Source of the DNA: Cyanobacteria bacterium P01_D01_bin.156
GTDB lineage: Bacteria; Cyanobacteriota; Cyanobacteriia; Phormidesmidales; Phormidesmidaceae
Direction of reading: 5' to 3'
Length of the DNA stretch: 49,656 nucleotides
NCBI GenBank assembly: GCA_039024555.1
Contig: JBCCQQ010000048.1
Location: forward strand, 1-49,656
Part shown: in pieces, positions 1-49,656 of the stretch
Layout of the letters: the number at the start of each line of letters is the position of its first letter
How positions within the stretch are numbered: the first letter of the stretch is position 1
Notes under the pieces: model-generated
Told to the model about the DNA's origin: nothing
Database searches by the model: none
What the model saw: the letters and a program-made list of their open reading frames with translations, nothing else
Translations under genes and position numbers: made by a program

Positions 1-76
1 CAATCCAAAGGGGATGACGCGTACCTCTGGCTTTGCGGTAATCGGGAATCGTTTGTAACGCTTCTATCAGAGTCAT
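1..76 (-). CDS. ISAs1-family transposase, N-terminal fragment (partial, not in ORF track)
   Basis: Hand translation from ATG at 76: MTLIEALQTIPDYRKARGTRHPLWI, matching the typical ISAs1/DDE_Tnp_1_assoc N-terminus (L..ipD.R..rG.rhpL). Confidence 0.8.
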   Translation of the reverse strand, partial: MTLIEALQTIPDYRKARGTRHPLWI

Positions 77-141
77 CACTCAACAGTCGAGATAAGATAG
101 CTCTATTCTGCTTTTTATCCCGTCACATTGAATCAACCCTG
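1..141 (-). mobile_element. Left end of an ISAs1-family insertion sequence (continues beyond the window edge)
   Basis: Minus strand starts CAGGGTTGATTCAATG at 141, and ISAs1 TIRs typically begin CAGGG. A transposase start follows 65 bp inside. Confidence 0.75.
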
Positions 142-174
142 TGGTGAACAGAGGATCGGTTGGGGCGATGTTGA

Positions 175-1422
175 GTTTCCATTAGTTCTACTTCCTAAGA
201 AGTAATTGAGCCTCACAATAAAAAACTTCAAGGATGTATATGAGATTCCGTTTCCATTAGTTCTACTTCCTAAGAAGTAATTGAGACAAAAGTCCGCCCC
301 ACAAGCACCCCACCCCATCAGTGTTTCCATTAGTTCTACTTCCTAAGAAGTAATTGAAAGAGAACGTAGAAGCTCCAACATCAATAGTTTATAGGTTTCC
401 ATTAGTTCTACTTCCTAAGAAGTAATTGAGCAATAAGTATTATTTTTCCCGCTACATCAACACTAGGGTTTTTAGGTTTCCGTTAGTTCTACTTCCTAAG
501 AAGTAATTGAGTACACTAGCCTCAGGCACGCTCAAGGTTGCGGCTTTTGAGTTTGAGTTTCCATTAGTTCTACTTCCTAAGAAGTAATTGAGCTAAGCGG
601 TTATACCACTACACACCAGACGTGTCAGTTTCCATTAGTTCTACTTCCTAAGAAGTAATTGAGAAATTTCTAGAATAGCTTTCAGTGATGTAACTCAAGT
701 ATGTTTCCATTAGTTCTACTTCCTAAGAAGTAATTGAGTAGCTGGGGTCGCGTTTGGGGGTATCAGCGCACCTGCTGGGTTTCCATTAGTTCTACTTCCT
801 AAGAAGTAATTGAGGAATAGTCCAGCTAACGTTGGACAATCTTGGGCCTGCATGTTTCCATTAGTTCTACTTCCTAAGAAGTAATTGAGTAATAGATGCG
901 TCAAATCGCTTCATTGCGTATCCCTGGTTTCCATTAGTTCTACTTCCTAAGAAGTAATTGAGTGGGTTTACGGACCCTGCTAATGATGACTTTACGACGT
1001 TTCCATTAGTTCTACTTCCTAAGAAGTAATTGAGTTCAGCCATTTCATAAATCTGCTTCCACCCTTTAGCCGTCCCAGTTTCCATTAGTTCTACTTCCTA
1101 AGAAGTAATTGAGAAATTATCAGTTTAAGTGCTTCCGTTAGAGCGTTAAGTTTCCATTAGTTCTACTTCCTAAGAAGTAATTGAGCGAACAGATCCACAC
1201 CCCTGGTAATGAGCCTACCTACGTCATCAGGTTTCCATTAGTTCTACTTCCTAAGAAGTAATTGAGACAAAACTGCTTGAGGGTTGCGATCCAAGGTTAG
1301 CTGGCTGCGTTTCCATTAGTTCTACTTCCTAAGAAGTAATTGAGGTGCAGTCTTCCGATCACTTCCCCAAGACAAACTAACAAGAGGTTTCCATTAGTTC
1401 TACTTCCTAAGAAGTAATTGAG
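175..1422 (-). CRISPR. CRISPR array, 17 repeats of 36 bp and 16 spacers of 35-45 bp, probably type III-associated
   Basis: Plus-strand repeat GTTTCCATTAGTTCTACTTCCTAAGAAGTAATTGAG starts at 175, 250, 323, 395, 476, 557, 628, 703, 779, 854, 927, 999, 1078, 1150, 1231, 1309 and 1387. The minus-strand form has a TACTTC-TTAG-GAAGTA hairpin and ends ATGGAAAC. Single-base variants occur only in the repeats at 323 and 476 (trailer side). The type assignment is inferred from repeat shape and variable spacer length. Confidence 0.98.
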
Positions 1423-1610
1423 TCCCTGCACCTAAAGCACTTGAACCGCAGCTATTCTATCGCATGAATTCGAGGGATACCATCTTTTCCTAGCAAGCAT
1501 CAGCACTATCCATATCAATAATCACTACATACAAGACATATCAAGCATTCGAGCGATCCAACGTAAACCCAAGCTTTCCTCGTCCTAATATCCTCCCTCA
1601 TCTATCTTTT
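1423..1610 (-). promoter_or_regulatory. CRISPR leader
   Basis: Non-coding. The minus strand has two related motifs (GGATCGCTCGAA, GTATCCCTCGAA) and a TAGAAT -10-like box about 30-35 nt before the first repeat, resembling cyanobacterial leaders. Confidence 0.7.
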
Positions 1611-2411
1611 CTAAAAACTAAAACATAGCTGCAACTTCCGCGATTTTCGCTGCACATCTGGCAACGGTTCCGGTGTAGCCTCCACCGCTGAACAATACTT
1701 CGCATACCCACATTGCCCACACTGCTCTCCACAGCGCGGCTGCCAGTCTTCCTGATCCAACAACCGTAGGGCCAGCTCACCTACCATCGCTTCCAACTGT
1801 CGCCGATGGTCATAGGTCACCTCATAGGTCACTCGCTCTCCCGTGCGTAAAAACAATAAACTCATGCGCCTCAACAACTTTCCATACCGCTGCTCCAACG
1901 CCAAACTGTATAACCCCAGCTGCAGGTCTACAACATCAGCCCCAGGTAATTTCGGATTCTTCGCCGACTTGTAATCCATCAGCTCCAAACCATCCTCTAA
2001 ACTATCCAATCGGTCATACCGCCCCGTTAGCTTAAACTCCAACCCATTAACTGGTAGCAATCCTTGAATACGTCCCTCTGTTGCTAATGGACGCTGCATC
2101 ACTCCTAACGGAACAATCTCAGTCTCAAAATATCGCTGCAGAATCTGCCAGCCCTCATCTACCTGGGCCGCTGTCAATGCACCCAGCTGATTCTCCCAGC
2201 AATACCGCAGCCACTCTTCCGACGGTAGCGGCTCCTGATAATGCCAATCTTGATACAGCTGCGCCAACGCACCATGGAGTGCCGTACCCAAAACCGCCGC
2301 ACCAAACACCGAACGCTGTTTCAGACCATACTCATACCGGTAGTAATACGCCCTAGGACACTGGGCATAGGATTTTAGTTTAGTTGCTGAGAGAAGATAG
2401 GCCATAGCCAA
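1611..2411 (-). CDS. PD-(D/E)XK (RecB/AddB/Cas4-like) nuclease with predicted 4Fe-4S cluster
   Basis: LSATKLKSYAQCPR; GTALHGAL; E..GRYDRLD..LMDYKS; LQLGLY; C-terminal CGQCGYAKYC. Confidence 0.9.
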   Translation of the reverse strand: MAMAYLLSATKLKSYAQCPRAYYYRYEYGLKQRSVFGAAVLGTALHGALAQLYQDWHYQEPLPSEEWLRYCWENQLGALTAAQVDEGWQILQRYFETEIVPLGVMQRPLATEGRIQGLLPVNGLEFKLTGRYDRLDSLEDGLELMDYKSAKNPKLPGADVVDLQLGLYSLALEQRYGKLLRRMSLLFLRTGERVTYEVTYDHRRQLEAMVGELALRLLDQEDWQPRCGEQCGQCGYAKYCSAVEATPEPLPDVQRKSRKLQLCFSF

Positions 2412-2770
2412 CAGTTTACCGCTGACTTTCGGCTACAGCACATAGCTTTATTAAGTTGTCATACGATGGCCAAATCAGAAAATGATATCGGGTCAGTAGG
2501 GTTTTTAACGTTGCTGATCCTCGGGAGGACTATATCTGCCAAATTCACACAACAATCAGTTCTACAGATCGTTTCATCTTGTAAACCAGCAACGGTATTT
2601 TTTTAGTTGCCGAGGGTATGATAAATCTTGATGTTATTGACACTGCAATCCTGTTATTTACGAAACAGCTCGACCATTGTCAAACCATCTTTAATCTCTA
2701 ATTCTACAAGTCTCAGCTGTTGGCTGGGACTTTTTTATGACAGCATTATCAATCGAGCACTTGAAATACA

Positions 2771-3262
2771 TCACCGCTCTATGGCCCGAATAGCCAAATA
2801 TCGTCCTGGAACAATGCCTAGGCTTGTCGCTTGCCCCCCATTTAGTTCCAGCACCTGATCCACAGCCTGGCTCACACCATACACCGGACACGGCTCTCTC
2901 TTACAGGGTGGCAATTCAGACAATACCAGCTCCACACGTCCCTCCTTTAGAAAAACCGCATCAATCGGAAACTGAACATCCTTCATCCACACCACCTGCG
3001 CCTGGGGTCGGGGTAAGTCAAATAACATCCCCCGGTTGGCCGGTAGCGACTCTCGAAACATTAACCCGGTCATCTGTTCTTCAGCTGTTGCAGCCACTTC
3101 TAAATCCAAGGTCGTGCCGTTAATCACCACCTGGGCCGTTACAGGCAAGTGCTGTGCTGCAACAGGAGTATTTTCAGGCGCAGATTGGATCAGTTTGGCT
3201 GTCAGCACGAGCCCTAGAGAACCCACTGCCAACAGTCCCCACATCCATTTTCGTTTAGCCAT
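2771..3262 (-). CDS. DUF192 family exported protein
   Basis: N-terminal hydrophobic segment; LEVAAT..GLMFRESL..GMLF, WMKDVQFPID and VLELNGG motifs. Confidence 0.9.
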   Translation of the reverse strand: MAKRKWMWGLLAVGSLGLVLTAKLIQSAPENTPVAAQHLPVTAQVVINGTTLDLEVAATAEEQMTGLMFRESLPANRGMLFDLPRPQAQVVWMKDVQFPIDAVFLKEGRVELVLSELPPCKREPCPVYGVSQAVDQVLELNGGQATSLGIVPGRYLAIRAIER

Positions 3263-3319
3263 ATCACCTAACTCTTTTCTAACATTGCTATTGATGTATC
3301 CATGGCCTGATTGGCAGCA

Positions 3320-4174
3320 TTAACCCGGTTGAGCAGATTTCTTAACAGAGGATGCCTCAGGATCACTAGCAACCGGTTTTCTGGCCAAAATCTTATCCGG
3401 TCCACTGTGAAAAATCTGGGTTTGTTCTAATGCGGCAAAGCCCTGTTTCAAAAATCCTTGGATTCGTCCCTGGGTCAAAATATCATCGGTTTCTGCGGCA
3501 TTGGCCAGTTCACCAAATGTTTGCTGGGCGCGACGCACCTGAGAGATCAGCAGCTTATCCATCCATGGAAATTCAATGATCTCAATGGTTCCATCCTGCT
3601 GCCATTGCCCCATCTCAGGCCATGCTTCTAACACGCTCCAATGGACGGGTTTGGTTAACCCCATATTCTTGACAAAGATATGGCGAATCTCTGGAAACTC
3701 TTTCACCGACTTGGAAAATAAATCTAATGTAGATGGGTCGCCATCACTCACCCACCATTTAATAAACTGAATCCCGTGGCTTTCGGCCAGGGCCAGCACA
3801 TTATAGTCACTAAACCAGGCCTTCAAAGACAGTTCTGAACGAGCCGGTAAGTCAACAATCACGATTTTGCCCTCTTTTTGGGCAGAGACAAAGATGGTAT
3901 TGAGTTGAGATCGCATATCTCGGTCATCGGATACCACAATCTCCAAGGCATCTGCATAGGCTTCACTCAGCGTTGGGTTTGTCATATCTCCATCAATCGG
4001 CTGAATCGACTGTTGTTTAGAGCGGCAGTAATCCACTAGCATGGCCGACACCATCGACTTACCCGTCCCCCCTTTATCGCCACTGACTAAATGAATATAC
4101 GGACCCTTTGGGTTTGAAGCATCGGTCTTTTTCGGCTTAGAACTACTCATTCGAGTCCTCCTAAATTGAAACAA
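3320..4174 (-). CDS. ParA/MinD-like P-loop ATPase (StbB/TraL/MobD-like)
   Basis: Deviant Walker A GDKGGTGKS, IDGD and IVDLPA motifs; adjacent to the relaxase; true start may be at 4150 (MSSSK). Confidence 0.8.
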   Translation of the reverse strand: MFQFRRTRMSSSKPKKTDASNPKGPYIHLVSGDKGGTGKSMVSAMLVDYCRSKQQSIQPIDGDMTNPTLSEAYADALEIVVSDDRDMRSQLNTIFVSAQKEGKIVIVDLPARSELSLKAWFSDYNVLALAESHGIQFIKWWVSDGDPSTLDLFSKSVKEFPEIRHIFVKNMGLTKPVHWSVLEAWPEMGQWQQDGTIEIIEFPWMDKLLISQVRRAQQTFGELANAAETDDILTQGRIQGFLKQGFAALEQTQIFHSGPDKILARKPVASDPEASSVKKSAQPG

Positions 4175-4207
4175 TTAATCGTGACAACGCAGTGTTTTCG
4201 TAAAAGC

Positions 4208-4663
4208 TTATTCACCCCGTCGACGCATCCCTAGCTCTGCTCGTCGTTGCGCAAACATGCGCTTTGCCAACGCTTGTTGTGCCTTCAGCTCTGCATCAGT
4301 AATATTCAATAACGACTGTGTAGGAGCCTCATCCACAGCAACAGACTCCTCAACAGGCTGGATTGGAATCGTCTCTGGTCTCGAATTAGCGAGATCAGTT
4401 GCTGACTGGAATGCTCCAGGGCTGTCAGATCGTTGACGTCGCTCCTGGTAGTAATACGTCCGAAATGTTGTCACCGTACATGTTAAATCTCCACCACGCA
4501 CTAACGCGCCATGGATCGCACTAAGTGAATATCCTCGTTTTCGATAGGCCTCAATGTCTGGGAAAATTTCGCTCACAACCGTTCGTTCCGACAGCCTATT
4601 GCCGGAACTGTTGTGGCTAGATTCTCCCAAAAAAGTTTCTAGAGACTCCTTTGCATGAGTCAT
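4208..4663 (-). CDS. Putative DNA-binding protein (StbA/TraK-like)
   Basis: Helical N-terminal domain (IEAYRKRGYSLSAIHGAL..TFRTYY); first gene of the operon, immediately before the ATPase. Confidence 0.55.
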   Translation of the reverse strand: MTHAKESLETFLGESSHNSSGNRLSERTVVSEIFPDIEAYRKRGYSLSAIHGALVRGGDLTCTVTTFRTYYYQERRQRSDSPGAFQSATDLANSRPETIPIQPVEESVAVDEAPTQSLLNITDAELKAQQALAKRMFAQRRAELGMRRRGE

Positions 4664-4802
4664 GCTGAACGATTACTGCTGTGGAAACTAAGTCGTCTTG
4701 AACTAACTGATGACAAAACACACAACCGATTAGCCACTACCATAACAACACAACGGTTGATTTTATTAATCAACAACGTCTTTCTTTAGATTCTCTATCC
4801 CA

Positions 4803-5001
4803 TCTACAAAGACTCTACGCTGATTCAACAAGGATATCTACAGAGAGTCTACGTTGATTCAACAGTGCATCAACAACAATCATCATTGAATCAATAGTGA
4901 TATCGATAAAGACTCTACATGCATATCCCCATAGGACTCTACATAAAGTCAACATCGATCTCCACAGTATATCCACACAGCCAATCTACACCGGTATCTA
5001 C
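4803..5001 (+). repeat. Phased array of about 18 TC(T/A/C)AC pentamers at 10-13 bp spacing (centromere/iteron-like)
   Basis: Motif starts at 4803, 4814, 4825, 4837, 4848, 4859, 4870, 4880, 4891, 4903, 4914, 4926, 4938, 4949, 4961, 4972, 4985 and 4997; four of these are degenerate. Confidence 0.8.
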
Positions 5002-5073
5002 ACCTGAAATTTACGCCCACACAGAGGCCAACATATTGACATTTGTAAATTCTCTGTTGTCACGAACAATATC

Positions 5074-6792
5074 ATGCTCTCCATTGCATCCGTCACTGCA
5101 CACCACGCTGCACACTATTACAGCTCAGACGATATCCATGCAGAGGCTGGCCCCAAGAGTCAGTGGCAGGGAAAAGCGGCCCAAGCGCTAGAGCTAGATG
5201 GTTCAGTGGATGCTGACACCTTTAAAGGTCTGTTATGGGGGCACACTCCCGACCACAGACCTCTCCAAAAAGTATTCAAAATCGGCCACACACCTGGCAT
5301 TGATCTCACCTTCAGTGCGCCAAAGTCCATTAGCTTAGCAACCCTCTGGGGAGGCATTCAGACATTACAACAGGCTCATCATCAGGCTATTCGAGCCGCT
5401 CTTCACCTCATTGAATTATCCAGCGGTACTCGATTCTGGCATGGCAGCACGACCCACCAGCATCGATTTACGCAAACTGGCAATCTTCTCATTGCTCAGT
5501 TTTTTCACACCACCAGCCGTGCCCAAGATCCTCAGCTTCATACCCACAACGTTGTTCTAAACACCACCCACACGGGTCAGGATTGGCGTGCTCTCGATAC
5601 CCGTACCTTGTTCAAACATCGCAAACTTTGGCAAACGGTTTACCATCAAGACCTGGCTATCCATGTTCAACAACTAGGCTATAACGTCACTCGTCATCAA
5701 GGACATTTAGAGCTAGCGGGCTATACTGCAGAACAGCTCGACTACTGGTCCAAACGACGACAGCATATTCTGCAGGCGGTTGGCCCCCATGCCTCACGCA
5801 GCCAAAAGCAACGGGCCTGCCTGCAAACCCGACCTAAAAAACAAGGGGGCTATTCCCTAGCCAACCTGCGAGACCGATGGGATGCTGAAAATCAGCGCAT
5901 GGGATTCGGGGTGAATCATCCGGTACCTGGAGTTTCCAAAGTTCCTGATGTTTGCGATCGCATTGCCGCGGCTAGAGATGCATTGGAACACCTCACCGGT
6001 TCTCTTGGTCTGACCGATAGCGTAGATACGCTGACGCTGATTCAAACCGTCTTTGGTGATGATGGTTGGGGCAATCTAGAGCACTCCTTCGGCTATCAAG
6101 ACCTGGCTCAGGCCATTACTGAGGCAACCGAAGAAGGTCATCTCTACAGCAATAATGGTCAGTTAAGCCGGTCTGCAAAGAGTGCGATATCAACCTCTCA
6201 AAAACTAACCGAAGTCCAGACCACACCCTATCCCTACATAGATGCTGTCGGACAATTTACCCAGGCCATTGCCCACAATACACAAGCACTGCTCATTGCC
6301 CCCGTCGAACATCATAGAAGACTTACCCAAGCCGTTCGGCAACGGCTTAACCAATTGGGCACTTTGCATTCTCCCCACATTGCACGTCAACAAGGAGCAA
6401 ATAAAACCACTGACGTGACAATTTATGGGGGAGATCGGCTATGGGTGCCAGGACGCGCTGGTCCTGTTCTAGTTCAGGTACAAGCCACGGATACTCCAGG
6501 ATTCGTTTATCTCAAACATCGCAATGGTAAGGTCACCGAGTGGAATCTTAGTACGCCCAGAGCGTTTAAATTTGCCTGGGTGCAGCCACCCCATCGACTC
6601 CCCAAACACCGAATCGATGAGATCCACCTTGTTGGGGAGATTCGTGATGACCAACTCCAAAAACTCAGCCAAAAAAGTCGCGCTCCCATCACGGTCTATC
6701 GACCTGAAAAAGAGCGCGACGTTCTGACTCAGCCAAAACACACTGCATTTACCATTCCAAATCTGGATCTGGGTCCGGAGAAGGAGCGATGA
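5074..6792 (+). CDS. MOBF (TrwC/TraI-like) relaxase with degenerate, truncated helicase region
   Basis: AAHYY, WQGKAA, DLTFSAPKSIS, HTTSRAQDPQLHTH (HUH), WSKRR. Confidence 0.93.
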   Translation: MLSIASVTAHHAAHYYSSDDIHAEAGPKSQWQGKAAQALELDGSVDADTFKGLLWGHTPDHRPLQKVFKIGHTPGIDLTFSAPKSISLATLWGGIQTLQQAHHQAIRAALHLIELSSGTRFWHGSTTHQHRFTQTGNLLIAQFFHTTSRAQDPQLHTHNVVLNTTHTGQDWRALDTRTLFKHRKLWQTVYHQDLAIHVQQLGYNVTRHQGHLELAGYTAEQLDYWSKRRQHILQAVGPHASRSQKQRACLQTRPKKQGGYSLANLRDRWDAENQRMGFGVNHPVPGVSKVPDVCDRIAAARDALEHLTGSLGLTDSVDTLTLIQTVFGDDGWGNLEHSFGYQDLAQAITEATEEGHLYSNNGQLSRSAKSAISTSQKLTEVQTTPYPYIDAVGQFTQAIAHNTQALLIAPVEHHRRLTQAVRQRLNQLGTLHSPHIARQQGANKTTDVTIYGGDRLWVPGRAGPVLVQVQATDTPGFVYLKHRNGKVTEWNLSTPRAFKFAWVQPPHRLPKHRIDEIHLVGEIRDDQLQKLSQKSRAPITVYRPEKERDVLTQPKHTAFTIPNLDLGPEKER

Positions 6793-7432
6793 TGCGGGCT
6801 AGCCGCTGGGTCAGCGACTGCCACTCAACAGGTGTTATGTCACAACAGAGAACCTGTTGACCGTCATGTTCATACACCGTTGTTCCATCGGCCCGTGCCA
6901 GCAACAGGCGACCATCCGTTACCGTTAAGGTCAACAAAACACTGGGGTCCGATGGCCAATGGTCTAAATGGGCAAGTACCTGATTCATCAGCTGCTGAGC
7001 AGCCATCATGGTATCCACAGACGTTAGCTGCGATGACAAATAGTCGTCATCCGCTGGGTGCAGACGATTATGCATAATTATCTCGCCTGCTTGGCGATAC
7101 AACAGCTGACCGTCCAGAGTGGTTAGGGTGATGCTTTTTCCAGGGATAGCGTCTAGAACATAGCGTGGCGTGTCAGATACAGGTAAATGCGGCCACGCGT
7201 TCACCAGTCGTTGCATTAAGTCCCTGGCTTGCGTATCTGATATAGGCGGTGTCTCATGGAGACGGTCATCTGCATGGGCGCAAAAGGCCCGAATGCTGGT
7301 AATTTCCAATCCTTGCTGCCGAGCAGCTGCAACATCAGCTTCGGTTAAATCAAAGTGAGCACTCGATTCCACAATGGGAATTTCCTGCACACCTTTAACA
7401 GAGTCATCTGGCCAGGGGTGAGCTGATGTCAT
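6749..7432 (-). CDS. Hypothetical protein with two copies of a ~55-aa module
   Basis: 227-aa ORF directly downstream of the RHH gene; internal repeat LTTLDGQLLY / LARADGTTVY. Confidence 0.65.
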   Translation of the reverse strand: MTSAHPWPDDSVKGVQEIPIVESSAHFDLTEADVAAARQQGLEITSIRAFCAHADDRLHETPPISDTQARDLMQRLVNAWPHLPVSDTPRYVLDAIPGKSITLTTLDGQLLYRQAGEIIMHNRLHPADDDYLSSQLTSVDTMMAAQQLMNQVLAHLDHWPSDPSVLLTLTVTDGRLLLARADGTTVYEHDGQQVLCCDITPVEWQSLTQRLARIIAPSPDPDPDLEW

Positions 7433-7438
7433 CTCGGA

Positions 7439-7819
7439 TTAATCTCGGTCGGCGTCATTAAGCGCTGTATAGGCAGCAATACCTTTCATGAGCAGATGAA
7501 TCAGCATCTGGTCTGGGGACCGATGGCTGGACTGGGCCAACTGATCAATTTGGTCCATGGGCAATGATTTAAACACGCTGTTCATCCGTTCCAAGTTCTC
7601 CACTAACTGCACTGAAAAGACAGGTGGCTGAGATAATAGATGCTCTAATGCATCATTGACATAGTCTCTTAATGTATTCCCTGAGCGAGATGCCTGCTCC
7701 TTTAAGCTCAAGAGCATGTCAGCATCTCGCAAATCCACATACAGTCGAGGTCTTTCAGGCAAAAGCACATCGGTCTTATCAGAATCTGGCAATTTGAGAG
7801 GAATCGAACGATTGGTCAT
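7439..7819 (-). CDS. Tandem ribbon-helix-helix DNA-binding protein (relaxosome accessory or regulator)
   Basis: AAGGAG RBS before ATG at 7819; RLYVDL..LLSLKEQASRSGNTLRDYVNDAL, plus a second RHH-like unit IDQLAQSSHRSPDQMLIHLL. Confidence 0.65.
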   Translation of the reverse strand: MTNRSIPLKLPDSDKTDVLLPERPRLYVDLRDADMLLSLKEQASRSGNTLRDYVNDALEHLLSQPPVFSVQLVENLERMNSVFKSLPMDQIDQLAQSSHRSPDQMLIHLLMKGIAAYTALNDADRD

Positions 7820-7857
7820 AGGTTCTCCTTGATTTTTGACAAGTAGAAACACCCTGA

Positions 7858-7903
7858 CCCCAACTCATTAACGCACTTACCACAACTATGGTTGTTATAA
7901 GTG
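7858..7903 (-). other. Candidate oriT/nic region
   Basis: Imperfect inverted repeat CACTTA-TA-ACAAC-CATA-GTTGT-GG-TAAGTG followed directly by CGTTAATGAGT, similar to the MOBF IR + TGCGTnnnGTnT layout. Confidence 0.4.
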
Positions 7904-8076
7904 GACAGGTGAAGCTATTAAATTCTTGCTGTATAACCGTTGCCATCGTCAGCTACAAAGGAAACACTGACTCAGCCCTAGACGAAATAGGAAACATTCA
8001 CATGTATTTTATAGTAACCGCTTTTTAATCCCAGTGGTGTTCGACATGCCATCATGAATTTTCTTGAATTTTCGCT

Positions 8077-8179
8077 TGGTGGACAGCTCCCACCAAAACC
8101 CATAAAAATGGTGGGCAACTCCCACTAAAACTAATAAATAGGGTGGGCCGCTCCCACCAAAATCACTAGACATGGTGGG
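8077..8179. repeat. Three 19-bp palindromes plus a half-site at exact 32-bp period
   Basis: TGGTGGACAGCTCCCACCA (8077), TGGTGGGCAACTCCCACTA (8109), GGGTGGGCCGCTCCCACCA (8141), TGGTGGG (8173), separated by 13-bp A-rich linkers. Confidence 0.85.
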
Positions 8180-8354
8180 AGTATGTCTCCAAATCTGTTC
8201 TAACTCCACGGCAGCTCTATTCAAAATTCTAGCCTCCATACGCTTTGCAAAAAGAACATAAAATCTCTTTGCAAAAAAGACGTAATTCAGAGCCATTTAC
8301 AGCTAAGAGACTTTTTTCTAGGATGAGGCTGATTCATCTCAGAGGAAATCTTCT

Positions 8355-8948
8355 ATGACGTTCAATCGCTTTATTCACCCCAAAACTTCTACCATGCTAA
8401 AGCTGTCTACACGATATTTTCGGCTCCCATCTGTTCCTGTTCTCCTTGGAGTGGCCACAGTCTCACTCTTGTTTGATGCATCATTTAGGGGAATTCTGTT
8501 CAGCACTCTGTTAGTTGCCTGTGCTATCGGACTGATTGGAGCAACGTCTCTCGAAGTCAGCTTAAATCAGCTGGCTCGCTGGAGCCGCAAGACTCGTCTA
8601 AGACGTTTGGCACTGACATCATTGCCATCGTTGGTGCTTTTAGTGGCCTACATTTTGACCGACTTGACCTTAGCCCCCGCCCAGGCTCAGTTTTTACAAA
8701 ATGCGGAAACCTTTATTACGACTCTACTCGCCGGTAGTAATGTACCTGCAACAATGGTCCCACTTATCTTTGGTGTACTGCGAGCCATCTTTGTGATCTA
8801 CATTGCGATCGCCGTAATTCGGGTCCTTGTCGCCGCCAGGAATGACGACGATTGGACGACGTTAGCACGGACACCACTCATTATTGTTATGGCAATTGTA
8901 ATTGGTGATCTCATGGCTAACCTCGTGATCGGCGGAGCCGCACCTTAA
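8355..8948 (+). CDS. T4SS pilin-like membrane protein (VirB2-like)
   Basis: First gene of the transfer operon; PAQAQF processing-like site followed by two hydrophobic helices. Confidence 0.6.
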   Translation: MTFNRFIHPKTSTMLKLSTRYFRLPSVPVLLGVATVSLLFDASFRGILFSTLLVACAIGLIGATSLEVSLNQLARWSRKTRLRRLALTSLPSLVLLVAYILTDLTLAPAQAQFLQNAETFITTLLAGSNVPATMVPLIFGVLRAIFVIYIAIAVIRVLVAARNDDDWTTLARTPLIIVMAIVIGDLMANLVIGGAAP

Positions 8949-8977
8949 GCTCTCTTACGTCTCCTCTCCCCAGCGCC

Positions 8978-9298
8978 ATGTCTCCTCCTAAATTTCGTTC
9001 CGTCAACCAAAACCTCGGTGCTCGCCCTCGGCTAGGGCCGGTCCCCGCAGAACTCGTCTTACCCTGGGGTGCCATTGGTGTCTTTACGCTATTAATCTGC
9101 CAACTCTTTTCGCTCAACTGGGTCTGGACCCTCATCTTTATTCTCAGTGGACTGGCGGTTTGGTGGATTCTAACCGGCAACACACCCTGGCGATTTCTGG
9201 CTAAATTTCAAGGTGTTCCTCGCTGGGCCAAAGGCTATGTGTTGTTTGTTCCCTTTTCTTTATCATCTATCTCTTCAACGCGTAAACGCCGTCGATGA
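8978..9298 (+). CDS. VirB3-like membrane protein
   Basis: Small two-TM protein whose stop overlaps the virB4 start (ATGA). Confidence 0.65.
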   Translation: MSPPKFRSVNQNLGARPRLGPVPAELVLPWGAIGVFTLLICQLFSLNWVWTLIFILSGLAVWWILTGNTPWRFLAKFQGVPRWAKGYVLFVPFSLSSISSTRKRRR

Positions 9299-12120
9299 AA
9301 GCAACGACAACGCTCGGCGCTATCCGCCATGCGGGAAAGCGCTACACTCCCATCGAAGATGCTATCCATCTCTCAGACTATCTTGAATTTTGCATCGGCA
9401 AACGTCGCGTCGGTGCTGTCCTTCTCAAACATAAACAACAGCTCCAGTTTCGCTTTGCATTTCGCTCTACCGGCATCCATCCCACCCTCAGTGCCGATAC
9501 CCTTGCGGAACTGTGTGATGCCGTAGAGTCGGGTCTCAAATGTTTTCCAAGCCAAGAGCACATGAGCCTGGTGTTTACCTCCATTGCCTCGGATGCTACG
9601 CGGCAGCGCCAGCTGGACCAGCTCTACAACATTGCTCCCAATGCTGAACTTAAGGCAATTTTAATGAGTGAAAAGGCACGGGTCCAACAGCTGACCCGTC
9701 AGGGTATTCGTAAACCAAAGTCGCTGCACATCTACTGTTCTGCCACCATTGATTCCAATGCAGCGGATACAGAAGATACCATTGAGGCCTTTATCCAAAA
9801 AGTCTCTGCACTGATGGGCAACAAGTGGCTGCAGTTGATTGGCGAAGACCAGCATCAACGCCATGTCAAACTAAGTCGCATCTTTCAAAAAGCATTCACG
9901 GATTTTCAAAATTGGGAACAGCTGCTCACCACTCAAATTGGTCTTGATGTCGTAGCCCTGACTGCTCATGAGTTATGGGCACTGCAGTGGAATGAATTTA
10001 ATACCACTGAACCGAGACCCTTACCGCAGCTGACGGTGTTTGATGGCACCCACTGTCAGTGTCAACAACAGGTTACTGAACATCCAGCCTCCTACATGTT
10101 TGAAACCGCTCACACCGTACCTGTGGCCGACCGTGAGTGGGTGGCCTATCGCGGTGGCTATGTGGGGGTACTGGCCTTTGAGCATAAGCCCGGTGGCTGG
10201 GTGGATAAGGCAGCGCAGATGCGGTATCTCTGGTCAGCCCTGGCCCGTGATGCGGTCTCGGATGTCACCTTGGTGTGTACTCTCTCTAAAGGCAATGCCA
10301 ATTTGATTAAGGCTGACCTACAGCGGTTACAAAAGCAGGCCAATGTGGCACAAACGGTCTCGGCTCGTCATTCTTCTATTGATGTGGTCAATCAATTGCG
10401 GTCGTCCATTGCCACCGAAGCCCAGGCGAAGTTGTACAGCGGGGATATTCCCTTAATGGTATCGCTGGTGGTACTGGTACGACGACAAACCAAGGGAGAC
10501 TTGGATGATGCCTGTCGGTTTTTGATGAACTGTTTCCAGCGTCCGGCGGGTCTAGAACGGGAGCGGGAATATGCTTGGCGTACCTGGCTGCAGTGTCAGC
10601 CTCAGCTCACCCTAGAGCGTCCTTTATTTACACCCTTTCGCCGACAAAAGACTTATTTGGCGAGTGAAGCCATTGGGCTGATGCCCTTACTAATGACCAA
10701 GCAGTTGGACCGGTCTGGGTTTGAACTGATTGCAGAAGAGGCGGGTACCCCCATTCACATTGACCTGTACACCGCCCACCGTAATTTGTTTATTGCAGGC
10801 ACTACCCGTTCAGGGAAATCGGTCTTGGTATCAGGGATTTTAACCCAGGCACTCGCCAATGGCATGCCGGTAGTAGCCATGGACTTTCCTAAGCAGGATG
10901 GGTCATCAACATTTACCGATTACACCGGACTGTTAGGTGAGAATGGAGCCTATTTTGATATTTCAAAAGAGTCCAACAACTTATTTGAAATTCCTGACCT
11001 GCGCAATCTTCCCCGTGATGAACAGCTAGAGCGGATGAAGGATTATAAAAACTTTCTGGTCAGTGCCCTAATGACCATGGTGTTTGGGGCATCCAGTGAA
11101 GAGATGAGCGCTGATGCCCGCATCATGCGTCAGAATATTCGCTCGGTGCTCACCCTAGCACTAACAACCTTCTTTGAAGATGCCACCATTCAGCAGCGCT
11201 ATGATGCGGCCCTAGCGACAGGTGTCGGGTCTGATGCTTGGTCTCAGATTCCCACACTCCGGGACTATCTGGGCTTTTGTACCCAAGAGACCATTGCTCA
11301 GTACACAGAAGTCTCGAAAGGTGCCGAGGATGCGATTGCTCAAATCAATCTACGGCTCAATTTTTGGCTCGATTCTGCAGTGGGTAAAGCCATTGGTCAA
11401 CCCTCCTCGTTTCGTACCGATGCCCAGCTATTGGTGTTTGCCTTGCGTGGTCTGAGTGACGATGAAGATGCGGCAATTTTATCGCTCTCCTGTTATTCAG
11501 CCGCAGTGCGTCGAGCCTTGGCCTCACCCGCATCTATTTTCTTTATCGATGAGGCTCCCATTCTCTTCAAATATGAAGAAGTCGCGGCCCTAGTCGCTAG
11601 ACTTTGTGCCAATGGGGCAAAGTCTGGGGTACGGGTCATCATTTCAGCTCAAGATCCGGTGACCGTAGCCCGCGCGAAAGCATCAGCGGATATTTTTCCA
11701 AACCTATCCACCAAGCTGATTGGTCGGATTCAGCCTGCTGCACAGCAAAATTTTACCAACATTCTCAAGGTTCCCGCTCATCTCATTGCCCGGAATGCCA
11801 GTGAGAGTTTCTTTCCAAAACGGGATGAACTCTACAGTCAGTGGCTGCTAGAAGACACCGGTATCTTTACCGTCTGTCGTTATTATGCACCCCATTTACA
11901 GTTAGCGGCGGTGGCCAATAATCCCGATGAACAGGCCGCCCGTGATGCCTACATGGCCCAGGCAGAGTCTCCTTTAGCTGGACTCGTGGCCTTTTCCCAT
12001 GCATTGGTAACCGCGATTCAACAGGGACGGGCGATTGAATTACCGCAGAAGGCAGCGGGGCTTCCTGTAGCGGCGACTGTTACTGGTGGAGGGAGCAAGG
12101 GTGAGGGGGTGAGGGGGTGA
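9295..12120 (+). CDS. virB4: VirB4 family conjugative ATPase
   Basis: 941 aa; Walker A GTTRSGKS, Walker B FFIDEAP, AKSG..ISAQ. Confidence 0.9.
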   Translation: MKATTTLGAIRHAGKRYTPIEDAIHLSDYLEFCIGKRRVGAVLLKHKQQLQFRFAFRSTGIHPTLSADTLAELCDAVESGLKCFPSQEHMSLVFTSIASDATRQRQLDQLYNIAPNAELKAILMSEKARVQQLTRQGIRKPKSLHIYCSATIDSNAADTEDTIEAFIQKVSALMGNKWLQLIGEDQHQRHVKLSRIFQKAFTDFQNWEQLLTTQIGLDVVALTAHELWALQWNEFNTTEPRPLPQLTVFDGTHCQCQQQVTEHPASYMFETAHTVPVADREWVAYRGGYVGVLAFEHKPGGWVDKAAQMRYLWSALARDAVSDVTLVCTLSKGNANLIKADLQRLQKQANVAQTVSARHSSIDVVNQLRSSIATEAQAKLYSGDIPLMVSLVVLVRRQTKGDLDDACRFLMNCFQRPAGLEREREYAWRTWLQCQPQLTLERPLFTPFRRQKTYLASEAIGLMPLLMTKQLDRSGFELIAEEAGTPIHIDLYTAHRNLFIAGTTRSGKSVLVSGILTQALANGMPVVAMDFPKQDGSSTFTDYTGLLGENGAYFDISKESNNLFEIPDLRNLPRDEQLERMKDYKNFLVSALMTMVFGASSEEMSADARIMRQNIRSVLTLALTTFFEDATIQQRYDAALATGVGSDAWSQIPTLRDYLGFCTQETIAQYTEVSKGAEDAIAQINLRLNFWLDSAVGKAIGQPSSFRTDAQLLVFALRGLSDDEDAAILSLSCYSAAVRRALASPASIFFIDEAPILFKYEEVAALVARLCANGAKSGVRVIISAQDPVTVARAKASADIFPNLSTKLIGRIQPAAQQNFTNILKVPAHLIARNASESFFPKRDELYSQWLLEDTGIFTVCRYYAPHLQLAAVANNPDEQAARDAYMAQAESPLAGLVAFSHALVTAIQQGRAIELPQKAAGLPVAATVTGGGSKGEGVRG

Positions 12121-12196
12121 TTGTGTTTTGCTTTCTCCCTTGCTCCCCTGCCTCTTTCCCCCCTGCCCTCTTTCTCTTTCCTAAATTTCTTTAACC

Positions 12197-13180
12197 ATGA
12201 ACACCCATCCTCACACTAGACGCCGAGTAATCGGCGTTCTCTCCGTCCTATGGCTTTTATCTGTGCCAGCCAGCCCTGCCCAGGCCAGTCTGATTCCAGG
12301 CAACATTGATTTTGGGTCCATTGGCTCCGGTGGTCTCAGTTCCATTATGGGAGATCTCGGCATCAACCTCCCGGATATCTCCGGTGTCCTTGGCGATATT
12401 ACCGCTGGCATTCCAGAGCTTTCCATTGGCGGTCTAGAAGATCTTTTGAATATCGGCGATATTGATCTTGGCAATATCCTTGGAGACATGGGTCTGCCGG
12501 ACCTGAATGATATGTTTGATGACATTCTGGGGGATGTCCTGGGCGGCCATTGTTTTCTTCCCCAGGGCTGTGGTAGCCCCAATGGGGGTGGAGCCAATTC
12601 ACCGGGAAATAATACTCCGCCCGTTCTCTCGGTCTTAGGTGGAGCATCCGCCAGTATCACACCGGGGGTTAATCCCACCGTAGCCGCCAATGTGGATGCG
12701 GTGGGCACACTCACAGATGCGATGACGGCTCTGGGACTTTCTGAAGCGGGACAGGCGGCTACAAAACAACGGCTAACAGCGGCTCAAACGGGGGCAGATA
12801 ATTCTAAAACCCTGGTTGAACAATCTATTGAAGCGTTAGCTCAACAGGCGGAAGCCGCAGAACAGGTGGTCACCTCCACCCAGGAACAAACCAGTACCCA
12901 AGATGTGCTCAAAACCGCACTATCGGGAATGGTGTCTCTCCAAGTGGCCACATCCAGTCAAGTGGCCTATGGGCGTCAACAAAATGCCATTGATACTCAG
13001 CTATCGGTCCTTGATCTTCACTTTGGTCGAGAGATCCGCGATGGCACCTTTGTTAATGGCAAAAATCTCCAGCTCCTAAACCAACAGCTCAACCAATCTA
13101 TCCAGCGAGATATGGCAACCGCAGCAGGAGCCACGGAAGATGCCGCTCGCACTAGCCGATTGGTTCATGTGATGAGGTGA
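12197..13180 (+). CDS. Exported T4SS protein (VirB5/TrbJ-like position)
   Basis: Signal peptide ending PAQA, a G/D/L-rich repeat region and a helical C-terminal half (STQDVLK). Confidence 0.55.
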   Translation: MNTHPHTRRRVIGVLSVLWLLSVPASPAQASLIPGNIDFGSIGSGGLSSIMGDLGINLPDISGVLGDITAGIPELSIGGLEDLLNIGDIDLGNILGDMGLPDLNDMFDDILGDVLGGHCFLPQGCGSPNGGGANSPGNNTPPVLSVLGGASASITPGVNPTVAANVDAVGTLTDAMTALGLSEAGQAATKQRLTAAQTGADNSKTLVEQSIEALAQQAEAAEQVVTSTQEQTSTQDVLKTALSGMVSLQVATSSQVAYGRQQNAIDTQLSVLDLHFGREIRDGTFVNGKNLQLLNQQLNQSIQRDMATAAGATEDAARTSRLVHVMR

Positions 13181-14298
13181 TGTCTATGCAAATGCTCCTA
13201 TTTGGTCAGGTTCCCCAGGTGGTTGAAGACTGCGTCAGTCCCTTTTTTAACAAGAATGACTTTGCCCTCAACTGTGGCACCGCCCTCTCCCAACAAATGG
13301 CCAATGCCTGGGATGAATCCTGGACATTGTTTATCGCGACTCCCAATCAGATTTATATTGCCCTGGTCAATCTGGGCCGATTGTTTGCCCTATTGTCCCT
13401 GGGCTTTTTTATGTTCAAATTTTTGCGGGCAGCGCTGGCGGATGAATCCTATGATGTAATCTCTCAAATGGTGTGGCCGCTTGTCGTGGTGATTTTACTC
13501 GGCAATGATGCCAGCCTACTACGACAGACATCCACCACCCTGCGTAGCTTGATCAATCAAACCAATGCCCAGGTTCTACAAATTGCCAATGCCTCACTTG
13601 TGTATGAAACCCATCTCAATGAGGTATTGGACTATGGCAATGCGGAAAAAGCGATCCGTGATGTACGCGCCCAGTGTAATGGCATCACCAACAATGATCA
13701 GCTGATTGCTTGTTTAGAACAGGGGCAGCAGCAGGCGACGGCTATTGTTGATGGGTTTAATGCTCGCTATGGCACCACCATCTGGGGAAATCGGCTCACC
13801 AATCTGGTGAAAACAGCAATCTCAGATCTTAGGGAGAATCCATTGCTGGCCCTCAATCTCAAAGGGGCCGTCGTCAATCCACTGATTAGTTTAGCCATTG
13901 AAGCCTTTTTAGCCGCCCTCCAAAATGCATTTCAGTATCTTGTCGAGCTGAGCTTTTTGTTAACCGCGATGTTAGGCCCGATTGCATTGGGACTAACGCT
14001 CTCTCCCTTGGGCGGTATTGCTCTCTATGCCTGGATTATTTCATTTCTCTCCGTCGGGCTAGCCAAGCTATGTTTTAACGTGGTCACCGCCATGTTGGTG
14101 ACGATGATTTATCAGGCCGGTCCCCTAGACCCCATGGTCAATATGATTTTGCTCGGGCTTCTAGCCCCTGTTCTTTCCTTTGCCATGGCTGCAGGGGGTG
14201 GAATGGCCGTCTTTAATGGAGTACTCGCTACGGTTCAACAGTTAACCTTTAGCGTGGCCTCCCTGGGATTGAGTGCCTACACGGGGGGTAAATCATGA
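13177..14298 (+). CDS. VirB6-like polytopic membrane protein
   Basis: Multiple TM segments flanking a central periplasmic loop; operon position. Confidence 0.7.
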   Translation: MMSMQMLLFGQVPQVVEDCVSPFFNKNDFALNCGTALSQQMANAWDESWTLFIATPNQIYIALVNLGRLFALLSLGFFMFKFLRAALADESYDVISQMVWPLVVVILLGNDASLLRQTSTTLRSLINQTNAQVLQIANASLVYETHLNEVLDYGNAEKAIRDVRAQCNGITNNDQLIACLEQGQQQATAIVDGFNARYGTTIWGNRLTNLVKTAISDLRENPLLALNLKGAVVNPLISLAIEAFLAALQNAFQYLVELSFLLTAMLGPIALGLTLSPLGGIALYAWIISFLSVGLAKLCFNVVTAMLVTMIYQAGPLDPMVNMILLGLLAPVLSFAMAAGGGMAVFNGVLATVQQLTFSVASLGLSAYTGGKS

Positions 14299-15104
14299 TT
14301 CCTTTTCTTAAGGGTCGTCAGACCATTGCTAATCCTGTGGTCCAGGATTCCACAAACTGGGGGCGAGTCGGACAAAAGAGTTTTCTAGCGATCTTACTGA
14401 TTGCCAATCTCAGCATCTCGGGTCTCTTCGGTCTACTGATTCTCTCCACCCTATCCTATACGCGCCATCTTGCGAAAAAGCCTGCAGCAGCTCTCGTGCA
14501 GCTCACCGATGGCACCAGTATTCGGGTAACCGAAACGCCTAACCAGCAGCGAGAACCGGAAATTATTCGCAAGTTTGTGAGCGACAGTCTCATCTACTTG
14601 ATGAACTGGTCTGCGGATCTACCCGCCGCTGAACCCACCAGCAAGTTTGATACCGCTGCAACTGTCCCGCAAGATACGGGCATTGAGGTTACCCTCGCCG
14701 ATGGGTTTACCAAAAAGGTGACCACACCCGCTTGGCAAGCGTCCTTCACCCTAGAAGAAGAATTTCGTACTGAGTTTCTTCAAAAGCTCGCCACCATGAC
14801 CCCGGAAGATATCTTTGCTGGTCATAAAGAAGTGGTGCTTAAAATCCGCGAGGTGGGCTATCCGGCGGACCAAGATCCCGGTTCCTGGAGTGTGGATGTG
14901 GTGGCCGATTTGATGGTCTATTCGCCCCAAACACCCACCGGTAAGGCCGTTCCCTTTAATAAACGCATCTACGTTCAATCCATTGATGTCCCAGCCCCAC
15001 CGGAGACGCTAACGCCCCTAGCCACGGCCATCTATGCGGTACGACGGTCCGGGCTAGAGATTACGGGCATGCGAGATCTACAGCTGCAAGAGTTTACAGA
15101 ATAA
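14295..15104 (+). CDS. VirB8-like bitopic protein
   Basis: One N-terminal TM followed by a periplasmic domain; operon position. Confidence 0.6.
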   Translation: MIPFLKGRQTIANPVVQDSTNWGRVGQKSFLAILLIANLSISGLFGLLILSTLSYTRHLAKKPAAALVQLTDGTSIRVTETPNQQREPEIIRKFVSDSLIYLMNWSADLPAAEPTSKFDTAATVPQDTGIEVTLADGFTKKVTTPAWQASFTLEEEFRTEFLQKLATMTPEDIFAGHKEVVLKIREVGYPADQDPGSWSVDVVADLMVYSPQTPTGKAVPFNKRIYVQSIDVPAPPETLTPLATAIYAVRRSGLEITGMRDLQLQEFTE

Positions 15105-15113
15105 CGATTAGCC

Positions 15114-16625
15114 ATGAGCGATCTACAGAACAATATGGCCTATCAAGAGATGGCCCGGCTGGTCAATTTTGATCAGCCTGATGCGACCATTACTCCACCC
15201 AACAACAGTGATACTTCTCTTCATCATCCAGAAGATACGCCCAGTCCTCGACGGTTTTCTCAAAAGGGCTCGACCAAAATTCTATTTGTCACCGGGGGTG
15301 TTTCAACGGTTGCGCTTTTAGTCGGATTGATTACCAATCAAATCTTTCGACCGGTTTCGGTCACCTCAACAGAGACAACAGAAACATCCTACGAAGCGGA
15401 TGACGGGCTCACGCTATCGTTGGAGCCGCCCTCTGAAAACAAGGGTGAATTGGGAGCTCTCCGTACTGAAGTGGCCCTCAAGGATCAGGCACAGGAATTA
15501 GAGGATATGGATGGGGATCTACCGTCCCAAGCCAATAGCGATGATGCTATCGACAGCGTAGAAACAGCATCGTCTGAAACAACTTCCGTAGCAACGTCTG
15601 CAACCACAACAACAGCCCCTCAGCCTGCTGCATCGCGCTCAGCAACAGCACCTCGGACGGCTCCTGTACAAACAACTCCGGCACCGATTCAGCCGAGAGT
15701 CGTACCCACACCAATGGAACCGGTTAATCCGTGGGAAACGTGGCAACAGTTGGCGCAATCTGGCACTCTGGGTCAGCTGATGTCCCAGAGTTCGTCTACC
15801 GCTCGCCCTAGGTCCTCAACAGTACGACCAACGGTCACACGTCAGTCGGGCACAACAACCATCGGTCCGGCTAGGACCTTATCATCTGAAACATCGTCAC
15901 AACAGCAGGCGGATACGTCCCTCGGCACCTATATCAATGGCCATGCCCCCGTGCCCGGCATGCGTCATGCGACAACGCGTACCCTTGCCATTGGCACAAC
16001 CGCGACAGCCACGGTAACAACACCCATCCTCTGGCCCGGAGACGGGACTCAGACAACTCATTCTAGAGCCCCAGATACGCCTAAATATATTGTCACCCTT
16101 GATGAGGCGTTAACGACAGCCGACAACCACATTGTTTTTCCACGCTCTGCCCAGCTGATTGTGACAGTAGCTCCCATGGATACGGCTTCGGGTGTCGCCA
16201 CTCTCGATGTTTTAGCGGTGTTGCGCGATGCTCAGGCCTACACCATTCCACCGGGTCAGCTCCACATTCGTGGTAAAGCGGGTAATCCTTTGGTGGCTAA
16301 GCGGTTTAACGACCCCGGTGGGGCTATTTTCTCCATGGATGCGGGTCTCTTTGCGATTAGTGGCCTAGCCAATCTGGGCACTATCCTCAATCGCCCCCGC
16401 AGTTCCACCGTGGTTAATTCTGACTTTCAAGGCACCATCGCCAATGACTATGACGATCCAAACTTTATCGGCGCAGTGCTGGAAGGGGGAGCCGGTGCCC
16501 TGGCAGATCGTTTAGCCGAGCGGAATGACCAGGCCATTGAAGCACTGGCAGAACACCCCTCGACCTGGTATCTCCCGGCAGGTACTGAGGTGCAGCTGTT
16601 TGTTAATCAGCCAATGCAGATTTGA
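15114..16625 (+). CDS. VirB10/TrbI-like protein
   Basis: TM, S/T/P-rich linker and a C-terminal beta domain ending LPAGTEVQLFVN. Confidence 0.8.
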   Translation: MSDLQNNMAYQEMARLVNFDQPDATITPPNNSDTSLHHPEDTPSPRRFSQKGSTKILFVTGGVSTVALLVGLITNQIFRPVSVTSTETTETSYEADDGLTLSLEPPSENKGELGALRTEVALKDQAQELEDMDGDLPSQANSDDAIDSVETASSETTSVATSATTTTAPQPAASRSATAPRTAPVQTTPAPIQPRVVPTPMEPVNPWETWQQLAQSGTLGQLMSQSSSTARPRSSTVRPTVTRQSGTTTIGPARTLSSETSSQQQADTSLGTYINGHAPVPGMRHATTRTLAIGTTATATVTTPILWPGDGTQTTHSRAPDTPKYIVTLDEALTTADNHIVFPRSAQLIVTVAPMDTASGVATLDVLAVLRDAQAYTIPPGQLHIRGKAGNPLVAKRFNDPGGAIFSMDAGLFAISGLANLGTILNRPRSSTVVNSDFQGTIANDYDDPNFIGAVLEGGAGALADRLAERNDQAIEALAEHPSTWYLPAGTEVQLFVNQPMQI

Positions 16626-16637
16626 GGAGGGGTCACG

Positions 16638-17414
16638 ATGAACTGGTTTAAGCAATGTATTCCACTGGCTGTTCTTTCAGGCATCTCCTTAATATTCTCA
16701 TCTCCAGCGGTGGCGCTTCAGGTGCTTGAACTTCCGTTGGCTCAGCTTCAGGGAAACACTCTGCCCATTCTCTCTATCCCACGGGGGCACAGCATCACCC
16801 TATCGTTTATCGAGTCAGGGCATCGGATTCAGTCCGTCTGGCTAGACGATCCATCTCACCTGGTCTTTAACACTGATACTCCCCTATGTACTCAGTCCAC
16901 TCAGCGCGATTGTGGGTCAGCGTCGGTGATTCGTATCCGTCAGCTGGCCCACGGAATTGACTTTCCGGCCAATGCGGCAAATCAGTTTCCCAATGGCAGC
17001 GGCCACAGCACGCTGATGACGCTGGTGGCCACCGACCCACACAATCAACCGGTGCTCTATTCGGTGGTCCTCCATATGAGTCCCCAATCCACCGCAACCT
17101 ACGCCACCATCCGGGTCGTGCCCAACCCACCGTACACACCACCGGGGATTGTTCGCCGACAGGTGCAGACACGTCTAACCGAAATTCGTCGCGGTCTCCA
17201 ACAGGCACAACAGCAACAGCTAATGGACACTCAGCATCCGGAGTGGTCCAACCTGCAGTCTTTTTTGTCCCTAGCGTCCACCGGCACGCTGTCTCTCAAT
17301 GAGGCCATTGCCCAGTCCGGGGTCTCCCGCGCCCTCATTAACCGACTTGCGGCAATAGGTACCCAATCTCCCCCGCGCCCAGTCTCCCCAGCTCCCTCCA
17401 CAACTAGGCATTAA
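16638..17414 (+). CDS. VirB9-like exported T4SS protein
   Basis: GAGG RBS, signal peptide, GHSITLSF..IQSVWLDDPS beta-rich domain. Confidence 0.6.
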   Translation: MNWFKQCIPLAVLSGISLIFSSPAVALQVLELPLAQLQGNTLPILSIPRGHSITLSFIESGHRIQSVWLDDPSHLVFNTDTPLCTQSTQRDCGSASVIRIRQLAHGIDFPANAANQFPNGSGHSTLMTLVATDPHNQPVLYSVVLHMSPQSTATYATIRVVPNPPYTPPGIVRRQVQTRLTEIRRGLQQAQQQQLMDTQHPEWSNLQSFLSLASTGTLSLNEAIAQSGVSRALINRLAAIGTQSPPRPVSPAPSTTRH

Positions 17415-17446
17415 TCACGCCCCATCCCTTTAGCCCACTCTCTCCC

Positions 17447-20074
17447 ATGGTTCGCTTTATTCTGACGGCTCTTGTGAGCCTAGTCTTTCTGCTTGTTACG
17501 CCCCCGGCCCTAGCTCAGTCTGCAACATCCACGGCGCTCTATCAGGTGCCCCAGGACGATGGCACGGTTTTAGAAGGAGAGATCTTTGATCTGTCTCAGA
17601 TGGCCATCGACGATTTTGGAGCCATTGATCTCTCCGATGAAACCGCCCAGGCTCAGCTCAGTGAAATTGCCCCCACTATCAATCTTGCTCACTTACAACC
17701 GGGTAATTTAGTCGCAGCTCAAGATTATCTCACGCTCAATCTGTTGGATACGGCCTTTGGTGTTGGCGAATGGAGTTTGCGGGATATTGCTCGGCAAACC
17801 TCGGTGTCTCTAGGGGAGATTCCTCTATCTGCCTATGGTGACGCCATGGGTAATGTGTCCTTGGGAGAACTGGCCCATGCGATTCCTGAATTTGCGAGGA
17901 GTACGGCCAACCAAAATTCTATTTTTATGGCCGCCATTGACACCTACCAGGCCCAGCTGTCAAACACAAATCACTCACTGAATCGAGATCTTAGACAGGT
18001 CGGCTATGACAATGCTTATTCGGTTCAAGAGATTCTCGATGGGTACACCCCTGGCCTAGCGGATCTACAGCTAAAGTCTCTTGATGAACAGCTCAATCAG
18101 TGGAGTGTTCTCGATATTCCAGGGCTAAGTACCACTCCAATCCAGGAATTAGATTCATTAGAGAATGCTTTTGTCGGTGATTTTGAGGCGCTAGGTTTGA
18201 CGGATAAGCTGACCCTCAGTGCTTTTCCAAATCCGCCCGTTCTCAATGACATCATCCGCATGGGACGTTTTGATGTGCCCCTAGGTGAACCAGAACACAA
18301 TCGATTGCGGGTCGTCTCGGGCGGTGTGACCCGAGGCGACAAATTTAAGGGGGAACCCTGTGATGGTGGAGGCTGTATCCATGTGGAACTCGATGAAGTG
18401 GGCGCACCACCCTCGTCCGGGCTCAGTGGCTTTGCTTGGATGACGAGTGACCAGCAGGTCCGCGATGGCTATGGACCGCTATGTGCGCCCTTTGGGTGTA
18501 AAGGCCCCGCTGGCAATCATCCTTTTGGTAAGGGCTTTCGTGTGTTGTTTAGCAATCTCAATGAAGCGGAAGGCTCTGTTCAAGTCTCCATCTCGTTTCG
18601 GGCCTGTCGGCGGATTGTGTTTGTTAAAACCTGCACGCCCTATGTTTTTCCCACTCCCAAAGGGATTCTCATTGGCAGCATTCAAGAGAAGGCAATTTTT
18701 CCGGTCACGCCCCCCGATATTAAACTCTCCGGTGATGATTTTAATTATGGCAACACTGGCTATGGTCGTACCGGTAATCGCTATGGCCGAAATCCCTGTT
18801 TCTCTGGAGCAGATGCGGTTACCGGCGATATTGTGGATCGGGCGATTGAAGCACTGTTAACGGTACCACTGTATGACCGTCAGGGTCGGTTAGTTGCCCA
18901 TGGTTGGGATGAAGCGGGTGTCCGAGAACATGCGCCGCTACTCATTGGTGCAGCCCTAGAACAGGGGGTTACGGACCCTGCCCACATTGCTTACATCCTA
19001 GCGACAACCGGTCATGAGGCCCTATTCCGAGGGCCGATTGAAGAGTTTGAATCGGGCTGGCGACGACGGACCGGACCAGGAGACTATGGTGCAGTCCACC
19101 GTGCGACGGGGCATCGGTACTATGGTCGCGGCTATGTTCAAATTACCTGGGCAACAAATTATCAAAAGATTGATCAGGTGCTGGGAACAAACACCTATCA
19201 CAATCCAGACCAGATGCTAGATCCAGCCGTCGCCGCCCCCGCAACTGTAATCGGCATGCGCGATGGGATTTTTACCGCTCGCAGCCTAGACGATTACGGC
19301 TATGGTGACAATTTTGATTGGAATGGAGCCCGCAGCATTATCAACAATGGCGATCTCCGCTCCACTATTGGGGGCTATGGTCAACATATCTATGAATACA
19401 TTAGAAATACGGATACAGACGATGTTCAACGTTCAGACGGGACATCTACCTGTGGCACCGGAGATGGATCGGTTACTTCACCCTTGGGAGGCACCTCGCT
19501 TGAAGACTTATTAAACACCTACCAGCTGGCAGATTTTCAACGGTTTGATGCCTATCGCGCCTACCGCAATGGCTGGCACGGGGGCATTGATCTCGACTAT
19601 CGTGCAGGGGGTGGAGCTGGTGGAGCGGTCAATTCAGTATCTCAAGGAACCGTTGTTTCAGTCGCTCAAATTGGTCATGCCCGTGCCACCGGAGAACCCA
19701 GTGTCCAAGTTGTTGTGATGACCACCGATTCCTTGGGTCGTCAAATCGAACAGCGCTATAATCACTTATCGCTAAGTTCGGTTCAAGCGGCAACCGGATG
19801 TGGATTAGGCGCGTGTAATGTCCCTGTAGGTTCTGGCACCCCCATTGGTGCAGTCGGTCAAGAAGATACCTTATCTAGAGGAGCCCATCTCGATTACAAA
19901 GTAAAGATTGACGGTCAGTTTGTAGATCCATGGGGCTTCCTGCAGGTTCAAGCGGCAGGCGGTTCCGGCACAATCAACACGATTAATTTGGCCACAGGGG
20001 CCATTGGCTCAATCGATGTTGCCCCTCTCAGTGTGCCTACCCCTGACGAAGAGGCCACAGTACCGGCATCTTAA
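17447..20074 (+). CDS. T4SS-associated peptidoglycan hydrolase: large N-terminal domain + GH19-like lysozyme + M23 peptidase
   Basis: Signal peptide; AYILATTGHE..YYGRGYVQITWATNY..ARSIIN (GH19-like); HGGID..RYNHL..GAHLD (M23-like). Confidence 0.85.
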   Translation: MVRFILTALVSLVFLLVTPPALAQSATSTALYQVPQDDGTVLEGEIFDLSQMAIDDFGAIDLSDETAQAQLSEIAPTINLAHLQPGNLVAAQDYLTLNLLDTAFGVGEWSLRDIARQTSVSLGEIPLSAYGDAMGNVSLGELAHAIPEFARSTANQNSIFMAAIDTYQAQLSNTNHSLNRDLRQVGYDNAYSVQEILDGYTPGLADLQLKSLDEQLNQWSVLDIPGLSTTPIQELDSLENAFVGDFEALGLTDKLTLSAFPNPPVLNDIIRMGRFDVPLGEPEHNRLRVVSGGVTRGDKFKGEPCDGGGCIHVELDEVGAPPSSGLSGFAWMTSDQQVRDGYGPLCAPFGCKGPAGNHPFGKGFRVLFSNLNEAEGSVQVSISFRACRRIVFVKTCTPYVFPTPKGILIGSIQEKAIFPVTPPDIKLSGDDFNYGNTGYGRTGNRYGRNPCFSGADAVTGDIVDRAIEALLTVPLYDRQGRLVAHGWDEAGVREHAPLLIGAALEQGVTDPAHIAYILATTGHEALFRGPIEEFESGWRRRTGPGDYGAVHRATGHRYYGRGYVQITWATNYQKIDQVLGTNTYHNPDQMLDPAVAAPATVIGMRDGIFTARSLDDYGYGDNFDWNGARSIINNGDLRSTIGGYGQHIYEYIRNTDTDDVQRSDGTSTCGTGDGSVTSPLGGTSLEDLLNTYQLADFQRFDAYRAYRNGWHGGIDLDYRAGGGAGGAVNSVSQGTVVSVAQIGHARATGEPSVQVVVMTTDSLGRQIEQRYNHLSLSSVQAATGCGLGACNVPVGSGTPIGAVGQEDTLSRGAHLDYKVKIDGQFVDPWGFLQVQAAGGSGTINTINLATGAIGSIDVAPLSVPTPDEEATVPAS

Positions 20075-20116
20075 CCGTTATCTCTGCTGACACCACAACA
20101 GATTTTAGGAGACCGT

Positions 20117-20599
20117 ATGAAACACATTAAACCCCTCCATTTTTTGTCCGTTTTGCTAATTTCAGCCGCTATTGTTATCACACAGCTCTCACCGGTTCAG
20201 GCTGTTGAAACACCCCCCGGATTGAACAATGCCTATCAACAGGTGTTATCCAGCTGGTCAGCCCCCCTCCTACCGGCTCGTCTTCCTTTTGCCGTTATCA
20301 ATGTCGATACCAGTGTCAGTGATACTCACTATCTCATTATCCTCGACATTAATGAATTTCAAACCGTCGCCATTGCAGCAGGGGAGAACAGTAAACGGAT
20401 TGATGCCCTATCAACCGATGCGGTTCAACCCATTACGCTTGCCCATCAGGTCGTCGGGTACTTTCTTCCAGCCGGTCAAACTGATGAAGAGCCGCCTGAA
20501 CTCTCATTTGTGATAGGTGGCATCAATTACTACGTGGGGGGCTGGGTGGCTCCCGAGGATTTGATTGCCATTGCAAATTCCATGATTAACAATCCCTAG
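20117..20599 (+). CDS. Secreted hypothetical protein (paralog of next gene)
   Basis: GGAG RBS, signal peptide ending VQA, C-terminus GINYYV..PEDLIAIANSMI. Confidence 0.75.
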   Translation: MKHIKPLHFLSVLLISAAIVITQLSPVQAVETPPGLNNAYQQVLSSWSAPLLPARLPFAVINVDTSVSDTHYLIILDINEFQTVAIAAGENSKRIDALSTDAVQPITLAHQVVGYFLPAGQTDEEPPELSFVIGGINYYVGGWVAPEDLIAIANSMINNP

Positions 20600-20606
20600 T
20601 CAAACC

Positions 20607-21185
20607 ATGAGATTTCCTAACAAATCACTCCTCATACTGGCGGCCTGCATCGCCGTTGTTCTCTTTACTGGTTCCTCACTGCTGGCTCAGTCAACCTCGG
20701 TCACAGTTGAGGAACTGCAACGTGAAACCTCGATTCCGGTACTTATACCGGATGCAACAACTCTAGCGATGGAAAGTCCCCTTTATCCTGAGATTATGTA
20801 CTCTGGACCAGAGGGCTATTATGTGGCCTATGGATGGACTGAACACTGTGCTGATGCAGGCTTTTGTAACCATGCTCGGGTCAAAGGATATCGCATTGGC
20901 TCCACAGTCTCTCACTTTAAGCCGGAGTCTCTTGAGGCACTGATTGCGGAGCGTACTGAAGTGCTTGCGGAAGCACCCTACAGGTCGCCAGATCCTATTG
21001 AAACGATCTCGCTGACTGATGGGTCGAACGCAACGGTGCTGCCCTGGTATTCCTACACCAATCCGGGCAATACCGAGGTCATCTTTGAACGGGAGGGTAT
21101 TCGCTATCTCTTTGCCATTGAAATGGCTCCCAATGCGGAGGTGATTGCCATGGCCAATTCCGCACTAATGGGGTCTCCTCAGTAA
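20607..21185 (+). CDS. Secreted hypothetical protein (paralog of previous gene)
   Basis: Signal peptide, IPVLIP motif, C-terminus GIRYLF..NAEVIAMANSAL. Confidence 0.75.
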   Translation: MRFPNKSLLILAACIAVVLFTGSSLLAQSTSVTVEELQRETSIPVLIPDATTLAMESPLYPEIMYSGPEGYYVAYGWTEHCADAGFCNHARVKGYRIGSTVSHFKPESLEALIAERTEVLAEAPYRSPDPIETISLTDGSNATVLPWYSYTNPGNTEVIFEREGIRYLFAIEMAPNAEVIAMANSALMGSPQ

Positions 21186-21189
21186 TGCC

Positions 21190-22965
21190 ATGGTCTATTT
21201 CGTTCGTCTCATACAACTCGCATCCATCTCTAACAGCTTTTTGTCGTCCCTATCCCCCCAGCAGCTGGGTATCGTGGGCGTCTGCATCGTGGGGATTTTG
21301 GCCCTTATTATTCTGGGTAACCGAGGCGGGGGCCGTAAATCTCGGCTGGCCACCAGCCGCTGGGCTAAAGGGGGCGACCGCAGCCGTGCTAAAAAACGGG
21401 CAAAACAACAGATTAATGGACGAGAGAAAAATAAGGTCACTCTCTGGGTCAATGGTCCCAAACTCAAATTGGTGCACCATGAAAAGAAATCCACTCAATA
21501 TAGAGTCTCAGGCGATCATAAAACCATTTACATTCCCGATGCCCAACGCGGCATTTCGATAATTGGGGGTCCCGGTACGGGTAAAACCTTTAGCGTCATC
21601 GACCCAGTCATTCGCTCCGCCATTGCCCAAGGGTTTCCTCTCTGTCTCTATGATTTTAAATACCCGGCTCAAACCCAGCGGGTGGCAGCACTGGCCCAAG
21701 CTGCAGGCTATGAGGTGAATATCTTTGCACCGGGATTTCCGGAATCTCAGGTGTGTAATCCGTTGGATTTTATCCAGGATGCTACCGATGCCGCCACCGC
21801 CCGACAAATTGCAGAGGTGCTCAATCGCAATTTCAAACTCTCGGCGGCTCAAACTGACGATCCGTTCTTCTCAAATTCCGGTGACCAGCTTGTAGAAGCA
21901 ACGCTGTTATTAGCAAAGGCCTTACCCCATCCTGATGTGATGACGGCCTACACCATCCTCAGCGATCCAGACCTGATCAATCGACTCAAGGGCATCAACA
22001 CCATTAATCCCTGGGTGGGTGTAGCGTTTGGTCAGCTGTTGAGTACGGCCAAATCTGAAAAGACGGTGGCGTCCATTGTGTCCACCGCCGCCCTGGTCTT
22101 TACCCGGTTTATGAAAGCGGGCATGTTACCGGCCTTTTGTGGCCAGTCTACGCTGCCCTTAGATATGACGGGAAAACGGTTGCTTATTTTTGGCATGGAC
22201 CGTAACAAACGGGATGTGGTGGGTCCATTGGTGGCCACAGTTCTCCATATGGTGATTACCCGCAATGTGACTCAGCCCCGCACGGACCCACTCGTTGTTG
22301 TTTTAGATGAATTACCGACGTTGTATCTTCCCAGTCTCGTTCAGTGGCTCAATGAAAATAGAGAAGATGGTCTGTGCACCCTAATCGGCTATCAAAACCA
22401 GAATCAGTTGGAAAAGGCCTACGGAAAAGAGCTGGCCCAGGCGATCTTTGGGGGCACGGCTTCTAAATTTATGTTTAATCCTCAGAGTGCCGAATCGGCG
22501 GATATGTTTAGCCGCATGCTGGGGGATGAGGAGATTCGCTATAAATCTAAGTCTCGTAATACAGGTGGCGGTAAAACCAGCACCACACGGGCAGATCAAG
22601 AACGCACCCGGCGGTTATTTGCACCCGAACAGTTTAATCGTTTGCCCCAAGGGCATTGTGTCTATATCAATCCTGGCTATGGCACTCGTAAAGAAGGCTC
22701 TGTTCCCCAAAAGCTCACTATCAAGGTCACCTCCCGTGAGGTGAAGGCGCAAACGTTAAGTGTTCAATGTTGGGAGTCCCTCAAACAGGCTCTCATTGCT
22801 CGCGGGATTGGCACCATTCCCCAAGATCCCGATGCAGTCACTATTCGAGAACAGGAATTTCAGGCACGCTTACCCATTGTGGGCAACAACGATACGGCCA
22901 TGCCGACAGGCAATGCACTAACCACACCATCAGGGATACCTCACACCCTATCTAGGCAGATTTAG
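21190..22965 (+). CDS. virD4: Type IV coupling protein (VirD4/TraD family)
   Basis: N-terminal TM; Walker A GGPGTGKT, YDFKYP, Walker B VVLDELP, GYQNQNQL..YG. Confidence 0.92.
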   Translation: MVYFVRLIQLASISNSFLSSLSPQQLGIVGVCIVGILALIILGNRGGGRKSRLATSRWAKGGDRSRAKKRAKQQINGREKNKVTLWVNGPKLKLVHHEKKSTQYRVSGDHKTIYIPDAQRGISIIGGPGTGKTFSVIDPVIRSAIAQGFPLCLYDFKYPAQTQRVAALAQAAGYEVNIFAPGFPESQVCNPLDFIQDATDAATARQIAEVLNRNFKLSAAQTDDPFFSNSGDQLVEATLLLAKALPHPDVMTAYTILSDPDLINRLKGINTINPWVGVAFGQLLSTAKSEKTVASIVSTAALVFTRFMKAGMLPAFCGQSTLPLDMTGKRLLIFGMDRNKRDVVGPLVATVLHMVITRNVTQPRTDPLVVVLDELPTLYLPSLVQWLNENREDGLCTLIGYQNQNQLEKAYGKELAQAIFGGTASKFMFNPQSAESADMFSRMLGDEEIRYKSKSRNTGGGKTSTTRADQERTRRLFAPEQFNRLPQGHCVYINPGYGTRKEGSVPQKLTIKVTSREVKAQTLSVQCWESLKQALIARGIGTIPQDPDAVTIREQEFQARLPIVGNNDTAMPTGNALTTPSGIPHTLSRQI

Positions 22966-22977
22966 GAGCTTGATCGT

Positions 22978-24414
22978 ATGCAAACGGGATATACCCAACT
23001 GGATGCTGAAGAACGTGAAGCGGTCCGTACCAATGGGGTGATTACGGGTCAATTGTTAACAACCGCAGCTCGACTCACGCGGCAGGCCCTAGACCGGGGT
23101 CTAGAGTGGTTACAAAATAGAACTCGGCCCCCCACGGAATTGGAACTTACCCGGTCTCAACAACAGGCGGCGGATATTATTGCGGTTACCACGGAGCGCT
23201 GTGGGGACCTTCAACCGGATGGTTCAGTTGCTTTTGAAACCGAACAGTATCGCTTTTCGGTTACCCCCGATGGCATTTATTCAGCCGTTGATAAAAACCT
23301 GGACTGGACTGTGTTTGAATTTCAGCGAGACCGGGCGGCGGTACAGGAAAAAGCAGCGGCACTGGTGGATTTAGCGGCGGATTATGGAGACTATACCCCT
23401 GAAGCAGCGGCAGCAGCCACCAGTGGTGCCATCGATGATTTGTTTACGGTGATCGACGACCCTGAATTGGACATGGAACATTCTGTTGCAGCCTCACCTG
23501 TGGTGGCCACACCACTCCCAGAACCAGTGGTGAATGACGGGCCATCCACGGTCGCGCCATCTCAGGTGATGCCCATTGTCACAACGGAACTCACTGAAGA
23601 AGCAGAAACAGTACCGGCAGTAGAGACCACTGCAGAGATTGGAAACAGCCATGATTCTCAGACCATGGCGGCCTTCTTTTCGAATTTGGTGGATACCCAG
23701 GGGCAGATTGCTGAACCAAATGACGGAACCGAGGGTGAATTAGCACCTGAGACCGTCAATAGTCCTGAAGCACCCGTACTCGACGATCCATGGATCTCAG
23801 AAGAGTCTGTAGAACCCACCGCTGAGATCGCAGACGAGCTGGTGGAAACCTACGGTGAACCGATTCACCCTAAACCGCCTAAGCGCTATACCGGAGAAAC
23901 ATTTGATATTCTCCAAAATGACACCCATTACGACGTCCGTGATAAGGATAATCAAACGCTCTTTAGCTTTGAAAAGCAGGGCAATCAGTATCACATTCTC
24001 CAGGACAATCTCAGTGACAAACAACGGCAACAGTTTTCTCGGGTGCATACCCGCACTCAATCGGTTGGCCTAAGTCAGATAATGGCTGACCCCACCGGCA
24101 ATAGTCAGCTGCAGTATCTTGAAGACCTAGCCCCAGAAGGCAGTAAAGCGGTTTCCTTTGCTCACCAACAACTTGACCTAGCCCATACGAATCAGTTAGA
24201 CACTCAATCCCAAAGCATTCTTCGTCAAGAGGATCGTTCGCTGGTGATTTTTAACAAGACCGATAATCGCATCGTTGCCTCATCGACTGCAAATGGTGAG
24301 ATTTCATCTCAGATGACGCCCAATGAAAAGGCTATGTTTGCCCAGGCATGGCAGCAAACGACATCGCAACAACATAGCCCACAGCCGTCTCGCAGCGTTG
24401 ATCTGGAGCGCTAA
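22978..24414 (+). CDS. Hypothetical acidic protein with three repeated modules; candidate T4SS substrate
   Basis: GGAG RBS; 478 aa; ends SRSVDLER. Confidence 0.75.
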   Translation: MQTGYTQLDAEEREAVRTNGVITGQLLTTAARLTRQALDRGLEWLQNRTRPPTELELTRSQQQAADIIAVTTERCGDLQPDGSVAFETEQYRFSVTPDGIYSAVDKNLDWTVFEFQRDRAAVQEKAAALVDLAADYGDYTPEAAAAATSGAIDDLFTVIDDPELDMEHSVAASPVVATPLPEPVVNDGPSTVAPSQVMPIVTTELTEEAETVPAVETTAEIGNSHDSQTMAAFFSNLVDTQGQIAEPNDGTEGELAPETVNSPEAPVLDDPWISEESVEPTAEIADELVETYGEPIHPKPPKRYTGETFDILQNDTHYDVRDKDNQTLFSFEKQGNQYHILQDNLSDKQRQQFSRVHTRTQSVGLSQIMADPTGNSQLQYLEDLAPEGSKAVSFAHQQLDLAHTNQLDTQSQSILRQEDRSLVIFNKTDNRIVASSTANGEISSQMTPNEKAMFAQAWQQTTSQQHSPQPSRSVDLER

Positions 24415-24419
24415 GACCC

Positions 24420-25211
24420 ATGGTTCGAATGTTGATTTCCTATACCCTCGCTGCAGGCATTATGACACCGCCTGCTCTATTGAGTACTCAACCGTCTCTC
24501 CAGACGGAGATTAAACCAGCTCTCAAATCTCCAATCTTACGGACAACCAAGCCCGTTCAGCCTCTGCCAATTCGGAACAATCCATCTACAGTCATCCCTC
24601 CACCAACCGTTATTCCAACACCTCAAACGGTTGCGCCACAGTTTGTGACCTATCGTCCTGAGTTAATTGCACCTCCGTCTTTAGAAAACCTGACATACCC
24701 TGAACCACCAATATCCACCGTGCCTGATGCGGCATTACCGGTAACGGCATTGCCACCACCCCCCATTGAAACCATTACCCCAGAGACTGCAGACAACCTT
24801 AATCAACTCACTGAGATCACCATACTCCGCGAGGTGGTCTCCGATGCCCATATCACCAGTACCGCTCCCCTAACGGCCCACGACCTGATGTCCGGTGACA
24901 TTCTTTGGGAAACAACCGAAGCGCTAGCCGTTCAGGCCAACAATCATCAGGTACTACTGGATGATCAACCCCATACAGAACTTATTCTTACCGTTCCTGA
25001 TGGTGAATTCATTACGGTTAATGGAACAGCATATTCCGGTGGTCTGATTCTTCGTGCCCAAGACAATAACCTGTATGTCATCAACTATCTCTCAGGAGAC
25101 CAGATAACGGCTCAGCCGGACATGCCCATTAAACAATCCCATACCTGGTACGACCTAGATGGTCGGCATCTGCAACCAGCCACCCAAATTGCCCAGCATC
25201 GTTCACCATAG
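24420..25211 (+). CDS. Pro-rich exported protein with truncated SpoIID/LytB-like region
   Basis: ITVNGTAYSGGLILRAQDNNLYVINYL resembles the beta region preceding the SpoIID catalytic domain. Confidence 0.55.
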   Translation: MVRMLISYTLAAGIMTPPALLSTQPSLQTEIKPALKSPILRTTKPVQPLPIRNNPSTVIPPPTVIPTPQTVAPQFVTYRPELIAPPSLENLTYPEPPISTVPDAALPVTALPPPPIETITPETADNLNQLTEITILREVVSDAHITSTAPLTAHDLMSGDILWETTEALAVQANNHQVLLDDQPHTELILTVPDGEFITVNGTAYSGGLILRAQDNNLYVINYLSGDQITAQPDMPIKQSHTWYDLDGRHLQPATQIAQHRSP

Positions 25212-25228
25212 ATGGGGTCTTTGCTCCG

Positions 25229-25558
25229 GTGTCCTCTATGTCCAATGTTCCGATGACTTTACTCACTGCCCAAACGGCTGATGACTTTACCCAACTGGGA
25301 AAAGAACTCGTCGATATTCAAGCCCTACTTCAAGCTCAGGCCTATGAACTCAGCGAACACGACACCATCCCTGACTGGCTAAGTCCCTGGCCCATCGAAA
25401 TGCAAACGGTCTTTTGTTGCCCTCATTGGAATCAATGGATGGTGCAACAACTCCAGCAATGGCAACCCACCGACGACCAGGTGTCTCTCACCATTACCAA
25501 TCTCGTTAAAGCGACGGTCTTCTACTTACAATCCGGCGAACTGGATCAACTAGGCTAG
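25229..25558 (+). CDS. Hypothetical protein
   Basis: ORF fills the operon gap on the same strand; start codon uncertain. Confidence 0.6.
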   Translation: MSSMSNVPMTLLTAQTADDFTQLGKELVDIQALLQAQAYELSEHDTIPDWLSPWPIEMQTVFCCPHWNQWMVQQLQQWQPTDDQVSLTITNLVKATVFYLQSGELDQLG

Positions 25559-25587
25559 TCTCCCTTTCTCCCCCTCTCCTCTACTCC

Positions 25588-28500
25588 ATGGATTTCGCTG
25601 CCCAACAAAAACTTGTCACCGCATTCCAGGATTACTTCCTGGCTGGTAACGGCTTCTCCACTATCGTGCAGGCACGACAGTTTGCTAGTGACCAGTTGGA
25701 GCAGGTATTAGATCCGCTATCGTCTGATCATAAACAGGTGGATGAGGGGATCGAGAAGGCGATTGTTCGCACGGCTCGACAGTTGATTTTGGGGACTGAC
25801 TCGCTCGTACCATCCGTCACTACCCATCAGGCCTTTGACCGGCTAACGGAATTACTCAGTCGTCAACCTCGACTAGCGGTGCGCACATCCACATCCATGG
25901 CCCAGCAGGCCTACAGTACGCCCATTCCCATTGCCTATTTTGCTGCCACCCTAGCAGGCATTGATGCGAATACGGTGGTTTATGAACCCACTGCAGGCAA
26001 TGGTGCTCTTTTAATCTCGGCAAATCCAGCCCGAGTGATTGCCAATGAGTTAAACGATGATCGGTTTAGAGAACTACAGCATCAAGGGTACGCCCAGCTG
26101 ACACAACAGAATGCCTGTGACTATTCTCCCGCTCAGGGCATAGTGGATGTTGTGATTACTAACCCACCGTTTGGTCGTACCCGAGATCCGACAACCGGAC
26201 AAAGCCAACGGTTCACCATTGGCGATACCTGGAGTGCCCAGTTAGACCATGCCATTGCGTTTAAGGCCCTCGATGCTCTCAAAGAGGACGGTCGTGCTGT
26301 CCTAATTATTGCGGCTCCGCATCGTCGCTCTCAACAGATTACCGATGAGTATCGTGCTAACCAGTACAACGAACGCGAAACCCGTGGATTCTTTTTTAAT
26401 CTCTATCGCCATTACACCGTTACGGATCATCTCACCCTCGATGGAAACCTCTATGCCAAACAGGGAGCTGGGGCTGATATTGATTTGATTGTGATTCAGG
26501 GCCGACGGGCTGCGCGCGATGGCCCCTTGATACGAGCCTTGCCCGCCGTTGATGTGCCTCCCATACTCACTACCTTTAACCAGCTTAAGGAGAGATTGCC
26601 CAATGTTTCCCTATCCCACCTATCCCAAACTTTGGAGGCCCCAGGAGAATCCAGACATTCTGACGGTGAAGGTACCCCAGAGCCATACTCAGCTAACGGA
26701 CCGCATTTACCGAGAGCTGATGGAGGAACGGCTGAGCTGGCTGATATGGGAAGCGATCTCAACCAACGGTCACAGTCTGATGGAGATTCACCAAACCCTG
26801 AATCAGTTTCTCTCCCAAACAGCACCCACCCAAATATCACCGGATCTGCCGAAGGACGAAGACGATCAGATTCAATGGTGTCAGGACTGGGCACAGACAC
26901 TGGTCCAGGGGAACGAGATCGTTCGAATGACTCTAAATACAGCGGAGCTGACCATCGTCCCACTGACGCCAGACAGCTCCCACTATTCTCAAGGACTGGA
27001 GCTACACGACAACACTACCCTACACATCTGGCTCGATACGGTGAAACCCTAGCCATGGTTGACTCTATTTCTACCCCTAAAGAAACCACCCAAGTCCCTT
27101 ATCAACCGCGCAGTCAGGGCCGTTCCATGGACACGCTGATTCCGCGTAATATGGCCAATTCGGCTCAGGTGGCGCTGATGCGCTTTGAGCAACAGCATGG
27201 CAATATCGATGAGTTTGTTCGCACTAGTCTGGGCTACAGCTCTATCGGTGAACTCCACCAGCGGTTATACGCGGAACAAATCGATACCATTGGCCTCGCC
27301 ATTAGTAATCTCAACCGGGGTAATGGCTTTGTCATTGGTGACCAGACGGGCATTGGTAAAGGCTGTCAGTGTGCGGCCATTATGGCCTACAGCACCCGCC
27401 AGGGAAAACCGGTGGTGTTCTTTACTCAGAAAAATGCGCTGTACAAGGATATTCTGCGGGATTTGGAGACGATCGGCGTACGAGATTTTGCTCCCTTTGT
27501 CACCGACAGCAATGCCAAGATTGAGCTGGGCAAAGGGGCCATGCTACGCACCGGCAGCCATGGTCAACAAGAACAAGAGATGAACCGCCTCATGGGAATG
27601 GGGAATCTTGGGTCCTATGATGCGGTGTTTACCACCTACAGCCAGATTCAAACGGTAGCTCAAAAAGAACCGCTGCGGCGACACTTTTTAAGATCGCTCG
27701 CTGAACGGGGTGCTATTTTTATCTGCGATGAAAGTCACGAGGCGGGCGGCTCTCCCCAAACGGGCTGGCAGATTAATGGCGCACCGCCAAACCGGGCTGA
27801 CTTTATGCGCGAGCTGATCGATACGACTCTGGCCAGTGGTGGTGGGGTGATCTACAGCAGTGCCACCTATTCCAAACGCCCTGATGTAATGGACCTTTAT
27901 GCCCGCAGTACTGACCTACGCTACGCGGTGGGGAAACATCGGTCTTTGGAAGCTACGTTACGGGTGGGTGGAGTACCGCTGCAGCAGGTGATTGCAGCTA
28001 AATACGTAAAATCGGGGCAGATGATGCGCCGGGAGCGATCGTTTGAAGGAGTCTCTTTTGACACGCTGACGGTCCCGGCTGATCAGGAAACGGCGGACCA
28101 GTTTTCGGCGGCGATGCGGGCGATTAATGCATTTGACCGGGCGAAACAAAAAGAGGTTAAAAAGCTCAGCAAGGAATTGCGCAAAGAAGCAAAACAATTG
28201 GCTTTGGATAACGCTATCGGACAGGTAGGCGTTAAATCGACAAACTTTACCAGCCTGATGCACAACTGCATTGAGCAGGGGTTATTAGCACAAAAAGCAG
28301 AGGCCACGGTTCAAACAACAATTCAAGAACTTGAAGCGGGACGTAAGCCGGTCATTGCCTTGGACAATACCATGGGAGCCTTTATTGATGCCTGGGCAGA
28401 CACCCATGATGCGAAACCGGGAGACCGGGTCAATATTACCTTTTCAGATCTCTTGGCCCGTTACCTAGAGCGCTCTCGCGATATTGCCATTACCAACCAT

Positions 28501-31500
28501 ACGGGACGACGAGACCGTAGACCCATGACCGATGAGGAATTGGGTGTTGATGGTTTGGCGGCCTATCTGGAAGCAAGAGACATTATCGAGGATAGCGATC
28601 TCTCTCAGATTCCCATTAGCCCCATTGACTATATTCGAGGCCGTTTAGAACAGGCGGGCTACACCACCACTGAAGTCACGGGACGCAAATCGGTGCTCGA
28701 CTATGATGCTGATGGCTCAGCGGTGTACAAGACTCGTTCCGCCAAAGAGATTTCGACCAATGGCAAAATTGCAGCAGTTAATGACTTTAACAGTGGTCAG
28801 GCCGATGTGATTATCATCAACCGCTCTGGGGCTACGGGGATTTCACTTCATGCTTCAGAAACCTTTGATGACCAGCGGCCACGGGTGATGATTGTGGCCC
28901 AGGCTAGCCGAGATATCAATACCTTTATGCAAACCCTCGGGCGAATTCACCGCACGGGTCAAGTAGAGCTGCCGAATTACAAACTTCTGATAACTGATTT
29001 ACCGGCTGAAAAACGACCGGCAGCTATCCTCAGCCGCAAGATGGCCACCCTTAATGCCAATGTCACGGCGGATCGGGAGACGGCGACGTCTATCCAGGGT
29101 GTCGTGGACTTTTTTAATGAGTATGGCGAGACGGTCATCACCCAGTTGCTTGAAGAGATGCCAGAACTCAATGAGAAGCTGGATGATCCGTTGGGTCGGG
29201 CCAATGACAATGATTTAGATCTGGTGTCTAAAGTAACAGGGCGTTTGCCATTGTTGCCGGTAGCGGAACAAGAACGCACCTATCAGCTGATCGAGACCGG
29301 ATATGCCGACCTGGTAGCCCAAAAGGAAGCCATGGGTGAAAGTTTGCTCCAGGCAGATCAGCTGGATTTGGATGCTCGCACTATTGCCCGCATGGAGGTG
29401 GTTCCGACAGACACCCAGTTTCAAACGGAATTTAGTGGGCCGGTGTATCTGGAAGTCATTGATGCAAAATCTCTGGGTAAGCCGTTGACCCAGGTGCAGG
29501 TGGCGAACCAGGTACGAGAGTTTTTTGAGCTGCCCCTCAGTCAACAGGTGGCCGAGGCTCATTGGGTCCGGCTGAAAGATCAAGGGAATGAGCGGGCAGC
29601 CACCATGATTGAATCGGTGACCGCCAGTACTCAACATTACAAAAATGGAAAACTGGCAAGCCTAGAAGTACTCAAAAAACAACAATTAGAACATCTGCCT
29701 GAAGGGGCTGAAGCGCCAGCACAAGAGAAAATCGACAAGCTCACCCAGAAGCTGGATGCGCAGCTGGCGTTTGTCACCAAACAACTCAAAGATTTTCCGA
29801 TGGGCACATCGGTCAAGATTACGCGGCAGCAGAACCAGACCACCGCCGATACGTTTTATGGAGTGATTACGGGAGTGGACCATCGAGATCGCGGAAGTGC
29901 TCCATCAGTCCCCAGCTCCTGGCATCTACGGGTGGCCCTTAGCAATGGCGATGTGAAATCCATGGCGATTCCGTTATCCGCTCTCAATAGTACTCAGCGT
30001 AAAGGTAAAACCGTTGGAGAAGCACTGACCATGGAGCCTGTTGAGCAGGATATGTGGACGGGGAAATCAATCTACGAAATGTTTGATCTCCAGCAGCAGG
30101 ATGCGCGGCAGCAGCGACAGGTGTTGACGGGTAATTTGGTGAAGGCGTGCGATCGCTATCCCGAAGGTAAGCTGCTCAACTTTACCGACCACAAAAATCG
30201 TATTCGTCAGGGGCTATTGCTACCCAAGTCCTTTGATATTGCCGATAAGCTCAGAAATGAACCGGTGGTCTTTGAAACGGCCCAGCAGGTCCATACGTTT
30301 TTAACGGAGGTCACTGAAGGACGCGGTGGCCTCAAAACCTTGGATGGAAATTTGTCCATTCGTCTGCACGGCAGTGGAGAGGGTTTGATTTTAGAAGCGC
30401 CTAGGGCCAAGGAAACGGGAGGAAAATACTATCTCAATTCAAGTTTGATTGACCGCATTGGCAAGGACTTTGTCTCCCGTGGCGACACCATGCGGGTCTT
30501 GGTACCGCCTGAGAATGCAGAGCGTACGTTGAATTCCATCATTACCCTTAATCCCATTGCCTGTGTCGATCCACGGTATTTACCCAAGGCCCGAGAACAC
30601 ATGGGAGTGACCATTCCAGAGTTAGAAACAGCGGCCGATGGTCAAGTGTTAGACGTCGAAGATGAGTTTATTGAAAGCAGCGGGGTGCCCTATGTGGACG
30701 ATCCAACACCGCAAGATATTGAGTCGTTGGAGGCATTATTTGCTCGGGGGGAGGATGCGAACTTACTCTCCGAGCAAGCATCAGAATCTTCACCAGTGGA
30801 GGAATCAGGTCCTACTGACGAGACTCCTGAACCAGCTCCTATCATTGAAACGCCTCAAAGTTCAGACAACCCATCCTCTATCCAACAGGTTGCTCTGAGC
30901 AAATACCAAACACGCATGGCAGAGAAGTTTATTTCTAAATTTCTCCATGAGGCAGACCTGGCAGAAAAAGTGGTGGCAGGAGACGACTTTCATCTGAAGA
31001 TTGAGAATGAGCCGTATATTCCGCTTGTCGTCGAAGCGCACAAACTAGCGGATGATCAGTATCAGCTCTATCTCACCCATTACATCGACATCAATGGCGA
31101 CCTCGTCCACGATGGGGAAATGGTCTTCAACATCCTGTCTGATGGCATTCTTCAATTGGATCAGACCGCTACTCAAGATCCTTTTCGCGGTGGAGAACAT
31201 CGAGTCTATGACGGTGGGGACCGATACTTTGCCAAACGGTTTGCGATGAATATTCGTGCCCAGGGCTTTGGTGAAGCGGCACGGGCACAGCTGGACCAGG
31301 TAACTATTACCCATGACGAGGAACCAGACGTTAATCCTGAAGAACACACTCTAGAATCTTCTACACCAGAAGCGATTCAGCCGTCTCTGTTGGATGGACC
31401 AGCAGGGATTGGAGATTATTCCCTAGATACAAACGGCGCAGATCCCAGTTGGGGGAATCCTGAACCAACAGAACATACCCAACACCATGACCAGCAAATA

Positions 31501-33000
31501 CCAAATCTAGAGCCACAGGACATCCCTCCACTCAAACCCTTGAGTGCTGATGCTCAACGAGACATGGCTCAACAGGATCGGGAGGCCTTAATTACCCAGG
31601 CACGGGCCATGGATTTAGAACAGGTTGCCCTATCCCTGGGCTTAGAGCGCAACACCTCTGACAAATCTAAATGGCACTTTGGCAGCCATGCGATTTCCAT
31701 CTCGGCTAACAAAGGTCTTTTTAATGATTGGCAGGCCCATAAAGGCGGTAGTGGGGCCATTGACCTAGTACTCCATATCAATGAGGACTGGGACTTTACG
31801 CAAGCGGTGGAATGGCTCACGGGCGACTCCATGGTATCGGTTCCATCGTTCCAGGAAGCTCAGGCCATTTTGCAAAAAGCCCAGCAGCCGACCGTCGAAC
31901 CGCTCATTATTCCGAAAACGGCATCGGCGAATTGGAGCAAAGTCCACGCTTATCTCACCCAGGACCGACGGATTCCAGCTGACATTGTTCATCAAGCTTT
32001 TCAGCAGGGTGTTGTCTTTGCCGATGAGCGCAGCAATGCGGTATTTACCATGCAGCAGCTACGGCAGGAGAGTCTCACTGGAGAACCCTCTGATAGTCTT
32101 CGAGCAGGAGCCATTACGGGCTATGCCCTAAGAGGCACGGCTGGAGAGTATAAGCATATCGCCAAGGGCTCCTCAAAATCAGACGGGTGGTTTCTGTTTC
32201 ACTCAGGTCAAAATGCCCAGCGCATCGTGATCACGGAATCGCCCATTGAGGCGTTATCATTGGCGGCCATGGAGCGCAGTGACACCACCCTCTATCTGGC
32301 CCTTAATGGCAATAGTCCCTTACCGGTCGAGCAGCTACAGCACCACATTGCCCAAGGTGGCGAAGTGATGACGGCTTTTAACAACGATGCGGCTGGCATG
32401 AATCTTAGTACGCGAGTGCTAGAACACTTACCTGAGGCAACAACCCTTTATCCAGACAGTGATTTTAACGATTGGAATGAGCAGCTATGTCATCAGCCAG
32501 AGATCTATCAACATCCAGAACAGGATCTTCTCACAGCTCCGGCCCTTGATGATTTGCGAGATTGGTATCGCAAGGCCGCATTCATGCAGCGGGGACCAGA
32601 ACACCAGGCCCAGATTGCTCAGGTAGGGCGTGGTGAACGAGACTTTATAGAGCGGGATGCAGCCGCGATGGCCGCCGATAACCGGGCCTTTGCGCTATCC
32701 GAACGCTTTATTCAGCATGCACAGCACATGCTGGCCCAGTGGGGGCAATCCCAGGGGGATGGGACATTGGCCATCGATATTGATCAGTATCATCTGCGCG
32801 GTTCGCCCGATGGGCTGAGTCTTTCAGTAACAACCGATGACAGTAAACCGTTGCTCCAGGTGGAGCAGGGGACACTCAACCACGTCACGATTACACCTAA
32901 TGACGCTCAGCGTTTTGAAACCCTAGGTGCTCAAGCGCGACAGGAACATTTACAAACACACCGAACTCACAGTCCACCCTCGAATGAAATAAGCCGATGA
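25588..33000 (+). CDS. Polyvalent protein: N6-adenine methyltransferase + strawberry-notch SF2 helicase + DUF6908-like + DUF3991/Toprim-like domains
   Basis: YEPTAGNG and ITNPPFG; GDQTGIGKG, DESH, SSATY, SGATGISLHA, QTLGRIHRTGQ; LKIENEPYIPLVVE..HY..NGDL; GSGAIDLV, ITESPIEALS, DWNE. Confidence 0.92.
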   Translation: MDFAAQQKLVTAFQDYFLAGNGFSTIVQARQFASDQLEQVLDPLSSDHKQVDEGIEKAIVRTARQLILGTDSLVPSVTTHQAFDRLTELLSRQPRLAVRTSTSMAQQAYSTPIPIAYFAATLAGIDANTVVYEPTAGNGALLISANPARVIANELNDDRFRELQHQGYAQLTQQNACDYSPAQGIVDVVITNPPFGRTRDPTTGQSQRFTIGDTWSAQLDHAIAFKALDALKEDGRAVLIIAAPHRRSQQITDEYRANQYNERETRGFFFNLYRHYTVTDHLTLDGNLYAKQGAGADIDLIVIQGRRAARDGPLIRALPAVDVPPILTTFNQLKERLPNVSLSHLSQTLEAPGESRHSDGEGTPEPYSANGPHLPRADGGTAELADMGSDLNQRSQSDGDSPNPESVSLPNSTHPNITGSAEGRRRSDSMVSGLGTDTGPGERDRSNDSKYSGADHRPTDARQLPLFSRTGATRQHYPTHLARYGETLAMVDSISTPKETTQVPYQPRSQGRSMDTLIPRNMANSAQVALMRFEQQHGNIDEFVRTSLGYSSIGELHQRLYAEQIDTIGLAISNLNRGNGFVIGDQTGIGKGCQCAAIMAYSTRQGKPVVFFTQKNALYKDILRDLETIGVRDFAPFVTDSNAKIELGKGAMLRTGSHGQQEQEMNRLMGMGNLGSYDAVFTTYSQIQTVAQKEPLRRHFLRSLAERGAIFICDESHEAGGSPQTGWQINGAPPNRADFMRELIDTTLASGGGVIYSSATYSKRPDVMDLYARSTDLRYAVGKHRSLEATLRVGGVPLQQVIAAKYVKSGQMMRRERSFEGVSFDTLTVPADQETADQFSAAMRAINAFDRAKQKEVKKLSKELRKEAKQLALDNAIGQVGVKSTNFTSLMHNCIEQGLLAQKAEATVQTTIQELEAGRKPVIALDNTMGAFIDAWADTHDAKPGDRVNITFSDLLARYLERSRDIAITNHTGRRDRRPMTDEELGVDGLAAYLEARDIIEDSDLSQIPISPIDYIRGRLEQAGYTTTEVTGRKSVLDYDADGSAVYKTRSAKEISTNGKIAAVNDFNSGQADVIIINRSGATGISLHASETFDDQRPRVMIVAQASRDINTFMQTLGRIHRTGQVELPNYKLLITDLPAEKRPAAILSRKMATLNANVTADRETATSIQGVVDFFNEYGETVITQLLEEMPELNEKLDDPLGRANDNDLDLVSKVTGRLPLLPVAEQERTYQLIETGYADLVAQKEAMGESLLQADQLDLDARTIARMEVVPTDTQFQTEFSGPVYLEVIDAKSLGKPLTQVQVANQVREFFELPLSQQVAEAHWVRLKDQGNERAATMIESVTASTQHYKNGKLASLEVLKKQQLEHLPEGAEAPAQEKIDKLTQKLDAQLAFVTKQLKDFPMGTSVKITRQQNQTTADTFYGVITGVDHRDRGSAPSVPSSWHLRVALSNGDVKSMAIPLSALNSTQRKGKTVGEALTMEPVEQDMWTGKSIYEMFDLQQQDARQQRQVLTGNLVKACDRYPEGKLLNFTDHKNRIRQGLLLPKSFDIADKLRNEPVVFETAQQVHTFLTEVTEGRGGLKTLDGNLSIRLHGSGEGLILEAPRAKETGGKYYLNSSLIDRIGKDFVSRGDTMRVLVPPENAERTLNSIITLNPIACVDPRYLPKAREHMGVTIPELETAADGQVLDVEDEFIESSGVPYVDDPTPQDIESLEALFARGEDANLLSEQASESSPVEESGPTDETPEPAPIIETPQSSDNPSSIQQVALSKYQTRMAEKFISKFLHEADLAEKVVAGDDFHLKIENEPYIPLVVEAHKLADDQYQLYLTHYIDINGDLVHDGEMVFNILSDGILQLDQTATQDPFRGGEHRVYDGGDRYFAKRFAMNIRAQGFGEAARAQLDQVTITHDEEPDVNPEEHTLESSTPEAIQPSLLDGPAGIGDYSLDTNGADPSWGNPEPTEHTQHHDQQIPNLEPQDIPPLKPLSADAQRDMAQQDREALITQARAMDLEQVALSLGLERNTSDKSKWHFGSHAISISANKGLFNDWQAHKGGSGAIDLVLHINEDWDFTQAVEWLTGDSMVSVPSFQEAQAILQKAQQPTVEPLIIPKTASANWSKVHAYLTQDRRIPADIVHQAFQQGVVFADERSNAVFTMQQLRQESLTGEPSDSLRAGAITGYALRGTAGEYKHIAKGSSKSDGWFLFHSGQNAQRIVITESPIEALSLAAMERSDTTLYLALNGNSPLPVEQLQHHIAQGGEVMTAFNNDAAGMNLSTRVLEHLPEATTLYPDSDFNDWNEQLCHQPEIYQHPEQDLLTAPALDDLRDWYRKAAFMQRGPEHQAQIAQVGRGERDFIERDAAAMAADNRAFALSERFIQHAQHMLAQWGQSQGDGTLAIDIDQYHLRGSPDGLSLSVTTDDSKPLLQVEQGTLNHVTITPNDAQRFETLGAQARQEHLQTHRTHSPPSNEISR
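26603..27052 (+). CDS. Nested overlapping gene (+1 frame, 149 aa) inside the methyltransferase-helicase linker
   Basis: AAGGAG at 26587-26592, ATG at 26603, TAG at 27050-27052; globular-looking sequence where the host frame is disordered. Confidence 0.65.
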   Translation: MFPYPTYPKLWRPQENPDILTVKVPQSHTQLTDRIYRELMEERLSWLIWEAISTNGHSLMEIHQTLNQFLSQTAPTQISPDLPKDEDDQIQWCQDWAQTLVQGNEIVRMTLNTAELTIVPLTPDSSHYSQGLELHDNTTLHIWLDTVKP

Positions 33001-33626
33001 CAATATCCACACAACCTGCACCCAAATCTCTCGATTCTGTTCTAAAGCAATATGGTGCTGAGGCCAAGCAAGCAGTGACGCAAATCCTTGCGGAGTATGG
33101 TGTGCGCGTCACCGATCCCATTGCGGCGGTGATTAGTTCAATCTATGCGGCTAATCTGCAAAATCTGGCCGCATTAGCCGAGGTACCAACGGCCTTTCAA
33201 GAACAGGTAAAACATGAGGTTAAGAGCTTTGGAGACTTATCTCAAGACCTTAAAGAACAACTACGGGGCATGTTAGCTCAAAAGAATGTTGACCTATCCA
33301 AGGAATTGGGAACAGAGTTGGGGCAGGTTGTGGAGAATGCGGTGACTCAGCACTGTAAGCGCATTGACCGGGTCAGTGATACGCAGGCCTGGATACGAGC
33401 GGGGTTACCTGCCTTGGGTATAGCCGCGCTTTTGATGTTTGGTGGGGTGGGGTTTGGCTATGCGTTTGGCATGCATCGGATCTCGCAAGGAGGACAGGCT
33501 AAGGTGCTATCGTCGGCTGAATTGGCAGCGTTACAGTGGTTAACCTCTGAAGAAGGGAAACAGGCTTGGGAAATGGGGGTACACAATCGAGGGGTAATTC
33601 AGCAGTGTTTTAAGGGGTTAGAGTGA
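32997..33626 (+). CDS. Membrane-anchored mobilization-associated protein (DUF6753-like)
   Basis: ATGA overlap with the upstream gene; helical N-terminus with GV..DP motif and one C-terminal TM; family named from recall. Confidence 0.55.
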   Translation: MTISTQPAPKSLDSVLKQYGAEAKQAVTQILAEYGVRVTDPIAAVISSIYAANLQNLAALAEVPTAFQEQVKHEVKSFGDLSQDLKEQLRGMLAQKNVDLSKELGTELGQVVENAVTQHCKRIDRVSDTQAWIRAGLPALGIAALLMFGGVGFGYAFGMHRISQGGQAKVLSSAELAALQWLTSEEGKQAWEMGVHNRGVIQQCFKGLE

Positions 33627-33784
33627 AAGGAAGGAAAGTGCACTCTGAAACTTTGACATAATGAACAATCAGTCATTATCTGACTCTCTCCCTCACTACA
33701 TTTTTTTAGCAACTCAAACGCTTTAGGATTCGCTCATCATCAATCTCCTCTAGACATAATCACTATTTCTCTAAACTAGAGCAT

Positions 33785-33822
33785 ATCTAATATGCCAACA
33801 TATGTATGTTGGCATATTAGAT
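33785..33822. repeat. Perfect 18-bp inverted repeat with 2-nt centre
   Basis: ATCTAATATGCCAACATA-TG-TATGTTGGCATATTAGAT. Confidence 0.9.
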
Positions 33823-34216
33823 CAAAACAATTTTCTCTTTATTAGAACGAATTTCAGAATCAAAGGTGAAAGCATACAAACGCTGAGTATTATTCTAACT
33901 TTCGGCAATGACTAAATAACAGATACCATTTTCGCCAAGCATAATCTCATTAATAAGTGAGATTCTTGATGAAGATGTTCTAAACCTAGTGTCATTTCGG
34001 TAAACACGGAAACTTCCAAAATATACTAAAGAAAAATATTAAGGCTTCATATCTAAATAACTCTCTTTGTTAAAAGATTACAAACCATTGATCTACAATC
34101 CAGCAGTTGTGCTGTTATCTCAGACTCATATAAATAGGAATATAGAATTGCAGGAAAGACTTATAAACCTATATCATCCTGTCTCTGTTCTCTTGAGTCA
34201 TAACAATAAATTTCCT

Positions 34217-34375
34217 ATGTCAAAGTTCAATCAAGCACCTAAGAAAGCTCTGTGGAAATCTCTTTCTGAAAAGCAGACAGAAACAGTGAAAGGTGGCGGT
34301 TATCCTCCTACTCTTATTGGTATTTTTATGGATTTAGACGTGTGGTGTAATCGGACAAGGCACCTAATGTCTTAG
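34217..34375 (+). CDS. Double-glycine leader peptide precursor (bacteriocin/RiPP-like), 52 aa
   Basis: MSKFNQAPKKALWKSLSEKQTETVKGG|GYPPTLIGIFMDLDVWCNRTRHLMS; the leader fits LSxxExxxVxGG. Confidence 0.7.
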   Translation: MSKFNQAPKKALWKSLSEKQTETVKGGGYPPTLIGIFMDLDVWCNRTRHLMS

Positions 34376-34377
34376 GC

Positions 34378-34415
34378 ATTCTGATTAAACCCACTTCAGT
34401 GGGTTTAATCAGAAT
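34378..34415. terminator. Perfect 18-bp inverted repeat, probable terminator between convergent genes
   Basis: ATTCTGATTAAACCCACT-TC-AGTGGGTTTAATCAGAAT, 2 nt after the peptide stop codon. Confidence 0.7.
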
Positions 34416-34553
34416 ACTCCCCAGGATTCCTCTATACACATTGAAGGGCGTTCTGCTCTCCGGTATAGTTCCTTGTGAGCATATTGACCCACAGCCTGTT
34501 TCGCAGCTCGTTTAGTATACCAAATCAGCCACAGCCATTGAGGTCTCTTCCTA

Positions 34554-37500
34554 TTAAAGACCAAGCCTAAATTGTTTTATGTTGTCTTGTAGGTAGGCAG
34601 AAGGGAGTTTGTAAGTAGGATCAATTTTCGCAGAGGCGGGTTGTTGATCAAGCACAAGTGTGAGGATCATTTGGGAACTAGTTAGCAAAGGTCTAGCTAC
34701 ATGAATCAATTGATTGTTCTCATCAGCCAAACGGATAGTTACCGGTAAATCTATAGGCATGGCCTGTTGCTGACCTAATCCGCTAGATCGAAGTTTCTGA
34801 GCTTCCAAGGTAAGCTGCACATCAAATTTGCCATCGGAGCGAGGGGTGTATGTTGCATCAGCAAGACCTACCTGATAAGTAACCACCTGAGCAAACAGCT
34901 CACGAATAATTGTTTGCTGATCTGGTTCATCTGCTTGGGCCAAGATTGTGTCTCGTAAATCTAGAACAGTGGCGTAGGGCGCAGACTGATAGTGATATCG
35001 CTGAAGGAATGATTGGATTCCGTCTAAAAGAGCATCTTGACCAATCTGATCTTCAATTAGTTCTAAGATCATGCTGCCTTTATGGCGAGCAATCGGTAAT
35101 TCGTTATAGATATCGACTAGGGGAGGTTCCTTAAAGTCTATTTTGCCAAGGCTGCGAAAGAAATCTCGCATACGTTGTCTTTGAGCAAGTTCTTGTTGCT
35201 CAGGGGTGCGTTGCGATCGCATATACAGATTACTAGCATAGGTACTCAACGCTTCTCGCAACGTCATTCCACCGGCTACATCAGCGGCAATCAACTGATC
35301 TTCCCACCAAGCCTGGGCCAATAAATACGTCACCCAGTCGATAATGTGGTCTTTGCCCAACCCCTGCGCCTGACTCTTCCAAACTAAAACTTCTGGAATT
35401 CCTAGGGTACCTCCTTCAGAAAACACCATACCGTCGTAGTATACAAACTCTACCACCCGTACCTGGTCAAAAGAGTAGGGGCCAAATGTGTCTTCGTAAA
35501 AGGTCAGGGCCTGCCCCACGTGTTGAGTAATCAGCTCAATATTGTCAGAGTGTTGAGGATGGTAATAGATTTCAATGGGAACTCGATAGCTATCGTCACG
35601 GTGGATGGCATACTCCCCAGAATAAATAGTAAATTTACCCCGGCTGTTGGGCTGTGACTGATAGCGAGCATAATTTCGACCATTCTCACTCCATCGATCC
35701 ACCAGTTGGCCGGTGCTTACGGGAGTTTGTTCGTTTGAAGTACCAATGGTGACATCGGTAGTGCTCCAGCCCAAATGGGTAAGCATCATCGCCTGGTTTA
35801 ATCCGATCGGATCGTCATGGGGACGCATCCGCTCATCGAGAGGGGGTAGATCTAACTTAGCCCTTAGCCAAGCTTTCTTATGCTCTACCATTTTGGTATA
35901 GCCGATAAAGGGCAAAATAAATGGGCTGTAGAGATTTGTTCCGTTACCTACCACATCATTTGGGTAGACCATATACACATCATCACTATCCACATGGTTC
36001 TGAAAACCACGGGGGCGCTCTGTTTGGGTCTCAAACTTGAGAGTTTGTTGCTCTCCTGGCAACAGCGGTGTAGCTAGGTCATAAATGTAATAGCCCCAGT
36101 CTGGATGGGCTTCTCGCAGGGTGGCACCGGGGTAAATCACATCTCCTAGCTTAAGATTAATAAACGTGAGCAGATGAATCTCGTTAATGGATTGGTTTGT
36201 ATTATTCTTCAGCTGATATTCTCCCTCAGCTTGGAAGTAGCGCTGGTCGGGATAGAGCTCAATATTTAACTGAGTATGGGTCACCACCGGCATGGGAAGA
36301 TTCTCATACTGCTTAAAGCGCCGTTCAATTTCAGCAGCGGTTTGTTCTTTTCCTGGAGGCTGATAGGCATTAACAATAGTTGTATTGTAAATAATCCAGC
36401 TACCCACTGCAGTCCAGACGATGGCCAATGCAGCTATTAGTTGTTTGATGCGTTTACCGGCTAACCTCCAGGCTCTTCTCAAACTGCGTCCACCACCACG
36501 AGGCCAGAGGACATAGGCCACCAGCATCAAAATTCCACCAACAATTCCCCAATAGAGGCTGTACCACAGGTGACCAGTAAATAGGTGACCATAGCCATTC
36601 ATTAATGAGTATTCAATATCATTGGTCGCCGCCCAGCGATAAAGGTTGTGATAAAAACCCAAGGCATCTAGCGGAATATGAATCAGAGAGATTAATACAG
36701 CAAGCCCCATTCCGGCATACTTATGCCGAGTAATCACCTGGGTAAATAACGCCAGAATTGCGGTGAGATAATAGTAGGGGCCGTGCTCCCCAAACAACAT
36801 TTGGAAATAGAGGGGGAATTCAAACTGGGTGTAGCCAGAGAGAATCTGGTAGGCTACCAAAACGGCCATAGCCAACAATAAATTTAGAGTGATAATGGCA
36901 AATAGGGCAGTAAGCTTAGAAAGTAACAATACTCCATTGGCAACTGGTGTCGCATCTATGACTGACTGCAACCGCAAGGTGCGATCTCGCCACATCAGCT
37001 CCGCTGCGTACACCACAATAATGGCGAATAGAATATAGTCCAAATAGATATTGGCTGAATGAATCAGAATGTCGGTGCTGGGATTGGAATAGTTAAATGA
37101 CTGACTCCCCACCGCTGCCATGACTAAGCTAATCAACCCAAATGCTGTCAATAGCCAAAATGCTTTCCCATGAAGCACCGTACGCATTTCAAAACCAGTG
37201 CGAATCAGCCACTGTTGCAGACTAGCTCGCAGCCCTACGGGTTGAGACTCAGCGGGCAAAGGAATATAGCGAAGATCTGTTATTTGACTGCTGCCACTTT
37301 TTCGCTTTTGTCTTTTTCGTCCTACGTAAGGCTGCATGGCATAGCTTATGTAGCTGGCTGCCCAAGTTATCGCACCGATGCCTAACCACAGCAACCGGTT
37401 CCAGGCTAAAGTACCACCTAGGGTGGGCATTTGAGTATTATGCTGATGCACTGTCCAGGTGAGAGTTTTGGCTTCAAAGGCATAAAAACCAAAGGGATCA

Positions 37501-38132
37501 ACCATAGCCCACAGCTGATACTGCTGATAGTTGATAACATCAGCCCCCACCATCATCAGAGATGCCAGGTAGAGCATCACCAACACAATGGCACCAGCAT
37601 AGGTAATGGCAATGCTACGAGTACGGGCAGCAATGGCAAATGCGATCGCACTCACCACCAACAGATTCGGTAAAGCGATTAGTCCGTAGGCGGCCAAATA
37701 GGCTTCTAAACGTAATGGACCCAATGCATAGGGATTTAACCCTGGAAACAACGTGCCCAGAATCATGCCAGGGATATAGCAAGAAAATGCCAGCACCGTC
37801 ACACTAAAGGCCGAACCAAATCGGGTAGCCAAATAATCCCACTTACGAATGGGAGTCGCTAAAATCAGTGACTCCATACGAGTATTGCTGTCGCGGACAA
37901 ATGTCTCGGCAACAAAGGCTGAAGCTGCCAAGATACCAAAAATCGTATACCAGATTGTTGTTTGAAAAATCTGCGAAGGGCTATTGACAAAAAAGAATGC
38001 GTTCCCTTCACTCGCCTTAGAAACAATATCTACCAGGCCAATGGTAAAGAATAGTCCGGCAATCAACCAAAACGTAGGGCGACGTAGATGATAGCGAATC
38101 TCGAAGAGAAAAACAGCAACTGTAGAAGACAT
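34554..38132 (-). CDS. ABC-2 permease fused to an M1 aminopeptidase-like domain (HEXXH lost)
   Basis: Two permease halves (RDSNTRMESLILATPI; RDRTLRLQSVIDATPV) followed by an M1-like region (FGPYSFDQVRVVEF, HKGSMIL); start taken at MSSTVAVF. Confidence 0.9.
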   Translation of the reverse strand: MSSTVAVFLFEIRYHLRRPTFWLIAGLFFTIGLVDIVSKASEGNAFFFVNSPSQIFQTTIWYTIFGILAASAFVAETFVRDSNTRMESLILATPIRKWDYLATRFGSAFSVTVLAFSCYIPGMILGTLFPGLNPYALGPLRLEAYLAAYGLIALPNLLVVSAIAFAIAARTRSIAITYAGAIVLVMLYLASLMMVGADVINYQQYQLWAMVDPFGFYAFEAKTLTWTVHQHNTQMPTLGGTLAWNRLLWLGIGAITWAASYISYAMQPYVGRKRQKRKSGSSQITDLRYIPLPAESQPVGLRASLQQWLIRTGFEMRTVLHGKAFWLLTAFGLISLVMAAVGSQSFNYSNPSTDILIHSANIYLDYILFAIIVVYAAELMWRDRTLRLQSVIDATPVANGVLLLSKLTALFAIITLNLLLAMAVLVAYQILSGYTQFEFPLYFQMLFGEHGPYYYLTAILALFTQVITRHKYAGMGLAVLISLIHIPLDALGFYHNLYRWAATNDIEYSLMNGYGHLFTGHLWYSLYWGIVGGILMLVAYVLWPRGGGRSLRRAWRLAGKRIKQLIAALAIVWTAVGSWIIYNTTIVNAYQPPGKEQTAAEIERRFKQYENLPMPVVTHTQLNIELYPDQRYFQAEGEYQLKNNTNQSINEIHLLTFINLKLGDVIYPGATLREAHPDWGYYIYDLATPLLPGEQQTLKFETQTERPRGFQNHVDSDDVYMVYPNDVVGNGTNLYSPFILPFIGYTKMVEHKKAWLRAKLDLPPLDERMRPHDDPIGLNQAMMLTHLGWSTTDVTIGTSNEQTPVSTGQLVDRWSENGRNYARYQSQPNSRGKFTIYSGEYAIHRDDSYRVPIEIYYHPQHSDNIELITQHVGQALTFYEDTFGPYSFDQVRVVEFVYYDGMVFSEGGTLGIPEVLVWKSQAQGLGKDHIIDWVTYLLAQAWWEDQLIAADVAGGMTLREALSTYASNLYMRSQRTPEQQELAQRQRMRDFFRSLGKIDFKEPPLVDIYNELPIARHKGSMILELIEDQIGQDALLDGIQSFLQRYHYQSAPYATVLDLRDTILAQADEPDQQTIIRELFAQVVTYQVGLADATYTPRSDGKFDVQLTLEAQKLRSSGLGQQQAMPIDLPVTIRLADENNQLIHVARPLLTSSQMILTLVLDQQPASAKIDPTYKLPSAYLQDNIKQFRLGL

Positions 38133-38206
38133 AGGAGCAACCGAAATAATGTAGAGGTAGGTCTTGTGCTTACTCAAATACAGCACATCCGCAAGCAATC
38201 AGACAT

Positions 38207-39085
38207 TCAAGACACTAGCGCAACAGGTGTTTTCATTAGCGCTATAAAATAAACGTCATTCAGATCAGGTTCGACTCCCTCAAAGCCCTCCCCCGGGTAT
38301 GTCTCACTCCATATCCGAACAGAGCGCTGCCCTCGCACCATTCGCGAAATAATCACCTGCCAATCGGATTCAATATCGTCTGAACTATTGACCCACCTAG
38401 TCCAAACCTGACCTTGCAAAGCATCTATTAACTCAAGGGGGCTACCCTGACGAACAATCTGCCCCTGTTGTAGAATCGCCATCTGAGTACATAGCTCAGC
38501 CACATCTTCAACAATATGGGTGGACAACAACAGTACTCGCTCTTGAGCGATCTCCGCCAACAGGTTTTGAAATCGGATCCGCTCCGTGGGATCTAATCCA
38601 GCTGTTGGTTCGTCAACAATTACCAATTTAGGTTCTCCCAATAGAGCCTGGGCAATCCCAAACCGCTGACGCATACCGCCAGAAAAAGTACCTAACAGTT
38701 GACGCCGTTGTTCGTAAAGGTTAACAAGGTGTAGCTGATGACCCACCAATTCACGTCGCTGACGAGCATTGGTAAATCCCTTAAAGACAGCAAGCTGATT
38801 CAGTAGTTCTTCAGCAGAGACATTTGGATATACACCAAAATCTTGAGGTAGATATCCCAGCTGACATCGGGCTAATTGAGGCTCTTTTAGAACGTCAATC
38901 CCCTTCAGTGTAATCGAACCGCTATCAGCATCCTGCAAAGTAGCCAACGTACGCATTAAGGACGACTTTCCTGCACCATTGGGACCAAGCAGCCCGAAAA
39001 CGCCTTTATCAATCTCTAGTGAGATATCTGCCAGTGCTTGAATACCGTTTGAATACGTCTTATTGAGATTGCGAATAGTAAGCAT
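38207..39085 (-). CDS. ABC transporter ATP-binding protein
   Basis: GPNGAGKS, FSGGMRQR, IVDEPT, STH; start taken at MLTIRNL (ORF extends to 39121). Confidence 0.95.
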   Translation of the reverse strand: MLTIRNLNKTYSNGIQALADISLEIDKGVFGLLGPNGAGKSSLMRTLATLQDADSGSITLKGIDVLKEPQLARCQLGYLPQDFGVYPNVSAEELLNQLAVFKGFTNARQRRELVGHQLHLVNLYEQRRQLLGTFSGGMRQRFGIAQALLGEPKLVIVDEPTAGLDPTERIRFQNLLAEIAQERVLLLSTHIVEDVAELCTQMAILQQGQIVRQGSPLELIDALQGQVWTRWVNSSDDIESDWQVIISRMVRGQRSVRIWSETYPGEGFEGVEPDLNDVYFIALMKTPVALVS

Positions 39086-39296
39086 ATTTTCAACCACCAC
39101 TTTATATGAGGCAGTGTTCAAGTCTTTAGTCGTTTATAAACCGTCAACATCTTTAATAATGAACTGTTCCCAGTATTGATGAAATAGCTCAATCAGTGAT
39201 AACGGCCACTCCCCTGAAGAGCCATAAATGAGCTCACCCTAGAGACAATCATATTAGATCGACTCGGTATAACTACATAGATACAGCTTTTTCACA

Positions 39297-39315
39297 AATA
39301 AGATAGATTCTCATT
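39297..39315. promoter_or_regulatory. Fur-box-like site upstream of the ABC operon
   Basis: Reverse complement AATGAGAATCTATCTTATT vs AATGAGAATnATTCTCATT. Confidence 0.4.
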
Positions 39316-39475
39316 ATTTTTTTTAATATCAAATATCCTTTAGCAGGCTAGGTCAAGATTTTTGGCAACTATTATTTTCTTTAACTAAAGACTGGCTTTG
39401 AAGTATTTGGGTTATTTTTAAGTCTCTTCAAGAGCTATCAAAATCAATTTCCATGAAAAATTTATTAAAGTTTTC

Positions 39476-39492
39476 TTGAGACTCATTCTCAA
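39476..39492. promoter_or_regulatory. Fur-box-like palindrome overlapping the ferredoxin promoter
   Basis: TTGAGACTCATTCTCAA (one mismatch to TTGAGAATnATTCTCAA); TACAAT at 39501. Confidence 0.55.
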
Positions 39493-39537
39493 TTGAGGCT
39501 TACAATGTAGAACTAAATTGAAGAATAATGGCCCACC

Positions 39538-39837
39538 ATGAAAAATTTTCTAGTTACTCTGAAAAATCCATCTACTAATCAAGAACAAACTATCTCAGTA
39601 CCGGAGGATGAGTATATTTTAGATGCGGCTGAAGATGCCGGTATAGATATTCCTTACTCCTGTAGAGCAGGGGCTTGTTGTGTGTGTGCAGCAAAAGTTT
39701 TATCGGGAACTGTAGATCAGTCTGATCAATCATTTTTGGACGATAATCAGATAGAAAAGGGCTATGCCCTTATTTGTGTTGCCTACCCAACATCCGATTG
39801 TACAATTCAAACGTTTGCAGAAGATGAACTTTTCTAG
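39538..39837 (+). CDS. petF: Plant-type 2Fe-2S ferredoxin (PetF-like paralog)
   Basis: [40 protein letters not shown]. Confidence 0.95.
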
Positions 39838-39866
39838 AGCGTTTACTCATTTGTCTTTGAATACGC

Positions 39867-40094
39867 TCAAGCTAATGAGCCATCTGGCAACAGCGTCACT
39901 GTCACTGAACCAATCCGTACCAGATACCGACAGTCTTCCGATATAACAGTTTTAATTTGAACCGGCATTACCCCATTAGGAGGAAAAGCCCACCACTCAC
40001 CATTTAAACGAAATGGATCGCTGTAGCCATTCTGCTCGCACCAATCTTGGCAAACACCATTTATAGCGTCACCAAGATCAGAGTATTGGAACAT
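39867..40094 (-). CDS. Small hypothetical protein, apparently of a conserved cyanobacterial type
   Basis: WCEQNGYSDPF..GEWWAFPPNGVMPV motif, recognised from memory. Confidence 0.7.
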   Translation of the reverse strand: MFQYSDLGDAINGVCQDWCEQNGYSDPFRLNGEWWAFPPNGVMPVQIKTVISEDCRYLVRIGSVTVTLLPDGSLA

Positions 40095-40246
40095 ATATAC
40101 GGCCTCTATTCACAGACATAAGTAGGAGCATAGCATCATTAAAACTGTCGACGGCCTAACTTGGTCAGGAGAACAACTTAAAAGAGCTTTTAGGATGAAG
40201 AATTTCATAACCTCGGGCCTGACACTGAAGTATCTGTAGCTTCCAA

Positions 40247-40684
40247 CTAATGGTGAAGTGAAGCCGGACAACCAAATAACGCGTGAATTTGATTAGCAAT
40301 GTATTTTAACTGCTGTTGGCAGGTATCTGTCGGTAGGGAATCTCCATAGAATCGCCAATCAGTCACGCTAGAGAATCTCCAATACTGATTTCGATAACCA
40401 TGACCATAGGCTTTAACACCATGAAAGCTGTTATTTTCCTCTGAGAGTTTATGCAAAAAACAGGCTTGCAATAAAACACAGCCACAGCTCAGATAAGCGT
40501 GCCAATCTGAAAACGAAAAGGCAAAGTCTAGAGAGTTCGGATCCCAATCCTGTTGCGTTTGTTCATCCATGCTCCAGGGACTCAAGTCCACATTTGTTGA
40601 TGGAAATTCTGAACGAAAAAGAACCGGGATACTGGCAATTTTACTCATTGCACCGATAGACACGGCTTGGGTACTGGCATTCAT
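40247..40684 (-). CDS. Hypothetical protein, apparently of a conserved cyanobacterial type
   Basis: MNAS..SKIA..FRSEFP..DLSPW..DPNSLD..QYWRFSSV; start taken at MNAS. Confidence 0.7.
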   Translation of the reverse strand: MNASTQAVSIGAMSKIASIPVLFRSEFPSTNVDLSPWSMDEQTQQDWDPNSLDFAFSFSDWHAYLSCGCVLLQACFLHKLSEENNSFHGVKAYGHGYRNQYWRFSSVTDWRFYGDSLPTDTCQQQLKYIANQIHALFGCPASLHH

Positions 40685-40843
40685 AAAAAATATATCACTC
40701 GCAACTGACTTGAAAAATATGGTTGACATTCGCAGCTTATTGAGATTATATGTCAATAGTGCAGTGTTAATCAAGCATAGTAAACATCGTTTTTGGTTTG
40801 TTTCCTATCGCTGTTTGTATAAAACTTTATTAGGAAGGTATTT

Positions 40844-41884
40844 ATGGGAATCTACGCTGAAGAGCTTAGAAGCACCGCTAAATCTATAGTCCAGAAAGGA
40901 AAAGGGATTTTGGCTATGGATGAAAGCAATGGAACCTGCAACAAACGGTTCGATGCTTTAAGTATTCCAACCACTGAAGTTTCACGCCAAGCTTATCGCG
41001 AATTAATCTTAACTGTTCCAGGATTGTCGGAATATATTAGTGGTCCCATTCTTTATGATGAGACTATTCGTCAAACCAGCAAAGCGGGTGTTCCTTTTCT
41101 AAAGGTCATTGCTGACGCAGGCATGATTCCTGGAATCAAAGTAGATACCGGTGCCAAAGACATGGCTGGTCATCCTGGTGAGAAAGTTACTGAAGGTCTG
41201 GATGGTCTGAGAGATCGCATTGCTGAGTACTATAAGATGGGTGCTCGATTTGCTAAATGGCGTGCTGTTATTACCATTAGCGATGGTATTCCTAGCCGTG
41301 CTTGCATTGAAGCCAATGCCCACGGACTGGCCCGCTATGCAGCCCTTTGTCAGGAAGGCGGCTTAGTGCCCATCGTAGAACCTGAAGTCCTAATCGATGG
41401 GGATCATACAATCGAGCGTTGTTATCAGGTCACTGATGAGACTCTAGATGCTGTTTTCGCTCAGCTCTACACCCAGGGTGTGGCATATGATCAAATGGTT
41501 TTGAAGCCCAGTATGGTAATTGCTGGTAAGGCTTGCCCGCAACAGGCTACTGTTGAAGAAGTTGCTGAAGCGACTATTCGTTGTTTATTGAAGAATGTTC
41601 CTGCTACTGTAGCGGGTATTGCGTTCCTGTCTGGTGGACAGACTAAGGAGCAATCTTCAGCCCATCTGAATGCAATGCATACTCTTTTTGGTGATCGTTT
41701 GCCTTGGCCTGTTACCTTCTCCTATGCGCGTGCTATCCAACAGCCTGCACTAAATCACTGGTCTGGCAAGGATGCGAATGTAGCAGAAGCTCAAAAGCGT
41801 TTGCTAGAGCGTGCTAAGTTCAACAGCTTGGCTAGCAAAGGCGAGTACAGCAGTGGTCTTGAAAAGCAGCTTGCTGCAGTTTAG
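40844..41884 (+). CDS. fda: Class I fructose-bisphosphate aldolase
   Basis: GILAMDES, GIKVD, TEGLDGL, FAKWR, PIVEPE, LKPSM (Schiff-base Lys), FLSGGQ, TFSYARA. Confidence 0.97.
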   Translation: MGIYAEELRSTAKSIVQKGKGILAMDESNGTCNKRFDALSIPTTEVSRQAYRELILTVPGLSEYISGPILYDETIRQTSKAGVPFLKVIADAGMIPGIKVDTGAKDMAGHPGEKVTEGLDGLRDRIAEYYKMGARFAKWRAVITISDGIPSRACIEANAHGLARYAALCQEGGLVPIVEPEVLIDGDHTIERCYQVTDETLDAVFAQLYTQGVAYDQMVLKPSMVIAGKACPQQATVEEVAEATIRCLLKNVPATVAGIAFLSGGQTKEQSSAHLNAMHTLFGDRLPWPVTFSYARAIQQPALNHWSGKDANVAEAQKRLLERAKFNSLASKGEYSSGLEKQLAAV

Positions 41885-41986
41885 CGCGGTATAACAACTG
41901 CGCTAAATGAATAGGTAATCAAATATCCTCTCTCAACCTGACGGTGGAAAGAAAGAAGTAAGCGCGGCTTTTTTTCCACCGTTTTT
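41880..41986. terminator. Two hairpins between convergent aldolase and devA
   Basis: TTTAGCGCGG..CTGCGCTAAA (41880-41907) and ACGGTGGAAA..TTTCCACCGT followed by a T run (41941-41986). Confidence 0.6.
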
Positions 41987-42101
41987 CTTATTTTTCAGAA
42001 ATCTCGCCATTGCTAATTTATAGGATGCAGCAACCTATAGACCTCGCCAGTTGTCTGGTTGTGACCAATAAAATTCTTCTGAGAATTAGCAACGCCAAGA
42101 T

Positions 42102-42773
42102 TTATTTTAAGCGACCATCTTCCATGTGGAGAATTTGGTCAGCAACATCGAAGATACGGTGATCGTGGGTCACTAGCAGTACGGTACAGCCGTCTTCGCG
42201 GGCTAAACGTTGCATGATTTCTACAACATCTCGACCAGTTTGACTATCTAAGGACGAAGTAGGCTCATCGGCCAACACTAATTTAGGTTTACTGACCAGA
42301 GCTCGAGCGATCGCAACCCGTTGTTTTTGCCCTCCAGAAAGATTTTCTGGATAGGCATCTAGTTTATCTCCCAGGCCCACAGCATTGAGAATAGCAACCG
42401 CATGGGAGCGATAGTCTCGTTTAGAAATATGAGGATGTAGACGCAATGAGGTACTGACATTTTCCCAGGCACTGAGACACTTGAGTAAGTTATGGTGCTG
42501 AAAAATAAACCCAATCTGACTGCGAATACGCATAAGGTAAGAGGCGTTTGCACCCAATAGCTCTTGGTCAAATACCTGAAGACTACCCGTTTGCATACTG
42601 CGCAAAGCACCAATTAACGATAGCAATGTGGTTTTACCACTGCCAGATGGACCTTCTAAAAGAACAATCTCACCAGGATTTAGGATTAAATCAATATCTG
42701 ACAGGACTGCTTTGCGTAGATGATCTCGACCAAAGGCATAGGTAAGTTGATTTATAGCAACAACAGGCGACAT
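42102..42773 (-). CDS. devA: DevA-family ABC exporter ATP-binding protein
   Basis: [36 protein letters not shown]. Confidence 0.9.
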
Positions 42774-43969
42774 TAAAATACCTCGGCGGGGTCAGCTGAA
42801 CGTAGCTTATTCATAGCGATCGCACCGGATACAGCACACATGACTAGGGTGAGCACAAATACTTGGACAGCAACAGCTGTTTTCATCGTTAGGGGCACTC
42901 GCGTAATTTGCACCAGCAGCTGATACACCCCATAGGAAGCAAAATAGCCAGGGACAAACCCTAATACCGCCAGAATAATCGCCTCTTGCAAAATCACTCC
43001 CAACAAAATCCTGTCAGAGTAGCCCATGGCCTTGAGCGTAGCGTACTCAGGAAGATGCTCACTAACATCGGTATATAACACCTGATAGACAATCACCACA
43101 CCAACAATAAACCCCATGACGGCACCAAAGTTAAGCACTTTGCCATTGGGTAATGAAGCCCGAAATGCCTGTTCGGCCTGGGCAAGTTCCGTCTGAGTCA
43201 GAACTTGAATAGACTTTGGTAACGTATTTTGGAGTCGAGTACGTACCTGTTCTAGATCGGCTCCAGGTTCTAAGGTTAAACATCCTACACTGACTCGATC
43301 TAGACTCTCCTGGCCATACCACTGGGTATAGTTCCAGTCGCTCATAACAATATGGCCATTATCAAAGAGCGTACTACCCAGACTAAACAGCCCCGTCACA
43401 TACACCCGGCGATTGCTCATTATGGTAGACACAATCTCCTGACGGTTAAATTGCTCAACAATGGGGCCTAGTTTTTCTTGCCCTAGACGATCGTACAGCA
43501 CAACTCCTGGACCGCTGATCCGATCAATTTGTTGATTAATTTCTGGAATTGCCAGTACTGGCTGATTAGGATTAAACGCTAAAATTTTGACTTGGTTAGG
43601 AAATAACTTAAATTCCAGGGTATCTGGTTGAGATAATTCTTCAGGATTTACCCAGTTAGAGAATTCAATATATAGAGGACTGGCTGCCTCTACTCCGTCA
43701 ACGGCATTAGCCTGGTAAAGATAGATTTTAGGAATATGGCCCAGGTCAATATTAGGGGCATAGGCGGATACTAAAAATAAATCTCCCTGCAGATGATCGG
43801 GAACTAGGGTAACCCCATCAAACAACATGGCCCGTAATCCCAGCTGGGTAAAGATTAAAATGTTGGAAAAGGCTACACCCGTCAGGGCAACCAACAATCT
43901 CACTTTACGATGGGTAAGCTGAGCCCAACCCAAGGGTTTACAGGCCTGCCAGTAGGTCCTAAGAGACAT
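42773..43969 (-). CDS. devC: DevC-family ABC exporter permease (FtsX-like)
   Basis: LGWAQL..RLLVAL.GVAF; VIVYQVLYTDVSEHLPEYATLKAMGY; KLRSADPAEVF. Confidence 0.92.
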   Translation of the reverse strand: MSLRTYWQACKPLGWAQLTHRKVRLLVALTGVAFSNILIFTQLGLRAMLFDGVTLVPDHLQGDLFLVSAYAPNIDLGHIPKIYLYQANAVDGVEAASPLYIEFSNWVNPEELSQPDTLEFKLFPNQVKILAFNPNQPVLAIPEINQQIDRISGPGVVLYDRLGQEKLGPIVEQFNRQEIVSTIMSNRRVYVTGLFSLGSTLFDNGHIVMSDWNYTQWYGQESLDRVSVGCLTLEPGADLEQVRTRLQNTLPKSIQVLTQTELAQAEQAFRASLPNGKVLNFGAVMGFIVGVVIVYQVLYTDVSEHLPEYATLKAMGYSDRILLGVILQEAIILAVLGFVPGYFASYGVYQLLVQITRVPLTMKTAVAVQVFVLTLVMCAVSGAIAMNKLRSADPAEVF

Positions 43970-45192
43970 TACTTTGCTGATGCCTCCCCGTTAGGCTGAG
44001 TCGAATTAATCGTTGTTGGTGAGATATCAATGTCCACACGCACTTGCATATTGGTCAAGCTGGCCACTTTAGGGCTATCTTGTTCGTTGATTAAAATGCG
44101 TACTTCTACAACCCTTTGGTTTTCGTCAGTGGTGGGATTAGTAGAACCATCGGAAAGACTGCGGGAGCCAATTTGCAAACCAATATGTTCTACACTGCCC
44201 TGAATAGTACCGTCAAAGCCACCATATTCGCTAGTAATGGTAGCGGTCTGGCCAGGAATCACGCGGGTAATATCAGTTTCATATACTTCTGCGATCGCCA
44301 CCATCTGTCGCGTATTTCCCAGTTCCACAATCCCTTCTTGGGTGTTGACCCGTTCCCCAACTCGGGTATTGATGCGCAAAATCTGTCCAGCTACAGGTAC
44401 TCTCACCTGGGTGTCGGCTAAATCTGCTTGGCGTTGTTCTACGGCAATTTTAGCTCGCTCTAATTCTGCCTCAGCAACCCTTACATCCGTAGGACGCACT
44501 TCCGTCAGGTTTGCTAACATGTTACGTTCTCGCTCAATTTGCTCACTGAGGGTTTGTTGTGTACTAGCAAGTTGGGCCTGCCGCTGGGATAGGGTCGCTT
44601 GGGCACGGTCAAGGGACTCACGAGCCTGGTCCAACTGTGACTGACTCAAGGCACCGGACTCTACCAGATTCTGATTGCGATCGTAGGTTAGTTGGGCCTG
44701 GCGCACTTCAGCTTCGGCACTGCTAATGGCAGCTTCTCGTTCTAAAATCTCATTTCGCCGCTGGGCTCCCAGTCGTTCAATATTAGCGGCTTGAGCCGCA
44801 ATTTCAGCCTGTTTACCTTCACCTGCCAGCAGCTGGGCCAATCGTGCTTCATGTAGTTCGACTGTTTTTTGAGCCTCTTTTAGATCGCGACTGCGACGCT
44901 CAAACCCTTGTAATACAGCTATTACTTGATCAGCTTCAACAAAATCCCCCTCTTCCACCAAAATTTGATTGACACGACTATCTTCGGCGTTGGGTACCGA
45001 TAGCTTAATGACTTCTCCTGCAGGGCTTAACCGCCCTAGGGCCACTACTTGGGAAACGGCACTATCAACAGTTGATACATCGGACGGTGCTTGTTGGGAT
45101 TCTGGTTGAGCATTAGAAAGCTGGGAGCAATTAGAACAAAGCAGCCCCAGCAAGATTAATAGAACCCAACGAAAATAGGGAATTCGGGGCAT
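43969..45192 (-). CDS. devB: DevB-family membrane fusion protein (HlyD-like)
   Basis: VVALGRLSPAGEVIKLS, long coiled coil, AIAEVYETDI, LTNMQVRV. Confidence 0.9.
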   Translation of the reverse strand: MPRIPYFRWVLLILLGLLCSNCSQLSNAQPESQQAPSDVSTVDSAVSQVVALGRLSPAGEVIKLSVPNAEDSRVNQILVEEGDFVEADQVIAVLQGFERRSRDLKEAQKTVELHEARLAQLLAGEGKQAEIAAQAANIERLGAQRRNEILEREAAISSAEAEVRQAQLTYDRNQNLVESGALSQSQLDQARESLDRAQATLSQRQAQLASTQQTLSEQIERERNMLANLTEVRPTDVRVAEAELERAKIAVEQRQADLADTQVRVPVAGQILRINTRVGERVNTQEGIVELGNTRQMVAIAEVYETDITRVIPGQTATITSEYGGFDGTIQGSVEHIGLQIGSRSLSDGSTNPTTDENQRVVEVRILINEQDSPKVASLTNMQVRVDIDISPTTINSTQPNGEASAK

Positions 45193-45285
45193 AGTAGTCA
45201 GGGCTTAAGAAAACACACAACTGATACATAGCAAGGTTGATACATTCTATCTGACCAATCACTATCTAATGGATTTTCTACAGAC

Positions 45286-45301
45286 TTGCAAACATTTGCA
45301 A
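45286..45301. promoter_or_regulatory. Palindromic operator candidate upstream of devB
   Basis: TTGCAAA-CA-TTTGCAA, about 95 bp before the devB start. Confidence 0.35.
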
Positions 45302-45791
45302 ATAGGCCATAAATGATTTTCCCAAGAAGCTAGAGTTAGGAATTCGGAACGCCTATCCTTTCAACCTTTCGAATTTAGTCCTAACCAAGCAGCTTAAATT
45401 GAGACCCACGTCACTAACATATTCAGAGAGCAACAGCTCTGTTGGTAAGGGCTAGTACAAATAAAAAATCTGTGATTGAAACAACCGCATTTCAACCACA
45501 GATTATGTACCGAGTGAATCGTTAGAAGCTAAGCAAGCGGTCAAAATATGTCCCGCAAAGCTAACCTTCTAGATGCAAGCCATTAGCAAAAGAAAATGCC
45601 TGCCAGCAAAATTAGGTCAGGCATTCTAACTATTTGACCCAATATATAGTCTACAGAATCTTGATCATATTGGGAATTATTTTCATTAATAAAAATTAGA
45701 GATTGTTCAATCTATTCAGCTACGCCATAGATTTTTCATACGCCCTAAAGCAAGAACATATTTATTAGGTAATTGCTTTACAAACAAAATA

Positions 45792-45844
45792 GGTAGATAA
45801 GCCTCAGCCCACTTAGTAGTACAGAGGTGGCTGACTTATCTACC
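45792..45844 (-). terminator. Imperfect hairpin downstream of the RTX-type gene
   Basis: GGTAGATAAG..TCAGCCCAC...GTGGCTGA-CTTATCTACC. Confidence 0.5.
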
Positions 45845-45897
45845 CATACATTATTGTCAAGCCGGACAGGTTACCCCATCCGGTTCATTAACACCAG

Positions 45898-48800
45898 CTA
45901 GATTAGGCCAATAGCCTGATCAGGGTTCGACACATCGGGCACAATGGCAAAGTCGCTTTCACCAAGGGCAGAGGCTTGAACATTGTTCAAAATAGCCAAG
46001 GTCTCACCTGTGGTGGAAATACCCAATAGAGTATTTGTCCCATCTTGAGTCAGTGTGACGTCTGCGAATGTGAATTCGCCTTCGACAATACCAATGCGGT
46101 CGATACCTACCTCGAAGTCGAGGACAGTATCAGTGCCATCACCACTGCCAAAGACAAACAAGTCACTGCCGCTGCCATCAGAGAAGTTATCACCCACCAG
46201 GATGTCGTTACCGGTGACACCCATGAGGATATCGTCACCGTCATCACCATAAATTAGGTCATCGCCTTCATCACCGCTGAGGATATCATTACCGGCTTTA
46301 CCACCAATACGGTCGTTACCGGCACCACCAAAAATGATGTCGTTACCACCAGCGACATCATCCTGAGGGGAACGAGAGTTTAGATCACCCCGAAGGACAT
46401 CATCACCGTCGCCACCTTCAATAATGTCGTTACCGAGTTCGCCAGCAATGGTGTCATCGCCATCGGTACCAGCAAGGGTATCATCACCATCAGTTGGTTG
46501 ATTACTAACAACAACATCGTCGATGGTGATGTCAAGGGCACTAGCTGCTGGGTCTACCTCATAGGCTTCGCCATCAACTAACGTAAAGTTCAGAGTCTCG
46601 ATGCCTTCGCCTGGGCCATCATCAAACACTGGAACCGTGATAGTTGCCGTCGGATCGGTGATGCGCAAGAACAGTGAACCTGCAACTTCATCCGTGCCAA
46701 CAATGTTGCCGCCTGTGACCACCACTCCTTCGACCACAGTCTCATCCTCAGGCAAACGAGGATTCGTTGCATTCACATCGAACTCAGCAATCGCACGAGG
46801 CGGTCCCTGTAGCTGAACGACTAAACCACCTTCAGGAATTGCACCGTCTGTGGTGAAGGTTAGTTCAACAACGGTTTGCTCAGCTTCAACTAGCGTAGTG
46901 GGTGTTGCAGTAACGCCAACGGTTGGACTGGTCGCAGGAACCACACCATCGCTGACGGTGAATGTACCCGAGTTCGCAGTTGGGTCAACAACATACCCTT
47001 CGCCTTCCGCAAGCGTATAGGTAAAGGTTTGGTCCACCTCTTGGGCTAGGTCATCCGATACCGGCAATGTAATGCTGGCTGTTGACTCCGTGATGGTAAA
47101 GCTAAAGTTACTCAAGAACCCTGTGCCTGCGGCAGCGGGGTCAGAGTTATCTTCTGCTGGGTCACCATCCTCTAGCGAGAACACATCCAGCGTGCCACCC
47201 TCAAGACCTGCTCCAGGTCCAAAGGAGGTGTCAAAGCGATAGAGGATAGTTCCTTCATCGGTTACACGAGTTTGAACCGCACCATCTCCATCCGGAGCCA
47301 AGAACTGCTGCAGAATCTCAGCCGTGTCGCCTTCTAGATTTACCGTGATGCCGCCTTCTGGAATCTCGCCATCCACTGTAAAGTTTAGGACCAAAGCTGG
47401 ACCATCCACTTCACTTAACGTTCCAGATGTTGTGCTGAAGCTCACCACTGGGTCAGAGGCACCGCCATCATCTACGACACTGACAATGGCATCAACACGA
47501 GCATCGCCCACATCGGCGCCTGCCAAGTCAGCATTGCCTAGAGCAGCGGCTACTTCTGGGGCCAGTAGTAAGTCTGCATCTCCCAGGTTCAAATCATCCC
47601 CATCGATTCCCGATACCGCAGCGGTTGCTGGAATACCCAAATCGAACAACACTTCTAAACCTAGAGCGTCATCTAATGTGTCGGCGACAAAGAAGCCACT
47701 AGCCACATCTGAGGCACGGGCTGGATCAAAGCCGATGGAGAACTCACCAGCGGTGACCTCTGCACTACCAACTCCTAAGGTGATAGTGCCATCATGTTCG
47801 ATGCTGCCACCCGAGGGAACAAAGCCAACTGGGGCAAAACTAAAGTCTGTTTCTTCGGTAATCTCAAATCCAACTTGGAATGGAGGTAAGAAGCCAGGAC
47901 GAGGTTCTGGAACAGCATCACTATCGGCACCAACCAGAGTGATGCCTGCTACTTGCTCTAAGAGCTCAAAGTCTAAGAAGACGCTAGTAACCCCAGATTC
48001 GAAACTATATTCTGCATCTTCGCCACCGTCTGCGATGGTTACGGTGACGTTCTGAGCATCAGGGTCAACTTCGTATATTTCCCCATCAGCTAGGCTAAAC
48101 TCTAAGGTTTCAGTCCCCTCGTTGGGTCCATCGTCAAAGACTGATAGGGTAATAGACGCTTCTGGTTCTACTACAGTCACAAAGAAGCCACCATTACGAT
48201 CCCCTTGAAGAGGGAAATCATCAATACCGACCAAATCTGTTGCAGGATCAATGCCGTCCTCTCCAAAGATGACGAATTCCCCTACGTCAGTCGGTCCACT
48301 ATCTATGAACAGCTCAAGACCACCATCTGGAATGGCCCCAGTGCTTTCATCCACTGAAATGTTGACTGTGAATTCGTCTCCTTCGACTAATTCAGTTTCG
48401 GTCACCGATAGGCTAACTGTTGGTCCTTCCCCAGGGGTTGCACTCGGTCCATCTTCAATGCCAATACTGACAGTTCCTGTACCGATGTTGTAACCGTCAC
48501 TTGGCAAGATCTCAAAGTTTAAAACATCTCGTTCTTCTTCGACCAGGTCATCAAAGAGCCCTGCTGTGACTGTAACTTCTGGGACCAAAAGACCAAGAGT
48601 TACTTCTGTTCCTGTGAAACTAATGGGAACTACGCCATCTGCTGGGTCGAAAACAGGAGGAGTTCTTTCGTCAAGAAGTCTTGGAGCAAACAGTTTTTCA
48701 ACCCCATCACCACCAATGGTTACTACTACCCCTTGGCCATCGTCAGGAATCTCACCCTCCACAGATAATGTGATTTCTAGCTGTGGTTGCTCATCTTCAG

Positions 48801-49656
48801 TCAACTCTGGCGTACTGGTGGTAGCGGAAACCACTGGCAGGAGCACTTCGCCATCCTCAATAGTGACGGTTACTTCGCTGGCTGCAGGATCAATCTCATA
48901 AGCTTCGCCATCGATCAGCGCAAAGTCCAGGATCTCAGTACCTTCACCAGGGCCATCATCAAAGACGGGGACTGTGACGGTTGCTGTCGGGTCGGTGATG
49001 CGCAAGAACAGTGAACCTGCAACTTCATCCGTGCCAACAATGTTGCCGCCTGTGACCACCACTCCTTCGATCACCGTCTCATCCTCAGGCAAACGAGGAT
49101 TCGTTGCATTCACATCGAACTCGGCTATCGCACGAGGCGGTCCCTGTAGCTGAACGACTAAGCCACCTTCTGGAATATCTCCATCAGTAGTAAACGTTAG
49201 TTCAACGACTGTTTGCTCAGCCTCAATCAACGTTGTCGGAGTCGCAGTAACGCCAACAGTTGGACTGGTCGCAGGAACCACACCATCGGTGACGGTGAAT
49301 GTACCCGAGTTCGCAGTTGGGTCAACAACATACCCTTCGCCTTCCGCAAGCGTATAGGTAAAGGTTTGGTCCACCTCTTGAGCTAGGTCATCCGATACCG
49401 GCAATGTAATGCTGGCTGTTGACTCCGTGATGGTAAAGCTAAAGTTACTCAAGAACCCTGTGCCTGCGGCAGCGGGGTCAGAGTTATCTTCTGCTGGGTC
49501 GCCATCCTCTAGCGAGAACACATCCAGCGTGCCACCGACAAGACCTGCTCCAGGTCCAAACGAGGTGTCAAAGCGATAGAGGATAGTTCCTTCATCGGTT
49601 ACGCGAGTTTGAACCGCACCATCGCCATCCGGTGCCAAGAACTGTTGCAGAATCTC
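45898..49656 (-). CDS. Large acidic surface/RTX calcium-binding protein with Calx-beta-like repeats, 5'-truncated by the window edge
   Basis: Frame is open to the window end (EILQQFLA..); repeated beta-sandwich domains (V.VFDDG..EG.E); C-terminal GGxGxD nonapeptides and DTVLDFEVGIDRI tail. Confidence 0.93.
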   Translation of the reverse strand, partial: EILQQFLAPDGDGAVQTRVTDEGTILYRFDTSFGPGAGLVGGTLDVFSLEDGDPAEDNSDPAAAGTGFLSNFSFTITESTASITLPVSDDLAQEVDQTFTYTLAEGEGYVVDPTANSGTFTVTDGVVPATSPTVGVTATPTTLIEAEQTVVELTFTTDGDIPEGGLVVQLQGPPRAIAEFDVNATNPRLPEDETVIEGVVVTGGNIVGTDEVAGSLFLRITDPTATVTVPVFDDGPGEGTEILDFALIDGEAYEIDPAASEVTVTIEDGEVLLPVVSATTSTPELTEDEQPQLEITLSVEGEIPDDGQGVVVTIGGDGVEKLFAPRLLDERTPPVFDPADGVVPISFTGTEVTLGLLVPEVTVTAGLFDDLVEEERDVLNFEILPSDGYNIGTGTVSIGIEDGPSATPGEGPTVSLSVTETELVEGDEFTVNISVDESTGAIPDGGLELFIDSGPTDVGEFVIFGEDGIDPATDLVGIDDFPLQGDRNGGFFVTVVEPEASITLSVFDDGPNEGTETLEFSLADGEIYEVDPDAQNVTVTIADGGEDAEYSFESGVTSVFLDFELLEQVAGITLVGADSDAVPEPRPGFLPPFQVGFEITEETDFSFAPVGFVPSGGSIEHDGTITLGVGSAEVTAGEFSIGFDPARASDVASGFFVADTLDDALGLEVLFDLGIPATAAVSGIDGDDLNLGDADLLLAPEVAAALGNADLAGADVGDARVDAIVSVVDDGGASDPVVSFSTTSGTLSEVDGPALVLNFTVDGEIPEGGITVNLEGDTAEILQQFLAPDGDGAVQTRVTDEGTILYRFDTSFGPGAGLEGGTLDVFSLEDGDPAEDNSDPAAAGTGFLSNFSFTITESTASITLPVSDDLAQEVDQTFTYTLAEGEGYVVDPTANSGTFTVSDGVVPATSPTVGVTATPTTLVEAEQTVVELTFTTDGAIPEGGLVVQLQGPPRAIAEFDVNATNPRLPEDETVVEGVVVTGGNIVGTDEVAGSLFLRITDPTATITVPVFDDGPGEGIETLNFTLVDGEAYEVDPAASALDITIDDVVVSNQPTDGDDTLAGTDGDDTIAGELGNDIIEGGDGDDVLRGDLNSRSPQDDVAGGNDIIFGGAGNDRIGGKAGNDILSGDEGDDLIYGDDGDDILMGVTGNDILVGDNFSDGSGSDLFVFGSGDGTDTVLDFEVGIDRIGIVEGEFTFADVTLTQDGTNTLLGISTTGETLAILNNVQASALGESDFAIVPDVSNPDQAIGLI
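46544..49656. repeat. Intragenic direct repeat of at least 776 bp (46544-47319 and 48881-49656)
   Basis: Offset 2337 bp (779 codons); long identical stretches with mostly synonymous differences. Confidence 0.95.

Follow-up and report, generated by a model that had tools for sequence, protein, structure and literature searches.

The window analysed here, a stretch of 49,656 nucleotides from Cyanobacteria bacterium P01_D01_bin.156 (GCA_039024555.1), is spanned in its entirety by one contig (JBCCQQ010000048.1), and the nearest named homologs of the proteins it encodes come from Leptolyngbya, Leptothoe and Adonisia. It contains a conjugative transfer locus (Table 1) in which a relaxase gene, a mating-pair operon and virD4 are accompanied by three genes whose products carry a recurrent protein module. 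The locus fits the MPF-C class of type IV secretion systems (T4SS), combining a cyanobacterial VirB4 and syntenic class-specific genes with VirD4, and its homologs are arranged alike on Nostoc plasmids, PCC 7120 plasmid gamma among them. The labels VirB6 and VirB8 given to operon genes are assumptions based on gene order.

Other features were noticed around these genes. Upstream of the relaxase gene, degenerate direct repeats of ~33 bp together with inverted repeats (window 4768-5002) are candidate oriT or accessory-protein sites, and upstream of the T4SS operon three repeats spaced by 32 bp, each with a short palindrome (window 8078-8179), form a candidate operator; the 95-aa ORF overlapping the latter (8009-8296) may not be a gene. 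A gene for a PD-(D/E)XK, Cas4-like nuclease lies near the transfer region (window 1611-2411). The cargo region 3' of the 2470-aa gene (window 32997-45192) encodes DUF6753, ABC/M1 peptidase, aldolase and Dev exporter functions, and contig C103 of the same genome has a stretch paralogous to it.

Table 1. Genes of the transfer locus and module copies, with window positions.
Feature	Position	Strand	Basis
MOBF relaxase, 572 aa; module not detected	5074..6792	+	Pfam TrwC E 3.5e-65; NCBIfam MobF above cut-off; no module match in profile tests
227-aa protein, two divergent modules and tail; convergent with relaxase	6749..7432	-	ORF, HHalign, AF2
Module A2, residues 143-215 of 227-aa protein; most divergent copy	6788..7006	-	HHalign 96.6% to A1, 13% to general profile; predicted elements as in A1
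Module A1, residues 66-141 of 227-aa protein	7010..7237	-	HHalign 83% and 94% (two profiles); AF2 helix-4 strands-helix
MPF-C-type mating-pair genes	8355..20074	+	Pfam/NCBIfam; homologs colinear on Nostoc plasmids and at other cyanobacterial loci
VirB4	9295-12120	+	Within MPF-C-type mating-pair genes
VirB10-like gene	15114-16625	+	Within MPF-C-type mating-pair genes
GH19/M23 hydrolase	17447-20074	+	Within MPF-C-type mating-pair genes
VirD4 coupling protein, presumed receptor	21190..22965	+	Pfam TrwB_AAD_bind, TraG-D_C, T4SS-DNA_transf above cut-off
478-aa protein, three modules and tail, directly 3' of virD4	22978..24414	+	Profile matches
Module B1, residues 63-133 of 478-aa protein; C-terminally incomplete	23164..23376	+	HHalign 95.7%; 88.7% to C
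Module B2, residues 281-362 of 478-aa protein	23818..24063	+	HHalign 98.3%; AF2 pLDDT mostly >90
Module B3, residues 390-463 of 478-aa protein, followed by 15-residue Gln/Ser/Pro-rich tail	24145..24366	+	HHalign 95.5%; AF2
2470-aa polyvalent protein: adenine methylase-like, strawberry-notch helicase, DUF6908, DUF3991, Toprim, terminal module	25588..33000	+	Pfam
Module C, residues 2373-2452 of 2470-aa protein, followed by 18-residue tail	32704..32943	+	Foreign-only HMM domain E 1.5e-5; HHalign 96.9%

Six copies of one domain

The initial annotation had claimed related segments at the C-terminus of the 2470-aa protein, three times in the 478-aa protein and twice in the 227-aa protein. All six were found where it had placed them, their homology is above chance, and they are copies of one domain of ~75-80 residues. 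The ~55 aa first attributed to the unit proved too short, since it starts with a helix, and the proline of the motif then proposed is not conserved, the consensus being L-x3-D-x3-F. The B1 copy covers positions 1-59 of the 78 in the profile and lacks the last part.

A hidden Markov model (HMM) was built from 29 segments, all taken from other genomes and picked with a window-seeded profile. Among the 40,889 six-frame ORFs of the whole genome it returned five at E<0.001: the 478-aa protein (E 2.7e-10), the 2470-aa protein (E 2.7e-6), one paralog, and two genes at a second T4SS locus. The best reversed-sequence decoy reached E 1.1. When family sub-alignments were compared by HHalign with a profile of 204 segments, those of B1, B2, B3, C, A1 and A2 scored 95.7, 98.3, 95.5, 96.9, 94.0 and 13.4%, compared with 0.2 and 0.5% for two control regions; among the segments of this profile are some from moderately close relatives of the 478-aa protein. 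Because the foreign segments were gathered with window-seeded profiles, neither test is fully independent. Direct comparisons among the six segments were mostly weak, with two of the 15 pairs above 85% (A1-A2 96.6%, B1-C 88.7%) and two near 37-39%. A model of the six segments had as its best non-homologous match among the 40,889 ORFs the protein directly after the VirD4 of the second locus (E 6.8e-7). From this protein the search could be extended to DUF3854 proteins of Nostoc encoded near virD4, and from these to the module in 26 of 401 cyanobacterial genomes. Whole-protein searches reached less far: as a family alignment the 478-aa protein matched only its source genome among the 401, its tblastn search against plasmids gave no match, and a 'longer' search that used the protein of the second locus was equally empty.

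Membership is weakest for the 227-aa protein. No profile that excluded its own sequence recovered it in hmmsearch, and A2 is linked to the others through its sister repeat A1 only, which could mean that the likeness is partly due to chance and that these repeats form a separate family. We consider this extremely unlikely in view of the HHalign score of A1, of the score of 32 obtained by a merged A1+A2 profile, where 20 column-shuffled profiles did not exceed 11.5, and of the Atlas structure search, where the nearest entries of both the 227-aa and 478-aa proteins were the same three cyanobacterial clusters (802, 674 and 104 aa), with scores under the tool's bar that make them leads only. A counterpart of the 227-aa gene is similarly placed, with the relaxase gene and the T4SS operon on either side, at two loci of one other genome (G432). 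Proteins encoded after virD4 also have a shorter repeat in their N-terminal half, which was considered as an explanation for the 227-aa protein and discarded (HHalign <2%).

The expectation of a common predicted fold held in both AlphaFold models, compared by the order of their elements: a helix, a meander of four to five strands, a helix and then a short polar tail. The 227-aa protein was modelled as two helix/4-strand/helix units (mean pLDDT 73.5), and residues 281-478 of the 478-aa protein as two helix/5-strand/helix units (pLDDT 91.4, pTM 0.84), in which B2, B3 and their conserved linker are predicted to pack as one confident unit, with a tail of pLDDT <50. Known families offered little guidance. 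Neither Pfam nor NCBIfam had a match for the 227-aa or the 478-aa protein; for 16 modules Pfam returned nothing meaningful, with no BID family at E<=1 and no match to LPD families; and a PDB sequence search of the module found none at E<0.1. Foldseek found no PDB or viral structure at E<=0.001, which does not show that the fold is new. The best VIA fold-search scores (Z 4.6 and 4.5) are within the noise described for the tool, and the solved XVIPCD domain is absent among the fold matches listed, for queries that were two-module models.

Carriers of the module and their genomic setting

A profile search of 1.84 billion representative sequences retrieved 325 protein clusters at E<=0.001, and the carrier statistics rest on the best 150, of which 147 were new; 143 were recovered on rescoring with the foreign profile, including the probably false P0084, and four repeat proteins were not. 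In these best clusters the last module ends at a median of 22 aa from the C-terminus (<=40 aa in 111/143, >100 aa in 23/143), two to four copies are present in 79/143 carriers, and a membrane-like stretch was seen in only 3/142. Pfam named 30 of the 147 best matches and left 117 without a family. The named ones comprise three relaxases (two MobA_MobL, one TrwC), five DUF3854 and two Prim-Pol proteins (hence seven primase-type carriers), one helicase, two PIN proteins, nine peptidoglycan hydrolases or binding proteins, one GHL10, two TSP3 and five false matches (P0049, P0084, P0134, P0145 and P0176), which were dropped. Among the genome matches, an amine oxidase (G056) and G072 were likewise dropped as false, and the G314 match is an unassigned fragment.

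The nine peptidoglycan-related carriers showed no hydrophobic N-terminal stretch in a crude hydropathy test, and some may be incomplete at the start. Both metal motifs are kept in four of their six M23 domains, and the two carriers with an organism name are cyanobacterial. Fusions of hydrolase and module include WP_218082506.1 and MGF1482436.1; at three cyanobacterial plasmid hydrolase loci inspected, none of the hydrolases had the module. Among the genome loci, five large module proteins of 1590-2188 aa have a DxDGD motif and are polymerase-like. Taxonomically, the module spans Gloeobacterales to Nostocales, with one carrier on plasmid gamma of Nostoc PCC 7120, a laboratory strain (WP_044520325.1).

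Individual carriers have unusual architectures. A 1605-aa DNA polymerase A-Toprim fusion with a terminal module lies directly upstream of virD4 (L081:3139-7953, genome G392); a WD40 protein with a hydrophobic N-terminus has the module inserted between propeller blades (L055:838-2811, G316); and one ORF starts like the protein in the VirB10 position and runs into a module (L031:1866-3197, G180), suggesting a deletion in the operon. By eye, several large proteins have a second motif, helical in nature, just ahead of the module (window 32539-32682; C-terminal regions in L022, L024 and L056). The same motif ends a methylase-helicase of genome G264 that has no module, and a further helical domain is found at the end of other relaxases. 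The C-terminal cassettes look interchangeable.

Many carriers are DNA or RNA enzymes, and the module may resemble the meander-plus-helix repeats of PC4, Whirly or Pur proteins. These traits would fit a domain that binds single-stranded DNA or RNA and aids the handling of the transferred strand, and so would weak fold matches to the C-terminal domain of RecA (Z 4.6, rmsd 3.8, 60 aligned) and, in a test of the Whirly fold, to MRP1/2 (Z 3.8, rmsd 9.9, 65 aligned). Both matches are within tool noise, however, 39 modules have an average net charge of -0.9, most of their conserved positions are hydrophobic core residues or glycines, and fusion to cell-wall hydrolases would be senseless for such a domain, all of which makes this function highly improbable.

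The anticipated enrichment at conjugative elements was found, as hits concentrate near conjugation genes. By hand count, 22 of 25 non-PIN genes outside the window whose surroundings were inspected are within ~5 kb of virD4, a virB operon or a relaxase gene, or encode the relaxase itself, the remaining three being a contig-end fragment, one large protein and the WD40 protein. VirB4 was present in 14/14 genomes with non-PIN matches vs 55/401 overall, related genomes not being independent and inflating any test on these figures. Only 16 of the 55 VirB4 genomes had a module match and 39 had none, at limited sensitivity and with at most 13 candidates scored per genome. When 72,556 plasmids were searched with one module, nine records were obtained, all cyanobacterial, and in the five inspected the carriers were two relaxases, two proteins encoded just 3' of virD4 and one methylase-helicase. 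The second T4SS locus of the same genome has the module in the same two gene positions. That MPF-C locus, on the largest contig (G000:C1:26190-49633; L006, L032), has its VirB4 split over two ORFs and encodes a short protein with a methylase only that ends in a module. Nearness to conjugation genes fits any accessory role in conjugation.

The commonest carrier, which consists of tandem modules with low-complexity linkers and is encoded right after virD4, invites one such reading, namely that of a donor-side adaptor or regulator whose domain docks proteins on VirD4, the relaxosome or another module, most carriers staying in the donor. The 79 carriers with at least two copies and the predicted packing of B2-B3 and their linker agree with it. 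Single terminal copies on relaxases, primases and hydrolases that have no signal peptide are nevertheless more easily read as export tags, and the donor cytoplasm holds no substrate for a peptidoglycan hydrolase, so that we regard an adaptor function as unlikely.

PIN-toxin fusions occur in 12 genomes, eight of them without VirB4 by the query used, and at the four of 12 loci inspected no T4SS marker was seen within 20 kb. These loci (L041-L052) are toxin-antitoxin-like pairs of HTH_17 and PIN_3 at chromosome-like sites, with the module at the toxin C-terminus and the tail feature lost. They may be domesticated remnants, because toxin-signal fusions arise repeatedly (PMC5675462, as far as its available text describes them), or a sign of a second function.

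Tails, relaxases and a putative signal for the coupling protein

The similar short tails that had been attributed to the relaxase and to the three module proteins are all in place, but that of the relaxase does not share the hydrophobic residue found at position -3 in the other three. Leu, Ile, Met or Val occupies this position in 12 of the 15 carriers where the feature was first noticed and in 9/18 and 53/108 of later sets, compared with 26% of genome ORFs, none of the 12 PIN fusions and eight of 20 relaxases. The last 20 residues have net charges of 0, +1 and -2 in the three window proteins and a median of +1 in 108 carriers, with Gln accounting for 14% of residues in carriers, which makes the tails Gln-rich and near neutral. 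Such tails might be the whole signal, the domain having another job (stability, chaperone binding or oligomerisation) and travelling with them by gene-end recombination. Similar tails do end relaxases devoid of the module, as the count above shows, and the module-less methylase-helicase of G264, and PIN fusions retain the domain and lose the tail. Against this, the domain stays beside the tail on very different cargo from Gloeobacterales to Nostocales, and the XVIPCD signal requires both parts, according to the accessible text of PMC8740702; we therefore hold a tail acting alone to be decidedly unlikely.

Relaxases are established as obligate VirD4 substrates (PMC8600333, in the portion available). 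The window's own MOBF relaxase has no module by profile searches, and no solved relaxase translocation domain matched its C-terminal half by sequence. Elsewhere, a MOBP relaxase of Leptolyngbya NIES-3755 carries the module (E 2e-7) and one MOBF (TrwC) relaxase among the best cluster matches ends in it. A set of 20 relaxases was scored, the window's included, and the module was found in 6/11 MOBP other than that of Leptolyngbya, 0/6 MOBF and 0/3 MOBV, the first of these figures not being a frequency, as ten of the 11 MOBP were chosen from 446 matches of a module-bearing query. Most of the scored relaxases have no module, which is therefore not required for conjugation. The most telling case is the MobQ relaxase that ends in a module (E 8e-11) on the 14.7-kb Crocosphaera plasmid pC: none of the 18 annotated genes of this plasmid encodes a T4SS component, and MobQ, having no transfer channel of its own, would therefore depend on recognition by a foreign coupling protein.

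The initial annotation had proposed a coupling-protein recognition module on co-delivered proteins. The shared predicted fold, the linkage to conjugation genes and the presence of the module on MOBQ, MOBP and one MOBF relaxase elsewhere speak for this proposal, whereas the window relaxase without the module, tails that are not basic and PIN fusions in genomes without VirB4 do not agree with it as first worded. The architecture found is that of a C-terminal folded domain followed by a tail on unrelated cargo that includes relaxases. XVIPCD and BID provide precedents for a folded domain plus tail (PMC8740702, PMC5675462, in the text available). The module and its tail probably constitute a bipartite substrate signal read by VirD4 for export through cyanobacterial MPF-C systems, analogous to BID and XVIPCD and apparently unrelated to them. 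In such a model VirD4, the coupling ATPase, would be the docking site of the folded domain and the unstructured tail, often hydrophobic at -3, would start threading, after which the cargo would enter the recipient together with the DNA. There, the methylase-helicase-primase might copy the arriving strand or shield it. The two proteins with little beyond tandem modules, of 478 and 227 aa, could be substrates, pilots or regulators occupying VirD4, and the window's relaxase would use another signal.

A broader and more tentative possibility, which we would not favour at present, is that the module marks the substrates of MPF-C machines that inject into other cells, besides DNA-handling proteins, RNA-polymerase-like enzymes, cell-wall hydrolases (M23, SLT and VgrG3-like muramidase) and PIN toxins, the last at least in ancestral systems. 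If so, cyanobacteria would possess a contact-dependent antibacterial T4SS function together with a portable protein-delivery tag. A defined 75-residue tag would in turn permit a direct test of whether and what MPF-C systems export, with the profile listing candidate substrates, and might be put to use in delivering protein or DNA from one cyanobacterium to another.

Comparison with known secretion systems and signals

The model locus of the MPF-C T4SS is that of Nostoc PCC 7120 plasmid alpha, for which eight component profiles are described in PMC4027160, as far as its available text goes. The window resembles it in its cyanobacteria-specific VirB4 locus, its VirB10-like and VirD4 genes and its compact operon. 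The same text (2014) states that its authors found no experimental MPF-C studies, and it describes no substrate signal; a literature search covering few subscription papers found nothing on this domain or on any MPF-C substrate signal. The 2470-aa protein, with its methylase, SNF2 helicase and Toprim domains, fits the polyvalent proteins of conjugative elements, a class proposed to be delivered with DNA in the accessible part of PMC5512222. The term 'secretion signal' is absent from the main text of that paper, and its external alignments could include an unnamed family covering the module.

Judged by predicted topology, which differs, and by sequence searches of Pfam and PDB, which gave no match, the module belongs to neither BID nor XVIPCD. 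BID, as presented in the available text of PMC5675462 and PMC8740702, combines a bundle of four helices with a tail of positive charge and is found in Bartonella Beps, VbhT and alphaproteobacterial relaxases. The module is similarly common to relaxases and other cargo, occurs in repeated copies and has separately been fused to toxins of toxin-antitoxin systems (FIC and PezT for BID, PIN for the module), but it is predicted to be a beta-meander with four to five strands per unit (pLDDT 80-96) and its tail is near neutral. XVIPCD is described in the available text of PMC8740702 as a folded alpha/beta domain of ~80 residues, with the order alpha-alpha-beta-beta-beta, and a Gln-rich flexible tail, both parts being needed; the X-Tfes of Xanthomonas include cell-wall hydrolases such as TfcB (PMC11253643, likewise in the part available). 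The module differs in its predicted alpha-beta4/5-alpha order, in its one to four copies and in its occurrence also on relaxases and primases. It shares with XVIPCD a folded domain of ~80 residues, a C-terminal position on unrelated cargo that includes cell-wall hydrolases, and a Gln-rich flexible tail, and in their tails the module proteins are closer to XVIPCD than to BID as these are described in that text.

Follow-up and report, generated by a model that had tools for sequence, protein, structure and literature searches.

The closest described counterparts of the locus considered here are of two kinds, namely DNA methyltransferase (MTase) genes that carry a second gene in another reading frame, and fusions of an MTase with a SWI2/SNF2-type ATPase. 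In M.EcoHK31I, the beta chain is described as encoded wholly in another frame inside the MTase gene, and the two chains must associate (PMC2836561). The HNH element of ShiLan is described as an out-of-frame insertion in an actinophage methylase gene, a patchily distributed homing endonuclease without a Shine-Dalgarno (SD) motif (PMC11855218). The archetype of the MTase-SWI2/SNF2 dyads is P1 DarB, which protects incoming phage DNA from type I restriction; in the description of these dyads, transfer with the DNA and protection against restriction are shown for P1 DarB only, and the portions of that description consulted make no mention of gene overlap (PMC5512222). DarB has a small helper encoded next to it, Ulx (PMC9024508, PMC11437467), of which it is reported that it "aids DarB localization" (PMC9024508).

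The locus described here was found in a 49,656-nucleotide stretch of cyanobacterial DNA (hereafter the window), in which a very long gene, referred to as the host gene, contains a second gene, termed X, in its +1 frame. The features needed for the discussion are as follows.

5074-6792: gene for a TrwC relaxase, further upstream of the host gene
15114-16625: TrbI-like gene, further upstream of the host gene
21190..22965, + strand: gene for a type IV coupling protein, part of the host gene's gene run
25588..33000, + strand: host gene, a single open frame for a 2470-aa polyvalent protein
25588..26601, + strand: MTase module of the host protein (aa 1-338), with NPPF at 26161-26172 and a predicted complete fold
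26587..26592, + strand: SD motif of X, AAGGAG, within the codons of the last MTase helix
26602..27051, + strand: main-frame linker under X, a low-complexity spacer whose residues vary freely and whose stop-free state is kept
26603..27052, + strand: gene X, nested and read in the +1 frame; its 149-aa product has a pI of 4.7, consists mostly of alpha-helices and belongs to no known family
27055..27057, + strand: main-frame ATG 2 nt past the X stop, a possible helicase-only restart, without SD in the window
27088..29400, + strand: strawberry-notch helicase (Pfam AAA_34, Helicase_C_4), with Walker A at 27337-27363, DExH at 27727-27738 and motif VI at 28930-28959

The host protein unites an N6-adenine MTase, a strawberry-notch SWI2/SNF2 helicase, DUF6908 and DUF3991/Toprim. 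Predicted alone, the MTase module reaches a pLDDT of 94.7 and a pTM of 0.93, and among solved folds it comes closest to type I HsdM and TaqI-class MTases; given the NPPF motif and these N6-MTase folds, it does not belong with the C5-cytosine MTases. By its domain matches, the host is an MTase-SWI2/SNF2 polyvalent protein, in which an EcoKI/TaqI-like adenine MTase is joined to a SWI2/SNF2-type ATPase and which is encoded on a mobile element. The relaxase, coupling protein and TrbI-like genes mark a conjugative element around the host gene, and homologues of the host gene lie on plasmids and viral contigs. Two other genes are worth recording: an 875-aa protein with glycoside hydrolase 19 and M23 peptidase domains (17447-20074), located within the conjugation gene run and likely a cell-wall hydrolase for transfer, and, elsewhere in the window's genome, an MTase-only paralogue (L259, G000:C1:48161-48856) with a 570-codon open frame, a different C-terminal part, and neither helicase nor X.

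The nested gene had been proposed from the letters of the window, and its description proved accurate. The +1 frame is open from the ATG at 26603 to the TAG at 27050-27052 and yields the 149-aa product as quoted, and the AAGGAG lies 10 nt before the start. The main frame over the same span, claimed to be disordered, is 51% S/G/D/R/P, and the sequence TAG-CC-ATG places a main-frame Met at 27055. X thus lies wholly inside another open reading frame (ORF) of the same strand, in a different frame, and its product would be a separate acidic, helical protein of ~17 kDa. A longer version from a TTG at 26549 (167 aa), reported by the ORF finder, does not use the conserved start. An antisense ORF at 26496-26963 is absent as a kept ORF in the close relatives of the window. 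Other long same-strand alternate-frame ORFs of the window, at 21185-21562, 18447-18860 and 47324-48055 (+), of 125, 137 and 243 aa, lie within larger genes or opposite them.

An open +1 stretch of 150 codons is by itself no proof of a gene. When the longest such stretch is taken from each flanking domain of the homologues, the median is 58 codons for the MTase and 73 for the helicase, with maxima of 153 and 146, respectively, and synonymous recoding of the window linker left the +1 frame open in 3 of 100 cases. X goes beyond chance because its position, its start signal and its protein sequence are conserved across homologues.

A tblastn search with X returned six cyanobacterial plasmids at 26-32% identity, in each case under an annotated strawberry-notch/helicase gene, along with one weak stray match. 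The wider set of loci was gathered via the helicase rather than via X, and it comprised 80 of the 140 loci from genomes, all 44 from viruses and 80 of the 105 from metagenomes, together with plasmid records and further loci; since the search patterns were derived from seven X-bearing cyanobacterial helicases, this set leans toward the X-bearing cyanobacterial clade. An MTase lies upstream at 215 of 234 helicase loci, and the 19 loci lacking it were set aside. Collapsing identical linkers left 178 unique ones. Two loci are artefacts of assembly, L231 being an inverted join and L190 adapter-like junk. The match at L012 was rejected as a chance similarity in an unrelated ORF with neither MTase nor helicase nearby.

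The MTase and helicase halves share one frame in 174 of the 178 linkers, and the main frame is open in 173 of these 174. When the +1 frame is required to start between -9 and +30 nt from the MTase end and to span at least 85 codons, 167 loci qualify, with lengths of 89-198 codons (median 160). L027, although among these 167, is spurious, its ORF being basic and without a match to the X family, and two loci outside the rule, L118 and L136, match the X profile. The start falls at +7 or +10 from the MTase end in 157 of the 167, the start codon being ATG in 161, GTG in three and TTG in three, and an SD-like motif precedes it in 152 of the 167, compared with 166 of the 2999 other +1 ATGs that served as controls. 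Family profiles match 171 of the 178 linkers, 170 of them in the +1 frame of the helicase, a count that is partly circular as the profiles were built from the same loci. The linkers without a match are those of six distant plasmid genes (L026-L031) and L141.

For fifteen loci the sole match is to the short-form profile of X (~95 aa), which is linked to the long-form profile with 74% probability and an E-value of 2.7e-5. This short form, of 89-111 aa and devoid of the N-terminal W-x-P part, occurs in viral and metagenome contigs (L127, L129, L130, L132, L137, L139, L140, L144, L145, L147, L149, L155, L219, L223, L228 and L230). GenBank phages searched with a phage-type X gave no match. Among 401 genomes of the phylum, the same nine contain both the host gene and X. 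On short contigs, gene callers do call X: nine such proteins were found at 69-82% identity, and the four inspected have a start and stop identical to those of X. The X profile matches 520 called representative proteins, and the names found for members of stand-alone size are "hypothetical protein" or technical labels only.

Selection was compared in both frames. Between the window and six close relatives, with helicases 95-97% identical, X is 75-77% identical and the main-frame linker 60-65%; dN/dS ranges over 0.22-0.26 in X, 1.5-2.1 in the main linker and 0.02-0.03 in the helicase, and the third codon position of X takes most of the substitutions. All 44 disjoint pairs of loci give X the lower dN/dS and the higher identity (median dN/dS of 0.19 for X, 1.69 for the main linker and 0.038 for the helicase), so that conservation tracks the X frame and does not follow the main frame only. 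As these values come from a counting method that ignores overlap, the main-linker dN/dS above 1 is the shadow of selection on X and not positive selection. The main frame carries a signal of its own. Random synonymous recoding of X in the window is expected to create 7.0 main-frame stops, none of 100 recodings was stop-free, and none is seen; over the loci, the mean expectation is 6.9 stops (lowest 1.35), and none is present in 173 of 174. The absence of the expected stops points to selection on the main frame as well, with the full fusion and X both kept, and supports the reading that selection maintains the full MTase-linker-helicase fusion. X therefore has the marks of a nested gene: its own conserved start, purifying selection on the inner frame, and an outer frame kept open.

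The product is also predicted to fold, in line with the composition that had been attributed to it. AlphaFold2, run with 88 sequences, models X at a pLDDT of 95.0 and a pTM of 0.90 as a short N-terminal strand pair followed by helices, and W11, R43 and P119 are nearly invariant. The family is acidic, with a median pI of 4.55 and a net charge of about -7 per 100 aa. Searches for known relatives were blank: Pfam and PHROGs gave no match to X, and among the 88 members one and four stray single-member matches, respectively; the best E-value against PDB sequences was 0.71; the ESM Atlas gave no usable match; Foldseek against PDB and BFVD returned nothing with E <= 0.001; and VIA-align against 48,161 chains gave a best Z of 3.9, with none at or above 5. 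These blanks do not establish a new fold. A crude and shallow covariation analysis of X against either enzyme half (79 and 74 loci) gave no signal above shuffled pairing. The claim that annotation overlooks a hidden gene here is borne out by the start-signal, selection and profile comparisons, and on this sequence evidence X is confirmed as a real, widespread, unannotated nested gene without a fold match.

As for expression, translation from 25588 would run straight on to yield the complete MTase-linker-helicase-Toprim protein, whose linker of 150 residues would serve only as a flexible tether, while other ribosomes would initiate internally, at the +1-frame SD/ATG (26587/26603), and produce X separately. 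The linker DNA would be shaped by X, the main frame merely avoiding stops. We regard this dual-coding architecture as almost certainly right, given both open frames, the start signal, the selection acting on X and the stable fold. No stop-codon read-through is involved, contrary to the suggestion that the outer genes are joined in that way, for the main frame is simply open. Promoters before X were found twice, against 2.0 expected by chance.

The original prediction also envisaged a helicase-only isoform, made by ribosomes that end X and restart at the next main-frame ATG. In 62 representative loci of the cyanobacterial type, hand-picked from the 88 alignment rows, a main-frame ATG lies -6 to +45 nt from the X stop in 38, against 68 of 513 control windows, and carries an SD-like motif in 23, against 7 of 513. 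Over all loci, such an ATG occurs in 86 of 130 outside IMG/VR (44 with SD) and in 4 of 37 within IMG/VR (none with SD), and the 2-nt spacing that had drawn attention is peculiar to the window, the only one of the 130 non-IMG/VR loci to have it. Since kin are not independent, these counts support a lineage-limited restart only, in part of the cyanobacteria, where ribosomes may restart and yield a helicase-only form.

Relatives with other arrangements bear on the autonomy of X and on its origin. In plasmid 1 of Leptolyngbya boryana NIES-2135 the host gene is permuted, with the helicase first and the MTase later in a 3499-aa gene, and directly before it lies a free-standing X homologue, BAY59332.1 (L240:8123-8623, corresponding to AP018204.1 206122-206622; profile E-value 1.7e-7). 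Freed from the overlap, X is here retained as a separate annotated gene. In-frame MTase-X fusions occur in P0082, P0132, P0174 and L053, and an X-helicase fusion in L101; these five involve single-base frame changes and may be real variants or indel/assembly errors. An X-like domain also forms the C-terminus of longer unrelated proteins, namely P0133 (WP_128000194.1), which has a GIY-YIG domain, P0158 (TVQ99295.1), P0117 and P0160; viral scans with P0133 returned nothing and those with P0158 three loci, all without X. In JBCCNE010000001.1, two inverted helicase copies (L084/L085) each follow only the 3' part of X, without an MTase.

No match to the X family was found in L026-L031, an Acinetobacter homologue, a Nostoc homologue and P1 darB. 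Between MTase and helicase, the +1 frame of darB is open over 177 codons (L239, codons 646-823); this stretch was considered as a candidate X and rejected, as it is basic, of low complexity, without family match and probably due to chance. Judging from these sequences, X is not required by the MTase-helicase family as a whole, its distant proteobacterial relatives being without it. In distant relatives, MTase and helicase are fused directly through a short linker and X is missing, or, in one case, the two are split without X between them. The Persicobacter plasmid NZ_AP025302.1 (L028) shows such a split: its MTase and helicase are two genes that overlap by 4 nt, with no X between. The cultured Bacteroides phage BS-TP4 has, in gp3, a 5391-aa protein beside the portal gene, an unannotated 119-aa +1 ORF directly after the MTase (PQ571277.1, L236:8794-9150); with an E-value of 0.002 to L150 and no X-profile match, its homology is weak, and it therefore counts by position only.

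The arrangement had been explained as a former three-gene operon. Three separate genes for MTase, X and helicase are found at none of the 178 loci, and the operon is one of three candidate origins, beside insertion into the linker and overprinting. On the unrooted helicase tree the X label needs two changes, and a single origin is not rejected (p-AU 0.35).

Regarding function, the reading we put forward is that X is a dedicated accessory subunit or chaperone-regulator of the host protein, an assignment that we regard as about evenly balanced between right and wrong. It is proposed because X is small, acidic, strictly co-occurring with the host gene and adjacent to it after rearrangement, and because small partners are known for M.EcoHK31I and DarB. 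X would bind the host protein in the donor or infected cell and keep it soluble or switched off until delivery; the host protein would be delivered with the element DNA, by conjugation or in the virion, and would methylate and protect that DNA; nesting would lock the two genes together. Against such a role counts the prediction that the MTase folds completely without X. A more ambitious version, in which X is a new-fold partner that gates host activity or loading into the conjugation channel or virion, belongs to an old, cross-phylum family and is accompanied by helicase alone from coupled restart (three proteins from one ORF), is conceivable, though we lean against it. Were it true, low-complexity linkers in giant proteins of mobile elements may be shadows of hidden genes.

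Somewhat less probable again, and on balance doubtful, is the main rival, namely that X is separately translated but acts alone against the host, for example as an acidic inhibitor of a defence or DNA-binding complex, nested as an anti-restriction cargo companion. Polyvalent proteins are described as collecting conflict domains (PMC5512222), and the X family is acidic (pI below 5.5 in 154 of 167) and diverges fast, with a mean column identity of 22% against 40-45% for the enzyme halves. The X-like domains that terminate unrelated proteins, such as P0133 and P0158, likewise fit an independent role. Its net charge is, however, modest; the negative charge of Ocr and ArdA is far above it, and no chain of the Ocr/ArdA type is among the fold matches listed for X, although X may still have such a fold. 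Nor was a second, unlinked copy present at any collected locus, and the co-occurrence with the host gene is strict (nine of nine genomes). That X is mainly the C-terminal domain of an MTase-X fusion, made by programmed +1 frameshifting at the MTase end, is improbable. X always begins directly where the MTase ends, including in the 15 loci where over 300 nt separate it from the helicase, and in-frame MTase-X fusions exist; yet these are single or near-single records, perhaps indel errors, and are accompanied by an X-helicase fusion as well. Internal initiation is favoured over frameshifting because the first codon is only ever ATG, GTG or TTG at a fixed place, an SD motif lies mostly 7-10 nt upstream, in 58 of 166 loci a +1 stop precedes the start by 0-2 codons, and no slippery word within 4 nt before the start is conserved across loci. 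Less credible still is a selfish insertion comparable to the out-of-frame HNH element of actinophage methylases, tolerated because the host frame runs through it without stops: the layout equals that of the ShiLan element (PMC11855218) and relatives without the insert exist, but no HNH or other nuclease family appears among the Pfam/PHROG matches of the 88 members, X is fixed in its clade (171 of 178) rather than patchy, the X-less relatives are distant, no empty alleles were seen among close relatives, the SD is built into MTase codons, and X is kept as a free gene after rearrangement. As to the open +1 frame being a by-product of linker composition, with the main frame alone translated, the open stretches of up to 153 codons in the flanking domains lend it some plausibility, and it is refuted by selection, the start signal, the family-wide motif, the confident fold and the free-standing homologue; we give it practically no credence.

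Nested out-of-frame genes are a known kind, and no description of the X family or of its type of locus was found in the open-access literature searched. To our knowledge, bacteria have few same-strand genes that are long, lie entirely within another gene and are clearly supported by evolutionary comparison. X is conserved at well over 100 distinct loci of plasmids and phages, and selection is measurable in both frames. The anti-restriction toolkit of mobile elements is extended by a protein family that annotation has missed, for which the model is confident and no fold match was obtained. Its presence on plasmids of named cultured cyanobacteria makes direct testing possible, and a simple screen suggests itself, in which the S/G/D/R/P-rich linkers of giant proteins from phages and plasmids are inspected for what their +1 frame holds.

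Compared with the systems from which this account started, X shares with M.EcoHK31I its location in another frame inside a DNA methyltransferase gene; that enzyme, however, is a C5-MTase whose beta chain supplies motif IX of the catalytic core, whereas the host here is of the N6 type and predicted complete alone, and X sits after the MTase, in the interdomain linker. In the lambda Rz/Rz1 spanins, too, a gene is embedded in the +1 frame of another and its product partners the outer protein, but these are membrane lysis proteins, unrelated to X in sequence and role. The ShiLan HNH gene, as far as its description goes, is likewise an out-of-frame gene in a methylase gene, stop-free in the host frame and forming a loop there, whereas X matches no nuclease, is preceded by an SD and is fixed across a wide clade of plasmids and phages. 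The host protein resembles P1 DarB in joining an adenine MTase to a SWI2/SNF2-type ATPase and in being encoded on a mobile element, and Ulx, as described, resembles X in size; in contrast, the host helicase is of the strawberry-notch type, darB has no X match, and ulx lies after darB and not inside it. X and Ulx are not alike in sequence (hhalign probability 0.1%, E-value 0.63). In layout, X matches, as these are described, the engineered overlapping alternate-frame insertion, OAFI (10.1101/2024.11.07.622342), and the spacer of the HBV polymerase over PreS (PMC9093120); but the former is synthetic and the latter belongs to an animal virus, while X is found in bacterial plasmids and phages and is thus a natural counterpart of the engineered alternate-frame insertion.
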